Below are positions 1 through 64,000 of a DNA stretch of 64,000 nucleotides, piece by piece. Each line of letters opens with the position of its first letter. Positions within the stretch are counted from its first letter, which is position 1. This stretch comes from Candidatus Latescibacterota bacterium (GTDB taxonomy: Bacteria; Latescibacterota; UBA2968; GCA-2709665). The position numbers and the translations under genes were made by a program. The DNA is taken from NCBI GenBank assembly GCA_965219995.1, contig CBDCOX010000002.1:4608001-4672000 (forward strand). The letters are read 5' to 3'. The notes under the pieces are model-generated. The model searched no databases, had not been told where the DNA came from, and saw only the letters and a program-made list of their open reading frames with translations.

Positions 1-1
1 G

Positions 2-622
2 GAGGAGGTCGTGGAGACGGTCTGCGGGCTCTGCCGGGACCGGCTGCCGCACGCCTACGGGGTGGACGCGATAGACGACATCCAGGTGATGGCGCCGATG
101 TATCGAGGCGAGACCGGCGCAACGAACCTGAACCGGGTGCTCCAGGAGCGCCTCAATCCCAACGGGCAGGAACTGCAGCGCGGCGGCGTCCGGTTCCGGG
201 TGGGAGACAAGGTGATGCAGGTGCGGAACAACTACGACAGGGACGTGTTCAACGGGGATATGGGGCGGGTTGCGGGGATCGATCCGACGAACCAGGCCCT
301 CGCCGTAAGGTACCCGGAACGGACCGTGGGTTACGACTTCACGGAACTGGACGAGATCGTGCCTGCTTACGCCACCAGCGTGCACAAGAGCCAGGGGTCG
401 GAATATCCCGTGGTCGTGCTGCCGCTGACCACCCAGCACTATATGATGCTTCAGCGGAACCTGCTCTACACGGCCGTCACCAGGGCGCGGGACCTGGTTG
501 TCATCGTCGGCACGCGGAAAGCCCTGGCCATCGCCATCAAAAACAATCAGGTGGCCGACCGGTATACATCGCTGCCCCAACGCATCCGATCGGGGCAGGG
601 CGAGTCACAAAACGGCCAATGA
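2..622 (+). CDS. recD2: RecD2-like ATP-dependent DNA helicase, C-terminal part (5' end outside window)
   Basis: SF1B motifs FRVGDKVMQVRNNY, VFNGDMG, AYATSVHKSQGSEY, RNLLYTAVTRAR; frame open to the window edge. Confidence 0.9.
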   Translation, partial: EEVVETVCGLCRDRLPHAYGVDAIDDIQVMAPMYRGETGATNLNRVLQERLNPNGQELQRGGVRFRVGDKVMQVRNNYDRDVFNGDMGRVAGIDPTNQALAVRYPERTVGYDFTELDEIVPAYATSVHKSQGSEYPVVVLPLTTQHYMMLQRNLLYTAVTRARDLVVIVGTRKALAIAIKNNQVADRYTSLPQRIRSGQGESQNGQ

Positions 623-672
623 ACCGTCCGCTCTCGAGTGAGCACCTTGCTGTGTCACACCCCCTGGCCTTT

Positions 673-699
673 GCAGGGGCGTCCCTTGTGGGCGCCCGG
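673..699 (+). repeat. REP-like palindrome (GCAGGGGCGTCCCTTGTGGGCGCCC)
   Basis: Imperfect hairpin; related inverted copy at about 49141-49166 (GGGCGCCCACAAGGTACGCCCATAC). Confidence 0.55.
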
Positions 700-823
700 C
701 CTCTGGCGGATTCCTCAAACTCACGCTCGAAGCCTTCCCGGTATATCGAGACTTCCCCGACTTCCCGGCATAGCCCCCCGGACCGGCCCCGACTCTTTCG
801 GTCTCATCTCACGGCGCGACCGC

Positions 824-3214
824 CTATTCCGCCTTTCCAATGCGATAGCCAACGCGCGGCTGGTTGAATATGAAAGTTGGGGCTCGCGCGGAGTCCCCCA
901 GTTTGCGTCGGATGTTTTTAACGGCGGCGTGCAGCGGCCGTTTGTCGTCTGTATTCGACCTGCCCCAGACCTGTTTCAACAGATCCTCGTGCAGAACAGT
1001 CTGGCCGGCATAAACGGAGAGTTCCTGCAGTAGCCGATACTCAATTCTGGTCAGGATCAAGGACTCACCGGCCATTGTCACCCGGCGGCGGGCGTAGTCA
1101 ATCTTGAGATCCCCCATCATGAATGGTCTGGATGGAACGGCCGTCTCCGGCGGGAACCGTTTGCGAAGGATCGCCCGGATTCTGGCCACGAGTTCCGTAG
1201 GTGAAAAGGGTTTGACCACGTAATCTGACGCGCCGCTGTCGAAGGCTCGGGCAATCGCATCTTCGTGTCCGTAGGCCGATAGAAAGATGACTGGTACTTC
1301 AGCCTTTTCGACGATGTTCTGCATCAATTCTACGCCGTCGCTTCCCGGAAGCACGAGGTCCAGCAATACCAGTTCGGGACTGTGTTCTTCCACAAGTTTC
1401 AGTGCCTCGTTCGGGTTGCCGGTAACGACTGGAACGAAACCGGCGCTTACCAGGGCCTTCCGCACGCTACGCAGCGTCTGCGGGTCATCGTCCACGACGA
1501 GGATCTTCGTTCGGTTCTTGAATACCGCTCTTGTGAAGGCGATGGGGGCGGCCTTTCCGCCTCCTGTGCCATCTCCTCCATCATAGGCAACCGGGATCGT
1601 GAACTTGAACCGGGTTCCCGTACCCGGTCCGTCGCTTTCGGCCCAGATCCTGCCGCCGTGGGCTTCCACGATGCCTCTGCAAATTGAGAGGCCCCATCCG
1701 GCCCCTGTTTCGTATTCGAGACCGGCATCCCGCTCGCGGGGGAAGGACTTGCGAAACAGGTGCGGAATGTGCTCGGCGGGCACGCCACGACCGTGATCGG
1801 CTACGACAAACTCGACGTGTCCGCTCTCTTTTTCGGCAGAAACCCGAATTGGTGAATTCTCCGGCGAATTCTGTGCGGCGTTCGTGAGTAAGTTGACCAG
1901 TACCTGTACGACGCGCCCCGGGTCGGCCATAACAGGGGGGAGGCCGGGCGCTGACTCGATGTGGATGCTGTCTCTGTCCCAACCACTTGAGAAGGTGTTG
2001 CGAGCCTGCTCCAGCAACCCGGTCACCGTGGCGGAAACCGGAGTTACAATCAGGGTTCCGGTCTCGATGCGAGCCACGTCCACCAGATCGTTAATCAGTA
2101 CCCCCATATTGTCGGCCTGCTCTTCAATGATGCGCAAGAACTGGGCCACCTCGGCCGGACGAAACGGGAAGGGTTCGCTCAAGGCCGTTGCCGTCGAACC
2201 CTTGATTGCAGCCAGCGGCGCCCGCAGTTCGTGGGTTACCATTGCCAGGAACTCTGCGCGCAGCCGATCCAGTTCTTCCATATGCGTCATGTCCTGCAGA
2301 GTCACGACATAGGACGCTATGCCACCGCCAACCGACTTGATCGGGGTGGCGTTCATCAGGGCGGTCAAACCGCGGCCCTCCGGTGCCAGGATGACGACCT
2401 CCTCGGCTCGTACCGTCTCGCCTCTGCTCAGAGCTTCAACGACAGAGAGTTTTTGTAACGTGATTTCGCTCCCATCCGCCCGCCTGAGAGTCAGGATCTT
2501 CAGTGCCTTCCGCGGGGACCGCGTCTCGACGCCCAGGTATTTGACAAGTCTGCACATCTCCCGGTTGAACGAGACCAACTTTCCCGTCGTGGCGTTCCAG
2601 ACCACAACGCCCACCGGCGACGTGTCGATCAGGGCTTCGAGGTCGGCCCTGGCGCGCTGTTCCTCCTGGTGACGCCTGGCGTTCGCAATCACCAGCGCCG
2701 CCTGGGAGGCGAACATGCCCAGCGTCTCTTCGTCTTCCGGCGTGAACGCCTTGCTTCCTTCCTTCTCGGCCAGAAACAACGTCCCCACCCGCTCTCCCCC
2801 GTGGTGGATCGGCGCCACCAGAAACGTCAATTTCGGACTCACCGGCATTGGAGGACGAAATTCAGGCAGGCCCAGGCGCTCTATGTGGACGTGCAAGTCT
2901 CGTAACCGTAAAGGTTCGTCCAGGAAGGCGAAATATTCGAAGAGCGCCTCGTTCTCCGGAAGGCGCCAGATCCGCCGCGTCTGATTGGGCGTCATGCCGG
3001 AGGACATGCAGTTCTGTACCCGCCTCCCATCATCCAACAACGTCAACATACCGTACTTCGCGTCTGTCAACGATCGGGCGCCGTCCAGGACGCCCTGCAG
3101 TACCGCCTTGATGTCAAGGCTTTCGTTGATGCGCGTGAATGCGTTGCCCATGCGGCAGAGGCGCTCCTGCAAATGTCTGTTCTCTGCCTGAAGCCTCTCT
3201 GTCTTTCGCATCAT
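824..3214 (-). CDS. Hybrid cytoplasmic sensor kinase-response regulator (GAF-PAS-HisKA-HATPase-REC-OmpR/PhoB wHTH)
   Basis: GAF (FTPEDEETLGMFASQAALVIANAR), H-box THELRAPLAAIKG, N/G boxes (NLLTNA, DHGRG, GAGWGLSIC, GTGTRF), REC (ILVVDDD, LLDLVLPGSDG, DYVVKPF), wHTH (LTRIEYRLL...IRRKLGD...VGYRI); no obvious TM segment; start moved to ATG 3214 behind an AGGAG RBS (ORF track starts at 3322). Confidence 0.9.
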   Translation of the reverse strand: MMRKTERLQAENRHLQERLCRMGNAFTRINESLDIKAVLQGVLDGARSLTDAKYGMLTLLDDGRRVQNCMSSGMTPNQTRRIWRLPENEALFEYFAFLDEPLRLRDLHVHIERLGLPEFRPPMPVSPKLTFLVAPIHHGGERVGTLFLAEKEGSKAFTPEDEETLGMFASQAALVIANARRHQEEQRARADLEALIDTSPVGVVVWNATTGKLVSFNREMCRLVKYLGVETRSPRKALKILTLRRADGSEITLQKLSVVEALSRGETVRAEEVVILAPEGRGLTALMNATPIKSVGGGIASYVVTLQDMTHMEELDRLRAEFLAMVTHELRAPLAAIKGSTATALSEPFPFRPAEVAQFLRIIEEQADNMGVLINDLVDVARIETGTLIVTPVSATVTGLLEQARNTFSSGWDRDSIHIESAPGLPPVMADPGRVVQVLVNLLTNAAQNSPENSPIRVSAEKESGHVEFVVADHGRGVPAEHIPHLFRKSFPRERDAGLEYETGAGWGLSICRGIVEAHGGRIWAESDGPGTGTRFKFTIPVAYDGGDGTGGGKAAPIAFTRAVFKNRTKILVVDDDPQTLRSVRKALVSAGFVPVVTGNPNEALKLVEEHSPELVLLDLVLPGSDGVELMQNIVEKAEVPVIFLSAYGHEDAIARAFDSGASDYVVKPFSPTELVARIRAILRKRFPPETAVPSRPFMMGDLKIDYARRRVTMAGESLILTRIEYRLLQELSVYAGQTVLHEDLLKQVWGRSNTDDKRPLHAAVKNIRRKLGDSARAPTFIFNQPRVGYRIGKAE

Positions 3215-3332
3215 CCTCTCCTGTAGCACCGACCCCTTCATCCCCGTTGACTGTGTGAACGACATCGCAGGGCCGTTACGGACGTCAACCGTTGTCGTAC
3301 AGCGGCGTCTGGGAATGACCACAAAGAGATGA

Positions 3333-3420
3333 TTTTCAGAATAAAATCATCGAATGCGAACATGAATTCAGTGTAAATTCATTATTTTTACTTATATTAG
3401 AGAGAAAATTTATTATACAT
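3333..3420 (+). promoter_or_regulatory. Degenerate copy of the AT-rich leader core with phased TCA repeats (3336, 3347, 3368, 3379)
   Basis: Colinear with the leader cores at 3692-3780, 15120-15207 and 20329-20416 (TTTTCAG-N6-ATCATCGAA-N10-AATTCA-N8-TCAT-N8-CTTA). Confidence 0.65.
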
Positions 3421-3447
3421 AATAATTCTTAAACATACAAGTGTCAA
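3419..3447 (-). promoter_or_regulatory. sigma70-like promoter of the hybrid regulator gene
   Basis: Minus strand TTGACA-17 nt-TATTAT; the -35 lies inside the palindrome CAAGTG-N7-CACTTG. Confidence 0.65.
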
Positions 3448-3528
3448 ATGCACTTGCGCGGCGGCGACCATCGACACAGCAAGTCGGGGCGACGCCGGAC
3501 CCTCCTTCCCACTATCGACCCCGCTCTG

Positions 3529-3855
3529 CGAATTCCTGTTCCCTGTCTCACGCATCCAAATCGGTAACGTCAACCTCTCCTCTCGCGCCAGCCCTCGCGT
3601 CCCTTACGACGGTGTGAAACACGAACTGAAAGCGGCAGGTAGATCGATCCGTGTTGGCCGGTCCTGTCCCGGTTGGCTCCGGATTGGGTCGTTATCAGCG
3701 AAATATCATCGAAGACGAGGGGAAATTCATTAATAAATCATAAGTATAACTTAATATAGAAATGCTTTTTTATTATATTTATTGCTCCGATGCCGATCCT
3801 CGTGGAACAGGGTCGGCTGCCGCGACGCAGATGAAGTGTCCTGGAGGACCGGACG
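3529..3855 (+). repeat. Conserved leader/promoter cassette, copy 1 (diverged; lacks the middle block)
   Basis: 3529-3782 aligns with about 14955-15210; 3791-3855 aligns with 15347-15410; TTAATA-17-TATATT at 3751-3779. Confidence 0.8.
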
Positions 3856-3878
3856 TGCCGGTGAGGAGGTAGTCTGCA

Positions 3879-6800
3879 ATGCTGTTTGGATTTCGAGCAA
3901 GGCCGGTTGTTTCGAACAACCCGACACGTAGCGAGTCGCCGCGAATCCCGCACGAGACGGCCATGGCAGCCATCGTATTCCTGGCGTCTTTTCTTGCGGC
4001 TTCCCAGGTGCGGGCGCAGTCGCAGGCCATTACGCTGTCTGAGACATCCCTGAGCGTTGACGAATCGAACAGTGCGACGTACACCGTAAAGCTGGCCACG
4101 CAGCCCACCGGTGACGTGACCGTTACCATCACCGGAACGTCGGGGACCGACCTCGATCTGGACAAGACCAGCCTGACGTTCACGACGTCGACATGGAGCA
4201 CCGTACAGACCGTGAGGGTAACCGCCGATGGGGATACTGACGCGACGGACGATTTCGTGACGCTGGCCCATACGGCGTCCGGAGCGGACTACGCTTCCGT
4301 AACGAAAGAACTGCCCGTTACGGTGGAGGACATTACCAACGTCACCCTGACGGTAACCGGGCTCGATTTGCTTTCGATGTCAGAATACACCGACGACACC
4401 AGGACCATATCGGCGCGCCTGAGCAGGTCGCTCAGCGACGACGTCACGTTGACGGTTACCGCGTCTCCAGATGATGCAACCACGACTTCCGGCGACTATA
4501 CTCTCAGCCCGGATCCGGCGGAAATCACGATTTCGGCGGGAGACTCCCTTACGAGCGATGAGGTGGTTTTCACGGCCGTCGACGACTTCAATGACCGGCA
4601 TAAGAATGTTCAATTGACGCTGACGGTGGACAACGCGCGGGTGACGGTGTCCGGCGGGACGACGAGGGATATCTTCATCCGGAGCGACGACCTCGCTTCG
4701 ATCAGTCTGGAACTGGCGCCGGATCCGATATTCGAGAACGGCAGAGCAAGCAGAGTGACGGCGACGATGGCTTATTCCGACCGGGTTAAAGAGCAGGTGA
4801 CGCTGACGATTTCGGCCGAGGCGGCCTCGTCGACCGTAGCCGGGGACTTCACGCTCACGGGAGGGCCGCTGACGTTCGCGCCCGGCGCACATACCAGTCA
4901 GGGCACGGTAATGATCGCGGCCAACGACGATGCGGACATGGATGATGAGACGGTTACGGTTACGGGCAAAGTCACCGGAGGGCGGAGCGTGATAGAGCCC
5001 GAGCCACTTACCTTGAATATTGTCGATGACGACGAAACCGGCCTCGTGACGATGTCATTGCGGCTGACGCCGGAACGGATCCGGGAGTCCGGCGGGTTCA
5101 ATGTCAGTACGGTCACCGCGGAGGTAAGCCGGCCGTTGACGCAGCCGGCGACCGTAACGGTTTCCGCGTCACCGAATCCGGAGAACGCGGAAACGACCGC
5201 CGATGACTATGCGCTAAGTACGAACCTTGAACTCCTGATTGCCGCGGGGGAAACCGAGAGTAAGGGCAGGGTGACCCTTACGGCGGTGGACAATTCACTG
5301 TACGAGGGTACGCATAAGAGTGTATTGGTTACGGGAACGGTGACAGGCAACGCGGGGGTGGCGGCTCCCCCACAACGTGAATTGACGATTTTGGAGGACG
5401 ATGTCAAGGCGACCGTGCAATTGATAGCGACGCCGCAAACAATCGATGAAGACGGAGGCGTCAGCACGATCACGGCGGTGTCGCATTTGCCGATGCCTGA
5501 AACCGTGACTTTCGACGTGAGGGTGTCTGGTTCCGCGGTAACGCTAAGCGACAATGTAACTCTCACGTTGGCCCAGGGAGAGACGAACAGTACGGGGACC
5601 GTAACGGTAACGGCGGGAGATATTTCCGGTACAAATCATACGAGTGTGTCCATCAGTCGACAGAACCTCAGTTCGTCCTCGTTTACCGTAAAGACAACTC
5701 GTATACTCGTCATCGACGACGATTATACGGGCTCTCAGTTGTGGATGAGGTTGTCGCCCGGCGACATGGTTGAGGGCCAGAACCAGGTCAGCACGGTGTC
5801 CGCGTACCTTACCCAGGCGTTGTCGGAGAACGTGACCGTAACGGTCGCTATCGACGAAGACTACACATCGGCGTTTCCCGATGAATACACGTTGAGCACA
5901 AATCGGACGTTAACGATATCGGCCGGGGATACGACAAGCACCGGAACGGTGACGCTTACGTCCGTGGACAACGATTACTATAGCGCCAGGCATGGCTACA
6001 GAGTCGGGTACACGTACGAGGTAACCGGTCCCGCTGGTTTGCAAACCAGGAAATTACAGGATAGCTGGAGTATCCGCGAGGATGAGTCTCCGACCGTAGT
6101 GACGCTGGTCTTGACCCCGGATGCAATTGACGAGAACGGCGGGGAATCTACTGTAACCGCCGAACTCAACTCCGCGGTGCGAAGTAACCTCACATTGACC
6201 GTGCTGGCGGATGGGTCCGGGGACGTCACCCAGAACGGAACGACGCTTACGATTGCCGAGGGATCAAAAACGAGCACCGGAACGGTAACCCTGACGGCCG
6301 TGGACAACGCCATGGACGCGCTGGATAAATTCGTCCGGGTCCGGGGTTCGCTGACCGTTGCCGAGGATCTGCCGTTTTCGATCGTGTTTCCCTACGGCCG
6401 GCAGTTGACGATCACGGACGATGATGAGGCAGACCTGGTCCTGTCCACCGCGTCGCTGACGGTTACGGAGGGCGCGGACCCCGGAGGGACCTACACGGTG
6501 AAGCTGGCCACCGAGCCCACCTCCGACGTGTCGGTGAGCATCGGCCTTCCGTCCGGTACGGATGTCTCGGTCAATCCATCCAGCCTGACGTTCACCCCGA
6601 CGACGTGGAACACGGAGCGGACCGTGACGGTATCCGCGGCTCACGACGACGACGCGAGCAATGACAGCGCGACGCTGACACACATGGCCACCGGCGGCGG
6701 CTACGGGTCCGTCAGCAAGGACGTCTCGGTTACGGTGAACGAGGACGACGAGCCGGCCCTCGTGTTGTCCGGGACGTCGCTGACGGTGGCGGAGGGGGCG

Positions 6801-9800
6801 GATCCAGGCGAAACCTACACGGTGAAACTCGACACGAAGCCGACCGCGAGCGTGACGGTGACGATCGGGGGTACGGCAGATACCGACCTCACGCCGGACA
6901 AGACGAGCCTGACGTTCAGCACCACCAACTGGAACGTGGAGCAGACTGTGACGGTATCCGCCGCCGAGGACGACGACGCGGTCGACGACAGCGCGACGCT
7001 GACGCACACGGCGTCCGGGGGCGACTATGGGTCGGTGAGCAAGGACCTTCCCGTGACCGTGACGGACGACGACGAGGCGGAAATCGTGCTGTCGCCCACC
7101 TCGCTGGGCGTGGTCGAAAACCAGGACGCGGCGTACGAGGTGAAGCTGGCCACGAAACCAACCGCAACGGTTACGGTGAGCATTACCGGTCACACGGGGA
7201 CGGACCTGACGCCGGACAAGACGAGCCTGACGTTCAGCACCACCAACTGGAACACGGAGCAGACCGTGACCGTGTCCGCGGGTGACGATTCCGACGCCGC
7301 AGCGGACGAAGAGACCCTGACCCACACGGCCGAGGGAGGCGATTACGGGTCCGTGAGCAAGGACCTTGCGGTCACGGTAACCGACGACGACCAGGCCGGT
7401 ATCGCGATTTCACAGCCGTCGCTGGACGTTGACGAGGGCGACATTTACGCTTATACGGTTAAACTGGCCACGCAGCCCACCGCCCCGGTGACGGTGTCCA
7501 TAGGCGGTCACTCCGATACGGACCTGATTCTGGACAGGACGAGCCTGACGTTCAGTACCACGACCTGGAACACGGAGCAGACCGTGGAGGTGACGGCGGC
7601 TCACGACGACGACGCGAGCAACGACAGCGCGACCCTGACACACACGGCGTCCGGGGGCGACTATGGGTCGGTGAGCAAGGACCTTCCCGTGACTGTGACG
7701 GACGACGACGAGGTTGATATCGTGCTGTTTCCGGAGTCGCTGGACGTGCTGGAGGACGGCAGCAGTACCTATACGGTCAGGCTGGCGACGGAGCCTACCG
7801 CCGGCGTGACGGTGACCATCGGCGGTCATACGGGCACGGACCTGACGCTGGATACGACGGAGTTGACGTTCACCCCGACCGGCTGGAACGCGGCGCAGAC
7901 GGTGAGGGTGTCCGCGGGAGACGACGACGATGGCGGCAGTGAGTCCGCGACGTTGACGCATACGGCCACGGGCGGCGACTACGCGTTTGTGACGCGTGAC
8001 CTGCCGGTTACGATTACGGATGACGACGCCGCGGGCCTGGTTTTGTCGCCGTCGTCGTTGAACGTGGAAGAGGGCACCGACGTCAGCTATACGGTCAGGC
8101 TGGCGACGGAGCCAACCGACGCAGTGACGGTGACCATCGGCGGTACCTCGGGTACGGATCTGATACTGGACAGGACGAGTCTGACGTTCAGCACGTCTGC
8201 GTGGAGCACGGAGCAGACCGTGCAGGTGACCGTGGCGGCGGACGAGGACGGGCGCAATGACCTGGCGACGCTGACGCACACGGCGTCCGGGGGCGACTAT
8301 GGCTCCGTGAGCAGGGACCTTCGCGTCCTGGTGTCGGACGGCGACGACGAGGCCCTGGTGCTCTCGCGCGGTTCGCTGACTGTTGAGGAAGGCACGATGG
8401 CTACCTATACGGTCAAGCTGGCGACCATGCCTCTCGGCAACGTCGAAGTGAACGTCGCTGTAACCGGAGAGACCGACGTCTCGGTGAACCCGACGCGTCT
8501 GACGTTCACGCCGTCCGACTGGGCCACCTGGCAGACGGTGCGGGTGTCCGCGGCGCATGATGACGACGCACTCGATGACCAGGAGACGGCAACCCACTCG
8601 GCCTCCGGCGCCGGTTACGGCTCCGTGAGCAAGGCCCTGACCGTGGTGGTGGCCGACGATGACGAACCGGACCTTGTGTTTTTGCCGACGTCGTTGACAG
8701 TCGGCGAGGGCACGGACGCCACCTATAGGGTAAATCTGGCCACGGAGCCGTCCTCGGACGTGACGGTGACCATCGGCGGTGGCCGGGAGGCTGACCTCAC
8801 ACTGGAAACGAACAGCCTCACTTTTGCCAGGTGGAACTGGTATGCCGCCCAAACCGTAAAGGTGTCCGCCGGACACGATGACGACACTGTAAACGACCGG
8901 GGAACGCTGACTCACTCCGCCGCCGGGGGTGACTACGGGTCGGTGCGCAAGCGTCTTCCCGTCGTCGTAACGGACGACGATGCCGGCGGTGGTGGAGGCG
9001 GGGGCAGAGGCGGCGCCCCCGCGGCGATCGTGATATCGCCGTCGTCACTGACGGTGGATGAGGGCGCACACGCCGCCTATTCCGTGGCGTTGGCCGCACA
9101 GCCCACGTCGGACGTGACGGTGACCATCGGCGGAGCGGGGGGCACGGACCTGTCGCTCGACAGGACGGATCTGACGTTTTCCACAACGGCCTGGAATACC
9201 CCGCAGTCGGTAAGGGTGTCTGCCGCGCACGACGACGACGCGGTGAACGACACCGTGACGCTGACGCACAACGGCTCCGGCGGGGGTTACGGTTCGGTAA
9301 GCAGGGATCTTGGCGTGACCGTCAGAGACGACGACGAGGAGATCCAACAGACGGTGGAGGTGACGGTGTATTTCGATCGGGAAACCCACACCGCCGTGGA
9401 GGGCGGCAGTCCCGCGCGCGTGACGGTGCGCGTCATGCTGAACGTGGATCCCGATCGGGTTCTGACGGTCCCGCTGGCGGTAACTTTGAACGGCGGCGCC
9501 ACCGGCGACGACTACGAGGGTGTGCCGGAGGAGGTCACCTTCGGTCGCGGCGAGATGGAGAAGGCATTCCACGTCACCGCTATCGACGACGACGTGGACG
9601 ATGACGACGAGAGCCTGACCATCGGCTTCGGCGCGTTACCCGACGGTGCGCTGGCGGGCAGACCGGTCAGCACGCTGGTGCATCTGCAGGACAACGACGA
9701 CCCCGTGACGACGGTCTCGTTCGACAGATCGACGTACGAGGCGGCGGAGGGCGGGAGTCCGGCGCGCGTGACGGTTCGGGTCATGCTGAACCGGGACCCT

Positions 9801-12509
9801 GAACGCGAGCTGACGGTGCCGTTGTCGGTGACGCCGAATGGCGGCGCCACAACGGAAGACTATGAGGGAGTACCTGAGTACGTCACATTTGGTACCGGCG
9901 AGATGGAGAAGGCATTCGAAGTCACCGCTGTCGACGACGACGTGGACGATGACGACGAGAGCCTGACCATCGGTTTCGGCGCGTTACCCGAGCGGGTTCG
10001 CGCGGGGGACCCAGCCAGCGCATTGGTAAATCTCCTGGACAACGACGACCCCGTGACGGCCGTTTCGTTTGGCAAATCCACTTATGAGACGGAGGAAGGC
10101 GGTAGTCCTGCGCGCGTGGCGGTGCTGTTGAGCGTGGACCCGGAACGGGAGGTGACCATACCGATCACCGCGACGCCGGGCAACGGCGCCGCGCGGGTGG
10201 ACTACAATGGCCTGCCGCCAGGAGTGACCTTCAATCCGGGCGAGACTGAGATGTCCTTTGAATTGACCGCCGCCGATGACGATTACGACGACGACGACGA
10301 GGACCTCACCCTGGGGTTCGGCGCGCTTCCCCCCAGGGTTGAAGCCGGTCTGCACACGACCGCCCTCGTCACGATCATTGATAACGATGAACGCGGCGTG
10401 ACCGTCTCTGCGGCGGACCTTGCCGTTCCCGAGGGTGGCGCGGGAACCTATTCGCTGGTGCTTCACAGCGCGCCCACGGCGCCCGTAACCGTCGCGGTTA
10501 CAGGAATGGCCGGCACGGACGTGTCCGTAGAACAGCCGCGGCTGACGTTCTCCCCGGATGGTTGGGATACGCCGCAGGAAGTCGTCGTACGTGCCCTGGA
10601 CGACGCCGATGCCGTGGTTGACGTGGTGACGCTGCAACACACGATCAGCGGCGGTGACTATGACGGGGAGGTCGTGCCGGGTGTTTCCGTCACCGTCATC
10701 GAAGACGACGTGCCGGCGGCATCGGTTGGAGACCGGCAGGGCGCCGAACACGCCGGCGAGCTGGTGTTCACGGTAGCACTGGACATCCCCAGCAGCAAGG
10801 ACGTCACCGTGAGATACGCGACCGCCAGCGGCACGGCTTTGTCCAGCGCCGACTTCACGGCGACCCAGGGCATATTGCGCTTTGCCGCCTTGGAAACCCG
10901 GCAGGCCATCCGGGTGCCGATTACGGACGACAACGTGGAAGAAGACACTGAGACGTTTACGGTGATGCTGGCCGAACCTGAGAACGCAACCCTGAATGCC
11001 GGCCGGAAGGCGGCGACGGGAACGATCGAGGACAACGACGCCGCGATACGGGCGCTTGAGATATTTCTGTCGAGCGTAGGTCGGATGGTCGCTTCCGACG
11101 CGATCGAAGTCATCTCCCGCCGGTTCGATCAGCGCGCCGGCATGCGGCCCCGGTTCACCGTGCACGGGACGCCGCTGGCCCCTCGCGCGCACAACGGCGC
11201 GGACGCCCAGCGCCGCGGCGCCCGGCCCGAGCGGATCGTGCCGACGACCCACGGCGTCCCGGTCTGGATACCAGCCGAAGCGCTGGCGTCGCAGCAATAC
11301 GGTCTGAGTCTGCGTGTACCTCACCTGCGCCCGATAACGGTGTGGGACGTGCTTTCTCGCAGTGACTTCGAGCTGCCCATGAAGAATTCGAAGAATGCCG
11401 GCGGGTGGACGCTCTGGGGACGCGGCGCCCTGGGCGGTTTCTCCGGGGTGCCCACCGCCATTCGGCGCATGGAAGCCGACGCGTTCAGCAGTTACGTCGG
11501 CATCGATTACAACGTGCGTGCGAAGGCGCTGCTGGGGCTGGCGCTGACCCACAGCCTGGGTGATTTGAGCTACAGCGCCGCCAATTCCGCGCGGACGATC
11601 GTGCCGATCGACTTCGGGATCACCACCGTTCTTCCGTATCTCCATCTGCGACTCCATCCCAGGTTCGGGACGTGGGGTCTTTCGGGCATCGGCCGCGGTA
11701 CCGTGGAGATGTCGGACGCGCACGGCGCTTACGATACCGAGGTGACGCTGCTGATGGGCGCCGGCGGCGCGAGACAGAACCTGGTGTCACGGGGTCACTT
11801 CGAGTTTGCGTTGAAAGGGGATGCGTTTTACGTGCAGACGGAGTCGGATCCGAGCGCCCGGCTGCCGAGCGTGAAGGAGGAGGCGAAACGCGTGCGCGTT
11901 CTGATCGAGGGAAGCCGCACCTACAACGTGGGACGGGCGTCACGGATGAGTCAGAGCCTTGAAATCGGGGGTCGATGGGACAGGGGGCGCCTGGAGGACG
12001 GCAGGGGCGTGGACGTGGGCGGCGGCATCGACTATGGGCACACGCAGCGCGGCGTCAGCCTGGCGGCACGGGGCAGGTATCTGCTGGTACACGAGCAGGA
12101 AGGGTACGAGGAATGGGGGGCCAGCCTGATCCTGCGCATCAATCCGGGAAGCGGAAGGCGGGGACTCGTGATGGATGTCTCGCCGGTATGGGGGATGCCC
12201 ACGAACACGACCGGTGAGCTCTGGCCCGACGCATACGAACTGGCGTTCAGTGGCGCGGGGGACCCCGGCGCGAGGCCGGATCGAATTGAAGTCGACGTCG
12301 GATACCAGTTCCTGACGTACGCCGGCGAGGGGCTGATTACGCCATACGCGGGATGGTCCGCCGGAAGCCGCGGCAGTCAACGCTATCGCATCGGCGGCAG
12401 AATGAGAGTGGGCCGGGATCTCAGCGTGAACGTACAGGGAAGACGCGACACGCGGCAAACTGGCGACGCGACGCATGGCGTCAGAATCCTTGGGCACGTC
12501 TACTGGTAG
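3879..12509 (+). CDS. Giant repetitive autotransporter-like adhesin (Ig/Calx-beta-like Asp-rich repeats, C-terminal beta-barrel)
   Basis: GAGGAGG RBS; signal-like segment ending in VRAQ; many ~106-aa repeats (SLTVxEG..YTVKL..P..VTV..LTF...W...QTVTV..DDD), Calx-beta-like repeats; C-terminal region with WTLWGRG, alternating beta-strands and a terminal aromatic residue (HVYW). Confidence 0.8.
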   Translation: MLFGFRARPVVSNNPTRSESPRIPHETAMAAIVFLASFLAASQVRAQSQAITLSETSLSVDESNSATYTVKLATQPTGDVTVTITGTSGTDLDLDKTSLTFTTSTWSTVQTVRVTADGDTDATDDFVTLAHTASGADYASVTKELPVTVEDITNVTLTVTGLDLLSMSEYTDDTRTISARLSRSLSDDVTLTVTASPDDATTTSGDYTLSPDPAEITISAGDSLTSDEVVFTAVDDFNDRHKNVQLTLTVDNARVTVSGGTTRDIFIRSDDLASISLELAPDPIFENGRASRVTATMAYSDRVKEQVTLTISAEAASSTVAGDFTLTGGPLTFAPGAHTSQGTVMIAANDDADMDDETVTVTGKVTGGRSVIEPEPLTLNIVDDDETGLVTMSLRLTPERIRESGGFNVSTVTAEVSRPLTQPATVTVSASPNPENAETTADDYALSTNLELLIAAGETESKGRVTLTAVDNSLYEGTHKSVLVTGTVTGNAGVAAPPQRELTILEDDVKATVQLIATPQTIDEDGGVSTITAVSHLPMPETVTFDVRVSGSAVTLSDNVTLTLAQGETNSTGTVTVTAGDISGTNHTSVSISRQNLSSSSFTVKTTRILVIDDDYTGSQLWMRLSPGDMVEGQNQVSTVSAYLTQALSENVTVTVAIDEDYTSAFPDEYTLSTNRTLTISAGDTTSTGTVTLTSVDNDYYSARHGYRVGYTYEVTGPAGLQTRKLQDSWSIREDESPTVVTLVLTPDAIDENGGESTVTAELNSAVRSNLTLTVLADGSGDVTQNGTTLTIAEGSKTSTGTVTLTAVDNAMDALDKFVRVRGSLTVAEDLPFSIVFPYGRQLTITDDDEADLVLSTASLTVTEGADPGGTYTVKLATEPTSDVSVSIGLPSGTDVSVNPSSLTFTPTTWNTERTVTVSAAHDDDASNDSATLTHMATGGGYGSVSKDVSVTVNEDDEPALVLSGTSLTVAEGADPGETYTVKLDTKPTASVTVTIGGTADTDLTPDKTSLTFSTTNWNVEQTVTVSAAEDDDAVDDSATLTHTASGGDYGSVSKDLPVTVTDDDEAEIVLSPTSLGVVENQDAAYEVKLATKPTATVTVSITGHTGTDLTPDKTSLTFSTTNWNTEQTVTVSAGDDSDAAADEETLTHTAEGGDYGSVSKDLAVTVTDDDQAGIAISQPSLDVDEGDIYAYTVKLATQPTAPVTVSIGGHSDTDLILDRTSLTFSTTTWNTEQTVEVTAAHDDDASNDSATLTHTASGGDYGSVSKDLPVTVTDDDEVDIVLFPESLDVLEDGSSTYTVRLATEPTAGVTVTIGGHTGTDLTLDTTELTFTPTGWNAAQTVRVSAGDDDDGGSESATLTHTATGGDYAFVTRDLPVTITDDDAAGLVLSPSSLNVEEGTDVSYTVRLATEPTDAVTVTIGGTSGTDLILDRTSLTFSTSAWSTEQTVQVTVAADEDGRNDLATLTHTASGGDYGSVSRDLRVLVSDGDDEALVLSRGSLTVEEGTMATYTVKLATMPLGNVEVNVAVTGETDVSVNPTRLTFTPSDWATWQTVRVSAAHDDDALDDQETATHSASGAGYGSVSKALTVVVADDDEPDLVFLPTSLTVGEGTDATYRVNLATEPSSDVTVTIGGGREADLTLETNSLTFARWNWYAAQTVKVSAGHDDDTVNDRGTLTHSAAGGDYGSVRKRLPVVVTDDDAGGGGGGGRGGAPAAIVISPSSLTVDEGAHAAYSVALAAQPTSDVTVTIGGAGGTDLSLDRTDLTFSTTAWNTPQSVRVSAAHDDDAVNDTVTLTHNGSGGGYGSVSRDLGVTVRDDDEEIQQTVEVTVYFDRETHTAVEGGSPARVTVRVMLNVDPDRVLTVPLAVTLNGGATGDDYEGVPEEVTFGRGEMEKAFHVTAIDDDVDDDDESLTIGFGALPDGALAGRPVSTLVHLQDNDDPVTTVSFDRSTYEAAEGGSPARVTVRVMLNRDPERELTVPLSVTPNGGATTEDYEGVPEYVTFGTGEMEKAFEVTAVDDDVDDDDESLTIGFGALPERVRAGDPASALVNLLDNDDPVTAVSFGKSTYETEEGGSPARVAVLLSVDPEREVTIPITATPGNGAARVDYNGLPPGVTFNPGETEMSFELTAADDDYDDDDEDLTLGFGALPPRVEAGLHTTALVTIIDNDERGVTVSAADLAVPEGGAGTYSLVLHSAPTAPVTVAVTGMAGTDVSVEQPRLTFSPDGWDTPQEVVVRALDDADAVVDVVTLQHTISGGDYDGEVVPGVSVTVIEDDVPAASVGDRQGAEHAGELVFTVALDIPSSKDVTVRYATASGTALSSADFTATQGILRFAALETRQAIRVPITDDNVEEDTETFTVMLAEPENATLNAGRKAATGTIEDNDAAIRALEIFLSSVGRMVASDAIEVISRRFDQRAGMRPRFTVHGTPLAPRAHNGADAQRRGARPERIVPTTHGVPVWIPAEALASQQYGLSLRVPHLRPITVWDVLSRSDFELPMKNSKNAGGWTLWGRGALGGFSGVPTAIRRMEADAFSSYVGIDYNVRAKALLGLALTHSLGDLSYSAANSARTIVPIDFGITTVLPYLHLRLHPRFGTWGLSGIGRGTVEMSDAHGAYDTEVTLLMGAGGARQNLVSRGHFEFALKGDAFYVQTESDPSARLPSVKEEAKRVRVLIEGSRTYNVGRASRMSQSLEIGGRWDRGRLEDGRGVDVGGGIDYGHTQRGVSLAARGRYLLVHEQEGYEEWGASLILRINPGSGRRGLVMDVSPVWGMPTNTTGELWPDAYELAFSGAGDPGARPDRIEVDVGYQFLTYAGEGLITPYAGWSAGSRGSQRYRIGGRMRVGRDLSVNVQGRRDTRQTGDATHGVRILGHVYW
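6430..10380 (+). repeat. Intragenic tandem repeats with 318-bp and 348-bp periods
   Basis: Near-identical blocks at 6896 and 7214 (318 bp apart) and at 9551 and 9899 (348 bp apart). Confidence 0.85.
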
Positions 12510-12824
12510 ATCCCTCGTGAACAGCACAGAGTGGGTTCGGCCATTCCTGAAGATCGGCCGGGCTGGCGACGGAAAGGGGGGCAGTGCGAACGTCGTTATA
12601 GGGATTTCGATCACAGGCAATTCCTAATAACCACTACGTATACTCGATTCTGGATCGCTGTTCCCCGCCGTGCAATGCAACCGTTGGGGAGGATCGGATG
12701 GACCCCGGGAAAGAGATGGTGTCTCGTTTGAATGATCGGTCCTGATCGATGGACCGTTGTCATATAAAAGAGGTCAGTTAACCCTGATTGCCATTTCGAC
12801 ATTGTCACTTTGGAAAGGAGAACC

Positions 12825-14687
12825 GTGATGGCGCGAGGTTTTCAACTGTTCGCTCCGACATGCATGATTCCGGTTGCCGGTCTTCTGGTACTAATCGCCG
12901 TCTTGTCCAATGCGCACCCCGCCTCGGCGCAGGCATCGGTAGATTGTGTACCCCCTCCCGGCGTAGCGCCACCTGAGGAACCGAGTGTTACGGCGCAACA
13001 GGTGGAAGACGGCAGCGCCAGCCTTCAGGAATTTGTGCTGGCCACGAGGGAAGTATTCGTTCGTCAGCTCCAGGCGGCTGAGAATCTGGGACAAGTGTTG
13101 TACTACGGATGTCTCTTCCGGCAAGAGGGGAGCTATTGGAATTCCGGTTCCACGTATCTCGTGTATCTGAGGTCCGATGGCAACTTGTTGATTCACACGC
13201 AGAACATGGCATTGTCGAGCAGGCGACTCAACCCCCAAATTTATGCGGAAATCCTTTCTGCGCTGGGCGTCTCCTCAGCCGTTCTGGCCAACATGGCTTC
13301 TCCCGATTCTGCAATTGCCGCCCAGGCTTTTGCCGCCGTCGTAGGCGTATTGTCGCAAGAACCGGATGGCGCATTCGATGCGAGCACCCCTATACCAGGC
13401 CTGCGACCTGGCATACCAGGCGCTTCCGGCTATGCCGCCGTATTTTTGTCGGACTTTTATAGAGGTCCGATTGTGCTGATGGCGGGATTCGAACTCGATG
13501 AAACTCATGTGATTGAAGAGGAGATCGATTACGGCACCCCGACCATTACCGCCAGGGACGTGGTGGACCGAGAAACCTTGAAAGCCTTTGTCACGGAAGC
13601 AGGTGAGTATTGTCTCGAACTTCGGAAAACCGGCAATTTCCCCGGTGGGATTGCCAGGACCGCCTTGCGGGATCCGAACGGACCCTGGAGACACGGTAAC
13701 GTGTACCTCTACGTCCTGGATCTTACGAGCAACATAGTCCTATTGCACGCCGCGTTTCCGAACCGATTCGAGCTTCGGCCTCTGGTAGGGATTGCCCGGG
13801 ACGGCGTTACCGGAGAGCTCATACTACCGCAGGTCATCGAAGCGGCGAAAAATGACCCGGAAGGCGGCTTCGTGGAGTATTTCTACGACGATCCCGCTGA
13901 CGATACCGACAGAGCCGATGTCCCCAAGGTGGGATACGCACGTGAGTTCAAAACGAAAACCGAGGTAGGCGGAAACGTAATCCCGTTCGATTTCATCGTC
14001 GGATCGGGTTTTTACGGGAGCGCACCGGATGTTGTCGCGACGGGCCACCGTACGGTCGTGGGGGCCAAGGTCCTGGGAGACGCCGTGGAGGGGTTGGACG
14101 TCGAGTTTTCCCGGGCCATCGCCGGGCGCCCGTCCAGCTACGACTGGAGCGCCGTCACCAATGCCAATGGCGTTTTTACCCTGACCATTTCCAGCGCGGA
14201 CGGGGTGAGCGGCTACTACCGGGCCCGCGCCCGCAACGCCGTGGGCGACGTCGTGGGCCGGTGGCACAGCATTCCCCTCAACCGCAATCAACGCCAGATC
14301 CTGGAATTGACGCTGGGCGGCGGGATGAGGGTCGTACGGGTCGAACCGTTGGCCGCGGGCAAGCTGGCGATCGCGGCCGAGCCGGTGGCTTCACCCGAGA
14401 CTGAAGTCGTACTCAGCGGTCTGGCGCCCAATTCGCCCAATCCGTTCAACAGCGCCACGGTGATCACATACCACCTGGCCGGCCCCGGCCCGGTGAAGCT
14501 GGTGATCTACAACGTGCTGGGTCAGCCGGTACGCACCCTGGTGGATGCGTCCCAGGCCGGCGGCGCCTACCAGGTCCGGTGGGATGCGCGCGACGAGGGT
14601 GGCGTCCTGCTGTCGACTGGGGTCTACATCGCACGCCTGAGCTATCCCGGCGGGGTGCAGACGCAACGGTTGCTCTACCTCAAGTAG
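12825..14687 (+). CDS. Secreted protein with tandem Cache-like domains, a ~95-aa shared module and a C-terminal FlgD_Ig/T9SS-CTD-like domain
   Basis: GGAAAGGAG RBS; signal peptide ending in ASA-Q; sCache_2-like motifs (YLYVLD..NIVLLHAAFP, GGFVEYFYDDP..KVGYA..IVGSGFY); C-terminus PNSPNPFNS..I.Y.L..IYNVLGQ.VRTLV..WDARD..GVY..RL. Confidence 0.75.
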   Translation: MMARGFQLFAPTCMIPVAGLLVLIAVLSNAHPASAQASVDCVPPPGVAPPEEPSVTAQQVEDGSASLQEFVLATREVFVRQLQAAENLGQVLYYGCLFRQEGSYWNSGSTYLVYLRSDGNLLIHTQNMALSSRRLNPQIYAEILSALGVSSAVLANMASPDSAIAAQAFAAVVGVLSQEPDGAFDASTPIPGLRPGIPGASGYAAVFLSDFYRGPIVLMAGFELDETHVIEEEIDYGTPTITARDVVDRETLKAFVTEAGEYCLELRKTGNFPGGIARTALRDPNGPWRHGNVYLYVLDLTSNIVLLHAAFPNRFELRPLVGIARDGVTGELILPQVIEAAKNDPEGGFVEYFYDDPADDTDRADVPKVGYAREFKTKTEVGGNVIPFDFIVGSGFYGSAPDVVATGHRTVVGAKVLGDAVEGLDVEFSRAIAGRPSSYDWSAVTNANGVFTLTISSADGVSGYYRARARNAVGDVVGRWHSIPLNRNQRQILELTLGGGMRVVRVEPLAAGKLAIAAEPVASPETEVVLSGLAPNSPNPFNSATVITYHLAGPGPVKLVIYNVLGQPVRTLVDASQAGGAYQVRWDARDEGGVLLSTGVYIARLSYPGGVQTQRLLYLK

Positions 14688-14718
14688 CGTGATCCGGTTG
14701 CGCAGGGTATTCTCTCCT

Positions 14719-14786
14719 GAGAACCCGTCCGGAGACACCCGATCTGCCTTGGCCACGAGGCTCGCGGGGTCTTCGGACGGGTTCTC
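14719..14786. repeat. 18-bp inverted repeat (hairpin, terminator-like or mini-element)
   Basis: GAGAACCCGTCCGGAGAC ... GTCTTCGGACGGGTTCTC just downstream of the stop codon. Confidence 0.55.
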
Positions 14787-14910
14787 TCTAGCGGATTTCC
14801 TTGACATGAAGAGACTTTGACCGATTCGATCGCGGGCAGGTCAGACCATGGAAGCCGATGTCAAGGTGTGTCGGACATTCCTGTCTGCCCGTCTTAATGC
14901 CGCGTCTTTC

Positions 14911-15410
14911 GTTGATGTCCTGAACCCCGCCTGCCCCTGCGGGAACGGTGCTCGCCGAAATCCTGTTTCCCTCCTGACGCTTTTTAATTTGTAGCGTCAT
15001 TCCCTTCTCCTGCGCCGGCCTTCGCGTCCCACTTGACGGTTTGAAACAAGAAGCAGATGCGGCAGGAATATCAACCCGTGTTGGCCGGTTCTCTCCCAGG
15101 TTGGCCCCGAATGGGGTCATTTTCAGCGAAATATCATCGAACACGAGTGAAAATTCATTGATATATCATAAGTTTAGCTTAACTCAAAAACACTTTTCCA
15201 TTATATTTATAACTAAGGCAGGCGATCGCCTGGTCCACTCGCGGCATCGTCCAGCGTTTCTGCAAGTCAGGACGAAGCCGGGCTTCGCCTGCGAAATTCG
15301 GGTTGGCATTGTTCAGAGACGGTAATACACGATGGCATCTTCGGGAGCCGATCCTCCTGGATCAGGGTCGGCTGCCGCGACGCAAGTGGAGTCATTTAGA
15401 GGACCGGACG
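14911..15410 (+). repeat. Conserved leader/promoter cassette, copy 2 (most complete)
   Basis: 14911-15351 is a direct repeat of 20123-20560 (roughly 90% or more identical by eye); TCA at 15123/15134/15155/15166; TTAACT-17-TATATT at 15179-15207. Confidence 0.9.
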
Positions 15411-15487
15411 CTCCGGATACTCGCTGTCTGCCGGTCACGTCGTCTCGGAGCAACACAGTCCTGCTGCACTCTTGTCCGGGAGGATGA

Positions 15488-18400
15488 ATGAAAGCAGCGA
15501 TCCGTTGTCTTATCGCAATGCTGATGGTCGTTTGCGTCGAGACAGATCCTGCGTTGGAAGGCCGTATCCCATTGGGGTCCGGCGCTTCCGCGACGGAAGT
15601 GAATGATGACCTCGACGCCCTTCTCGATGGTGTGGCTGAGGTCGCCATGCCGCCGGGTGGGCCCGGCGCCATGTGCGTGTACGGTCCCGAGGCCTTTCCG
15701 GTGATCGTCGGCGCCGCAAGTTCGTCCGTGAACGGAGCGCGCGCACCGGTTGTCGCTGCCGGCTACTGGGAGGGTGGCCGGATGGTCGCTGTCGGTTCTT
15801 TGGGCCTCTTGTTTTTGCAATCCACACTTGAGACGGCCCATAACGGCCGCCTGATGGAGAACGCGCTGCATTGGGCCGCCGGGAAGACACGTCCGGATCG
15901 TCCACGCATCGGCGTGGTAGGAAACCGTGATCTGCGGCTGTGGCTGAAGCAGGCCGGGTACGATGTCGTCGAGACAGCACTCACCATCGCGTCTCTTCGG
16001 ACGGTCGACGTCGTGGCCATGACCATGTGGGACGAGACCGAGCAGGAGGTCTCAGCGCTCCTGGCGTTCGTACGCGCCGGCGGCGGTCTTGTGGCGCAGT
16101 CCTCTGGATGGTTTTGGGCTGATCGGCACCCGGACCTGGATCTGGCCGGCGACTTTGCCGGCAACCGGCTGCTAGCGCGCGTCGGAATTCAATGGACCGG
16201 GTTAACCGCCAATCCCACGTCGACGTTGGGCTTCACCGTCGATGGACCTCCCGATGAACTGACACACGCCGCCCGGGCGCTCGACGCGGTCGAGGCGAAC
16301 GGGTTGACCCAACCGGAATTGGCACAAGCCACGTACACATTGACAAGCACCTTGTACTCCTTACCTCCTGACGATACGCTGTTTGCGCCGCGCCTTCACG
16401 TGTTGATCGAGCCCGATGAGTACCGGTGGCCCTCGGCCGAACGCCCGGTGGAGGAGGCCGATTTACTTGACCGCCTGGCTGCCACGCTCTTCGTAACTGA
16501 GAATCTCCGTACGCCGGCCGAGTCCGTGCGCGCGCATCCCGCGGCCGCGGATTTCCCCGGATCCGTCCCGGCGGATGCTCCGCGCCTCAGTCGCACCGTC
16601 ACCATTGACGCGACCAAACCCGCCGGGCACACCACGAGCCCCTGGTCGGAGCCGCACAAGCACCGCTGGCACTCCACCGGCCTCTACGCCGCGCCCGGCG
16701 AGTTGATTACGGTGACCGTACCGTCCGCGGTCGCCGCGGCCGGCCTCCATGTGCGTGTGGGCGCCCACAGCGACGCCAACTGGAACCGTACCGAGTGGAC
16801 GCGCATGCCCGAAATCGGTCGCCGCTTCCCTATCTCCTCGACCACGACCCTCGCGGCCAATGCATTCGGCGGCCTCATCTACGTCGAGGTCCCGGTCAAC
16901 GCCGACCTCGGGAGAATCACCGTCATGATCGAGGGCGCCGTGGCGGCGCCTATCTTCGTGCTGGGCGAGACGGATCCCGCCGAATGGCGCAGCGAGATCC
17001 GCCATGCGCCCGCGCCGTGGGGCGAAATCGCAGGGCGGAATATGATCGTCACCATCCCTGCTTCCGAGGTGCGCGACCTCGACGACCCAGCCGCCGTGGC
17101 GGAGACCTGGGACCGCATTCTCGACCTGAACGCTGAGTTGGCTGCATGGCCCTCGCCGGCGCGCGTGAGACCGGAGCGATTCGTCATTGACCGGCAGACC
17201 TCGCATGGCTACATGCATTCCGGCTATCCCATCGTGGCTCAACTGGACCAGCCGGTCAACCTGGTCAGCGTGGAGCACCTGCGCTCGGAGGGCCAATGGG
17301 GCCCCTTTCACGAGGTGGGCCACAACCACCAGAGCCGCGACTGGACGTTCGACGGCACGGTTGAGGTGGCGGTCAACCTGTTCACGCTGTACGTCTATGA
17401 GTACCTGTGCGGGATTCCGGTGGCCAGGAGCTATCGCGAATGGGCCGACCCCCGCTCACAGGCGATGATCGCGAATTACGACTTCGATAACCCGGACTTC
17501 GAGCTGTGGAAGCGCGAGCCGACTCTGGCCCTGTACATGTACGTGCAGCTGCAGCAGGCGTTCGGCTGGGAAGCCTACCGTCAGGTTTTCGCCACGTACC
17601 GAGCCCTGTCCGACGCCGAGCGCCCGAAGAACGACGACGAGAAGCGCGACCAGTGGCTGGTGCGCTTTTCGCGCCAGGTGCGTCGCAACCTCGGCCCGTT
17701 CTTCGAGGCGTGGGGCGTGCCGACGTCGGCGGCCGCGCGGGCGTCGATCGGCGAACTGCCGGTATGGCTGCCGTCGGAGTTTTCCACGCTGACGATCGTC
17801 TCCGGGAACGGCCAGCATGGCGCGCCGGGGGACGCGCTGGCCAGGCCCCTGGTGGTGGAAGTGATAGATCCGTATGGAAAGGTGCTGCCTGGCGCTTCCG
17901 TGACCTTCAAGGTCACCGCCGGCGACGGGAAGCTCAGCGGCCGGTTCTCGACGGAACACGTCACGAGCGATGCCCTCGGCCGGGCGGAGCTACCCTTTAC
18001 GCTCGGTCCCGATCCGGGTCCGAACACTGTGGTCGTGTCCATCGGCGAGCGTGAATTGGCGACGTTTACGGCACAAGGCGTTGGTCCCATGGTGGGTGGA
18101 CTGAAGGGAGACTACCGGACCTGGCATCTGCCCGACGGGGCGACCCTGCGACTCGGCAAGGGAGCAATGGGTCAAGGTGACCGGGCAGTGGCGCTTTCCG
18201 CGGACGGCCGATTTCTGGCCGTCGCCAGCGACATCGGCGTGTGGCTGTACGAAGCGGCCACTTCTGGCATCCTGGCGCTGCTGCCGACGGAGCGTCCCGT
18301 CATTTCCGTTACGTTCTCGATCGACGGACTCCTGGCGGCGGGGATGGAGAATTCAGGGATCATCCAGCTCTGGGGGGTGGAAACGGGCGCGTCAAGAGGA

Positions 18401-20122
18401 ACCCTCATGCACCCCTCTTACGTCACTGCGGTTGTGTTTTCGCCAGATGGAGAACGATTGGCTTCCGGGTCATGGGACCAGGTCATCAAGCTCTGGGACG
18501 TCGAGTCGATGCGCGAGGTTGGATCCTGGGAAGTGGAGGGGCAGGGGAACTCAGTTTCGTTTATTTCGTTGGATTTTTCGCCGGACGGGTCGAGGTTGGC
18601 GGCTGGTCTTCGGGACGGCACGGTCAGGCTGTGGGACGTGGCGACCCGGACGGAGGTGGCCATGATGGACGGGCACGCGGATCGCGTCAGTTCGGTGTCG
18701 TTCTCGCCCGGCGGCGCCTTGCTTGCTTCTGCCGGGGGGTGGAGTGATCGTTCGGTCCGGCTATGGGACGTGGCCACACAGACAGAGGTCGCCGTATTGA
18801 AAGGGCATACCCGTGACGTGCGATCGGTGGCGTTTTCTTTGCCCGATGGGGCTACCCTTGCATCAGCCGGGGGATGGGACGCAACCGTGCGACTGTGGGA
18901 CGTGGCGACCGGTACGGAGGTAGCGACTCTGGACGAGCACAAGGGTGCGGTTGTTTCGGTGACGTTCTCGCGAGGAGGGGGCACGCTCGCCTCGGGGTCC
19001 GCTGACGGCACGGTCTTGCTGCGGGACGTGGCCTCGGGCAACGTCGCCAGACTTTCCGGTCATACATCCATGTCCTCAATGGCGTTGTCGCCGGATGGCG
19101 CAACGCTGGCATTGGGACATAAGGACGGCGCGGTCGGGCTGTGGAACGCGGAAACGAAAACACGGATTGTTACATTGAAGGGTCATTCGCATGACGTCCT
19201 CGCCCTGTCGTTTAGCGCGGACGGGAAGACCCTGGCGTCCGCATCGGGGGACCGTACAATCAAGATATGGGACGCGAGAACAGGCGCAATGATTACCGCT
19301 CTGGAAGGCCATACAGAGGGCGTGACTTCTGCGGCGTTTTCTACGGACGGGAAGGTCCTGGCTTCCGGGACGACAAATGGAGACGTGTGGCTGTGGGACG
19401 CGGCGACGTGGAGGCGAAGCTCGCGGCTTGAAGGGCATAGGGACCGGGTCGCTTCCCTGTCGTTTTCTCCGGACGGCCAACTCCTGGCGTCCGGGTCGTG
19501 GGACCGCACCTTCAAAATATGGAACGTAAACACACGGGTACCGGTCCTGACCCGGCACGGTCACACAGGTTCAGTCCATGCGGTGACGTTCTCGCCGGAT
19601 GGAAAGACCCTGGCTTCCGGGGCGGGAGACGGAGATGGTACAGTGCGCCTTTGGGACCTGCGGACCGGAACCAATTCCGCCACCTTCAAGAACCCCTATG
19701 GCGTTTATTCGTTGGCGTTCTTTCCGGACGGCGAATTGCTCGCTTCGGGTATCTGGTTTTCCGTTACGGTGTGGAACGTGGAAACACAGGAACAGATTGG
19801 CGTACTCGAAGGGCCCAATCGCCAAATTCACTCCCTGGCGATTTCGCGCGACGGCAGCACTCTGGCCACAGGCGCATCGGATGGTACGATTCTCTTATGG
19901 GACGTAACGCAGTATCTCCCGCCCAAAAACCCCGATCCGGACTTCGACGGCGACGGGACCGTCGGTTTTTCCGACTTCGTGCAGTTTGCGGCAAAGTTCG
20001 GGCTGAGTCAGGGCGATGAGGGGTACGATGGGCGGTACGATCTGGACGGGAACGGCGCGATCGGTTTCAGCGATTTTGTGGCTTTTGCCGGCGCGTTCGG
20101 TCAGAGAGCGACCGGATCGTGA
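15488..20122 (+). CDS. M60/enhancin-like metallopeptidase + Big-1-like Ig + WD40 repeats + C-terminal dockerin-like EF-hand pair
   Basis: WHSTGLYAAPGE, NAFGGLIY, APWGEI, gluzincin motif HEVGH (17309-17323)...GTVEVAVNLF; more than 10 WD40 repeats (GH...V.SV.FSPDG..LASG..D.T..LWD); DFDGDGTVGFSDF...DLDGNGAIGFSDF. Confidence 0.88.
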   Translation: MKAAIRCLIAMLMVVCVETDPALEGRIPLGSGASATEVNDDLDALLDGVAEVAMPPGGPGAMCVYGPEAFPVIVGAASSSVNGARAPVVAAGYWEGGRMVAVGSLGLLFLQSTLETAHNGRLMENALHWAAGKTRPDRPRIGVVGNRDLRLWLKQAGYDVVETALTIASLRTVDVVAMTMWDETEQEVSALLAFVRAGGGLVAQSSGWFWADRHPDLDLAGDFAGNRLLARVGIQWTGLTANPTSTLGFTVDGPPDELTHAARALDAVEANGLTQPELAQATYTLTSTLYSLPPDDTLFAPRLHVLIEPDEYRWPSAERPVEEADLLDRLAATLFVTENLRTPAESVRAHPAAADFPGSVPADAPRLSRTVTIDATKPAGHTTSPWSEPHKHRWHSTGLYAAPGELITVTVPSAVAAAGLHVRVGAHSDANWNRTEWTRMPEIGRRFPISSTTTLAANAFGGLIYVEVPVNADLGRITVMIEGAVAAPIFVLGETDPAEWRSEIRHAPAPWGEIAGRNMIVTIPASEVRDLDDPAAVAETWDRILDLNAELAAWPSPARVRPERFVIDRQTSHGYMHSGYPIVAQLDQPVNLVSVEHLRSEGQWGPFHEVGHNHQSRDWTFDGTVEVAVNLFTLYVYEYLCGIPVARSYREWADPRSQAMIANYDFDNPDFELWKREPTLALYMYVQLQQAFGWEAYRQVFATYRALSDAERPKNDDEKRDQWLVRFSRQVRRNLGPFFEAWGVPTSAAARASIGELPVWLPSEFSTLTIVSGNGQHGAPGDALARPLVVEVIDPYGKVLPGASVTFKVTAGDGKLSGRFSTEHVTSDALGRAELPFTLGPDPGPNTVVVSIGERELATFTAQGVGPMVGGLKGDYRTWHLPDGATLRLGKGAMGQGDRAVALSADGRFLAVASDIGVWLYEAATSGILALLPTERPVISVTFSIDGLLAAGMENSGIIQLWGVETGASRGTLMHPSYVTAVVFSPDGERLASGSWDQVIKLWDVESMREVGSWEVEGQGNSVSFISLDFSPDGSRLAAGLRDGTVRLWDVATRTEVAMMDGHADRVSSVSFSPGGALLASAGGWSDRSVRLWDVATQTEVAVLKGHTRDVRSVAFSLPDGATLASAGGWDATVRLWDVATGTEVATLDEHKGAVVSVTFSRGGGTLASGSADGTVLLRDVASGNVARLSGHTSMSSMALSPDGATLALGHKDGAVGLWNAETKTRIVTLKGHSHDVLALSFSADGKTLASASGDRTIKIWDARTGAMITALEGHTEGVTSAAFSTDGKVLASGTTNGDVWLWDAATWRRSSRLEGHRDRVASLSFSPDGQLLASGSWDRTFKIWNVNTRVPVLTRHGHTGSVHAVTFSPDGKTLASGAGDGDGTVRLWDLRTGTNSATFKNPYGVYSLAFFPDGELLASGIWFSVTVWNVETQEQIGVLEGPNRQIHSLAISRDGSTLATGASDGTILLWDVTQYLPPKNPDPDFDGDGTVGFSDFVQFAAKFGLSQGDEGYDGRYDLDGNGAIGFSDFVAFAGAFGQRATGS

Positions 20123-20560
20123 GTTGATGTCCTGAACCCCCCGCCCTTGCGGGAACGGCGCTCGCCGAATTCCTGTTTCCCTCCTGACGCTTCTCATCGG
20201 CAGCGTCATCCCCTCCTCTTGCGCCAGCCCTCGCGTCCCACGTGACGGTTTGAAACAAGAAGCAGATGCGGCAGGAATGTCAACCCGTGTTGGCCGGTTC
20301 TCTCCCAGATTGGCCCCGAATGGGGTCATTTTCAGCGAAATATCATCGAAGACGAGTGAAAATTCATAGATATATCATAAGTTTTGCTTAACTCAAAAAC
20401 ACTTTTCCATTATATTTATAACTAAGGCAGGCGATCGCCCGATCCACTCGCGGCATCGTCCAGCGACTCTGCAAGCCAGGGCGAAGCCGGGCTTCGCCTG
20501 AGAAATTCGGTTTGTCATTGTTCAGAGACGGTAATACACGATGGCATCTTCGGGAGTCGA
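20123..20560 (+). repeat. Conserved leader/promoter cassette, copy 3
   Basis: Starts at the base after the M60 gene stop; direct repeat of 14911-15351; TCA at 20332/20343/20364/20375; TTAACT-17-TATATT at 20388-20416. Confidence 0.9.
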
Positions 20561-20611
20561 CCCACATAAGGCTTTCCGGCCCCGCCGGCAACAAACGAAA
20601 GGCGACAGGGA

Positions 20612-23392
20612 ATGAGAACAAGACCCGTCCGATTGCACGTACGTGTCGTTTTGGCCGCCATTGTGATCTGGCTGAACAGCCTCTATAACCCCCAAAAGAG
20701 TCTCGCCGGCCACGAGGCTACCATGACCGGGATGAGCGTGGTCTCCGAACCCGCACCGGCGCCGTTTGTGGAGCGCAACCCCGATGACCCCGACGGCGAC
20801 ATCTACCACGTAGGGCAAACCATCAGGATCTCGGCCACTTTCAGCCAGAGATTGAGGGTGAGCGGCCAGGTCACCATGGACGTCACCATCGGGGACTCTG
20901 TGAGGACCGCGACGTACCATCGCGGTTCCGGAACAAACATTCTGGTGTTCAAGTACGAGGTGATCCCGACCGACGCGGACACCGACGGGATCAGCGTGCC
21001 CGCCGCCGATTGGGGCGGCAGCGGCTCGGTCCGGACCACGCACTCCAACTTGGATGCTGAATTCACGCCCCTGGGGCTCGGCACTCAGTCGGATCACAAG
21101 GTGGACGGGAGTCTGGGGCCCTGGGTCACAGGTGTGGTAATAGCCTCCACGCCTGCCTCCGGCAGCACCTACCGGTACGGGGAGAACGTCTGGGTCGACG
21201 TGAAGTTCAGCGGTCCGGTCCGGGTCGAGAGCGACAATCGACCATACCTTGCTTACAACTACCAGGATGCGGACGGGGAAACGAGGCAGAAGAGAGCCGG
21301 GTACAAAAGTGGAAGCGGAACCAATACGCTGCGATTGTCATTTCCGGTGGAATCCAACTTCAAAGACGACGACGGGCCCAGCATCCTGTCCGCCTACGTT
21401 GATGCCGCGGGCTCATCGGAACGCAGGGTCTGGGCACTGGACCACGACGTGAGGGCGCCCTGGCGAATGAAAGGGATCGAAGCGGGGACCGACCACAAGA
21501 TGAACGGGGAGCCGTACGTAAAGAGCGTTGCCATCACCTCCACTCCGGAACAGGGGAAGACCTATCGGCGCGCCGAGGTCATCCGGATCACGGCCACCTT
21601 CGACCAGAAGGTCACGGTGGAGGGGACCCTGAATAAAGGCTTGAGGTTCACCTATGGAGACAATGAGTACACCAACCGGCGCGCCGGATACGCCTCGGGC
21701 TCCGGCACCCGGGCCCTGGTCTTCGAATACACTGTCAGGAGGCAGGACAAAGACCCTGACGGTCTGAGCATCCTCCACAGCAACAACAACGGCTGGGGCG
21801 GCGGTGGGAAGATCTGGTCGGCCCTCGCAACGGGACAGGCCTCGGGCACGCAGGTGCAGGCCGACCGCAGCCACGGCGAGACAGTAGACGCGACAAACCA
21901 CAAGGTGAACGGGGAACTGGACCCCATACGCCCCGCCATCTCGTCGATCGAGATCGTAACCGATCCCGACACCCTCGGCACGTACACCGCCGGCGAGTGG
22001 ATCGGCGTCAGGGCGACCTTCCACAAGAACGTGGTCGTCACCGGCACGCCGCAGCTCGAGCTGAGCATGGGGGCAGAGACGAAGAACGCCCTGTTCGGGC
22101 AGGGCTCGTTCGAGGGGAGTGTCCGCCCCGGGAACAGGAACCCGGGCCCGAATGTGTTCTTCGGCTACCGGGTACAGGAGGGTGATATCGATACGTCCGG
22201 CATCGCCATCGGAAAGAACAAGCTCAGCCTCAACGGCGGCGCCATCAACAACGCGGCCGATTCCAGCAATACCGCGGACCTTGACCACGATGCCCTGGCC
22301 GCCGATGCCGGCCAGAAGGTTGATGCGGTCGCCCCGGCCGTCTCGTCCATCGCCATCAGTTCGGATGCGGGGGAGGATGCCTACTACGCCGTCGGCGACA
22401 GCATCGAGGTGACGGTGACCTTCACGGAGGAGATCACGGTCACCGGGGCGCCTCGATTGGGGCTGGCCGTCGGCAGCAACGCCAGGTCGGCCGTCTACCG
22501 CGCCGCCGAAGGCCCGGCGTCGGTTCTCACCTACGTCGTGCAGGAGGGGGACAGCGACGGGAACGGAATCTCCATCGAGGCGGACACGCTCAGCCTCAAC
22601 GGCGGCGCCATCGGGGACCTGATCGGCAACGCGGCCAGCCTGGACCACGACGCAGTAGCCGCCGACGCGGACCACAAGGTCGACGGGGTGTACCCGACCC
22701 TGACGGACGCAGTCAGCTTCACCCAGGGCACGTATATCAATCTGAACTTCAGTGAGAGAATCACCGTTCCGTCGATTCTGCGCACGATCAGCAGCTTCGT
22801 GAATGTCGAGCTCGACCGGTTCTACATCGCCGTCCTCTCGGTCAAGATGGGGGACGAACTCGTGAAGCCACGTTCCGCTACCCTCACGGGCTCCCGACTG
22901 CGTCTGAACCTCGCGGCGCCGCTGATCGCGGGCCAGCGGACGTGGGTATCCTACGACAACATCTTTGCCCGCGATGCGGCGGGGCTCTTCATCGACCGGG
23001 CCGGCAACCCCCTGGCCAACTTCAGCAACACCTGGGTAATAAATCAGTCGGATGTTGCAGACGGGGAATCGGACGTGGGAGAATTGGAGTTGAGCCTGAC
23101 CGAGCTCACGGTCACCGAAGGGGAATCCGCATCCTACACGGTGGCCCTGGAATCCCGGCCTTCCGCAGACGTGACCGTTGCGACGTCGAGCTCGTCCACG
23201 AAGCTTTCGGTCAGCCCGGCAAGCCTCACCTTCACCGCGCAAAATTGGGACACGGCGCAGACGGTGACGCTTACCGCCGGCCACGATGACGACGAGCTCA
23301 ACTACTGGGTGAGCGTGACCAGCACGGGCAGCGGAGGAGGCTACGAAGGCTCGGAGAAGTGGGTGCTTGTGGTCATCGAGGACGACGACTGA
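20612..23392 (+). CDS. Secreted Ig-like repeat surface protein with a SwmB-like domain and one terminal autotransporter-type repeat
   Basis: About five repeats Y..G..I.V...F...V.V.G.P.L......R.A.Y..GSGT..L.F.Y.V...D.D.DG; SwmB-like segment (INLNFSE..LRLNLAAPL.AGQ..VSY..DRAGNPLANF); the last ~105 aa match the repeat unit of 3879-12509. Confidence 0.7.
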   Translation: MRTRPVRLHVRVVLAAIVIWLNSLYNPQKSLAGHEATMTGMSVVSEPAPAPFVERNPDDPDGDIYHVGQTIRISATFSQRLRVSGQVTMDVTIGDSVRTATYHRGSGTNILVFKYEVIPTDADTDGISVPAADWGGSGSVRTTHSNLDAEFTPLGLGTQSDHKVDGSLGPWVTGVVIASTPASGSTYRYGENVWVDVKFSGPVRVESDNRPYLAYNYQDADGETRQKRAGYKSGSGTNTLRLSFPVESNFKDDDGPSILSAYVDAAGSSERRVWALDHDVRAPWRMKGIEAGTDHKMNGEPYVKSVAITSTPEQGKTYRRAEVIRITATFDQKVTVEGTLNKGLRFTYGDNEYTNRRAGYASGSGTRALVFEYTVRRQDKDPDGLSILHSNNNGWGGGGKIWSALATGQASGTQVQADRSHGETVDATNHKVNGELDPIRPAISSIEIVTDPDTLGTYTAGEWIGVRATFHKNVVVTGTPQLELSMGAETKNALFGQGSFEGSVRPGNRNPGPNVFFGYRVQEGDIDTSGIAIGKNKLSLNGGAINNAADSSNTADLDHDALAADAGQKVDAVAPAVSSIAISSDAGEDAYYAVGDSIEVTVTFTEEITVTGAPRLGLAVGSNARSAVYRAAEGPASVLTYVVQEGDSDGNGISIEADTLSLNGGAIGDLIGNAASLDHDAVAADADHKVDGVYPTLTDAVSFTQGTYINLNFSERITVPSILRTISSFVNVELDRFYIAVLSVKMGDELVKPRSATLTGSRLRLNLAAPLIAGQRTWVSYDNIFARDAAGLFIDRAGNPLANFSNTWVINQSDVADGESDVGELELSLTELTVTEGESASYTVALESRPSADVTVATSSSSTKLSVSPASLTFTAQNWDTAQTVTLTAGHDDDELNYWVSVTSTGSGGGYEGSEKWVLVVIEDDD

Positions 23393-23459
23393 GAGGATTG
23401 TTCAGAAGCAGTGTACACAGACGTATCACCTGAGCGACTCGATGGATTGAGGCTGTAAG

Positions 23460-24707
23460 ATGAAACGACTGTCTTGTGTTCTTGCCGTGATGTTTTCCCT
23501 TTTCCCGCGAGCCGCCGCCGGCGCGCAGCCGCCGCTGGATACGTGGGAACTGGTGGAAAACAGTCTGACGTTCAACATCGGGGCGATCATCGTCCAGGGT
23601 GAAGGGGAGGATCCCGTTCCCTCGTCACCCTACGTCACCCTGGAGCTGTATCGGGGCAACGCCTACAGGTTGTCCATCGGCGCCCGCGCGGCGGTCGGGT
23701 ACGCGTTTCCGCGTTTCCTGCCGGAACCGCCGGGGCACGCGGCGCCTTCCACACGGGCTACGGGTGGGCATGGATATTATACGGTGCATTCCGATACGCT
23801 GCGTTTCACTACCCATTTCGTGAGTCTGATTGCTGACGGCGTGGACCTGGGAGACGTCGTAAGGCAGTCCGACGATGCGAGGATTCAGAGAGAGTACACG
23901 CTGGCGCTTTCCCTGGTAAATGCGGCCTTCCTGGAACTCTTCAACGACCTGTACGCGTACCGGTCCGGCGACAGGCTGGTCTTCGTGCTGCCCGGCGACA
24001 GCGACTTCGCCGTCGCGGCGGAAGGTTCCGGGGACCGGATCGTGTGGGCGCTTCGGCGGGTGGGAGGTCCCCCGTCCACGTCGCGTACGGCGGTAAGGGC
24101 CACGGTGATCGGGGGTGCGGCGGAAGCGCTGACGCTGGAGTTCGCGCGTTCGATTTCGGGGCGTGCCGTGTACTATGCCTGGCGCACGACCACCGACCGT
24201 GACGGCAGGGCGGACCTCGATATCGTCACGCTGGACCGGGTGGGCGTCACCGGCTACTACAGCGCCCGCGCCCGCAACGGGGAGGGCGAGGTCGTGGGGC
24301 GGTGGAACAGCATTCCCCTGAATGAAAACCGTCGCCAGGTCCTGGAATTGACGCTGCGCGGCAGCGCGCGGGTGGTGTCGAGTCTCGCGATACACGCGGC
24401 AAAGACGGCCGTGCTTCCGGTAGAGCAGGCTGTCGCGGGGCTGGCCCCCAACTTTCCCAACCCATTCAACAGCAGCACGCTGATCGCGTACCGGCTTGCC
24501 GCCCCGGGCGTGGTTCGGCTGGAGATCTTCAATTCGCTGGGGCAGCGCGTGCGGACGCTGGTGGACGACACCCGGGCTGCCGGGCGCTACGTTGTGCAGT
24601 GGAATGCCCGTGATGGACGGGGCGAAGAGGTGGCCGCCGGCGTCTATGTGATGCGCCTGTTGCATCCCGGCGGCGTGGACGCCCGGCGCATGCTGTATCT
24701 GAAATAG
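23460..24707 (+). CDS. Secreted protein: unknown N-terminal domain + shared ~95-aa module + FlgD_Ig/T9SS-CTD-like domain
   Basis: Signal peptide; GYY.ARARN..G.VVGRW.SIPLN...RQ.LELTL module shared with 12825-14687; PNFPNPFNS CTD ending in LYLK. Confidence 0.75.
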   Translation: MKRLSCVLAVMFSLFPRAAAGAQPPLDTWELVENSLTFNIGAIIVQGEGEDPVPSSPYVTLELYRGNAYRLSIGARAAVGYAFPRFLPEPPGHAAPSTRATGGHGYYTVHSDTLRFTTHFVSLIADGVDLGDVVRQSDDARIQREYTLALSLVNAAFLELFNDLYAYRSGDRLVFVLPGDSDFAVAAEGSGDRIVWALRRVGGPPSTSRTAVRATVIGGAAEALTLEFARSISGRAVYYAWRTTTDRDGRADLDIVTLDRVGVTGYYSARARNGEGEVVGRWNSIPLNENRRQVLELTLRGSARVVSSLAIHAAKTAVLPVEQAVAGLAPNFPNPFNSSTLIAYRLAAPGVVRLEIFNSLGQRVRTLVDDTRAAGRYVVQWNARDGRGEEVAAGVYVMRLLHPGGVDARRMLYLK

Positions 24708-24783
24708 CGTGCCTGAACTACATAACTTTGCACACGGAATACGCGCGGTTGCATCACCTGACCCCTACAAGGAGGCATTCTAA

Positions 24784-25542
24784 ATGAAACTTGCATTGTC
24801 ATTGGTTATCGCCTGGTTCATCGGTTCGGCATTCCCGGTTGCGGCGGAACAGGCGCCGTTCGAGGGCCAGGTCGTGAATCCGAAGTCGCTTCCGGTCCAT
24901 GGGGCCCGGATCGAGCTCTACCGGCTCGACGATCCCACTGCGAGGGTAACGACACTGACCGACGAAAGCGGCGCCTTCTCGCTGCCCTTGAGAGACATCG
25001 CACCGCCGCGGGAGAACGAACTCATGCAGAATCATCCCAATCCGTTCAATCCCTCTACGCTCATTCCCTTCGAAATCTCGGAGGGGGGCCACGTTCGTCT
25101 GGACGTCTTCAACATTCTCGGGCAGCGCGTGGTCACCCTGATCGACGAGGAGCGTCCCGCCGGATTTCACAGGGTGCAGTGGGACGGCGCCGATGCCGTC
25201 GGTCGGGGCGTGGCGGCGGGCGTATACATCTACCGGCTCAGCACCGGCAACTGGCACGATGCGCGGAAACTGATGCTGCTCGACGGCGCGTCGCGACGTC
25301 CTGGCGGCGGGGCGGAGCGTCTCCCGCAAGAAGCAGGGGGGAATACGTACGGCGTGAAGATTTCCGGCGAGGAGATTCTGCCGGAGAGCTTTACCTGGCG
25401 TCCGGGATCGGGGCCCCTGTTTGCGGAAGTGAAGAGCCTTGAAGACGTCCTTCCGCCCGAGATCAAGAACGCCGATACCGCGACCAATCCCTTCTCGGGA
25501 ACCAGCCTCGCCTCCATCATCCAGGTCGTTTCCGGGCGTTGA
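24784..25542 (+). CDS. Secreted protein with a carboxypeptidase-regulatory-like N-terminal domain containing an internal FlgD_Ig-like domain; probably C-terminally truncated
   Basis: AAGGAGG RBS; signal peptide; GQVV...PV.GA.I.L...TLTDESGAFSL; QNHPNPFNPST..VFNILGQRV.TL..WDG.D..G..VAAGVYIYRL. Confidence 0.7.
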   Translation: MKLALSLVIAWFIGSAFPVAAEQAPFEGQVVNPKSLPVHGARIELYRLDDPTARVTTLTDESGAFSLPLRDIAPPRENELMQNHPNPFNPSTLIPFEISEGGHVRLDVFNILGQRVVTLIDEERPAGFHRVQWDGADAVGRGVAAGVYIYRLSTGNWHDARKLMLLDGASRRPGGGAERLPQEAGGNTYGVKISGEEILPESFTWRPGSGPLFAEVKSLEDVLPPEIKNADTATNPFSGTSLASIIQVVSGR

Positions 25543-25584
25543 TATGTGCTGAATCGGCCATCAAGCAGGCCCGAACCCGGGTCT

Positions 25585-25705
25585 TAAGCACGGCGCCGCA
25601 CCCACCTCCACAACCACCTTCTCCACCGTTGCCGTAGACCCCTGCCCCCACGGTGACCTGGACTGCGCCGATGAACGATGCCGGACCGGCCGTCACCGGC
25701 TTCCG
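25585..25705 (+). pseudogene. Gene debris: Pro-rich linker and the start of an FN3 domain (VTWTAPMNDAGPAVTGF)
   Basis: Translation of 25653-25703 resembles an FN3 N-terminal strand; preceded by a Pro-rich stretch ending in a stop. Confidence 0.5.
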
Positions 25706-25819
25706 ATCTCCCTCAATGATCATCTGTCAGCACTCCGTTGCGTTCCGGTCAGGGACCGACGCAACCTTCTTGCGCAGGTCTGCAGAACGATCTCGCCGAG
25801 AATTCTTATCGTCTGACCA

Positions 25820-25907
25820 TAAAATCACGATAAAGTCACTATAACGTGGTGCTGAAGTCACTAAAAAGACATATTAATATTGTATATTGTCATGATAATG
25901 ATACAAT
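25820..25907 (+). promoter_or_regulatory. AT-rich promoter region with phased TCA repeats (25825, 25836, 25858; ACA at 25869)
   Basis: Offsets 0/+11/+33/+44, nearly the same as the leader cores; candidate -10 GATAAT or TACAAT. Confidence 0.5.
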
Positions 25908-25925
25908 AAATGCGGCTCATGGTAA

Positions 25926-26084
25926 ATGCGATTCAACCAGAAACTCGGGCTGAGGTCGGCGGACGCGGACTTCGACCCGCGTATGGACCTGGACAGCGAC
26001 GGCGCCATCGGGTTTTCGGACTTCCTCATGTTCTGGTTCTGGTTGCCGATTCTCTTTCTCACGAATCTGCATTGTTATCAATGA
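25926..26084 (+). pseudogene. Orphan second half of a dockerin-like EF-hand pair (52-aa ORF, not in the ORF track)
   Basis: MRFNQKLGLRSADADFDPRMDLDSDGAIGFSDFLMF... matches the second half of the dockerin-like module of 15488-20122 (FGLSQGDEGYDGRYDLDGNGAIGFSDF). Confidence 0.7.
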
Positions 26085-26100
26085 TGCACGCGGAGTTTTC

Positions 26101-26721
26101 ATGACTCGCAGCATCAAATCGTTCGGCCGCCTGCCTGGTGTTGCAGGCCTGGTTTTCCTGGCGATGTTCATTACTACCTCGTCGCTTCCGACTCAGTCCA
26201 GCCGCTTTTCGCTCTCTCTGGATCTGGATGAAGCCGCTGGCGACCAGGCCGTCTCCTCGCTCGATGTGCTGCCAGATCAGCCAGTCTCCATACAGATCTT
26301 CGGCAGGGAGATCAAGGGCGCCACCGGCATGTCCGCGCGCTTGCGTTTCGATGCCGCCCAGGTCGCATACGTGGGATTCGACCCGGGCGACGCACTGCCG
26401 AATGCGTACGTCGTCGAGCAGCGGGATACCACGTCCATCGCCATCGACGTTTCTTCCCTGAGCGGATCGGTAACGGAGAACGCAGGCCTTGTAGGCACCG
26501 TGCGTCTTCGCACCACCGCGGCCTTCTCGGACACGGAGGTCTGGCTGGTGCAGGCTGAGCTTAGGCGGGACGGCCGTTCCGAAGCGGGATCCGGGGCGGT
26601 GTGGGTTCTTCTGGATGCGCCTTCTCCTCCGTCACCGGACTTCAATGGAAGCGGTGTCGTAGATTTCGCCGATGGACGAGGACGGCAAGCCACCCGTAAG
26701 TGGGTACGAGGTGGGGCATAA
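26101..26721 (+). pseudogene. Signal peptide + cohesin-like domain + first half of a dockerin-like motif; truncated by an out-of-frame junction
   Basis: Beta-rich domain (VSIQIFG..I.GATG...LRFDAAQV.Y.GF...GLVGTV.LRT), then PSPDFNGSGVVDFAD breaks off into unrelated sequence at about 26672. Confidence 0.6.
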
Positions 26722-28501
26722 GGAGGAAGAAGCCGGGATATGGCCCGATGGGCTGCTGGTGGCAGGCCGCGCGGATACCAGCGTTACCATTACGGGTCTG
26801 ACCAACGATCAGAGGTATCACGTGCGCGTGCGAACGGTGAACGACGAGGGGGGCAGTCCGTGGTCGGCGCCGGTCGGCGGGGTGCCCGCGATGGGCCCCG
26901 GACCGCGCGGCGAGTTGCGCGACCAGACGGCGCTCATCGGCCGCGACTTGGAAATAAGCCTCGCCAGCCTGTTCACTCGGCCCGCGCGGGGGACGTGGAC
27001 CTATGACGCGACGTCGTCCAACGAGGGGGTGGCCACGGTCACAGTGTCGGATACACTGGCGGTCGTACGCGGCGTTGCTGCAGGACGCACGACCATCACC
27101 GCCACGGCAGCCAACGCGTATGGGAACAGCGCCAAGACTACCTTCGACGTCGTGGTCACGACACCCCCTGACCCGCCGCCAACTCCCCCGCCTCCGCCTC
27201 CTCCGCCACGACAACCGCCACCTCCCCCCCGGCCGCCACCTACGGCCATTGTCGTTGTCTGCGGCCGTACCGCACAGGTCCGTGATGCGATCGTGGCGGC
27301 GGCTGGAGTAACCGATTGCGCAGCGGTCACAGCCGTTCAACTGTCGGCAATATCAGAACTTCGTCTGAGTGACAAGAACATCTCAACATTGACGGCGAGC
27401 GATTTTTCCAACCTGACATCCGTGAAGAAACTCCATCTGGTCGATAATAACCTCGAGACCCTGGCTACGGATCTTTTCGACGAACTGACAGCGTTGGAAG
27501 AACTCTATCTGGGACGCAACCGGCTCACGACGTTACCAGAGAATCTCTTTGCCAATGTGTCAACGTTAAGGAAAATCAGTCTGCGTGAGAACATCATCAG
27601 CACGCTGCCGGCGAACCTCTTTTCCAATCCGTCACCGCTGAAAGAGCTCTATCTGACGCACAACGACCTTACGAGTGTGAATGGGGCGACATTTTCCGGC
27701 CTGGCCGCGCTGGAGAAACTCGCGCTAAATCAGAACAACCTCCATACGGGATCTTTCCCGGCGGGCTTTTTCGCGGGCCTGCCTGCGCTGAAATCACTCT
27801 GGCTGAGCGGCAATCGCTTTCCCGGCCTTACAGCGGACTTCTTCTCGAGCCTGACCGGGCTGGAGGAGCTTTATCTGCCAGGTGTCGGCCTTACCACGCT
27901 GCCGGCGAATCTCCTCTCGAATCTGGTCTCGCTCGAAGTTCTCAGCCTGTCACACAATGAATTGTCCAGCGTGAGTGCAACAGCTTTCTCCGGGCTGACA
28001 TCACTTGAAGAACTTTGGGTTGACTTCTCCGAACTTGAGTCAGACGATCTTCCGTCAGGAGTTTTTTCAAGCCTGTCATCGCTGCGATTTCTGTCACTCA
28101 GGGGTAACGGGCTGCAGAGCCTGCCGGCGGGGGTGTTTTCAGGGCTGACCGCTCTGACAAGACTTGACCTTACCGACAATCCGACTGACCCCTTGCCCAT
28201 TGCGATATCACTGGAACGGGTGGCCACCGGTCAATTCAAGGCCATGGCGCACACAGGTGCGCCATTTGATATGACGCTTCCACTCCAGGTGGTCAACGGT
28301 ACGATCAGCGGCGGTGCAACCAGCATTTTTATTCCCCGTGGTGGACCGGAAAGCGACGTACTCACCGTGAACCGCACCACTGGAACGACCGCTGCCGTGA
28401 CAGTCGACATCGCCTCGTTGCCGTCGCCGCCGTCGAACTACACGGGTCTGACACTGGTCAAGTCCGCCGATTTGCCGCTGCAGGTTATCGCGGCGGAATG
28501 A
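26672..28501 (+). CDS. FN3 (N-truncated) + Ig-like + Pro-rich linker + 24-aa LRR array protein; 3' part of the disrupted gene
   Basis: FN3 remnant (GYEV...TITGLTN...YHVRVRTVN.EG.SPWS), Cys cap VCGRTAQVRDAIV...C..VT, about 11-12 repeats of LxxLxLxxNxLxxLPxxxFxxL; no signal peptide of its own. Confidence 0.8.
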   Translation: MDEDGKPPVSGYEVGHKEEEAGIWPDGLLVAGRADTSVTITGLTNDQRYHVRVRTVNDEGGSPWSAPVGGVPAMGPGPRGELRDQTALIGRDLEISLASLFTRPARGTWTYDATSSNEGVATVTVSDTLAVVRGVAAGRTTITATAANAYGNSAKTTFDVVVTTPPDPPPTPPPPPPPPRQPPPPPRPPPTAIVVVCGRTAQVRDAIVAAAGVTDCAAVTAVQLSAISELRLSDKNISTLTASDFSNLTSVKKLHLVDNNLETLATDLFDELTALEELYLGRNRLTTLPENLFANVSTLRKISLRENIISTLPANLFSNPSPLKELYLTHNDLTSVNGATFSGLAALEKLALNQNNLHTGSFPAGFFAGLPALKSLWLSGNRFPGLTADFFSSLTGLEELYLPGVGLTTLPANLLSNLVSLEVLSLSHNELSSVSATAFSGLTSLEELWVDFSELESDDLPSGVFSSLSSLRFLSLRGNGLQSLPAGVFSGLTALTRLDLTDNPTDPLPIAISLERVATGQFKAMAHTGAPFDMTLPLQVVNGTISGGATSIFIPRGGPESDVLTVNRTTGTTAAVTVDIASLPSPPSNYTGLTLVKSADLPLQVIAAE

Positions 28502-28571
28502 AGGCTTGCCATGCCGCGAATTGCCAGTTCGCGGTACCTCTTCGCCCTCCACGCGAAGGACCGGTCTGAAG

Positions 28572-28596
28572 GTGGGGCGGACATTCCTGTCTGCCC
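28572..28596 (+). repeat. REP-like palindrome family GTGGGGCAGACATTCCTGTCTGCCC
   Basis: Copies at about 14871-14890, 28572-28596, 31016-31039 (-), 31895-31919 (-), 48801-48825 and 49253-49276; all intergenic. Confidence 0.8.
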
Positions 28597-28715
28597 GCGT
28601 CGATGCCGGCGAAGTCTCCGCGCACATGTGTTTGCCGCACTAAAACGTCAGTGACAATCGTGAAGACGGGAGAATCTTCGCTGCGCTCAGAATGACATGC
28701 TGGGCGATGACCATT

Positions 28716-28868
28716 GACCGGGCCGTCTCCTCGCTCGACCTCCTGCCAGATCAGCCACTCACCATACAGGTCTTCGGTACGGATATCCAGAATGCGGAGG
28801 GTATTTCCGTCCGTTTGCGTTTCGACGAATCCCGGGTCGCGTACGAGGGATTCGATCCGGGCGACGCA
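28716..28868 (+). pseudogene. 153-bp duplicated fragment of the cohesin-like domain
   Basis: Colinear with 26242-26394 (DRAVSSLDLLPDQPLTIQVFG...FDPGDA). Confidence 0.8.
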
Positions 28869-28920
28869 ATAGAGACAGGCTCACCAACCTGACGATACTC
28901 ATCCCCTCGTGCCCTTCCGG

Positions 28921-30690
28921 TCACAGGTCGACCCTGACCTTCCCTTCGAACGCGGGGACGGATTCCCACCGCTGAACCACGTCGCGTCCGTCGTCTTCGA
29001 ACACGGCGAGTTCCATGTCCACGTCCGCCTTGCCGTCGAGATCGAGGGTAACCGCCCCGCCGTCGGGCGAGGTCGCGGCCGCGATCCAGGACTCGTCCCG
29101 CGCGCGGGTATACTCGGCAGCCTCGTCGTGGCTCACGCCCCGGACGTCGAACCGGTCCGTCCGCTGCGATACCATTGACAGCCACCGGTCAATTTCGTCC
29201 AGGGTGAGCACGCCGAACTTCTGCTCGTGAGTCGTAATCTCCGAAAAGAACCCGCTGTCCAGCGCAAGTCGGACCGAACCGGCCGCCCGGTCCGCCGCCT
29301 TGTCCATGTCGTTGGTCGGATTGTCGCCGGCCCAGGTCGTACAGCCCGTCAGCACGTCAGGCTCTACGAGGTGGCGAGGGAGCATGGCGCCGATGTTGTA
29401 CATCTCCGGGTCTTCGGGGATATAGTCGTAGAACAGGCTGTTGAGACCGTACGGCCACCAGTTGGGAAACAGCCGCTCCCACTTCACCTGTCCCAGGTGA
29501 TAGGTCGAATAGACGAACGTCCGCCCCCGCGACTTCAGATACGGCAGGACGCGAACGCCCACTTCGCCCCAGTGGAACGCAGCCCGCCGCGGCGGCCTCA
29601 AGCCGCGTTCGTCGTACCATTGGTCCACGCGCTCGAAGATCCCCTTCAACTCCCTGTCGCTGTACTCTCCGATGCCGAAATCGAACGGAATCAGCTTGTA
29701 ATAATCGAAGGCATGCGCATCCCATTCCACCTGACCGGCCATGAAGCGTTCGCGCATATACGGCACCACCTCATCCGGCACGAGGTCCAGGAAGCAGGAG
29801 ACCATCGGCCGGTAACCGTGCCGGTTCATCACCCCTGTATAGCGAAAGTCGTGGCGACCCCGGCCGTCGTCCACCCGTATGGTCACGTACGGCGGCATCA
29901 TCTGCGCGACAAACGGTTTGCGCGCCGCCCAGACGATCGCGCGCCAGAAGAAGGCGTCCAGCCCCATCGCGTGGCCCAGAAAATCTCCGTGCCAGATGCG
30001 GGTAGAACAGGCGAACTGGACCGCGCGGCCGTTGCCGCAGACCCCGGCCAGCACCGCGGGAAACTGATCGGGTTCGTAGGCCGTGGCGGGGACGTTGTGG
30101 CGCGAGAAAATGAGCTGGTCCTTGCCCATGGCAGCCTGCGCCAGTTCCACGACGTGCCGCCCGACGCGCCTGATCTGCGCGATGGTCACGGGCCGTTTCA
30201 GCCGGACCATACTGCCGCCCTGTTGCGTCCAGTTGATGAAATGGTCGTCGTCCCCGATGCGGAGCAGGTCGGAGGCCATCGGGATCCGGTCGACTTCAAT
30301 TCCGAAGAGACGCAGCAGGGGCGGCTTGTAGAGCCTCAGTTCGCCGTCGAAATTGACCAGGCCCAGACCGTCTTCCTCCACGGCCGAAGCGAGCCGTTCC
30401 GTATCCGCCAACGAGAGGGCATCGCCCAGGCGGGCCTGGGCGATAACCGCAGCGGCGCAGTTCTCGAGCAGGTCGGGCGCCAGCGGCCCCTCCGCGAGGT
30501 CGTGGATCCTGAACGGGAATCCGAAGTGCTGAAGCGCCACCAGCACGGTCTGGTCCACGATGCTCGTGTCCGTAAAGCTGCCCCGGCTGTCCACCAGCAC
30601 CAGCAAGGCCCTGTTTCCCGTGCTCTCACGCCGGGGGCGCTGCACCATCTGTCGCGGTGAGAATCCCATCAGACGTCCTCTGGATGACAA
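28921..30690 (-). CDS. Hypothetical protein, possibly with a NodB/polysaccharide-deacetylase-like barrel (start may be 30669 or 30648)
   Basis: Long ORF; VTIRVDDG motif plus later H residues (DAHAF, TTHE) suggest a deacetylase-like fold; weak. Confidence 0.55.
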   Translation of the reverse strand: MSSRGRLMGFSPRQMVQRPRRESTGNRALLVLVDSRGSFTDTSIVDQTVLVALQHFGFPFRIHDLAEGPLAPDLLENCAAAVIAQARLGDALSLADTERLASAVEEDGLGLVNFDGELRLYKPPLLRLFGIEVDRIPMASDLLRIGDDDHFINWTQQGGSMVRLKRPVTIAQIRRVGRHVVELAQAAMGKDQLIFSRHNVPATAYEPDQFPAVLAGVCGNGRAVQFACSTRIWHGDFLGHAMGLDAFFWRAIVWAARKPFVAQMMPPYVTIRVDDGRGRHDFRYTGVMNRHGYRPMVSCFLDLVPDEVVPYMRERFMAGQVEWDAHAFDYYKLIPFDFGIGEYSDRELKGIFERVDQWYDERGLRPPRRAAFHWGEVGVRVLPYLKSRGRTFVYSTYHLGQVKWERLFPNWWPYGLNSLFYDYIPEDPEMYNIGAMLPRHLVEPDVLTGCTTWAGDNPTNDMDKAADRAAGSVRLALDSGFFSEITTHEQKFGVLTLDEIDRWLSMVSQRTDRFDVRGVSHDEAAEYTRARDESWIAAATSPDGGAVTLDLDGKADVDMELAVFEDDGRDVVQRWESVPAFEGKVRVDL

Positions 30691-30725
30691 CTACCATCCT
30701 GTCTACGATTACGTGCCGCCTCTAT

Positions 30726-30885
30726 CAGTCCGTTGAAAAAGTCGCTCTGCAGGCGAGGCCGAGTCATTGTGGCCGAAGACAAGGCGTTCGACCGACGCGA
30801 ATCCCTGGATTCGGGGAGGGAGCGCAACGCAGTAACCCGGCCACAAGGGCCGGACGCAGCCCGGATGGACTTTTTCAACGGGCTG
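30726..30885. mobile_element. 160-bp MITE with 18-bp terminal inverted repeats and a CTAT target-site duplication
   Basis: CAGTCCGTTGAAAAAGTC ... GACTTTTTCAACGGGCTG (17/18 match), flanked by CTAT at 30722-30725 and 30886-30889. Confidence 0.8.
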
Positions 30886-30927
30886 CTATGGGCAATCTCA
30901 ATGCCTAGCGCTCGTGGACAATCCAGT

Positions 30928-31000
30928 GCTGCAGTAGATCCTTCGTCAGCCGGCCTGCCAATGATTCGCTGTCAGGCAGGTCGGCTTCCTCAGGATGACA
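30928..31000 (-). repeat. TGTCATCCTGAG...AAGGATCT repeat family
   Basis: Reverse complement of about 48840-48912 and 49292-49365; related ends at about 28675-28697 and 49614-49628. Confidence 0.75.
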
Positions 31001-31298
31001 GGTTCAGCGAAGGTCGGCAGACAGGAATGTCTGCCCCACCTTGAGAAACGACACCTGTGAGTCTGGACCCACGCGCGGTGGTCGTGTTTCAACGATGAAT
31101 CGTTGACGCAGATTGCCGGAATGCTATACGACATCCAATGTGGCTGTCGCACTGCCGGAATCTTGCCGAAGGGGAGAATCTCTTGGCGGGAAAGTGTGTA
31201 GGGAAACCTGACTGTGTTGGGATGGCGTCCGGCGAATTCACGACACCTGCACCTCGTTGTCAGCCGCAACCGTTGGTGATTGAGGAAAACGACCGCTG

Positions 31299-31499
31299 TC
31301 AGACCGTCTCGAACTGCAGCGTAGAAAGATTCAGAGTGGATGAGCGTTTCGAGAGATGGAGCATCTCCACGCCTACCACTTCGTTGGACGCGTTGTAGTC
31401 GAGTACAACTCCCGGTGAGACCTCCTCAGACTCGATTATGGGAGAATCGTCGAGGCGCAGATAGAGAGCATCGGCTTCCTTGTCTACGTTCAGTTTCAT
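31299..31499 (-). CDS. DUF2283-like small protein (putative antitoxin)
   Basis: MKLNVDKEADALYLRL...ESEEVSPGVVLDY...VVGVEML; ATGA overlap with the upstream gene. Confidence 0.8.
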   Translation of the reverse strand: MKLNVDKEADALYLRLDDSPIIESEEVSPGVVLDYNASNEVVGVEMLHLSKRSSTLNLSTLQFETV

Positions 31500-31747
31500 A
31501 TTCTTCCTTTCATGCCACGATCGAAGAATACGCTCACCACTCGCCATGGAACAGCGTGAGTGTTAACGGCCACCCGCAGCACGCGGTCAGAGTGTTCGGG
31601 TATGGGGCGAAAGAACCGTTCCACCTCAGGGTCATCAGGATCCTGCGAGCGCATAGCGGGATCAGCCACAGCCCTTTCAATCCACTCCGGAGGAATCATC
31701 CGTTCGGCCATTACGTGACGGGCGTGCCGAGTGTATTCGAGAGTCAT
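31496..31747 (-). CDS. DUF4258-like small protein (putative RelE-fold toxin)
   Basis: YTRHARHVMAERMI...IERAV..P...RVLRVAV...VVSVFFDR; coupled to the DUF2283-like gene. Confidence 0.75.
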   Translation of the reverse strand: MTLEYTRHARHVMAERMIPPEWIERAVADPAMRSQDPDDPEVERFFRPIPEHSDRVLRVAVNTHAVPWRVVSVFFDRGMKGRI

Positions 31748-31921
31748 GGATTATTCGGCATCCGCAACGGAATCATGAAACAGCGCCCGCGAGAAGTTGA
31801 TCCTCTGCCGTATTGTTATTCAGTTTAAAAATGCTCCTTATCGATGATTTTAGCAAGGGGAAAAGTGTGGAGCAGGGAGGATACCATGGGACGTGGGCAG
31901 ACAGGAATGTCCGCCCCGCCT

Positions 31922-32545
31922 TTACTTCAGAACTCGACGGATTTCGGTTTCCGGGACGCGGCCCGGCCGGAGGATTTCGGGGATGCCGCGTGTGACGTCG
32001 ACGAGGGTGGAGGGGCGCGGATCGCCGGAAGGGCCGCCGTCCAGGATGAGATCGACGTCGCGGCCGAGGACTTCGGCGGCTTCCAGCGCGCTTCGAACGG
32101 GAGGCAGGCCGGAGCGGTTGGCGCTGGTGCTGGTGATCGGTCCGCCCGCATGGCGAAGCAAGGCGCCGGCAAGCCGCGCGTCGGACGTGCGAAGCGCCAG
32201 CGTGGACGTGGATCCGAGCAGGTGCTTCGGGAGGTCGGGCGACGCGGGGAACACGAGGGTGAGCGGCCCGGGCCAGAAGGCGTCGATCAGGACTTCGGCG
32301 GCCCGTGGAACGTGAGCGACAAGCGCGTCCAGGTCCTGCCTGCCCCTGACGAGCAGGATCAGGCCTTTCTCCGCTTCCCTGCCCTTGAGGTTAAAGATAC
32401 GTTCGAAAGCGGACCGGTCGAACGGGTCTGCGCCCAGGCCGTAGACGGTCTCCGTCGGGTAGACGACAACGCCGCCCGTCCGGATCCGGTCGGCAGTCTG
32501 AATGATGCCCGGCTCGTCGGCCGTGAGGATGGGCGCCCGTCCCAT
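31922..32545 (-). CDS. tsaC: L-threonylcarbamoyladenylate synthase (TsaC/YrdC/Sua5)
   Basis: VVVYPTETVYGLGAD, LKGR, FWPGPLTLV, TSTSANRSG, PSTLVD. Confidence 0.92.
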   Translation of the reverse strand: MGRAPILTADEPGIIQTADRIRTGGVVVYPTETVYGLGADPFDRSAFERIFNLKGREAEKGLILLVRGRQDLDALVAHVPRAAEVLIDAFWPGPLTLVFPASPDLPKHLLGSTSTLALRTSDARLAGALLRHAGGPITSTSANRSGLPPVRSALEAAEVLGRDVDLILDGGPSGDPRPSTLVDVTRGIPEILRPGRVPETEIRRVLK

Positions 32546-32547
32546 AG

Positions 32548-35500
32548 TTAAAACCGGCTTCCCGGCCGGAAACGGGTCGATGGAGGGGTTCGTTCGAAGG
32601 CGTTGACGAAGGCGATGAAGTCTCCGAATCCGACCGTTCCGTTGCCGTCGAGATCAAAACGCATATCGGCGGTTCCGTAGGCCCGGGCGAAGAGGATGAA
32701 GTCTGCAAAGTCAACCGCGCCGTCGCCGTTGAAGTCGGCCGCGCCGTCCGCAGGCGGGGGCGGTGGAGGCGGCGGTGGAGGGTCCGGCGGCGACTCGCGG
32801 TGGTATTCCGGGGGGAATTCAACGGTGAGTTGCAGGATGCTGTTGTTGTTCGTGTCGGCAATGTAGACCCCGCCATCCGGATCGGTTGCGAGACCCGACG
32901 GTGAATTCAGCGACGTTTCCGTACCGGGGCCATCGGCCCGATTGAATTCAGGCGTCCCCGTTCCCGCCACGGTCTGTATGATGCCCAGGTTCAGGTCCAG
33001 AACCCGTATGCGGTGGTTGCCGGTGTCCGCGATGTAAAGGTATCCATTGTTGTCCACGGCAACGTCTACGGGGCCGTTGAGGATCGCCGTGGCCCCCGGC
33101 CCGCCGTCGCCGGAATATCCGGCCTCTCCGGTTCCGGCCACCGTGGTGATGACGCCCTCGGTGTCCACCATCCGGATCCGATGGTTTTCGGTATCTGCTA
33201 TGAACAGGCGGCCGCCGCCGTCCGCCGCAACACCCTGGGGCGCGTTCAGCGCCGCCGCTGTGGCCTGGTCTCCGTCACCCGCGTATCCCGCCTCGAAGCT
33301 TCCCGCTACGGTGGAAATGATGCCGCCGGCGCCCACCTTGCGGACCCGGTGGTTGAAGCGCTCCGCAATCCAGACGTTACCCAGCGGGTCCGACGCGATG
33401 CCCACGGGGCCCGACAGGTTCGCGTCCACGGCCGCGCGTCCGTCGCCGCCGTAACCGGGAATATCCCTTCCTGCGAAGGCGACGATATTCTCGCTCGCCA
33501 GGTCAAACCGGCGGACGATATGGCCGCTCAGTTCGCCTATGATGAGATCACCTCCGGGGAGGAGCGCGAGGCCCCGGGGATCGCCGAGACTGGCCTCGAC
33601 GGCCGGTCCTCCGGTACCGATGGAAATCCCGATTCCGTCACCGGCGATCGTGTTGATCGTCCCGTCCGCGCCAACCCTTCGCACCCGGTTGTTGCCCGAA
33701 TCGGCAACGTAAAGGACGCCGGCCGCCGTGACCGAGACGCCTCGAGGGCCGTTCAGAAACGCCTGGACCGCAGGGCCGCCGTCACCTCCGAAACCGCCCT
33801 GGCTTCCGCCTGTACCTGCAAGCGTACGGATTGACGTATGGTCCGGTCCGATGGGCGGCAGGAGAGAAATCCTGACCTCTCCGGGCGGGAGGTTCCCGAA
33901 CCGCGCGGTTGCGGAAACATCGCCCGGCGTCGTCCCGGCCTGAAAGAGGACGGATGCGAGTCCGTCCCGCACCATCGCCGTATCGCCGCCCACGAAAGCG
34001 CCGTCGCCGGACGAGACGTTGAATACAAGGCGCCGGTTGTTGACGAGCGCGACTTCGTTCCTGGCGTCCAGGATCCGGGCGCGTAATCGGGTCTGCGCCT
34101 CGCCGTTGGCGGCCAGCAACGGTACAACGGCATCCAGCGCAACGCGTACCGGCGGAGGCGGCGCCGTTTCGGTCAGGTCCAGGACGGTGTTTGCCGGGAT
34201 GTTCCTGAGCCGCTGTGCGATACCCGACGGCCACCTGACGGTCAGGGTATCGACACGGTCTGCGTCGCCCAGTCCGAAGGCGGCGGTAAGGGCGTCCTGC
34301 GACAGGTACGAGGCGCCGCCCGTAATCTCGCGGATCGCGGACGTGCCGTCGAAGGCAATTTCCAGCCGCGTACCGATCGCGTCCGAACTGCTCCGGGTTG
34401 CCCGCGGACGAACGGCCAGCCAGTTTCCGTTGAATTCCTGGTTAAGGAAGAGACGGTCCGCGCCATCCTGCACGGCCAGGAAGATATCCAGCCCGCCGTC
34501 GCCGTCGAAGTCCGCCAGGGCCACGCCGCGGCTGTTGGCGCCCACGGCAACGCGGAAGGACTCCGCCACGTCGTTGAATGTGCCGCCATCGTTTCGGAAC
34601 AGGTTGTTTTTCTCGCCCGCGTTGGAGACGTAAAGATCCAGATCGCCGTCGTTATCGAAATCGCCCCACACGGCGCCCCTGCTGTCCACGGTATCCGGGC
34701 CCGCCACGTTGAAGCTGCTGCTGGCTTCCTCGAACTGTCCGCCGGTATTGACGTAGAGGCGGTTCCCTTCGCCGAAGTAGGTCACGTAAAGATCCATGTC
34801 CATGTCGTTGTCGAAGTCGCCCCAACTTGCGCCGAAACTGGGACCGCCCAGGCCCAGTTCCTCCAGTCCCGCATCGGACGCCGCATCCACAAAGGTACCG
34901 CCGTCGTTTCGGAAGAGTCGATTCGGTCCGCTGTTGGCAAGAAAGAGGTCCGCGTCTCCATCGCCGTCGTAATCCGCCCACGCCGGCTGCAGGCTGCTGT
35001 TGGCGTCTTCCAGACCGGTTGCTGCCGCGGATTCGACGAAGCGGCCGCCCTCGTTGCGATAGAAGCGGTTTTCTCCGAAGTTGGCCACGTAGAGGTCGGG
35101 GTCGCCATCTCCCTCCACGTCGGCCCACGCCGCGCCGTACCCGTCTCCGGCGTCATCCACGCCAACCTGTGCGGCGATTTCGGTGAACACGCTGCCGTCG
35201 TTGCGGTAGAGCCGGTTGGGTTGACCGAAGTTTGTGACGTAGAGGTCCAGGTCGCCGTCGCCATCGTGGTCCGCCCACGCCGCCGCGCTTCCGTCGCCTT
35301 CATCCGCCACGCCCGCCCTTCGGGCAAGCTCCGTAAAGCCGTCGCCGTCGTTCCGGTAAAGCAGATTGGCCTGCAGGCTGCGCACCACGTAGAGGTCGGG
35401 GTCGCCGTCTCCGTCGTAATCCGCCCAGGCGGCGCCGAAGCTGGCGCCCTGGTCCGACACGCCGCGGTCGCCAGCTACGTCGAGGAATCCGCCGGGCATG

Positions 35501-37278
35501 GATTCCCTTCCAAAGCCCTCGACGGGGATTGCCAGCTCCGGTTCGTTCGGATCGTTGCTGTACAGGATGAGTTCGGCCCTCTGCGTGCCCGTCCGTGCCG
35601 GGCGGAAAACGACCTCGAGGCTTTGTATTTGGCCCGACGGGATGCGCAGTGTGTCGCCCAGGCTGACGGAGAACTGTACAGCGTCCGTCAGTTCGGCGCG
35701 GAAGACGGTCAGTACGCCGGCGCCCAGGTTCGCGACGCGGAGGACGGATGGCTGCTCACGGCCGACGTACGTCCGGTCGAACACGATGCGTTCGGGAAAG
35801 GCACCGATGTCCGGCGCCGCGCCGGTACCGGAAAGAGGGACGATGAGGGTGGGACGCCATGGGTCGTCGGTATTGATGGTCAGCGTCCCCTGCACGGGGC
35901 CCTCGTCCGTCGGGCTGAACCCCAACTGGATTTCGACTTCTCCTGCAGGATCGATTTCGATCGGAAATGCGTCCAGTAAGACGAACTCTTCCCGGTCGGT
36001 GTTCGCGCCTGCCACCGTGAGGGTGCGTCGGCCCGCGTTTCCAATGGTGAGGGCGCGCGTCGCCTGATCTTCCACGACGACCGCGCCGAAATCGACACGG
36101 GTGGCGGTAAGACGGAGAACGGGCGATTGAAAGGCGGGGTCGAAGAGTTTGCGGATGCGGCTGTTGCCGGTATCCACGATAAGCAGGTTGCCGTCGGGGT
36201 CGAGGATCACACGGGAGGGCTCCCGGAGTTCGGCGAGCGGGGCGGGCCCACCGTCGCCGGCGGCTCCGAAATTGCCCGTGCCCGCCAGGGTGAAGAGTAT
36301 CCCGGTGCCGGGATCCACGGCGCGGACGCGGTTGTTGCCGGTATCCGAAATATATAGGGTCCCGTCTGCGCCGACGGCCACCCCGCCGGGCAAATCGAGA
36401 CGGGCGTCGGGGGCCGGCCCACCGTCGCCCGAGAAGGCGCCTCCGCCTCCGAAAACGGGCCCGCGGCCGGCCACGGTGGTGATGATGCCCGTTTCCGCGT
36501 CCACACGGCGAATTCGGTAGTTGTTGAAATCGGCGATGAAGATGTTCCCTGAGGCGTCCACCGCAATGTCTTCTACGGTCAGGCCGGCCTCGACCGCCAG
36601 CCCGTCGTCGCCGCCGAACGAGAAATCGCCGTCGCCCGCCAGGGTGGTGATCACGCCGCTGTCCAGATCGATTCTCCGGACCCGGTTGTTCCCTCGGGCC
36701 TGCCCGTCCAACCCGTCCGCGATATAGAGTCCGTCGCGGGGGCCCACGGCCAGCGCGACGATTTCCCCGAATACGGCGGCGGCGGCGGGCCCTCCGTCCC
36801 CGTTGAAACCGAACGTTCCGTTGCCGGCGATGGTAGTAATGGTCCCCGTGACGGCGTCGATACGCCGCACGCGCCGGTTGCCCGTATCGCCGATGTAAAT
36901 GTTGCCGGCCTCGTCAACCACGACACCCTGGGGTCTATCCAGTCGGGCCGCGACGGCGGGCCCCCCGTCTCCCGAAAACCCGGCTTCCCCGGTGCCGGCG
37001 ACGGTCGTGATGCGTCCCGTGACCGCATCCACCCTGCGGATGCGGTGGGTGCCCGTGTCCGCGACGTAGACGTGGCCGTCGGCGTCGGCGGCGGCGCCCA
37101 GGGGGAGGCTCAGGGCGAGATCGGTCGCGGGAATATTCTCGCCTTCCCGGTTGCCTCCGCCGGCAATGGTGATCAGGGTGCCCCGGTCCTGAGCGAACGA
37201 CTCGCCGGCCAGCGCAAAGAGGGCACTGAGGAGAAACAGAGTTTCGCGTGTTTTCCGAAGGAAGCGCATAGATTTCAT
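32548..37278 (-). CDS. Secreted NHL-repeat / Ig (Hydin-like) / FG-GAP-VCBS + ASPIC-UnbV / NHL protein with a C-terminal dockerin-like pair
   Basis: Signal peptide; NHL repeats ([14 protein letters not shown]...YIADTGN.RIR); W.DYDGDGD.DLYV repeats; ASPIC-like segment (GASYLSQ...FGLG...V.WPSG); Pro linker; [13 protein letters not shown]...[13 protein letters not shown]. Confidence 0.85.
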
Positions 37279-37320
37279 CGGGACGATTACGTGTTGGGTT
37301 TCGCCCGGGAGACGACCGGT

Positions 37321-38322
37321 TCAACGCCCTTCGAAGAGGTCCCGACCCTTGACCAGGGCTTCGATCTTACGGTCGGCAACGCTGCGTTGGAGCATCCAGA
37401 AACCGCAATCGGGATGGACGCAGGCGATGCGTTCAGAACCGATCAGTCGGGCCGCGTCTTCGATGTCCGACGCAATTTCGTCAGGCGTCTCCACAACATT
37501 GCTCTTTATGTCGATCACACCGATCCCGATACGAACGGATTCGGGAACGTCTTTCAGACATTCGGCGTGTTCGATGCCCCAGCGTTTGAATTCGAGCACC
37601 AGATGGTCCGCCCTCAGTGCGGCGAGATATGGGATCAGCTCCTGCCATGTCCCGTGCTGAACGGTCTGGCCGCCGTAATTCCCGAAACAGACGTGTACGG
37701 CTTTTTCATTCGGAACGGCGTCGAGCACAATGTTCGCCGCCCTCGCGGCCCATGAGGCTTCTTCAGGGTGACCGGGAATATTGGCCTCGTCGATCTGTAT
37801 CACGTCCGCGTCGACGTCGGCAACCTGTCTGGCGAGGACTTCGCCCAGCGCCAGGGCCGCGGCTTCCGGGGTCCCATAACAACGATCCATGAGGACTTTG
37901 CTGAGCATGTGCGGCCCGGTGAGGGTGAACTTGATCGTGGACCGGGTCAGTGGCCGGACCGTCCGGAAGTCCGCGGGCAGATTGAGCGAACCCTCGTCCA
38001 GTTCGCGTTCGATCATGCCCGCGGGGTCCGCGCGGTAGGAGAGGCCGGCCTCCGCGCGAAATGCATTCAGGTCCTCACGCCCGAGTCGGGTCGTGATCCC
38101 TCCCAATCTTCGCGCGAAATAGTCAATCATGCCGTTGGTTTCGGGATGATTGACGTCGAACCGGCAGAGTTCGCCGTCTGCGACAACGTCGATTCCCGCG
38201 TCTTCCTGGGTCTTCAACACGACACGAATGGCATCGATCAGCGTCTGCCGGGAGGGAGAGGTCCGCAGCCAGTCCGGTACGGGATAGCTTCCAACGACGG
38301 AGGTGAGAATGCGGTGGGGCAT
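37321..38322 (-). CDS. Cobalamin-independent methionine synthase II family protein (MetE C-terminal/core type)
   Basis: VGSYPVP, QEDAGIDVVADGE, TGPHML, QIDE, HVCFGN, GVIDIK, VHPDCGF. Confidence 0.85.
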   Translation of the reverse strand: MPHRILTSVVGSYPVPDWLRTSPSRQTLIDAIRVVLKTQEDAGIDVVADGELCRFDVNHPETNGMIDYFARRLGGITTRLGREDLNAFRAEAGLSYRADPAGMIERELDEGSLNLPADFRTVRPLTRSTIKFTLTGPHMLSKVLMDRCYGTPEAAALALGEVLARQVADVDADVIQIDEANIPGHPEEASWAARAANIVLDAVPNEKAVHVCFGNYGGQTVQHGTWQELIPYLAALRADHLVLEFKRWGIEHAECLKDVPESVRIGIGVIDIKSNVVETPDEIASDIEDAARLIGSERIACVHPDCGFWMLQRSVADRKIEALVKGRDLFEGR

Positions 38323-38370
38323 GGTTCAGGGTTTCATGGGGAATCCACGACAGATCACGCGCGTAAGGAT

Positions 38371-39570
38371 TCACTGTCGCCGGGTTGTCGGGGTTCTCAG
38401 TTCCTGGCGGATCGCCTCCAGCCTGCTGCGGTTTGCCGGATCGGGACTCCGGACCGCTTCGAGCAGGAACACGACCAGAATGCTCAGAAGCAGGCTCAGA
38501 CCGGCGGCCGTAACGACCATCAGCGCGCGCCGGGGCCGGCTCCGGAAATCGGGCGGCACGGCCGGGTCCAGAACCACGACCACGGATGTTTCCTTTTTCT
38601 CTTCGAAACTGCTTTTCTCGTATTCCTGCAGCACGAATTGATAGATGAGGTTACGGATCTCCATCTCCCGCATGTGACGCAGGGCCTGGAGGCCCAGGTC
38701 GGGAATCCGGTCCATCGGCAGCATGATGTCCGGCAGATCGCGTGCCGCGCGGACGCTGCTGTCGGGGCGCACCCCCCCCAGGATGCCGTCCAGCGCCTCT
38801 TTCGCGCCCTCGATTTCGATATCGAGTTGTCTGACTCTGCTGTTGTCGGGATTCATCTGAAGAGCGGCGATTTCGCGGCGGATGATCATTTCACCCAGCG
38901 TCGATGTGATCAGGGAGGAGTAGGCGTCGATCTGCGCCTTGGTCTGGCTCTCGACGTCGATGGCCGAATGTTCCTTCTGAAACGCATTGTAGGCCTGTTC
39001 CGCCTCGATCACGCTCCTTTCTGCCTGGGCGAGCCGTTTTTCCAGGTACCTGCGGAGGTCGCGCGCCTGCTGTTCGCGTCGGTGCCGCAGCGCAAGATCG
39101 AGTTCCTCGACAAAGGCATTGGCGATTTCGGCGGCCCGTTCCGGAGTTTCGGCCTCGTAGGATACGGTCAGGAACTGTTCCCGCGAAAGTTCCACTTCCA
39201 GCCTGTCGTCGACCATCTGGAGGAGTTCCTCGCGAGTATCGACCTGGTACGCTTCCTGTAGATTGAACCGGCGGATGATCGCTTCGGCCACCCGCTGGCT
39301 CTTGAGGACAGGTACGAATTCCGTAGCCGAAACCCCGCTTTCCCCCATGCCCAGCATACCTACCGGCAGTTTTTCGAGAATGGCGGAGATACCCAGCGTT
39401 CCCTGGCTCTCGCTGGGCGGAAAGAGGACGGCGCTCGTACGGTAGACCGGGGTCATGATCAGACTGACCCCCGCCGTCGCGACCGATACGGTGAGGCAGG
39501 TCACGAGTATCGTTCGTCGCCAGCGGACGAGGACGGCCAGATGGTCGAGGAAGTTCTTTTGGCGTTCCAT
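38371..39570 (-). CDS. Polysaccharide chain-length determinant (Wzz/GumC-like)
   Basis: N- and C-terminal TM helices, PVYRTSAVLFPP, coiled coil, VLDPAVPP..RSRPRR; TAATG coupling to the upstream gene fixes the start at 39570. Confidence 0.85.
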   Translation of the reverse strand: MERQKNFLDHLAVLVRWRRTILVTCLTVSVATAGVSLIMTPVYRTSAVLFPPSESQGTLGISAILEKLPVGMLGMGESGVSATEFVPVLKSQRVAEAIIRRFNLQEAYQVDTREELLQMVDDRLEVELSREQFLTVSYEAETPERAAEIANAFVEELDLALRHRREQQARDLRRYLEKRLAQAERSVIEAEQAYNAFQKEHSAIDVESQTKAQIDAYSSLITSTLGEMIIRREIAALQMNPDNSRVRQLDIEIEGAKEALDGILGGVRPDSSVRAARDLPDIMLPMDRIPDLGLQALRHMREMEIRNLIYQFVLQEYEKSSFEEKKETSVVVVLDPAVPPDFRSRPRRALMVVTAAGLSLLLSILVVFLLEAVRSPDPANRSRLEAIRQELRTPTTRRQ

Positions 39571-41249
39571 TAACGGCTGATGCTCCGTACCGCGATGACC
39601 AGTGCGGCCACCTGTGAAAGTACGACCAGGGTCTCGCGAAAGAGGCGCCAGCCGTGTACGGGTTTCCTGCCCATGACGAAAATCGTGTCTCCGGGATTGA
39701 CCTGTTGAATCCTGGAGGCTTTGGTCCAATTTCCGGTACTGCCCTGTATCACGTATATCTCGCCTTTCTCGGCCTGTTCATTCAACCCGCCGGCCCTGCT
39801 GATGTAGTCCTGAACGCCGAGATGCGGTTCGTAGGGAATTGCGCCGGGGGTGATGACGTATCCATTGACCGCAACCGAGGGGACCAGCCTCGGTATCCGG
39901 ACGATATCTCCGTCCCTGAGCAGAATGTTCTGGGAATCGTCCTTTTTCTCGAAAAGAGCGGCGAAGTCCACCGGCAGGCGCCCCGACATCTGCTGTTTCT
40001 GCATGGCCACATAGGTCCGCTGGGCGTCGGTCAGGCTGATGGGGCCAACGCTCTGCAATTGCTTCGGACCGGCGACGCCTTTCGGAAATTCGACGCGGCG
40101 GACCACGATGGATTGGGCGAGAGAGGCTTTGGACGTGAATCCGCCGGCCTTCCGGATCAGTTCTCTCAGTGTTATCCCCGAACCGATGAAATAGGACCCG
40201 GGGAAGTAGACTTCGCCCTCCACGGTGACCCGGCGCTCCTTTATAGCCACGTGGAGCTTGTCCCCGGCGCGCAGGGGCAGGTTGGCATCCGCGTCGCCGG
40301 CCAGCGCACGCGAGAGCCGGACGGCGTTCCGTTCTTCGCGCCCTTCCGCGAAGAACGTACGGAGCAGTTCGGCGCTGGCGGTGGCGGCATCGCCGTTCAA
40401 CCCCCCCGCGAGAGCAACCAGATCGGAAACGCGGTCCCCGGGGATGAATTCGTAGCTACCGGGCTTGTAGACCGCGCCTGCGACACGCACGGAGTCCACC
40501 AGCGCGGGCACGAAGATCTGGTCTCCATCCAGCAGGAAGGGATTGTGCGCGATATCGCCGGAAAGCCGCCACAGCGCGAGGTCCGCCCTGCGCTCCGTAT
40601 CCATCGGCCTGCCGTGTTCGGAGAGCCGCTGAATCCGGATGTTCCGGCGCGAAGCCCTGCCGTCCGGAGGTTTGAGCAGCCCGCCTGCCTGGCTGATGAG
40701 CTCGGAAACCTGTTCGGTTCCTTCGACCATGTACGTGCCGGGATGCACCACATGGCCGACGACGTTGACCGGAAAACTGCGCAGCCGCGCAAGAGAGATC
40801 TGGATATCGAGCTGGTTCAGGCGCTCGCTGACCGCGTCCCGGATCTTCCGCCGGCACGCGCCAAGGTCGAGTCCGGCCAGCTGGATGGCGCCCACGTACG
40901 GAATCACCAGTTTGCCTTCCGCGCCAACGAGAATGGGGAGCGTGACGGGTTCCTCGCCGGCCTCGATATGGATGCTGAAGGTATCGCCGGGACCGACGAT
41001 GTAGCGCTCGGAACGAATGATCGCGTCGTAAGCGATCTTTCCGATCCATTTCACGTCCAGACCTTGCATCTCGTCAGACTGAAGCGATGCGCCGATCGAT
41101 TTGCGGTCTGACCTTCGCCGTCCCACGTCCCGTCCCGGGCGTGATTGCGCGAATACGATGACGGGTTCGGAGATCAGCCACACGACAAGCGCGACCGCAA
41201 CCAGACGAAAGGCGAGAGACGGACTGCGATAGGAGAAAAACCCGGTCAT
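39570..41249 (-). CDS. Polysaccharide export protein with SLBB domains (Wza/KpsD-like)
   Basis: YIVGPGD, EGKLVIPYVGAI, repeated V.G.V..PG.Y.....V.DLI..AGG and L..GD.I.VP. Confidence 0.88.
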   Translation of the reverse strand: MTGFFSYRSPSLAFRLVAVALVVWLISEPVIVFAQSRPGRDVGRRRSDRKSIGASLQSDEMQGLDVKWIGKIAYDAIIRSERYIVGPGDTFSIHIEAGEEPVTLPILVGAEGKLVIPYVGAIQLAGLDLGACRRKIRDAVSERLNQLDIQISLARLRSFPVNVVGHVVHPGTYMVEGTEQVSELISQAGGLLKPPDGRASRRNIRIQRLSEHGRPMDTERRADLALWRLSGDIAHNPFLLDGDQIFVPALVDSVRVAGAVYKPGSYEFIPGDRVSDLVALAGGLNGDAATASAELLRTFFAEGREERNAVRLSRALAGDADANLPLRAGDKLHVAIKERRVTVEGEVYFPGSYFIGSGITLRELIRKAGGFTSKASLAQSIVVRRVEFPKGVAGPKQLQSVGPISLTDAQRTYVAMQKQQMSGRLPVDFAALFEKKDDSQNILLRDGDIVRIPRLVPSVAVNGYVITPGAIPYEPHLGVQDYISRAGGLNEQAEKGEIYVIQGSTGNWTKASRIQQVNPGDTIFVMGRKPVHGWRLFRETLVVLSQVAALVIAVRSISR

Positions 41250-42148
41250 TCCGTGGTAGTCCCGTCTTTATCGACATAAAGGACGGCAGTGTCGACCTCC
41301 ATGTTCTGTCGCGACCAGGCTTCTTTCATGGCTGTCGCAATTTTCGGAGCGTCGTCTGTCGCAAACGCCAGCAACGTGGGGCCGGCGCCGCTGAGGCATG
41401 CGCCCATGGCTCCCGCTTCCGCGGCTGCCTCGAGTACTTCCTCAATTCCCGGCACGAGTGAAGCCCGGTAGGGCTGATGGAGGCGGTCGCGCATTGCGGT
41501 TTTTAAGGCATGAAGTTCCCCGCTCATCAGCGCCGCCGTCACCAGGCACGCGCGGCCCACGTTGAAGACCGCGTCCCGGTGCGGCACCTGTTCCGGCAGG
41601 GCCGCTCGCGCAGCTTCCGTTTCGAGTTCGAATCGGGGAACCGCAACCACCGCGCGAAGTTCCCGGGGCGGCAGGGACCGGATCGTTTCGACCCGACCGT
41701 TTTCATGGGAACAGACGACCAGACCGCCCAGGAGGCACGGGGCGACGTTGTCGGGATGGCCTTCCAGTTCCGTGGCGAGGTCGAGAAGGGCGGGTTCGGA
41801 AAAGGGTTCTCCCATCAGCAGATTGGCCGTATAAACTCCGGCTACGATCGCGGTGGAACTGCTGCCCAGGCCTCGGGAGAGCGGAATACCGTTTTGCATC
41901 TCCACTTCCAGGCGCGGCAGGGACCGGCCTGCGCGCTGTGCGGCCACGTCGACCGACCGGAAGAAGAGGTTGGATTCGTCCACGGGGAGCTTCCCGGCGC
42001 CTTCCCCGGTGATGCGCATCCTGCGATGCCCGTCACCGGCCACCGTCCGGACCGCAACCCGGTTGTAGACGGTCAGCGCAAGGCCGAGGGCGTCGAAGCC
42101 GGGCCCCAGGTTGGACGTGGAGCCGGGCGTTCTCAGGCGTATTTCCAT
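41246..42148 (-). CDS. thrB: Homoserine kinase
   Basis: STSNLGPGFDALGLAL, IPLSRGLGSSS, EGHPDNVAP, DRLHQPYR, LSGAGPT. Confidence 0.95.
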   Translation of the reverse strand: MEIRLRTPGSTSNLGPGFDALGLALTVYNRVAVRTVAGDGHRRMRITGEGAGKLPVDESNLFFRSVDVAAQRAGRSLPRLEVEMQNGIPLSRGLGSSSTAIVAGVYTANLLMGEPFSEPALLDLATELEGHPDNVAPCLLGGLVVCSHENGRVETIRSLPPRELRAVVAVPRFELETEAARAALPEQVPHRDAVFNVGRACLVTAALMSGELHALKTAMRDRLHQPYRASLVPGIEEVLEAAAEAGAMGACLSGAGPTLLAFATDDAPKIATAMKEAWSRQNMEVDTAVLYVDKDGTTTE

Positions 42149-43251
42149 TCCATCTCTCTGACCAGTTCCGCACAGACGAGATCCGCCAGCAGAAGTCCCC
42201 GGCGGGTGAGGCGGACCCTGCCCTCTCTCCGTTCCAGGAGATGATCGGGAATCAGGGCGATCGATCTGCCCGCCGTGTCCAGTAGCGACTCGGGAATGCC
42301 ACTGGTTCGGCGGAGGCCAAGCATCACCTGTTCCAGGCGCCTGTCGCGGGAGGAAATAACCTCCTCCCCTTCAACGGCGGCGCCCGAGGATTCCACACTC
42401 CCTATATACGCCATGAGGGGGCGGATGTTCCAGGTCCGGCGGTCGTTGAAGAAAGAATGGGCCGAAAGCCCGATGCCAAGGTACGCGCGTCTTTCCCAGC
42501 AGGCGATATTGTGGCGGCATGCAAACCCGGGTTTCGCGAAGTTCGAGACTTCGTACTGAACGAAACCGGCCTCGCACAGCTTCTCCTGCGCGGTCTCGTA
42601 CATCTCGGCCTGAACATCCTCGTGAGGCAGCGGCAGGCGGTCTTCTTTCATTTTGCGACCAAATGCCGTGCCGGGTTCGATGGTAAGCCCGTACACGGAG
42701 ACGTGCTCGGGCCCAAGGTCGATGGCTCGATCCAGGGTCTGTCCCCAGGCGTGAGCCGTCTGTCGCGGCGCGGAGAACATCAGGTCGATATTGATATTTC
42801 CGAAGCCGGCCCGGCGTGCGGCGCCGGCGGCCGCTGCGGCGTCGGCAACGGTATGATGCCTGCCCAGGGCCCGGAGCGTTGGGTTGTCCAGGGCCTGTAC
42901 GCCCAGGCTGAGCCGGTTGACGCCCATGGCCGCCATTTCCGGAAACCGCGAATGGTCCTCCGGGTTGGCTTCAGCGGTAATCTCCGCTGCCGGCGCGATG
43001 TGCGACAGTGAGCCGGCAGCGTCAAGGATCCTGCGCAACGACTGCGGCGACACTTCGGAAGGCGTGCCGCCGCCGAAATAGACCGTATCGAAGACCGTAC
43101 GTCCGCCCATCCCGGGTAGACGCGCCCGAACCTCGCGGATGACCGCGTCCGTATATCGTTCCGCCAGGTGCGTCTTGCCCACGTAAAAGGCGAAATCGCA
43201 ATAAGGACACCGGGACTTGCAGAACGGAACGTGGATATAGAGACCGGACAT
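42133..43251 (-). CDS. hemW: Radical SAM heme chaperone HemW
   Basis: LYIHVPFCKSRCPYCDF, YFGGGTPS, EANP, NRLSLGVQ, YEVSNFA, HN..YW-like motif. Confidence 0.9.
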   Translation of the reverse strand: MSGLYIHVPFCKSRCPYCDFAFYVGKTHLAERYTDAVIREVRARLPGMGGRTVFDTVYFGGGTPSEVSPQSLRRILDAAGSLSHIAPAAEITAEANPEDHSRFPEMAAMGVNRLSLGVQALDNPTLRALGRHHTVADAAAAAGAARRAGFGNINIDLMFSAPRQTAHAWGQTLDRAIDLGPEHVSVYGLTIEPGTAFGRKMKEDRLPLPHEDVQAEMYETAQEKLCEAGFVQYEVSNFAKPGFACRHNIACWERRAYLGIGLSAHSFFNDRRTWNIRPLMAYIGSVESSGAAVEGEEVISSRDRRLEQVMLGLRRTSGIPESLLDTAGRSIALIPDHLLERREGRVRLTRRGLLLADLVCAELVREMEWKYA

Positions 43252-43443
43252 AAGGCAACCGGAAGCAGCAAGAGCAGCCATCAGCTCTCAGCCGTCAGCC
43301 TGAATCAAAGACCCAATCGGTTGACGTCGGCGTCGTGAAGAGGCAGCGCCGGAAAAGGCCCGGCGACACGGGATGATTCGACGGATGAATGGTGACCTGT
43401 AACCGGCACCGAACACAAGAACGGATGGAACCGTGAGTCGTCG

Positions 43444-44205
43444 TCACTTGACCGTCCGCCCGATACGGCTCCATCGTGCGCGCCCGAACCCGTGTATCAG
43501 GTTGTATAAGGCCATTTTGGGAATGGAAAGGATGTTCTCGAACTTCGGCGCCTCGGGATCAGGCGCCCACGACCAGTAGATGATGTTCGCTTGCGCCCGG
43601 ATCCGCTCTTTCTCCAGAAAGCTCCAGTACCGGCTGTCCTCGCTGTTGTCCCGGTTGTCTCCCATCACGAAATAATGCCCCTCGGGGACTCTCCTGAGGC
43701 GCATGTTGTCGCGAACGCCGCCGGGGGACGAAACGGGCAGGATGACGGGATCCACGTATTTGGACAGCGGCGGATCGATCGTGCGCTTTCCGTCCACGTA
43801 GAGGATCTTGTCGCGGATTTCGACCTCCTGGCCGGGCACGGCCACCACACGTTTGATAAAGTCCCTGGCCGGGTTTCTCGGGTACTCGAAAATGATGATA
43901 TCCCCGGGTTCGGGATCTCTGAATCCTGGTAGCCGTGCCTCCGTAAACGGAATTCTGGCGCCGTAGACGATTTTGTTCGCCAGAAGAAAGTCGCCCACCA
44001 GAAGCGTGTTTTCCATGGAGCCCGTGGGAATGCTGAAGGCCTGAATCACAAAGGTTCTCAGAAAGAGCGCCAGGGCAACGGCCACCAGAATGGCTTCGAG
44101 GTATTCTCTGGCCACGGATTTCTTTCCTCGGCGCGTTCTTCCTTTACGCGCCTTCCGGGTCGGGGCCTTTTTTGCAGCCCGCGTGCGTCGTGCGGATTTG
44201 CCCAT
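43444..44205 (-). CDS. lepB: Signal peptidase I
   Basis: IPTGSMENTLLVGD, FIKRVVAVPG, YFVMGDNRDNSEDSRYW. Confidence 0.95.
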   Translation of the reverse strand: MGKSARRTRAAKKAPTRKARKGRTRRGKKSVAREYLEAILVAVALALFLRTFVIQAFSIPTGSMENTLLVGDFLLANKIVYGARIPFTEARLPGFRDPEPGDIIIFEYPRNPARDFIKRVVAVPGQEVEIRDKILYVDGKRTIDPPLSKYVDPVILPVSSPGGVRDNMRLRRVPEGHYFVMGDNRDNSEDSRYWSFLEKERIRAQANIIYWSWAPDPEAPKFENILSIPKMALYNLIHGFGRARWSRIGRTVK

Positions 44206-44238
44206 TTTTCCGGTATCGTCGCTCGGCTGATGTACGCT

Positions 44239-46038
44239 TTACATTTCCATGCGAAGGACGGCGAGGAATGCTTCCTGGGGGATTTCAATGTTTCCCACCT
44301 GCTTCATCCTTCGTTTCCCTTCTCTCTGTCTTTCCAGGAGTTTTCGCTTTCTGGTCACGTCGCCGCCGTAACACTTGGCGGTGACGTTCTTGCGGAACGG
44401 ACGTACCGACGTCCTGGAGATGACTTTCCTGCCGATGGCGGCCTGGATGACGACCTCGAACATCTGTCTCGGGATAAGTTCCTTGAGTCTGGAGCAGATC
44501 GCCCTTCCCCAGTCGTAAGCCTTGTCCCGATGGACAACGGCGGACAGAGCGTCCACGGGGTCTTCGTTGATGAGGAGGTCCAGCTTGACCAGGTCGGCGG
44601 ACCGGTGCTCCCTGTACTCGTAATCGAACGATGCATACCCTCGCGTAACGGATTTCAGGCGGTCATAGAAGTCGAGTACGATTTCGGACAGGGGAAGTTC
44701 GTAACGCAGCAGGGCGCGCGCCGGATCCACGAATTCCGTGGTAATATAGATTCCGCGGCGGTCCTGGGCAACCTGCATGGCCGCGCCGATGTATTCGGAA
44801 GGTACCAGAATCTGGGCGTTGAGGACGGGTTCCGCGATTTCGTCGATCTGAACGGCGGCAGGCATCTCGGCGGGGTTGTGCACGATTTCGACGTCCCCGT
44901 TCGTGAGCAGAACCTCGTATTCCACGTTGGGCACGGTGGTAATGATTTCCATGTCGAATTCGCGGGCGAGACGTTCCTGCACGATCTCCATATGAAGCAG
45001 GCCCAGGAAGCCGCATCGAAAGCCGAATCCCAGGGCCGTCGACGTCTCCGGCTCGAAACGAAGCGACGCGTCGTTCAGGCGCAGTTTCTCCAGGGCGGTC
45101 CGGAGGTCGGTGTAGTCCTCCGCGTCGACGGGGTAGACGCCGGAAAATACCATGGGTTTGACTTCCTGGTACCCGGGCAGCGGTTTGCCGGCCGGCTGGC
45201 TGGACCCGGTAACGGTGTCGCCCATGTGGAGCTCTTCGAGGTCCTTCACGCCAGCGATGAGATAGCCGACTTCTCCGGCCTGCAGCGTGCGCGTCTTGAT
45301 GCGTTTCAGTTTGAGGACGCCGATTTCTTCGGCCTCGAACTGGCGACCGGTTGAGAAAAAGCGGATGGGCATGTCGGTCCGGAGGCTTCCCTGGAAGACC
45401 CGGATGGAGGCGACGGCGCCCCGGTACCGGTCGAAGATGGAGTCGAAGATCAGGGCCTGGAGGGCCGCGTCGGGATCGCCCTTTGGCGGCGGAATCCGTT
45501 CGATGATCGCCTGCAGCAGGGCTTCGACGCCCACACCCTGTTTGGCGCTGATTTTATGGATATCGGATTCCTCGACACCCAGAAGATCGTGGATCTGCAG
45601 GACCACCCGGTCCACGTCGACGTTGGGCAGATCGATCTTGTTGATGACCGGGATAATCTCGAGGTCCTGGTCCAGCGCGAGGAGCACGTTGCTGATCGTC
45701 TGCGCCTCCACGCCCTGCGCGGCGTCGACCAGGATAAGGGCGCCTTCACAGGCGGCCAGGCTTCTCGATACCTCGTACGAAAAGTCGACGTGTCCCGGCG
45801 TGTCGATGAGGTTGAGGATATACTGCTGACCGTTTGAAGACCGGTAGTCCATCCGTACGGCGTGGGACTTGATGGTGATGCCGCGCTCCCGTTCCAGGTC
45901 CATATCGTCCAGGACCTGGTCCATCATCTCGTTTCGCGACAGCGTCGAAGTCGTTTCCAGGAGGCGGTCCGCCAGGGTCGATTTGCCGTGGTCGATGTGG
46001 GCGATGATGCAGAAGTTTCGGATGTTCCGGGTATTCAT
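44239..46038 (-). CDS. lepA: Translation elongation factor 4
   Basis: NIRNFCIIAHIDHGKSTLADR, ERERGITIK, GFRCGFLGLLHMEI, KCYGGDVTRKRKLLE. Confidence 0.97.
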   Translation of the reverse strand: MNTRNIRNFCIIAHIDHGKSTLADRLLETTSTLSRNEMMDQVLDDMDLERERGITIKSHAVRMDYRSSNGQQYILNLIDTPGHVDFSYEVSRSLAACEGALILVDAAQGVEAQTISNVLLALDQDLEIIPVINKIDLPNVDVDRVVLQIHDLLGVEESDIHKISAKQGVGVEALLQAIIERIPPPKGDPDAALQALIFDSIFDRYRGAVASIRVFQGSLRTDMPIRFFSTGRQFEAEEIGVLKLKRIKTRTLQAGEVGYLIAGVKDLEELHMGDTVTGSSQPAGKPLPGYQEVKPMVFSGVYPVDAEDYTDLRTALEKLRLNDASLRFEPETSTALGFGFRCGFLGLLHMEIVQERLAREFDMEIITTVPNVEYEVLLTNGDVEIVHNPAEMPAAVQIDEIAEPVLNAQILVPSEYIGAAMQVAQDRRGIYITTEFVDPARALLRYELPLSEIVLDFYDRLKSVTRGYASFDYEYREHRSADLVKLDLLINEDPVDALSAVVHRDKAYDWGRAICSRLKELIPRQMFEVVIQAAIGRKVISRTSVRPFRKNVTAKCYGGDVTRKRKLLERQREGKRRMKQVGNIEIPQEAFLAVLRMEM

Positions 46039-46110
46039 CGTCCGGGCGCTCTCCAATTGGTGGCAACTTCAAAAAATTCAACCGTCTACACGTTGTATAT
46101 TGAAGGTTAG

Positions 46111-46139
46111 AATATACTCTGTTCGAGGTTTGAAGTCAA
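46111..46139 (-). promoter_or_regulatory. sigma70-like promoter of the lepA operon
   Basis: TTGACT-17-TATATT. Confidence 0.6.
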
Positions 46140-46162
46140 CCGCGTAACCCGAATCGCCCCGG

Positions 46163-46206
46163 CGCCCTGAGCCGCTCCCTGAGCTTGTCGAAGGGTCGGC
46201 GAAGGA
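46163..46206 (+). repeat. CCCTGAGCTTGTCGAAGGG repeat family (nested)
   Basis: Also at about 48947-49014 and 49399-49467. Confidence 0.7.
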
Positions 46207-46234
46207 CGTTGGGGGCTTCTGGGGTCTAAAGAGT

Positions 46235-46264
46235 TTGACATGGCGGGAAATCCGTCGGTATATT
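46235..46264 (+). promoter_or_regulatory. sigma70-like promoter
   Basis: TTGACA-18-TATATT upstream of the gene at 46320. Confidence 0.55.
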
Positions 46265-46319
46265 TCGAGAACAACCCGTCGGTTTCGTGCATGGTCCTGA
46301 AGTTGGGAGATCCGGCATC

Positions 46320-47531
46320 ATGGAAAGGCTTCGGATTGCGGTGATCGGTGTGGGCGCGGATCCGGGTTCCAGGTCACGGCAGTATCTCGATACAATCGTC
46401 CGGTTGACGGACCATTACGAACTCATCGGGATCTGCGACCACGACGCACGCGCCCTGGCCCAGGCACCCTCGGGCCCCTCAACGGCCCGCTTCCGGGATA
46501 TCCGGTCGCTCTTTGCCTCGTCCCGGCCCGACGTGGTGCTGAGTATGACGCCCAAGGACTCCCACGTCGTGATCGCGATGACGGCCGCGCGGCATGGGGC
46601 CCATGTCATCACGGAGATTCCCGTGGGGCTCACCCGGCGCTACGCGAGGGCCGTTGCGAGGACGTGCGAGGAACACGACGTGCTGTGGGAGGTAGCGGAG
46701 CAGGTGTGGCTGTGGCCGCGGGAGCGGCTTAAGAGGAGAATTATCGAGGCCGGCCTGCTGGGCGACCTGACGCATTCGCGATTGTGGTACCTGACGGGTC
46801 AATACCACGGATTCAACGGCGTCCGTTCCCTGCTGGGCGAAGAGGCGAAACGCGTGCTGGGCTATTGCGGGGAAGTACCCGCCCTGCCGTACGAGGCCTA
46901 TGGCGGAGAGCCTGAGACCACTGTGAGGTGGGACCACGCGGTGGTGGAATTCGAGAGCGGCATCGCGTGTCTGTTCGAAAAACCGCCGCGCGCCTTTCCC
47001 TCCGCTGCGCAGGGGTTCCCCACCGGCTGGCACGTGGAAGGGACCAGGGGATACATGGACCAGAATCGCCTCGTCCTGTACGGAGACGATGCGTCCCGGG
47101 CGTACGATCTGCAGGAGCGTTACGAGGAAGTCGACGGACAGCAGGTACTGGACGCGGCGCACGTGGATACGGACCCGCCGGTAATCTGGGAAAATCCGTA
47201 CGGAAAGTGGCGGATCGGGTCGGCCGACGACGTCGCCAAGGCGAACATCCTCGTCAGTTTTCACCAGGCGATAACCGAAGGCGGCCGGCCGCAGTACGGA
47301 CATGAAAATGGGTTGAAAGACTGGGAGATCTGCCTGGCGGTGAGGGAGAGTTCCGATCGCGGGAATACCTGGGTCGATTTGCCCCTGGGCGCACCGACGG
47401 AATTGGAGAGCAGGATCGAGGCGGAATTCGTGCGGCGCTACGGCCACGACCCGATTGAAGCGCCTGAAAAACTGTTGGACGCGAATTTCACCCGATCGGC
47501 AACCCTGTGGCCCTTCGCGCACTGGCTGTGA
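46320..47531 (+). CDS. Gfo/Idh/MocA family oxidoreductase
   Basis: LRIAVIGVG, ICD, PDVV..TP..SH, HVITEIP (EKP variant). Confidence 0.8.
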   Translation: MERLRIAVIGVGADPGSRSRQYLDTIVRLTDHYELIGICDHDARALAQAPSGPSTARFRDIRSLFASSRPDVVLSMTPKDSHVVIAMTAARHGAHVITEIPVGLTRRYARAVARTCEEHDVLWEVAEQVWLWPRERLKRRIIEAGLLGDLTHSRLWYLTGQYHGFNGVRSLLGEEAKRVLGYCGEVPALPYEAYGGEPETTVRWDHAVVEFESGIACLFEKPPRAFPSAAQGFPTGWHVEGTRGYMDQNRLVLYGDDASRAYDLQERYEEVDGQQVLDAAHVDTDPPVIWENPYGKWRIGSADDVAKANILVSFHQAITEGGRPQYGHENGLKDWEICLAVRESSDRGNTWVDLPLGAPTELESRIEAEFVRRYGHDPIEAPEKLLDANFTRSATLWPFAHWL

Positions 47532-47627
47532 GAAGAGGGAACGGATGACAGCAACCTCGGGCAACCAGCCCGATCTGCCGACCATGCCGCCGGCCGTTGA
47601 AACTCTGAATCTGGAGAGGACCTGTGC

Positions 47628-48737
47628 GTGAAAATTGACTCCGCGGAAATCAGATACGTGGAACTGCCGCTGATTTCGCCCTGGCGGACCGCTTACGGCG
47701 AGGATGCGTCAATCCATTCCGTGATGGTCAAACTAGGCGGCGGGGGGACGGAGGCCTGGGGCGAGGCGGCGCCGTTCTACGCCCCGACCTATTCGCCCGA
47801 ATCCGCGCGGTCCGTTTATGAGACGGCCCGTGAGTTTTTCCTGCCGCGGATCGTCGGCCATACGCTGGACTCGGCCGATGAAGTCATGGATCGGATGTCG
47901 ATCTTCAAAGGGAATCCGTTCTCCAAAGCAGCCGTGGAAACGGCGTGGTGGGCGCTGGACAGCAAGCTGAACGGCATCCCGCTCTGGCGCGCGCTGGGAG
48001 CTGACGAACCGGTCGTGCGATGCGGCGCCGATTTCGGGGTCCAGGATACGATCGACGAGCTTCTCGCGCTGATTCAGGGTGCGGTGGACGCGGGTTTCCC
48101 GCGGATCAAGCTGAAGGTCAAGCACGGATGGGATATCGAGATGCTGGACGCCGTCAGGTCGGCATTCCCCGATCCGGTGATTCACGTGGACTGTAACTCC
48201 GGCTACAACCTGAAAGCGGATTTTGACACGCTAAAGGCATTCGACCGGTTCAGCCTGGCCATGATCGAACAGCCGCTGGACCATACCGACCTCATCGAGC
48301 ACGCCGAGTTGCAGCGTCGGATCGGGACGCCGGTGTGCCTGGACGAATCCGTGACGCGGCCGCGGGATTTCGAACTTGCGCTGAAGATCGACGCCTGCCG
48401 CGTGATCAACGTGAAGCCGGGGCGCGTGGGCGGGCTGCGCAACGCGGTGCGGATTCACGATATGGCGCGGGACGCGGGGATGGCGGCCTGGGTGGGCGGC
48501 ATGCTCGAGAGCGGGGTGGGCGCCGGGATCTGCGCCGCGCTGGGGACGCTGCCGGGATTCACCTATCCGGCGGACGTGTTTCCGTCTTCCAAATTCTACA
48601 CTGAGGATATCACGGGCCGATGGATCGAACAGGATGAGAATTGCAACGTCGTGCTGGACGACACGCCTGGAGTGGGTTTCGATCCCGTGCCTGAAAGGCT
48701 GGATGCCGTGACGTCAATGTGCGAGGTGATTGACTGA
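47628..48737 (+). CDS. menC: o-succinylbenzoate synthase / N-succinylamino acid racemase-type enolase-superfamily enzyme
   Basis: P.YSPE, RIKLKV, VDCNSGY, IEQPL, CLDES, NVKPGRVGG, GGMLESG; the physiological role may be NSAR rather than menaquinone synthesis. Confidence 0.75.
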   Translation: MKIDSAEIRYVELPLISPWRTAYGEDASIHSVMVKLGGGGTEAWGEAAPFYAPTYSPESARSVYETAREFFLPRIVGHTLDSADEVMDRMSIFKGNPFSKAAVETAWWALDSKLNGIPLWRALGADEPVVRCGADFGVQDTIDELLALIQGAVDAGFPRIKLKVKHGWDIEMLDAVRSAFPDPVIHVDCNSGYNLKADFDTLKAFDRFSLAMIEQPLDHTDLIEHAELQRRIGTPVCLDESVTRPRDFELALKIDACRVINVKPGRVGGLRNAVRIHDMARDAGMAAWVGGMLESGVGAGICAALGTLPGFTYPADVFPSSKFYTEDITGRWIEQDENCNVVLDDTPGVGFDPVPERLDAVTSMCEVID

Positions 48738-48747
48738 GGAGATTCAA

Positions 48748-49562
48748 TGGAAGTGATCTCCCGTCGCTGATGCCAATAGGCGACGGGTTTTTGTGTGAGG
48801 GTGGGGCAGACATTCCTGTCTGCCCACGTGCGATAAAACTGTCATCCTGAGGAAGCGCCCGGCCTGCCAGAGAATCATTGGCAGGCCGGCTGACGAAGGA
48901 TCTACTGCAGCATCGGATTTTATGCTCGGATGTCGGTCACTGACCGCGCCCTGAGCCGCTCCCTGAGCATGCGGTGCCCTGAGCTTGTCGAAGGGTCGAA
49001 GGGTCGGCGAAGGGATTGCGAATCGTTTACGGGCTGCCTGAACGCGGGCATTTCGACAAGCTCAATGACCACGCATTAATAGGCGATCTTCGAATTCGCT
49101 CAGAATGACAGTTTGGCCGATCATTACCGTCGCGGAAGGCCGGGCGCCCACAAGGTACGCCCATACAAAGGCCAGGGGGGTTGAACGTCAAATCTCTTGG
49201 AAGTGATTCCCTCGTCGTTGGCTGAGCATGCGACCGGGTTTTTTGTATGAGGGTGGGGCAGACATTCCTGTCTGCCGACGTGTTCTGAACCTGTCATCCT
49301 GAGGAAGGCGCCCGGCCTGCCGGAGATTCATTGGCAGGCCGGCTGACGAAGGATCTACTGCAGCATCGGATTTTATGCTCGGATGTCGGTCACTGACCGC
49401 GCCCTGAGCCGCTCCCTGAGCATGCGGTGCCCTGAGCTTGTCGAAGGGTCGAAGGGTCGGCGAAGGGATTGCGAATCGTTTACGGGCTGCCTGAACGCGG
49501 GCATTTCGACAAGCTCAATGACCACGCATTAGTAGGCGATCTTCGCTGCGCTCAGAATGGCA
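48748..49562 (+). repeat. Direct duplication (about 450-bp period) of a composite block of nested REP-like elements
   Basis: 48748-49091 versus 49198-49562, nearly identical over the central ~250 bp; lies between convergent genes. Confidence 0.9.
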
Positions 49563-49627
49563 TGTTTTGCAATGGCAATATGCGAAATGTCTCGGTCATA
49601 CGTTTGCCGGGACTGTCATCCTGAGGA

Positions 49628-50977
49628 TCAGGCGAACAGCTGTGCCAGCAGGTCGCTCGCGAGGGTCTCCATGGCAGGCGCGGTGCCGACGCCGCCCAGG
49701 GAGGAGTTGGCCGCCCAGGTCTCATATCCGCCTTCTTCGGTAAGGGCTTTGTCGGTGCAGATATAGCCGATGTAACCATTGGCGAGGCTCACGATGAAGA
49801 CAGGGCCGGCGGATGCTTGCGACTTGATGTTCAAACCTGATTCGACGAACACCTCTCCCGGCAGGGCCGCGATGGCGGCGTTGCCGAGTCTGAAGGTCTG
49901 TACGATGGCGTTCATTCTGGACGGGAGTTTCGCGAGGCGTTGACATTCCAGGGCGTAGATATCGACGATCGACCGGGGGATGGGTTGACCCACGACCCAA
50001 CTGAAGGGGCCGTCATCGTATCGGGGTGGATTGTCCGGCGACGCGAGGATTCTATCGGCCATCTCCAGGTCTTCGGGTGTGATCGTCCTGGGCGCGAAAT
50101 CGAACGTACCGGTCGCGGACGCAAGATCAAGGGTATCCTGCATCTCCATAAGCTGGATTTCCGTGAGCATGTGGCCGGCAAGAACGTTGGCCATTTTTTT
50201 CGCATGGACGTGGCCCCGGTCTTTCCATCTGCGGCGCCCGCTGAAGTCGATATTATTGATCTGGCCGGACGCGGCGTTCCAGAGCAGCGGGACGCACTCC
50301 CCGCCCAGGTAACCCTGCATCTGCCGGAAGAAGTGCCCGAAATAATCCGCCGAAATGCCGCCGCCGGCGCCGATATAGTGGAGCGAGTAACAGGCAACCG
50401 CCGAGACCGGGTTGCCATCCAGGTCTTCCACGTAGAACATCGCGAGTTCGGGATCGGTGGGGCCGGAAGGTTCGATCAGATTCGGATCGGCCACGCCCGG
50501 ATTCATCCGTACGGTTCCGTCCTTCATCCGCCAGCGGCGATTGAATGCGATACGGTCTTCCTCCACGCTGGCAAAGCCGATTCGCGCGGGGCGCAGGCGG
50601 CGGCACGCCAGTTCGGCGGCGTCGGCGATCTTGAGGTGGAGCCATTCGATATAGTCTGAGTCGCCGTCCGTACCCAGCAGATCGGCGATGCCGCCCCCGC
50701 TGTGCGTATGGGTCGCGTTGATCATCGTGTGATCGACGGGGATGCCGCACCTCTTCGCAACGCGCTGCCTGGCGGGTTCCGCGATGTTCTGCGGCATAGC
50801 GATGAGATCGCAGGTGATGAAGGCCAGGCGGGTGCGGCCGTTGTCCAGCACGAGGGCCTTCGCCAGGAGTTCGTCGTGCACGTCTTCGGCGTACCCTGCC
50901 CGATGCCCGCCCGGAATGGTCACGCCCAGCCATGGGGTGATGTTGGCCGTGGCGGCGCCTGCCTGTAGAGTGCCCAT
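49628..50977 (-). CDS. Neutral/alkaline ceramidase-like fold hydrolase
   Basis: LQAGAATANITP, VHDELLAKALVLD, ATHTHSG, FNRRW, H motif, ALPGEVF.E.G..IK, ANGYIGYI, GGYE. Confidence 0.8.
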   Translation of the reverse strand: MGTLQAGAATANITPWLGVTIPGGHRAGYAEDVHDELLAKALVLDNGRTRLAFITCDLIAMPQNIAEPARQRVAKRCGIPVDHTMINATHTHSGGGIADLLGTDGDSDYIEWLHLKIADAAELACRRLRPARIGFASVEEDRIAFNRRWRMKDGTVRMNPGVADPNLIEPSGPTDPELAMFYVEDLDGNPVSAVACYSLHYIGAGGGISADYFGHFFRQMQGYLGGECVPLLWNAASGQINNIDFSGRRRWKDRGHVHAKKMANVLAGHMLTEIQLMEMQDTLDLASATGTFDFAPRTITPEDLEMADRILASPDNPPRYDDGPFSWVVGQPIPRSIVDIYALECQRLAKLPSRMNAIVQTFRLGNAAIAALPGEVFVESGLNIKSQASAGPVFIVSLANGYIGYICTDKALTEEGGYETWAANSSLGGVGTAPAMETLASDLLAQLFA

Positions 50978-51001
50978 AGCAGATCTCCTCAAATGACGGA
51001 G

Positions 51002-52003
51002 CTATTCGATTCTCAGAAACTCGCCGCCCCTGCGAGCGGATGCTTCCGCCATGATGCATGCTTTGGCGACAGCCAGTACGTCCGAGGTCGATATGAAATT
51101 CTCTTCGTCACTGGAGAATGCGTTCACCATGCGCTCCACAAAGCCGGTGTTGCGCTCAGGCGGGAATTCGGGTTCGTAAGCGCCCTTGCCGTCGGCGACG
51201 ATCAACAGGCTGTCCGACGCGTAGGCCCGGAGGTGGGCCGAACCCTTTGTGCCCATGATGATGAAGCGCGTGTCGCCGAAGGACGGGGAGTCAACGGGCG
51301 TCAGCCAATCCGCCGTGAGCAGCGCGCACGCTCCCGTGCTCATCTGAAACGATGCCTGAACGTGGTCCATCTCCAGCCTTTGGGGCCCGTGTGTGTGTTT
51401 CTTGCATGTGCCGATGGCGTGGACGCCCACGCATTCCGCGCCCGTGAGCCATCGGACCTGGTCCACGCCGTGGCACGCGACGTCGCTGAACGTGCCCGTA
51501 TAGATTTCGGGATCGAAATACCAGTCGGGCGCCCAGTCGCCCAGTTTGTGGGGATGGGTGGAAATCAGGCTGACGATTTCCCCGAGTTCTCCCGCCAGAA
51601 CGGCTTCCCTCAGTGCAATGAAGGGCGGGTAACTGCGAGAGGTGTAGAACATTGTCAGGCGGACGTTGTGGCTCCGGACCGCGGTCCGGATGCGGTTCCA
51701 GTCCTCCAGGGACCGGCACAGCGGCTTGTCCAGAAAGACGTGTGCGCCGGCCGCGGCGCAGGTTTCGACCATGTCCACCTTTTCGTGATGGCCCACGCCC
51801 TCCATGACGACCTCGGCCCGGGTTGCGTCCAGCATATCCTGGAGGGTGGGAAAACGGGGGATCTCGTTATTACGTGTGTATTGTTCGTACAGGGCGTCGT
51901 CCGGCTCCACGATGCCAACCAGTTCCGCATTGGGGGCGTTGACGGCCGACCGGAACATGCCCCCGATGTGTCCGTAGTGCAGGCCCATGACTGCGATTTT
52001 CAT
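51002..52003 (-). CDS. Gfo/Idh/MocA family oxidoreductase
   Basis: MKIAVMG, HVFLDKP, D...HGVD...WLTG, GTKGS. Confidence 0.85.
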   Translation of the reverse strand: MKIAVMGLHYGHIGGMFRSAVNAPNAELVGIVEPDDALYEQYTRNNEIPRFPTLQDMLDATRAEVVMEGVGHHEKVDMVETCAAAGAHVFLDKPLCRSLEDWNRIRTAVRSHNVRLTMFYTSRSYPPFIALREAVLAGELGEIVSLISTHPHKLGDWAPDWYFDPEIYTGTFSDVACHGVDQVRWLTGAECVGVHAIGTCKKHTHGPQRLEMDHVQASFQMSTGACALLTADWLTPVDSPSFGDTRFIIMGTKGSAHLRAYASDSLLIVADGKGAYEPEFPPERNTGFVERMVNAFSSDEENFISTSDVLAVAKACIMAEASARRGGEFLRIE

Positions 52004-52024
52004 AAGTACGGCTCCCGATTGCAC

Positions 52025-53143
52025 CTACCCGGCATACCGCTCGACCCTTTCTCGGTCCAGTTCGACTCCCAGGCCCGGTGTTGTGGGTATGGTGAGCAGG
52101 CCGTCGTCGTCGAGCCGGAAGGGTTCGGTCAGGATATCTTCGATGTACGGCGACGGCGTGATGTATTCCACCCAGCGCGCCGTGGGGTGGGCTGCGGCGA
52201 GATGGAGATCGGCGGCCAGGCCGACTGCGGTATTCCATCCGTGGGTGACCAGAAGGACATTGTGGTTGCAGGCATGCCAGAGGATGCGCCGGGTCTCCGA
52301 CAGGCCGCCGACTTTGGTGGCATCCGGCTGTACGATGTCGAAAGCGCCGCGCGCGATCCAGGGCAGGAAGCTCTGCCGGCGGGTCAGGACTTCACCTCCT
52401 GCGATCGGTACCGGCGCGTTTCGACGGAGGGCGATGAATCCTTCCATATCGTCCGGAGGCAGGGCCTCCTCGAACCAGACCACGTCGTAGTCCGCGAGCA
52501 TCCGGGCCGATTCGAGCGCCCACTTGTACCCGTGCGGCCAGAACTGATCGCTCCCGCCGGCGTCAACCATCAGTTCGACGTCCGGGCCCACCGTCTCGCG
52601 GGCGAGTCTGACGAGCCGCTCGTCGGTTCGCTTGTCCACGCGACCAAACGGACCCCACCCGAGTTTGAGGGCGCGGAAGCCGCGGGAAACGGCCGACTCC
52701 AGGGTCTGCCGGAAATCGTCCTCGCCAGCCTCGAAGAGGAGAGAGCCGTAGGGTTTGATCCTGCGCCGGTAATAGCCGCCCAGGAGGCGGCCCACGGGTT
52801 GCCCGCTGGCCTTGCCCAGAAGGTCCCACAGCGCGATGTCGATTCCCGATACGGCATGCGTGACCGAGCCGCCCCGGCCCTGCCAGAATGTCGATTGGTG
52901 GAGTTTTTCGGAGACCCGTTCCGGTTCGATGGCCGATTCGCCGATAAAGTGTGGCTTGAGAAGGTCAAGCGCGGCGTCGACCAGGGCCTTGCTCGTGGCG
53001 ACGCTACCAAGCCCGGTGAGACCGCTGTCGGTATGCACTTCCACAAGGGTGTGCAGGTTTTCCGCCGGCGGGGTTTCGGCCGTCCAGCCCGACTTGGGCG
53101 TTGCGCCCTGGAGAGCGATTGTCTGAATGCCGGTGATTTTCAT
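52025..53143 (-). CDS. Mandelate racemase/muconate-lactonizing enzyme family (acid-sugar dehydratase-like)
   Basis: SGIDIALWDLLGK, LMVDAG, WFEEAL, IAGGE, QPDATKVGGLSE, H.W, PGLGVE. Confidence 0.88.
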   Translation of the reverse strand: MKITGIQTIALQGATPKSGWTAETPPAENLHTLVEVHTDSGLTGLGSVATSKALVDAALDLLKPHFIGESAIEPERVSEKLHQSTFWQGRGGSVTHAVSGIDIALWDLLGKASGQPVGRLLGGYYRRRIKPYGSLLFEAGEDDFRQTLESAVSRGFRALKLGWGPFGRVDKRTDERLVRLARETVGPDVELMVDAGGSDQFWPHGYKWALESARMLADYDVVWFEEALPPDDMEGFIALRRNAPVPIAGGEVLTRRQSFLPWIARGAFDIVQPDATKVGGLSETRRILWHACNHNVLLVTHGWNTAVGLAADLHLAAAHPTARWVEYITPSPYIEDILTEPFRLDDDGLLTIPTTPGLGVELDRERVERYAG

Positions 53144-53454
53144 ATTTTCCGATCAGTGAGGAAAGAAGCCGGGAGCGTCGCGACGTCCGGGTCCGGGTCG
53201 TGAACGTCAAAGAAGCGTTTGAGCCTGCGCTCGTGATCACGCGAATGCATGTTGAATGTTCCAATATATGGAATCCGTTCGCACGCTTCAACAGGTATTC
53301 GCGAATTGCCGGCGCAACCGGCGTGGCAGCGATCTGCCATTTTGGCAGTTTGCGGACTTTCGGTTGCCCCGATTTGGAGTGCTACGAATTTCCTGAGCGA
53401 GACATAATCCGTAAATATATATATTACAATAATTTATTGACATAGTGCTTTTTC

Positions 53455-53470
53455 GGGCACAATAGTTGCA
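53455..53470 (+). promoter_or_regulatory. Candidate sigma54 (-24/-12) promoter upstream of lon
   Basis: GGGCACAATAGTTGCA fits GGCAC-N5-TTGCA; AT-rich stretch upstream. Confidence 0.45.
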
Positions 53471-53494
53471 GGTGTTCAGTCTCTGCGAGGGAGA

Positions 53495-53785
53495 CCCTCA
53501 CCCCCCAACCCCCTCTCCCAAGGGGAGAGGGGGAGCAGACAGCTTGAGGCAAAACCGGGACACCGCGAGGGGATCACAGTTTCCCTTTCCGTCAGGAAGA
53601 GGGTAGGTCTCGTAAAAGCGGGTAGAAGTAAGACGTGAGGCGGGAGATGACATCAGAGCCTGTTCGGTATCATCTCTTGCCAGCGGCATAATGGAAGAAC
53701 CAAACGGGCAAGGACGTCATCTACCGTCTACCCTCTACCGTCTCACCGCTTTCATCTTCCGTCTTGCGTCTCACGTCTCACCGAA
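53495..53785 (+). repeat. Intergenic repeats: CCCTCTCCC...GGGAGAGGG hairpin and heptamer-like (TACCGTC/TCACGTC) arrays
   Basis: Inverted homologues at 60564-60603 and about 60614-60700. Confidence 0.75.
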
Positions 53786-53819
53786 GTTGGATGGTTGACA
53801 AGCAGAAGGAGCAGACAGA

Positions 53820-56324
53820 ATGTCGAATGAGACGACGCCAAAGAGCATCGAAGTGATTGACGGGTCGCACGTGCCCGGTGAGGTGCCCGTGTTAAGAAGC
53901 AGGGACGTGGTGATCTTTCCTTACATGCTGTCGCCGTTGTCTGTCGAAAGCGAACAGGCGATCCGGGCGGTGGATACGGCCGTGAACGGCGGACATCGGG
54001 TCGTTGCGTTGTTCGGGCAGAAGCCGGGTAAGGAGCCGGAGAAACCCGAACCTGAGAACGACGGCGCCGAGGAGGAAGCAGAGATTCAAGCCGAGGACCT
54101 GTATCAGGTGGGTACCGCGGTGCAGGTGGTCCGGATGCAGCGAACGACCGACAACAAGCTGCAGGTCCTCGTCAACGGCATCGCCCGCGTGGGTCTCGAG
54201 GCACTGGTTCAGACCGCGCCCTATCCGCTGGCGCGGATCAGGGTGTTGGACGGCTGGGCTGAAAAGACGAACGAGTTGGAGGCGCTTTCCCAGAACGTGA
54301 TGGACCTGTTCAAAAGGGCGATGGACCTGGTGCCCAATGTGCCGAAAGAGCTGATCGCGGCGCTGGATTCACTGAGCGAACCGGAGAAGAAGGCGGACTT
54401 CATCGCGTCCCAGTTCAACCTGAGGTTCGAGGAGCGCCAGGAGGTGTTGTCCGAGCTCAACCTCCGGCTGAGGTTCGAGCTGATTCACAAGGTTCTGACA
54501 CGGGAAGTCGAAATCCTGGAACTGCGGCAGAAGATCCAGAGCGATGCCGCCGGTTCGATGGACGAAGCGCAGCGCGAATATTTCCTCCGACAACAGCTCA
54601 ACGCGATTCGAGAGGAGCTCGGTGAGGGCGAGGATGAGGCCGAGGAGATCGAGGAGACGCGGGAGAAGATCGAAGCGGCCGGGATGACCGGCGAGGCGCG
54701 GAAGGCCGCCGACCGCGAGCTCTCGCGGATGGAGAGAATGCCGGGGGAATCGGCGGAATATACCGTCTCGCGGACCTATCTCGACTGGCTGGTTGAATTG
54801 CCGTGGAGCAAGTCGAGCGAAGACCGCATCGACGTGGACCGGGCGCAGAAGATCCTGGACGACGACCACTACGGCATTGAAAAACCCAAGGACCGGATTC
54901 TGGAATATCTGGCCGTAAGAAGGCTTAAAAACGACATGCGGGGTCCGATTCTGTGCCTGGTGGGTCCGCCGGGCACAGGGAAGACCTCGCTGGGCCGTTC
55001 CGTGGCCCGAGCCCTGGACCGCACTTTTGTCCGGATATCGCTGGGCGGCGTCCGGGATGAATCGGAGGTCCGGGGCCACCGGAGGACCTACGTGGGCGCG
55101 CTGCCGGGTCGGATCATCCAGGGGCTGCGGCGGGCGGGTACGAACAATCCTGTCTTCATGCTGGATGAGATCGACAAACTGGGCGCGGATTTCCGCGGCG
55201 ACCCGTCCGCGGCGCTGCTGGAAGTACTGGATCCGGAGCAGAACTGCCGGTTCGAGGACCATTACCTCGACGTGCCGTTCGATCTTTCGCAGGTGATGTT
55301 CATCGCCACCGCGAATACCCTGCATACGATCCCGCCCGCGCTGCTGGACCGGATGGAGGTCCTCGAACTTCCGGGCTATACCGAGCAGGAAAAGCTGCAA
55401 ATCGCCCGCATCTACCTGGTGCCCAGGCAGCTTGACGAGCACGGGTTGACGGAGAGTCGGCTGGCGATCGACAACGATGCGTTAACGGGCCTGATCCGAT
55501 ACTATACCTGCGAGGCGGGGTTGCGAAACCTCGAGAGGGCGGTGGGAACGCTCTGCCGCAAGGTTGCGCGCCGGTTCGCGCAGGGCCGGAAGCGAAAGGT
55601 CAGCGTCAAGACCAGGCACCTGCACGAATACCTGGGGCCGCGGCAGTTCCAGCACGAAATCGCGGAGGACGATGATGAGGTGGGCGTTGCGGCGGGACTG
55701 GCTGTGACGTCCGCGGGCGGCGACGTGATGTTCGTGGAGGCCACGCTGATGCCCGGGGGCGGGAATCTGAATTTGACCGGCCAGGTGGGGGACGTGATGC
55801 AGGAGTCCGTCCAGGCCGCGATGACGTACGTGCGTTCGCGGTGGGAGCGCCTGGGCCTGCCCGAAAAATTCAACGTGGAGAAGGACGTGCACGTCCACGC
55901 GCCGGCGGGAGCCGTGCCGAAGGACGGCCCGTCCGCGGGGATAACGATGGCGGCCGTCCTGGCGTCGGTGTTTACGGGTCGTCCGGTCCGGAAGGACGTG
56001 GCGATGACAGGGGAAATCACGCTGCGGGGCAAGGTCCTGCCGGTTGGGGGCGTGCGGGACAAGATACTGGCGGCCCACCGCGCGGGTTTCCGGACGGTGA
56101 TTCTACCTGCGAAAAACCGGAAGGACCTGGAGGAAGTGCCGGACACGATCCGGAAGGACGTGAAACTGGTGTTCGCCGACCACGTGGACAAGGTGCTGAA
56201 CACCGTGTTGTTGAAGAAGCGAAGGGCGTCGACCGGACGCCGGTCGCCGGCAGCAGGGAGCAGGCCGTCGGTCCGCACCGGCAACCGTCCAAGACCTGCC
56301 GTGAGCGCGGATTCCGGTAAGTAA
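53820..56324 (+). CDS. lon: ATP-dependent Lon protease
   Basis: LON N-domain, GPPGTGKTS, RRTYVGALPG, LDEIDK, PKDGPSAG, TGEITLRG..GG..DK. Confidence 0.97.
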   Translation: MSNETTPKSIEVIDGSHVPGEVPVLRSRDVVIFPYMLSPLSVESEQAIRAVDTAVNGGHRVVALFGQKPGKEPEKPEPENDGAEEEAEIQAEDLYQVGTAVQVVRMQRTTDNKLQVLVNGIARVGLEALVQTAPYPLARIRVLDGWAEKTNELEALSQNVMDLFKRAMDLVPNVPKELIAALDSLSEPEKKADFIASQFNLRFEERQEVLSELNLRLRFELIHKVLTREVEILELRQKIQSDAAGSMDEAQREYFLRQQLNAIREELGEGEDEAEEIEETREKIEAAGMTGEARKAADRELSRMERMPGESAEYTVSRTYLDWLVELPWSKSSEDRIDVDRAQKILDDDHYGIEKPKDRILEYLAVRRLKNDMRGPILCLVGPPGTGKTSLGRSVARALDRTFVRISLGGVRDESEVRGHRRTYVGALPGRIIQGLRRAGTNNPVFMLDEIDKLGADFRGDPSAALLEVLDPEQNCRFEDHYLDVPFDLSQVMFIATANTLHTIPPALLDRMEVLELPGYTEQEKLQIARIYLVPRQLDEHGLTESRLAIDNDALTGLIRYYTCEAGLRNLERAVGTLCRKVARRFAQGRKRKVSVKTRHLHEYLGPRQFQHEIAEDDDEVGVAAGLAVTSAGGDVMFVEATLMPGGGNLNLTGQVGDVMQESVQAAMTYVRSRWERLGLPEKFNVEKDVHVHAPAGAVPKDGPSAGITMAAVLASVFTGRPVRKDVAMTGEITLRGKVLPVGGVRDKILAAHRAGFRTVILPAKNRKDLEEVPDTIRKDVKLVFADHVDKVLNTVLLKKRRASTGRRSPAAGSRPSVRTGNRPRPAVSADSGK

Positions 56325-56360
56325 GGGGTCCGCAGGGATGGCAGAAAGCATGTCTGTCGA

Positions 56361-56407
56361 ACAAAAAAGGGTCGAACCGCGCAACAGCGGCTTCGACCCT
56401 TTTTTGT
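56361..56407. terminator. Bidirectional intrinsic terminator
   Basis: ACAAAAAAGGGTCGAA...TTCGACCCTTTTTTGT between convergent genes. Confidence 0.85.
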
Positions 56408-56495
56408 CTCACGATCGTTCAGATGGGATTCTCGATTCGGGACATAATCTCGCTGTACGCCGGATGCTGTCCGGTGCCGGGTCTGAAGGATATCG

Positions 56496-57554
56496 CTATT
56501 CCGTCACGCCCTTAGTATCCGCGTCGGCGTCCTCGGTGTCCGGAGCGTCCCGTCTCTGCTCTTCAAGCCGGCGCTTCTCTTCAACGCGTCTGTTCAGTTC
56601 AAGTATGGCGTTTCTGTATTTTGCCGTCGACTTTCTGCCATTGGCTTCCCGAAGCGCAGCGCGCGCCTGGTCGAACCGGTCCGTATACATGCAGCTCACA
56701 CCGAGATTGTAGTATGCCTTATGGACTTCGGGAGAACCGGAATAGTTCTCGGTTGCCACTTTGAAAATGTCGATTGCGGCATCCCAGTTGCCCGCCTGGA
56801 CCCTTCGGAAGCCGTGTTCCAGTTCCGGCAGTTCCTTGTCGGTTTCGAATGAGACGTGCACGCGCTCGGCATACGGCACGATCATCCTCTCGAGAGAACG
56901 CACGATGTCTGCACGGCACCTGGCGAACAGCCGTCTGCGGTCGGCATTGTCGATGCGGGCCTTGTCCAATGACTTATCCGATTTCCTGATTATCTCACGT
57001 TCGGCGAATCTCCTTGTCGCCAGAATCCGCGACGTGCTCAGGTCCACGATTCGCAGTTGGACTTCCACGTGCGCGGTCCCTTTGAATGCGTATTGCCGAC
57101 TGTCGGTTTTCTTGTTCGTCTTTTTTCCCGTCTTGTCAGCGTCTTCCCCGGTTTCCTCCTCCTCGTAGTCGTATGCCAGGATTCCGCCCGAAATGAGGAC
57201 GGTGCTACCGTTATCGTCCTTCGGACCACGACCGATCTTCAGATTCTCATAGTCCAGCAGTTCGAATCGCCCGGAATGCGCAATTGCCTGCGCCATCTCA
57301 GCGGACAATTTCCGGGCCCAGGTGTCTTTGGATTCAACACCCTGCAGAAACTTGCCGAGGTCGCCGAGTTTCGATACGAATCCGCCGCTGGAACCCTTGA
57401 TATCGCCGATTGTGATTCTGTCGTACTCACTCAGGTTGACTTCAGCCGGACGCGTCACCAGAAAGGAGATGCTCCTGCCGCCGCAGGCCGTCAACAGACC
57501 CGAGACCGTCAAGACCGACCAGAGGGTAAGATGACGCAAGGAAGTTTTCAACAT
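56496..57554 (-). CDS. Lipoprotein with a CsgG/TolB-N-like domain and C-terminal TPR
   Basis: Lipobox LTA-C; V.LRIVDLSTSRILA; TPR motif AYYNLGVS...FDQARAAL. Confidence 0.7.
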   Translation of the reverse strand: MLKTSLRHLTLWSVLTVSGLLTACGGRSISFLVTRPAEVNLSEYDRITIGDIKGSSGGFVSKLGDLGKFLQGVESKDTWARKLSAEMAQAIAHSGRFELLDYENLKIGRGPKDDNGSTVLISGGILAYDYEEEETGEDADKTGKKTNKKTDSRQYAFKGTAHVEVQLRIVDLSTSRILATRRFAEREIIRKSDKSLDKARIDNADRRRLFARCRADIVRSLERMIVPYAERVHVSFETDKELPELEHGFRRVQAGNWDAAIDIFKVATENYSGSPEVHKAYYNLGVSCMYTDRFDQARAALREANGRKSTAKYRNAILELNRRVEEKRRLEEQRRDAPDTEDADADTKGVTE

Positions 57555-57610
57555 AACACAATGCTCCGGGCGGAATGGGAATTCGCCTGCAAGAGCCGAA
57601 TCCCGTATAG

Positions 57611-58393
57611 CTACTCCTCCGTTCCAGTCAGGGCGCGGATGCGGTCGACGATTGCCTCGACTGTCTCGGTGACCACGGTAAGCAGCGCGATCCGGTCCTC
57701 CACGAAGACCTGTGCGCCTTCATATCGGTAATGTACAGCATACCGGGTCAGCCAAGTAAGACGCTCGCCGGCAGGGGTGTCATTTTCGGCGGAATGCTGC
57801 CTTACGATCGCGGCGAGGTCCGCCAGATCATGTGTGTTGACGTAGTCTGCGTCAAGCGCGGAAATCCAGCCCTTCAGGGCGTTTTCGAGTGCCTGTTGCG
57901 CGTGAAAGCCAATGGCTTCCTGAGAAGACCGGGGGTCTTCCGTGAGCACTTCCAGATCGCCGAGACAGCGCTGGGCGTTGGCAATGCGCTGCTTAATGTC
58001 GGGCCAGTTGCTCGGCGCCGGATTGTCGTAGTTTACTTTGTCACCATTGGCGTCGAAACCGTCGCGGACGGCTTGGCCCGCCACGTGGTTGCGCGCGCGG
58101 CGACCGTAATGGAAATCCACGACGCTCATTTCGACGAGGTCGACGCCGACCGAGCCGCCGTACAGTGCTCTGGCTTTTCCGTGAGCGATCGAACTGGCGC
58201 GCTGGTACGAGCCATTGTCCAGGGGATCGGAGTCCGTAACGACGAGCAGATCGACGTCCGAATCCGGGACGAAGTCGCCACGGGCTCGCGAGCCGAACAG
58301 GATCACCCGGTCCGGATGGACCGCGTTGCCAACGGCGCGGGCCACGGCGCAGGCTTTCGGATCGGGTGCGTAACGTGTCGGGAACTTTGCCAT
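57611..58393 (-). CDS. Fused minimal nucleotidyltransferase (MNT)-HEPN protein
   Basis: VILFGSRARGD...DSDVDLLVV (MNT); FHAQQALENALKG...THDLADL...LTRYAVHYRY (HEPN); likely start is ATG 58393. Confidence 0.85.
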   Translation of the reverse strand: MAKFPTRYAPDPKACAVARAVGNAVHPDRVILFGSRARGDFVPDSDVDLLVVTDSDPLDNGSYQRASSIAHGKARALYGGSVGVDLVEMSVVDFHYGRRARNHVAGQAVRDGFDANGDKVNYDNPAPSNWPDIKQRIANAQRCLGDLEVLTEDPRSSQEAIGFHAQQALENALKGWISALDADYVNTHDLADLAAIVRQHSAENDTPAGERLTWLTRYAVHYRYEGAQVFVEDRIALLTVVTETVEAIVDRIRALTGTEE

Positions 58394-58476
58394 TGTAGAC
58401 GTAACCCTTTTGCGCCGCGCGGCCGTTTTCCGTCCGTCCGCCGAGCAGCGGACAGGGACTTGACCGGGGTCTCGGC

Positions 58477-59844
58477 TTAGCCCGTCCAGGGTCCGGTAAT
58501 AGCCAGGGTGATACCCGGCGACTGGATGTTGGCGTAGAGCGTGCGGCCGTCGGGCGAGAACGTGGCGCCTGCGAACTCGGACTCGTTGAAGGCGTTGCGG
58601 CCGAGCTTGTAGAGCCGCCCCTCCGGAGTGACCCCCACCAGGTGGTTGTCCCCGCCGCCGTCCTCGCAGAGCACGAGGTCGCCCCAGGGCGCCACCGTCA
58701 GGTTGTCGCAGTTCTCCACCAGGTTGCCGTCGTTGGGCTCGATGAACAGCTCCAGGGTCCCCGGCGATTCCGTTTCTTCGGGCGTCCCCTCGCCGGGGCT
58801 CGGTTCGTAGCGCCACACCTGTCCCTTCTTCTCCTTGCCGCCGCTGGTGCATGCAAAGTAGACGGCCTCCCTGCCGTACCACATGCCCTCGCCGCGGGAG
58901 AATCGGGCGGCGCCCTTGTCGAATCCCTGGTTGCGCAGGTCATTGTTCGGGGACTCCACGTCCTCCACGTCCACCCAGGCCGCGGCCATGCGGTCCCCGG
59001 GAGCGACGGTCTGCGACTCGTGGTTGGACGTGTCCAGGCTCGGCCGGTCGAGGGCCATGAGCGCCTGCAGCCGGCCGCCTGCCGCGAGATTTCCGGGCTC
59101 GTCGGGCAGGTAGCGGTAGATGAGACCGTCGCCGGCGTCCTCGGTCTGATAGACGATGCCCGTTGCCGGATGGACGGCCACGGCCTCGTGGTTGAACCGG
59201 CCCATGGCCTTCAGGGCGACCGGCTCCACCGGCCCCGTGGCCGGACCCGCCGGGACCTCGAAGTTGTACCCGTGGTCCTGTTCGTGGTTTTCGTCGGCGC
59301 GCTGGGTCGTTTCCTCGCAGGTGATCCAGCTTCCCCATGGGGTGAGGCCGCCGGCGCAGTTGCGTACGGTGCCGGCGAGGCTGAGGTAATGCGTCTCCAG
59401 CTCACCGGCGGGGCCGAGCACGAAAGTCGTCGTCCCACCCTGCGGCGGGTCGCCGTGGCCCCAGTCGTAGAACCGCTCGCGCGGCAGCTTGTCGAGACGC
59501 TCGTTCTCATCGCCGAAAGCGCCGACCTTGCGGGCACCCGCGGAGAGTTCGTGGTTGCAGACCAGCAGGGTCCGTCCCTCCGCCCCGGGAAAGGCGGCCA
59601 TGGCGTCGGGAAGTCCCGGCACCCGCAGGCCGTCGTTCATCTCGACGCCGGTGCGGGAGATCACCCGGTAGGTGAAGCCCGGGGGCAGGTCGATGATCCC
59701 GCCAGGGTCCGGTCGCATGGGGCCGTAACCCGCGGAGATCCCCTCATCGCGGGCTTCCCCCCAGACCACGTGGTACTGCAGCCCATGGAATCCCAGGGTG
59801 ACGGCGGCCGCCGACTTCAGGAACTGCCTTCTGGAGACTGGCAT
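58477..59844 (-). CDS. phoX: PhoX (DUF839) family alkaline phosphatase, Tat-exported
   Basis: SRRQFLK Tat motif; NHE, NCAGGLTPWGSWITCEE, MGRFNHEA, RGEG, CDNL, CEDG, EFAGATFSPDG..L..NIQ.PG. Confidence 0.9.
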   Translation of the reverse strand: MPVSRRQFLKSAAAVTLGFHGLQYHVVWGEARDEGISAGYGPMRPDPGGIIDLPPGFTYRVISRTGVEMNDGLRVPGLPDAMAAFPGAEGRTLLVCNHELSAGARKVGAFGDENERLDKLPRERFYDWGHGDPPQGGTTTFVLGPAGELETHYLSLAGTVRNCAGGLTPWGSWITCEETTQRADENHEQDHGYNFEVPAGPATGPVEPVALKAMGRFNHEAVAVHPATGIVYQTEDAGDGLIYRYLPDEPGNLAAGGRLQALMALDRPSLDTSNHESQTVAPGDRMAAAWVDVEDVESPNNDLRNQGFDKGAARFSRGEGMWYGREAVYFACTSGGKEKKGQVWRYEPSPGEGTPEETESPGTLELFIEPNDGNLVENCDNLTVAPWGDLVLCEDGGGDNHLVGVTPEGRLYKLGRNAFNESEFAGATFSPDGRTLYANIQSPGITLAITGPWTG

Positions 59845-60380
59845 CTACCCCTCCGTTTCGGTCAATACGTGAATGCGGTTGACGATTGCCGTGACGGTCC
59901 CGGTCACCTCCTCGAGCAGCTCGGAGCGATCGTGAAGCAGGACTGCCGCGCCTGCATAGCGATATCTCACCGCATACTCTGTCAGCCACGCCAGCCGTTC
60001 GCCGGCGGCCGTGTCGTTTTCGGCGGGATGCCGCCGCACGGTCGCGGCCAGGTCCGCCAGATCGTGTGTATTGCCGTAGTCTGCGTTGAGCGCGGAAATC
60101 CAGCCCTTCAGCGCGTTTTCGAGTGCCTGCTGCGCGCGAAAGCCGATGGCTTCCTTCGCAGCGTTCGCCTCTACCAGAATCTTCAGAACGCTGAGTTCCC
60201 GCTCGGCATTCGCGATGCGCTGCCGTACATCGGGCCAGTTGCTCGGCTCCGGGTTGTTGTAATTTACCTTGTCTCCATTGGCGTCGAAACCGTCGCGGAC
60301 TGCCTGGCCGGCCACGTGGTTGCGCGCGCCACGGCGCAGGCTTTCGGGTCGGGTGACAGGCTTGTTGGCGTCACCGGCAT
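59845..60380 (-). pseudogene. Second MNT-HEPN paralogue with the MNT domain deleted out of frame; HEPN frame 59845-60315 intact
   Basis: MPVTPTSLSPDPKACAVARA is joined directly to sequence matching RNHVAGQAVRDG of copy 1; the HEPN part is highly similar to 57611-58090. Confidence 0.8.
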
Positions 60381-60524
60381 GGTTGATTCACCTTTGCGTG
60401 GTACGGATCATATGGCCGGAGTCGACTGGTTTCCCCCCTGGGGGCGAGGGCATCCTGCCCTCGAGGCGCCCGTTCCGGTTACGCCACATCACGGCGCAGA
60501 CGCCAACGGATTGGTTTCTGCTTC

Positions 60525-60700
60525 AGACTGACAGCTAAAGGCTGATAGCTGAAAGCTGGTTTTCTCCCCCTCTCCCCTTGGGAGAGGGGGCCGGGGGGAG
60601 AGGTCGCCAAAAACCGGTGAGACGGAAGACTTTAGACGGTAGATGAAAGCGGTGAGACGGTAGACGTTAGACGGTAGATGACGTCCTTGCCCGATTGGTT
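60525..60700. repeat. Intergenic heptamer arrays (GCTGATA-like, AGACGGT) and hairpin
   Basis: CTGACAGCTAAAGGCTGATAGCTGAAAGCTG, with a similar inverted array at about 43273-43300; inverse of the 53495-53785 elements. Confidence 0.65.
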
Positions 60701-60887
60701 TTTCCCTTATGCCTGCGGCACAAAATGAAACCGGACGCGGCGGACAATCTCTCCCCTCTTACATTTCACGTCTCCCCTCCTTCAGCTCTTTCTCTGTCTT
60801 TCCTTTGTGTCTCCCTATGGGTTGGTTTTCGCTTTTATCCTGTTCATCCTGTCCATCCATGTTGGTACAGGACTGTGAATTTAACGG

Positions 60888-61124
60888 TCAAACCCGTTTG
60901 GCGATTTCGGGCTGAATCTCTTCGTACTCGGGGAAGCGGCCTTCCTTTATCTTGGAGAAGGTGAGTTCACCGTCAATGGTGACTTCGAACTTCCCACCCC
61001 CGGAAGGAATGAGTGTGAAGCCTTGAATGTCCTGTTTGAACTCTCTGAGGAGTCTGTCCGTCAAACTGACGGTCTCGTCTTCGTAGCCTCAAGCTGCACA
61101 ATATTCGATGTCGATTCTGGGCAT
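60888..61124 (-). CDS. SelT/SelW/SelH (Rdx) family selenoprotein, 78 aa, with in-frame UGA read as Sec
   Basis: AAGGAGG RBS; MPRIDIEYCAAUGYEDETVSLTDRLLREFKQDIQGFTLIPSGGGKFEVTIDGELTFSKIKEGRFPEYEEIQPEIAKRV; CxxU, G.FEV and G.FP motifs; UGA at 61091-61089. Confidence 0.9.
61046..61078 (-). promoter_or_regulatory. Candidate bacterial SECIS hairpin
   Basis: CCGUCA-GUU-UGACGG stem-loop (61072-61058) starts 16 nt after the UGA, with G in the apical loop. Confidence 0.7.
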
Positions 61125-61197
61125 CTGGCGCCTCCTTGACGTGTGCGGATGAAATCCGGAGTCGGGTAGGATATCGAGGTGATTTCAGGACTGATTT

Positions 61198-61287
61198 AAT
61201 ATATCTCCTCCCGCCGGGATTGTCAATACGAGGGTCGCGAAAGATGTCAGGATTCCGCTTGACCGTCGCCATTGCGGGGTATAGATT
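61198..61287. promoter_or_regulatory. Divergent sigma70-like promoters
   Basis: Minus: TTGACA-17-TATATT (61226-61198); plus: TTGACC-17-TAGATT (61259-61287). Confidence 0.6.
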
Positions 61288-61331
61288 GCGTTGGCATTCG
61301 GGGCGGTTTTCGGCATGTGGAAAAGGAGTGC

Positions 61332-62846
61332 ATGATGTCTGCGCAACGGGCTTACGAAGATCTCATCGGCCGATGGAAGGAACTTCAGGTGCTGGAATCC
61401 TGCGCGGCCGTGCTCGGGTGGGATGAACGCACCTATATGCCCCGGGGGGGCGCCGCTCACCGCGCGGAACAGCACGCCCTTCTGGCCGGGATGGCGCACG
61501 AACGGGCAACCGCGCCCGGGGTGGGGGAACTGCTGGCGCGGATCGAGGCGGACGTCAACGGCTTCGAAGTGGATTCAGCGGCTGCCGTCAACGTGAGGGA
61601 AATCCGGCGGGAATACGACCGGAGGACGAAGTTGCCGCGGTCCCTGGTGGTGGCGCTTGCGAAGGCGACGACGCTCGCGGAACAGGCGTGGCAGGAGGCG
61701 CGTGAAGTCTCCGCGTTCGAGCCTTTCCGGCCGCATCTCGAGGAGGTGGTGCGGCTTACACGGGACGTGGCTGAGGCGCTCAGGGATGGAGACTCGTTGT
61801 ACGATCCTCTCCTGGACCGGTTTGAACCTGGCGAGACATCCGACAATCTCAAAAGGGTGTTCGGCGCGCTGCGAGACGAACTGGCGCCGCTCGTCGCCGC
61901 GATCGTGGAATCGGGAACAACGCCGGACGCTTCGATCCTGACCCGGGAGTATCCCGTGGAAAGGCAGGCCGCATTCGGCACGGCGGCCGCGGAGGCGATC
62001 GGCTTCGACTTCGAGCGCGGGCGCCTGGATGAAACGGTGCATCCGTTCTGCTCGGGGATCGGTCCGGGCGACACCAGGATTACGACCCGCTACGACCGCA
62101 ACCAGTTTGCGCAGGCCTTCTTCGGGACCCTTCACGAGACCGGCCACGGCCTGTACGACCAGGGTCTCGACGCCGCGCATTACGGGACGCCGATGGGCGA
62201 CGCCGTATCCCTGGGGATACACGAGTCCCAATCCAGGATGTGGGAGAATTTCGTTGGACGCAGCCGGGCGTTCTGGACGCATTTCTTCCCGCGGGCGCGG
62301 GACGTCTTTCCCGCGGCGCTGGCGGGTGTTTCGCCGGACGCGTTCTATTTTTCGGTCAATGACGTGCGGCCGTCGTTCATTCGCGTGGAGGCGGACGAGG
62401 CGACTTACAACCTTCACATTCTGCTGCGGTTCGCGCTGGAGGAGGCGCTGGTGGAGGGCGATCTTGCGGCAGCGGACGTTCCTGGCGCCTGGAACGAGCG
62501 GTTCGAGCGGGATTTCGGATTGAAGCCGCCCGACGACGCGCACGGATGCCTTCAGGACGTGCACTGGAGCGCCGGACTAATCGGATATTTCCCCACCTAT
62601 ACGCTCGGCAATCTCTATGCCGCCCAGTTATTCGAAGCGGCCCGAAGGGACCTGGGCGATCTCGAGGGGCAATTCGCCCAGGGGGAATTCGAACCGTTGC
62701 TGGGATGGCTGAGGGAAAGGATACATCGGCACGGGAATCGCTACCGGGCCCCGGAACTGGTACAGAAGGTCACGGGAAACCCGCTGGACCACCGGGCGTT
62801 GATGGCGCACCTGAAGGCGAAATTCGGACGGTTATATGGGGTCTGA
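61332..62846 (+). CDS. M32 family carboxypeptidase (Taq-type)
   Basis: LGWDE.TYMP.GG, HPF, DTRITTRY, HETGHGLYDQG, HESQSR.WEN, IRVEADE.TYNLH, GCLQDVHW..G..GYFPTYTLG; AAGGAG RBS. Confidence 0.95.
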   Translation: MMSAQRAYEDLIGRWKELQVLESCAAVLGWDERTYMPRGGAAHRAEQHALLAGMAHERATAPGVGELLARIEADVNGFEVDSAAAVNVREIRREYDRRTKLPRSLVVALAKATTLAEQAWQEAREVSAFEPFRPHLEEVVRLTRDVAEALRDGDSLYDPLLDRFEPGETSDNLKRVFGALRDELAPLVAAIVESGTTPDASILTREYPVERQAAFGTAAAEAIGFDFERGRLDETVHPFCSGIGPGDTRITTRYDRNQFAQAFFGTLHETGHGLYDQGLDAAHYGTPMGDAVSLGIHESQSRMWENFVGRSRAFWTHFFPRARDVFPAALAGVSPDAFYFSVNDVRPSFIRVEADEATYNLHILLRFALEEALVEGDLAAADVPGAWNERFERDFGLKPPDDAHGCLQDVHWSAGLIGYFPTYTLGNLYAAQLFEAARRDLGDLEGQFAQGEFEPLLGWLRERIHRHGNRYRAPELVQKVTGNPLDHRALMAHLKAKFGRLYGV

Positions 62847-63792
62847 GCCATTGACAAGGCGTCCGGTGATTCTGGACGCGGACCCCGGCGTGGACGACGC
62901 CCTGGCGATGATGCTGGCGCTGGGCTCCCCGGAATTGGAGGTGCTTGGAATATGTACCGTCTGCGGCAACGTGCCGATGGAAGTCGGAACCGGAAACGCG
63001 CTGAAGTTGCTGGCATTGCTGAGTCGCGGCGACGTGCCGGTTTACGCGGGCGCCTGCCGTCCGCTGAAAAGGATAGCCGTATACGCCACCGAGGTACACG
63101 GCAAGGGAGGATTGGGGGACGCAGTCCTGCCGTCGGCCGGCCGGCCGTCATCGGGCGACGCGGTCAGATTCATCGTTGAGACCCTCTCGGCCCGGCCCGG
63201 ACATGTGACGTTGATCGCCGTTGGGCCGCTGACCAACCTGGCGCTGGCTGAATCACGGGCCCCCGGGGTGTTGAAAAAAGCCCGGGAAGTGTGCGTGATG
63301 GGCGGTGCGGTGGACGGGCCGGGCAACGTGACGCCCGCGGCCGAGTTCAACTTCTTCGCCGATCCGGACGCCGCGCGGCAGGTGGTGCGCTCCGGCGCAA
63401 GCATTGCGCTGGCGCCGCTGGACGTGACCCATCGCGTGGCGCTGGAAGACGCGCACCTGGCAGGCATGCCGGCAACGCCCGCGGGTCGCTTTGTGAGAGA
63501 CGCGGTGAGACCGGCCATGGATCATGCGATGCGTATGCAGGGCCGGCGACGTTTTTTTCTGCACGATCCGTTGGCGGCAGGGCTGGCGATCGATCCGTCG
63601 TTTTTCAGAATCGAGACGGTGCGTGCAGACGTGGAATCAGAGGGAGATCTCACCGCGGGGGAGGTGGTTGCGGACCGGCGGTCGTTCTCCAGGGAGGAAG
63701 ACCGGATGGGACTGCCGCTGAAGTGCGCGCTGGACGTGGACGCCGGTCGGTTTCTGGCGTTTTTCCTGTCCCGGATTTTCCCGGGAGCCTAA
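62836..63792 (+). CDS. Inosine/uridine-preferring nucleoside hydrolase family
   Basis: ILDADPGVDDA, GN, VHGKGGLG, GPLTNLA, MGG..GNVTPAAEFNFFADP, LHDP. Confidence 0.92.
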   Translation: MGSEPLTRRPVILDADPGVDDALAMMLALGSPELEVLGICTVCGNVPMEVGTGNALKLLALLSRGDVPVYAGACRPLKRIAVYATEVHGKGGLGDAVLPSAGRPSSGDAVRFIVETLSARPGHVTLIAVGPLTNLALAESRAPGVLKKAREVCVMGGAVDGPGNVTPAAEFNFFADPDAARQVVRSGASIALAPLDVTHRVALEDAHLAGMPATPAGRFVRDAVRPAMDHAMRMQGRRRFFLHDPLAAGLAIDPSFFRIETVRADVESEGDLTAGEVVADRRSFSREEDRMGLPLKCALDVDAGRFLAFFLSRIFPGA

Positions 63793-63811
63793 TTTCGGAA
63801 GGTGTTCCGGC

Positions 63812-64000
63812 TTGAAAGGGATTATCATCGGCGCGGGTCGTGGCATCCGATTGATGCCGCATACGAAAGACGCGCCGAAATGTCTTGCCGAAGTGAGAGG
63901 CAGGCGGATTCTGGATTGGGGTCTCGACGCCCTGCGGGCGGCCGGGGTGCACGATATCGTGTTCATCGGCGGCTACCGCATCGAGCAGGTGCAGGCCGAA
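63812..64000 (+). CDS. NTP transferase / phosphocholine cytidylyltransferase-like, N-terminal part (runs off window)
   Basis: TTG start; MKGIIIGAGRGIRLMPHTKDAPKCLAEV.GRRILDW...GGY. Confidence 0.8.
   Translation, partial: MKGIIIGAGRGIRLMPHTKDAPKCLAEVRGRRILDWGLDALRAAGVHDIVFIGGYRIEQVQAE

Follow-up and report, generated by a model that had tools for sequence, protein, structure and literature searches.

What reads the regularly phased TCA trinucleotides that recur in front of a series of surface-protein genes, and is it the two-component regulator encoded divergently beside them? We addressed this question in a window of 64,000 nucleotides (the whole stretch of DNA analysed), for which a sequence-only reading had described TCA at offsets 0/+11/+32/+43 in four upstream regions. 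The pattern TCA-N8-TCA-N18-TCA-N8-TCA matches exactly four times on the two strands of the window (at 3336, 3695, 15123, and 20332, all on the plus strand), with zero matches expected and none in any of 100 shuffles. A stricter core of 24 bases finds the same four sites only, even with three mismatches permitted. The offsets are exact as claimed, but three of the four regions are duplicates of one segment and hence not independent. Sites 3695, 15123, and 20332 all lie within one duplicated intergenic cassette of ~0.35–0.45 kb: the intergenic segments of copies 2 and 3 (14982–15281 and 20191–20490) are 93% identical, and 3523–3688 and 3668–3782 share 66–82% identity with their counterparts at the other copies. 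The identical offsets at these three sites thus reflect shared descent of the segment rather than separate events. Site 3336 has nothing beyond an AT-rich module of ~100 nt in common with the other copies. Judged in this way, the four sites count as roughly two independent observations, with 3336 as the sole informative separate copy.

Each module contains two 22-nt boxes whose starts are 32 nt apart (~three helical turns), and the two half-sites of each box (WWTTCAK and ATCAT) form a direct tandem repeat with an 11-nt offset; their cores are TTTTCAG, ATATCAT, and AATTCAT (Table 1). The proposal of two dimer-sized boxes per promoter is borne out in its geometry, as four direct half-sites with an 11-bp period would present themselves on one face of the DNA. 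In a scan of the window with a box matrix, the eight boxes score 28.6–33.7 bits, compared with a 99.9th percentile of 13.6 for AT-rich random sequence. The next matches, at 17.3 and 16.4 bits, overlap the boxes of these modules out of phase, and the rest of the window reaches at most 12.5 bits. Within each copy, box A and box B are alike at 10–14 of 23 positions, while ~7 are expected at such composition. Between copies 1 and 2, the boxes form the most conserved segment, with 40/44 identical positions versus 230/312 in the remaining alignable segments taken together (p = 0.007 in a one-sided Fisher test, for segments picked after the data were seen). The boxes of copy 4 still match copy 1 at 32/46 positions and copy 2 at 34/46, while the 11-nt inter-box spacer retains 4/11; taken alone, these copy-4 comparisons are not significant (p = 0.11 and 0.055). 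Strongly AT-rich islands are unusual in themselves, since the window, at 62% GC, contains only eight of them.

Table 1. Features of the regulator and surface-protein locus, in positions of the window; promoter elements are consensus predictions.
Feature	Position	Strand	Description
Soluble fused two-component regulator, 795 aa	824..3211	-	GAF, PAS, HisKA, HATPase_c, REC, OmpR-type wHTH (Pfam)
Module copy 4	3332..3432	+	Box A 3332-3353, box B 3364-3385, then degenerate rightward promoter
Candidate near-consensus sigma-70-type regulator promoter	3419..3447	-	TTGACA, 17 nt, TATTAT; 11/12 consensus positions
GC-rich conserved non-coding element	3523..3690	+	Upstream of module; repeat family D6 and alignment A1
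Module copy 1	3691..3779	+	Box A 3691-3712, box B 3723-3744, -35 TTAATA 3751-3756, -10 TATATT 3774-3779
Giant repeat adhesin-like protein, 2876 aa	3879..12509	+	Calx-beta, fn3_6; ten repeats of ~318 nt
Secreted protein, 625 aa	12810..14687	+	T9SS type A sorting domain
Module copy 2	15119..15207	+	Box A 15119-15140, box B 15151-15172, TTAACT-17-TATATT at 15179-15207
M60 (enhancin-like) peptidase fused to WD40 propellers, 1544 aa	15488..20122	+	PF13402 (E = 5.3e-74) and WD40
Module copy 3	20328..20416	+	Box A 20328-20349, box B 20360-20381, TTAACT-17-TATATT at 20388-20416
Three closely spaced genes, 926, 415, and 252 aa	20612..25542	+	Last two with T9SS type A sorting domains
Fifth AT-rich island	25821..25920	+	Own repeat AARTCAC at 25824, 25835, 25857, then TGTATATT
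Two overlapping ORFs, 26101-26721 and 26672-28501	26101..28501	+	fn3 and LRR domains; downstream of fifth island

On their downstream side, the boxes stop 10 nt short of a −35-like hexamer. A poor −35 placed 17 nt from TATATT had been proposed downstream of the repeats, and TTAAYW-N17-TATATT indeed occurs three times in the window, ending at 3779, 15207, and 20416, versus zero expected. The same −10 is found at consensus promoters elsewhere, including TTGACT-17-TATATT upstream of lepA, in agreement with the earlier comparison. In the three operon promoters, TTAAYW replaces TTGAC, the usual −35 of the genome, while the usual TATATT is kept. From these consensus matches, start sites can be predicted relative to which the box centres would lie near −84 and −52. 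Copy 4 is followed by hexamers that may be read as TTTACT-18-TATTAT at 3387–3416 or, in register with the other copies, as TTATAT-16-TATACA.

A fifth site had been proposed with offsets 0/+11/+33/(+44) at 25825–25869. It does not belong to the box family, as its matrix scores of 12.5 and 10.1 bits fall below the 13.6-bit percentile and far from the range of the eight true boxes, and as its half-site is AARTCAC instead of WWTTCAK/ATCAT. Its three-TCA pattern matches twice in the window versus 0.30 expected, and the other match is intragenic.

We searched for the operator beyond the window. When exact matches to an 18-base box core were sought across 185,579 species genomes, 101 single matches were obtained that behave as chance, with an upstream TCA in 2/101 and a downstream TCA in 0/101. 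The operator was not seen in relatives, as 0 of 80 titled matches named Gemmatimonadota, for a query that demanded spacer bases which need not be conserved.

The regulator gene was confirmed as a GAF-PAS-kinase-REC-wHTH fusion, with all six domains found by Pfam (Response_reg, E = 4.8e-27; Trans_reg_C, PF00486, 55 bits against a cutoff of 26.2). Likewise, it has no apparent TM segment, since its top 19-residue hydropathy mean is only 1.29. An alignment of 21 family members shows no variation at the H-box His (HELRAPL) or at the REC Asp and Lys, and the translation reveals the N, G1, and G2 motifs of the kinase. On these features, the protein classifies both as a predicted hybrid histidine kinase (HisKA His, HATPase_c, and receiver in one chain) and as a predicted member of the OmpR/PhoB family (receiver with Asp and Lys, C-terminal Trans_reg_C wHTH). 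For its REC-wHTH part, a canonical module of this family, the top match is MtrA (E = 1.4e-37), with which the receiver aligns through LVLLDL and KPF, and BaeR, KdpE, PrrA, RpaA, and RegX3 are also among the closest; the matches to MtrA, BaeR, and KdpE are full-length. Several residues of the recognition helix differ from their equivalents in MtrA and PhoB, so that half-site specificity is unreadable from homology. The regulator belongs to a large family, conserved at 55–70% identity across many assemblies (at least 120 homologues listed), and one member among the matches listed is named Gemmatimonadota. A core regulator would account for such conservation no less well than one devoted to fast-evolving surface genes. 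P0023, a probable paralogue encoded in the same genome, is 60% identical, has the same 795-aa architecture, and carries an identical recognition helix, DKRPLHAAVKNIRRKL; adjacency alone therefore cannot single out the binder. Pfam scans of 34 window ORFs (11 + 23) revealed no further DNA-binding domain.

The position of copy 4 bears on how the regulator might control itself. The translation and the homologue lengths (759–828 aa in 119 of the 120 listed) make ATG 3211 the most likely start rather than 3322, and the copy-4 boxes consequently sit upstream of the start codon at a distance of 125 nt, in plus orientation and pointing away from the gene. The regulator promoter is one of four TTGAC-N17-19-TAWWWT sites in the window (0.11 expected) and would start transcription near 3412. 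The boxes lie downstream of this minus-strand promoter and face the other way, in DNA of the predicted leader at about +32 to +77. Autoregulation in the form of self-activation, as suggested earlier, is thus unlikely, because the gene has a near-consensus promoter of its own and the boxes are downstream of it and reversed.

On the other side of the intergenic region, the expected ~25 kb of co-oriented secreted-protein genes is present: all ORFs taken as genes between 3879 and 28501 lie on the plus strand, 7/8 examined proteins have a signal-like hydrophobic N-terminal segment as judged by eye, and three proteins of the locus score above cutoff for a T9SS type A sorting domain. The described adhesin, M60 peptidase, and LRR/WD40 content was recovered by Pfam as M60, WD40, LRR, and Calx-beta domains. 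No module precedes the 625-aa gene, which may therefore be co-transcribed with the adhesin. The two overlapping ORFs at the end of the locus are probably one disrupted gene. Upstream of the modules, the GC-rich element has counterparts at 14950–15118 and 20159–20327, and no reading frame is conserved across its copies.

Known systems share parts of this architecture. In the OmpR/PhoB family, the direct-repeat unit is 11 bp and binding is head-to-tail (excerpts of PMC4415409 and PMC4832192). As far as the excerpted reports go, operators such as the E. coli Pho box and those of M. tuberculosis PhoP and KdpE resemble the modules in their 11-bp direct repeats with two half-sites per dimer, in the occurrence of more than one dimer site per promoter, and in the activator dependence of their target promoters (PMC4415409, PMC4832192, PMC3264566). 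In contrast to these operators, the dimer boxes here have a spacing of 32 bp instead of the 22 bp of contiguous boxes, have the half-site WWTTCAK/ATCAT, lie upstream of the −35-like hexamer rather than in its place, and precede genes for surface proteins rather than for phosphate or potassium functions. OmpR-family TorR has four boxes in the divergent torR-torCAD intergenic region, and its decamer CTGTTCATAT matches here at about 5/10 positions, with only the TTCAT core in common (excerpts of PMC9239176). TorR differs as a separate protein with the membrane kinase TorS, whereas here a single soluble chain accompanies a cassette repeated at three operons. Bound to the distal boxes, TorR represses its own divergent gene.

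At its sensor end, the regulator resembles DevS/DosS, as its N-terminal GAF can be aligned from end to end with DevS GAF-A (E = 2.4e-20) and also with another chain, 2vzw (E = 3.4e-13), which we take to be DosT. The His of DevS PPYHPPM, presumably the haem ligand His149, is replaced by Arg in PEFRPPM of the regulator, and the position varies between R, H, and Q across the family; the domain thus lacks the proximal His of a DevS/DosT-type haem-binding GAF. DevS works with a regulator of the NarL type that is a separate protein. Bacteroides hybrid two-component systems (HTCS) combine a periplasmic sugar sensor with an AraC-type output. The regulator fits neither feature, as it lacks a TM segment and ends in Trans_reg_C, with 0 AraC-family domains among ten Pfam matches. 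Like the regulator, HTCS carry kinase, receiver, and DNA-binding output in one polypeptide and regulate adjacent surface or secreted loci (excerpts of PMC11253607 and PMC13292587); they span the membrane (excerpts of PMC13292587), while the sensor here consists of GAF and PAS. Because such one-chain fusions are known from Bacteroides (excerpts of PMC11253607) and the regulator family is large, calling the locus an undescribed system was too strong.

Several other explanations have to be weighed. A real OmpR/PhoB-type operator might be bound by P0023 or by a family member encoded outside the window, the neighbour being incidental or only partly relevant. The identical helix and architecture of P0023 point this way, as does a family that looks like a conserved core family, and genomes of such size usually encode many OmpR-family regulators. 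However, one module directly adjoins the regulator gene, local autoregulatory sites are common in the OmpR/PhoB family, and the scanned ORFs encode no other DNA-binding protein, so that we regard a different binder as rather unlikely. Similar doubt applies to cassettes without a dedicated factor, i.e. strong AT-rich promoters with a UP element, curved DNA, or a nucleoid-protein target, in which duplication or gene conversion would have passed on the TCA phasing. Here the rarity of AT-rich islands fits, the three copies are plain duplicates with 74–93% identity reaching hundreds of bases past the boxes, and box B lies at about −63 to −42, the position of UP elements. Plain inheritance accounts less well for boxes that outdo the −35/−10 region and the flanks in conservation, for a copy 4 that keeps them around a spacer at chance level, and for an internal box A/box B repeat kept in 4/4 copies.

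The remaining alternatives are weaker still. That the cassette acts as RNA (a cis-regulatory RNA, a small RNA, or antitermination for very long operons, with the DNA boxes secondary) would suit the conservation that reaches ~170 nt upstream and 70–130 nt downstream of the modules, and a 9-bp hairpin is common to the leaders of copies 1 and 2. Yet the cassette has no Rfam match at the gathering threshold, none of seven folded segments is significant (z-scores +0.49 to −1.38; +0.49, −1.36, and −0.71 for the GC-rich element), the GC-rich part is less conserved (125/168) than the boxes, and copy 4 retains the AT-rich module only; an RNA-level function is thus very unlikely. A Pho box is built from two units of 11 nt with a conserved core of 7 nt, for which the consensus is CTGTCAT. 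The modules share its 11-nt period and TCA, but their half-site cores are unlike this consensus, their boxes precede the −35-like hexamer instead of replacing it, and adhesin, M60 peptidase, and T9SS cargo stand downstream where phosphate-acquisition genes would be expected. Moreover, no box lies near PhoX (58477–59844), the sole Pho-type gene of the window, and ordinary Pho boxes bound by the PhoB of the cell are highly improbable. Hardly more credible are boundaries of a mobile or recombining element, be it an invertible promoter, integron-like cassette sites, or a MITE. Such an element could leave a repeated intergenic segment before successive unrelated genes in one orientation; the four regions examined lack consistent flanking inverted repeats, which also speaks against a phase-variable promoter, and the scanned ORFs contain no recombinase or integrase domain (Pfam). 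The genes are also far larger than those of typical integron cassettes.

We therefore favour, at a still tentative probability of about 0.4, a locally copied OmpR/PhoB-type promoter-operator cassette whose likeliest binder would be the neighbouring regulator, with negative autoregulation. Anatomy, conservation, and domain content are observed here, whereas binding, the protein that binds, the points where transcription starts, and the direction of control are inferences. In the proposed mechanism, this soluble GAF-PAS-kinase-REC-wHTH protein, as the best candidate binder, would respond to a signal in the cytoplasm by phosphorylating its own receiver. A phosphorylated response regulator of this type would then occupy each box as a head-to-tail dimer and recruit RNA polymerase, thereby co-inducing three operons, which would encode the adhesin (perhaps together with the 625-aa protein), the M60-WD40 peptidase, and the proteins of 926, 415, and 252 aa, respectively. 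Occupancy of copy 4 may fire a second rightward promoter towards the adhesin and, at the same time, hinder transcription of the regulator, either as a roadblock or by competition between overlapping divergent promoters, resulting in negative feedback.

For the Gemmatimonadota, a wider reading is conceivable, although we consider it doubtful: a conserved family of soluble single-chain regulators, in which a DevS-like GAF that has lost its haem His is joined to kinase, receiver, and OmpR-type wHTH, may directly switch on the surface and T9SS-secreted proteome via a portable cassette that spreads ahead of unrelated surface genes by duplication, and this response would be self-limited by divergent promoter competition.

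The phased pattern TCA-N8-TCA-N18-TCA-N8-TCA has exactly four matches in the window, at 3336, 3695, 15123, and 20332, all on the plus strand, and is absent from all 100 shuffled sequences. A stricter 24-base core with up to three mismatches allowed returns the same four sites only, and the coordinates and offsets that the sequence-only reading had assigned to them are correct. Each site lies in an AT-rich promoter–operator module, and the module copies make up four of the eight strongly AT-rich islands of the window, which has a GC content of 62%. The sites at 3695, 15123, and 20332 all fall within a long repeated intergenic segment, whose three-way alignment begins some 170 nt before the boxes and continues into the leaders. 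Here, 14982–15281 and 20191–20490 are 93% identical, and 3523–3688 and 3668–3782 share 66–82% identity with their counterparts in the other copies. Since copies 1–3 share one repeated segment, their identical offsets are inherited; the spacing previously noted at four sites is thus exact without amounting to four independent observations. At 3336 (copy 4), the sequence in common with the other copies is limited to the AT-rich module, roughly 100 nt long, and by this alignment it is the sole diverged, informative copy.

Coordinates of the modules, promoters, and other features in the window
Feature	Position	Strand	Description
Module copy 1	3691–3779		2876-aa Calx-beta repeat adhesin downstream, followed by a 625-aa T9SS-tailed gene with no module of its own found upstream
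Module copy 2	15119–15207		M60-WD40 peptidase downstream
Module copy 3	20328–20416		926-aa protein and two T9SS-tailed proteins downstream
Module copy 4	3332–3432		beside the regulator gene
GC-rich element, copy 1	3523–3690		directly upstream of module
GC-rich element, copy 2	14950–15118		directly upstream of module
GC-rich element, copy 3	20159–20327		directly upstream of module
Regulator promoter	3447–3419	minus	TTGACA-17-TATTAT, 11/12 consensus positions
lepA promoter	46139–46111		TTGACT-17-TATATT
TTGAC-type promoter	46235–46264		before oxidoreductase gene
TTGAC-type promoter site	61226–61198		
Leader hairpin, adhesin	3792–3817		9 bp
Leader hairpin, M60	15348–15373		9 bp
Leader insert	15215–15345		about 130 nt, copies 2 and 3
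Fifth island	25821–25920		
ORF	26101–26721		overlaps next ORF in a different frame
ORF	26672–28501		begins mid-fn3 domain, no signal peptide
Fragment	28716–28868		80% identical to 26242–26394, no intact ORF
Surface-type protein	32548–37278	minus	1576 aa; FG-GAP, NHL, and ASPIC/UnbV domains
Direct repeat	48855–49092		238 nt
Direct repeat	49308–49545		238 nt
Nucleotidyltransferase/HEPN	57611–58882		
PhoX alkaline phosphatase	58477–59844	minus	flanked by the nucleotidyltransferase/HEPN duplicates
Nucleotidyltransferase/HEPN	59845–60531		

Each module contains two 22-nt boxes, A and B, whose starts are 32 nt apart, and each box is composed of two half-sites separated by 11 nt (e.g., ATTTTCAG..AATATCATCGA and AAATTCAT..TATATCATAAG). 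A box matrix built from six of the eight boxes, with both copy-3 boxes omitted as near-duplicates of copy 2, scores all eight at 28.6–33.7 bits. The next-best matches (17.3 and 16.4 bits) overlap these boxes out of phase within the same modules, and nothing above 12.5 bits is found outside the four modules in the whole window. Boxes A and B are alike at 10–14 of 23 positions, with about 7 expected for the base composition. Between copies 1 and 2, the boxes are identical at 40/44 positions, the spacer between them at 7/10, the −35 to −10 region at 25/35, the leader at 73/99, and the GC-rich element at 125/168 (boxes versus all else, one-sided Fisher p = 0.007, for segments picked post hoc). The copy-4 boxes agree with copy 1 at 32/46 and with copy 2 at 34/46 positions (p = 0.11 and 0.055, taken singly), and its spacer with both at 4/11. 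Together, these comparisons give modest but mutually consistent support for selection on the boxes themselves beyond common descent.

Promoters of the form TTGAC-N17-19-TAWWWT occur four times in the window compared with 0.11 expected, from which we infer that the genome uses sigma-70-type promoters, with TATATT apparently a common −10. All three operon modules carry TTAAYW-17-TATATT, so that the poor −35, the 17-nt spacing, and the −10 shared with lepA are present as initially described. A poor −35 next to the usual −10 is what would be expected of activator dependence. With transcription predicted to start about 7 nt past the −10, at about 3786, 15214, and 20423, the box centres would lie near −84 and −52, and the TCA cores at about −91, −80, −59, and −48. 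OmpR sites at ompF and ompC abut the −35, while the Pho box takes its place; the placement here is closer to the former.

The neighbouring regulator contains GAF, PAS, HisKA, HATPase_c, Response_reg, and Trans_reg_C domains (Pfam) and no TM-like segment, in line with the sequence-only reading. According to precomputed Pfam annotation, the last four domains are found in all of its best 120 homologues, which are 55–98% identical to it and include one named Gemmatimonadota; 119 of these 120 are 759–828 aa long, mostly 795 aa. The longest ORF of the gene starts at GTG 3322 and would encode 832 aa. Given the prevailing homologue length, the true start should be ATG 3211 (795 aa), and the divergent intergenic region thereby lengthens to span 667 nt. 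Among 21 aligned family members, there is no variation at the H-box His, the receiver Asp, or the Lys, and the REC-wHTH part is nearest to MtrA (E = 1.4e-37), followed by BaeR, KdpE, PrrA, RpaA, and RegX3. The GAF domain (residues 33–183, approximately 2663–3115 on the minus strand) can be aligned from end to end with GAF-A of DevS, a haem-binding domain (E = 2.4e-20), and also with a second chain that we take to be DosT. The His of the DevS motif ‘PPYHPPM’, the haem ligand, corresponds to Arg in the regulator and to R, H, or Q across the family; judged from this position, the domain is unlikely to bind haem as DevS does. A different GAF His, at residue 109, does not vary across the regulator family. 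A protein atlas search returned generic hybrid-kinase clusters and nothing more specific. No account of the family was found in a literature search of titles and abstract openings, with subscription journals outside its coverage, and titles and abstracts on hybrid histidine kinases with Trans_reg_C contained no such fusion. Searches for Gemmatimonadota kinase/GAF and for Gemmatimonadetes type IX secretion/promoter gave only unrelated papers, as judged by titles and abstracts.

The anatomy of the module is real and agrees with an OmpR/PhoB-type operator placed ahead of activator-dependent promoters. For regulators of this family, tandem 11-bp repeats have been documented (PMC4415409). The boxes could be regarded as ordinary Pho boxes; this is argued against by the PhoX gene in the window, which has no box nearby. 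Among the 34 window ORFs scanned, no other DNA-binding domain was found, and adjacency and geometry make the neighbouring fused regulator the best candidate binder of the boxes. A homologue encoded outside the window (P0023) is 60% identical to the regulator, and its recognition helix is identical, which weakens the argument that the neighbour is necessarily the binder. Further homologues with the same helix or a near-identical one are P0002, P0003, P0011, and P0015, while P0005, P0006, and P0010 resemble it more loosely. P0023 is probably a paralogue from the same genome, as is probably the case for a 3532-aa adhesin homologue (P0124; 56% identical to the adhesin). A scan of a collection of species genomes, evidently without the genome of the window, with an 18-base box core gave 101 single matches that look like chance or coding hits, with an upstream TCA at 2/101 and a downstream TCA at 0/101.

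Three modules are directly preceded by the GC-rich non-coding element (about 170 nt), which is 74–92% identical between copies. It keeps no reading frame in the three copies, in which stops and frame shifts differ, and this speaks against a coding function. An RNA structure is disfavoured by the lack of any Rfam match and of any significant folding z-score in the 7 segments folded, and an invertible promoter by the lack of inverted repeats flanking the modules. In copies 2 and 3, the element ends in a 7-bp GC hairpin, and the TTTT after it overlaps the first half-site; such a structure could weakly terminate transcription of the gene before it. The adhesin and M60 leaders have about 70 nt of conserved sequence and a hairpin (GCCGATCCT...AGGGTCGGC) in common; the copy-3 leader diverges there. 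Copy 1 lacks the leader insert.

The fifth island had been counted as a further site, at 25825. It scores 12.5 and 10.1 bits on the box matrix, below the 99.9th percentile of AT-rich random sequence (13.6), and does not belong to the box family. The window has two matches to its three-TCA pattern, with 0.30 expected, and the other of the two is intragenic. The island carries a phased repeat of its own, AARTCAC, at 25824, 25835, and 25857, followed by TGTATATT, and may be an operator for some other regulator. As the fn3/LRR genes sit behind this island, they are not placed in the module regulon. A 52-aa ORF from 25927 (region 25821–26085) combines a dockerin/EF-hand-like DxDxDG motif with a hydrophobic tail, and both the M60-WD40 protein and a 206-aa ORF end in the same motif. 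The two overlapping ORFs further downstream are probably one gene that a frameshift, or an error in the assembly, has split.

Elsewhere in the window, the 1576-aa surface-type protein is encoded outside the array, with no box module of its own. The two 238-nt direct repeats are 99% identical and 453 nt apart, within an 890-nt stretch without a long ORF, tRNA, or Rfam match. The nucleotidyltransferase/HEPN duplicates share 77–84% DNA identity.

Copy 4 is located between the consensus promoter of the regulator and its start codon and is oriented away from the regulator. Given a minus-strand start near 3412, its boxes would fall at about +32 to +77 in the regulator leader DNA. Its rightward hexamers are either TTTACT-18-TATTAT at 3387–3416 or, read in the register of copies 1–3, TTATAT-16-TATACA, with a possible plus-strand start at about 3423. 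These hexamers overlap the −10 region of the regulator, which would place the two promoters in competition for RNA polymerase. A protein that binds copy 4 would aid a second, distal rightward promoter toward the adhesin and at the same time hinder transcription of the regulator itself, forming a negative feedback. This dual effect would be the most economical reading, each of its steps being conditional. In the torR-torC region, box-bound TorR represses its own divergent gene, which provides a parallel for self-repression beside a divergent gene. That region has four boxes, and PMC9239176 describes both this layout and the consensus of the tor box.

All parts of the locus are of known kinds, and a single chain of kinase, receiver, and DNA-binding domains is already known from Bacteroides (PMC11253607). 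Unusual are the soluble GAF-PAS plus OmpR-type form of this fusion and the spread of one promoter–operator cassette to sites preceding three unrelated operons for surface proteins. If the link between regulator and boxes is false, these are ordinary duplicated promoters. If it is true, one locus would comprise an entire signalling pathway, in which a single chain joins a cytoplasmic sensor to the kinase, the receiver, and the DNA-binding part, the operator beside it can be read, and the regulon is small and defined, made up of adhesin, mucin-type peptidase, and T9SS cargo. In a phylum in which, to our knowledge, almost no gene regulation has been studied, the locus would then illustrate how a regulon grows by the copying of a cassette before unrelated genes.
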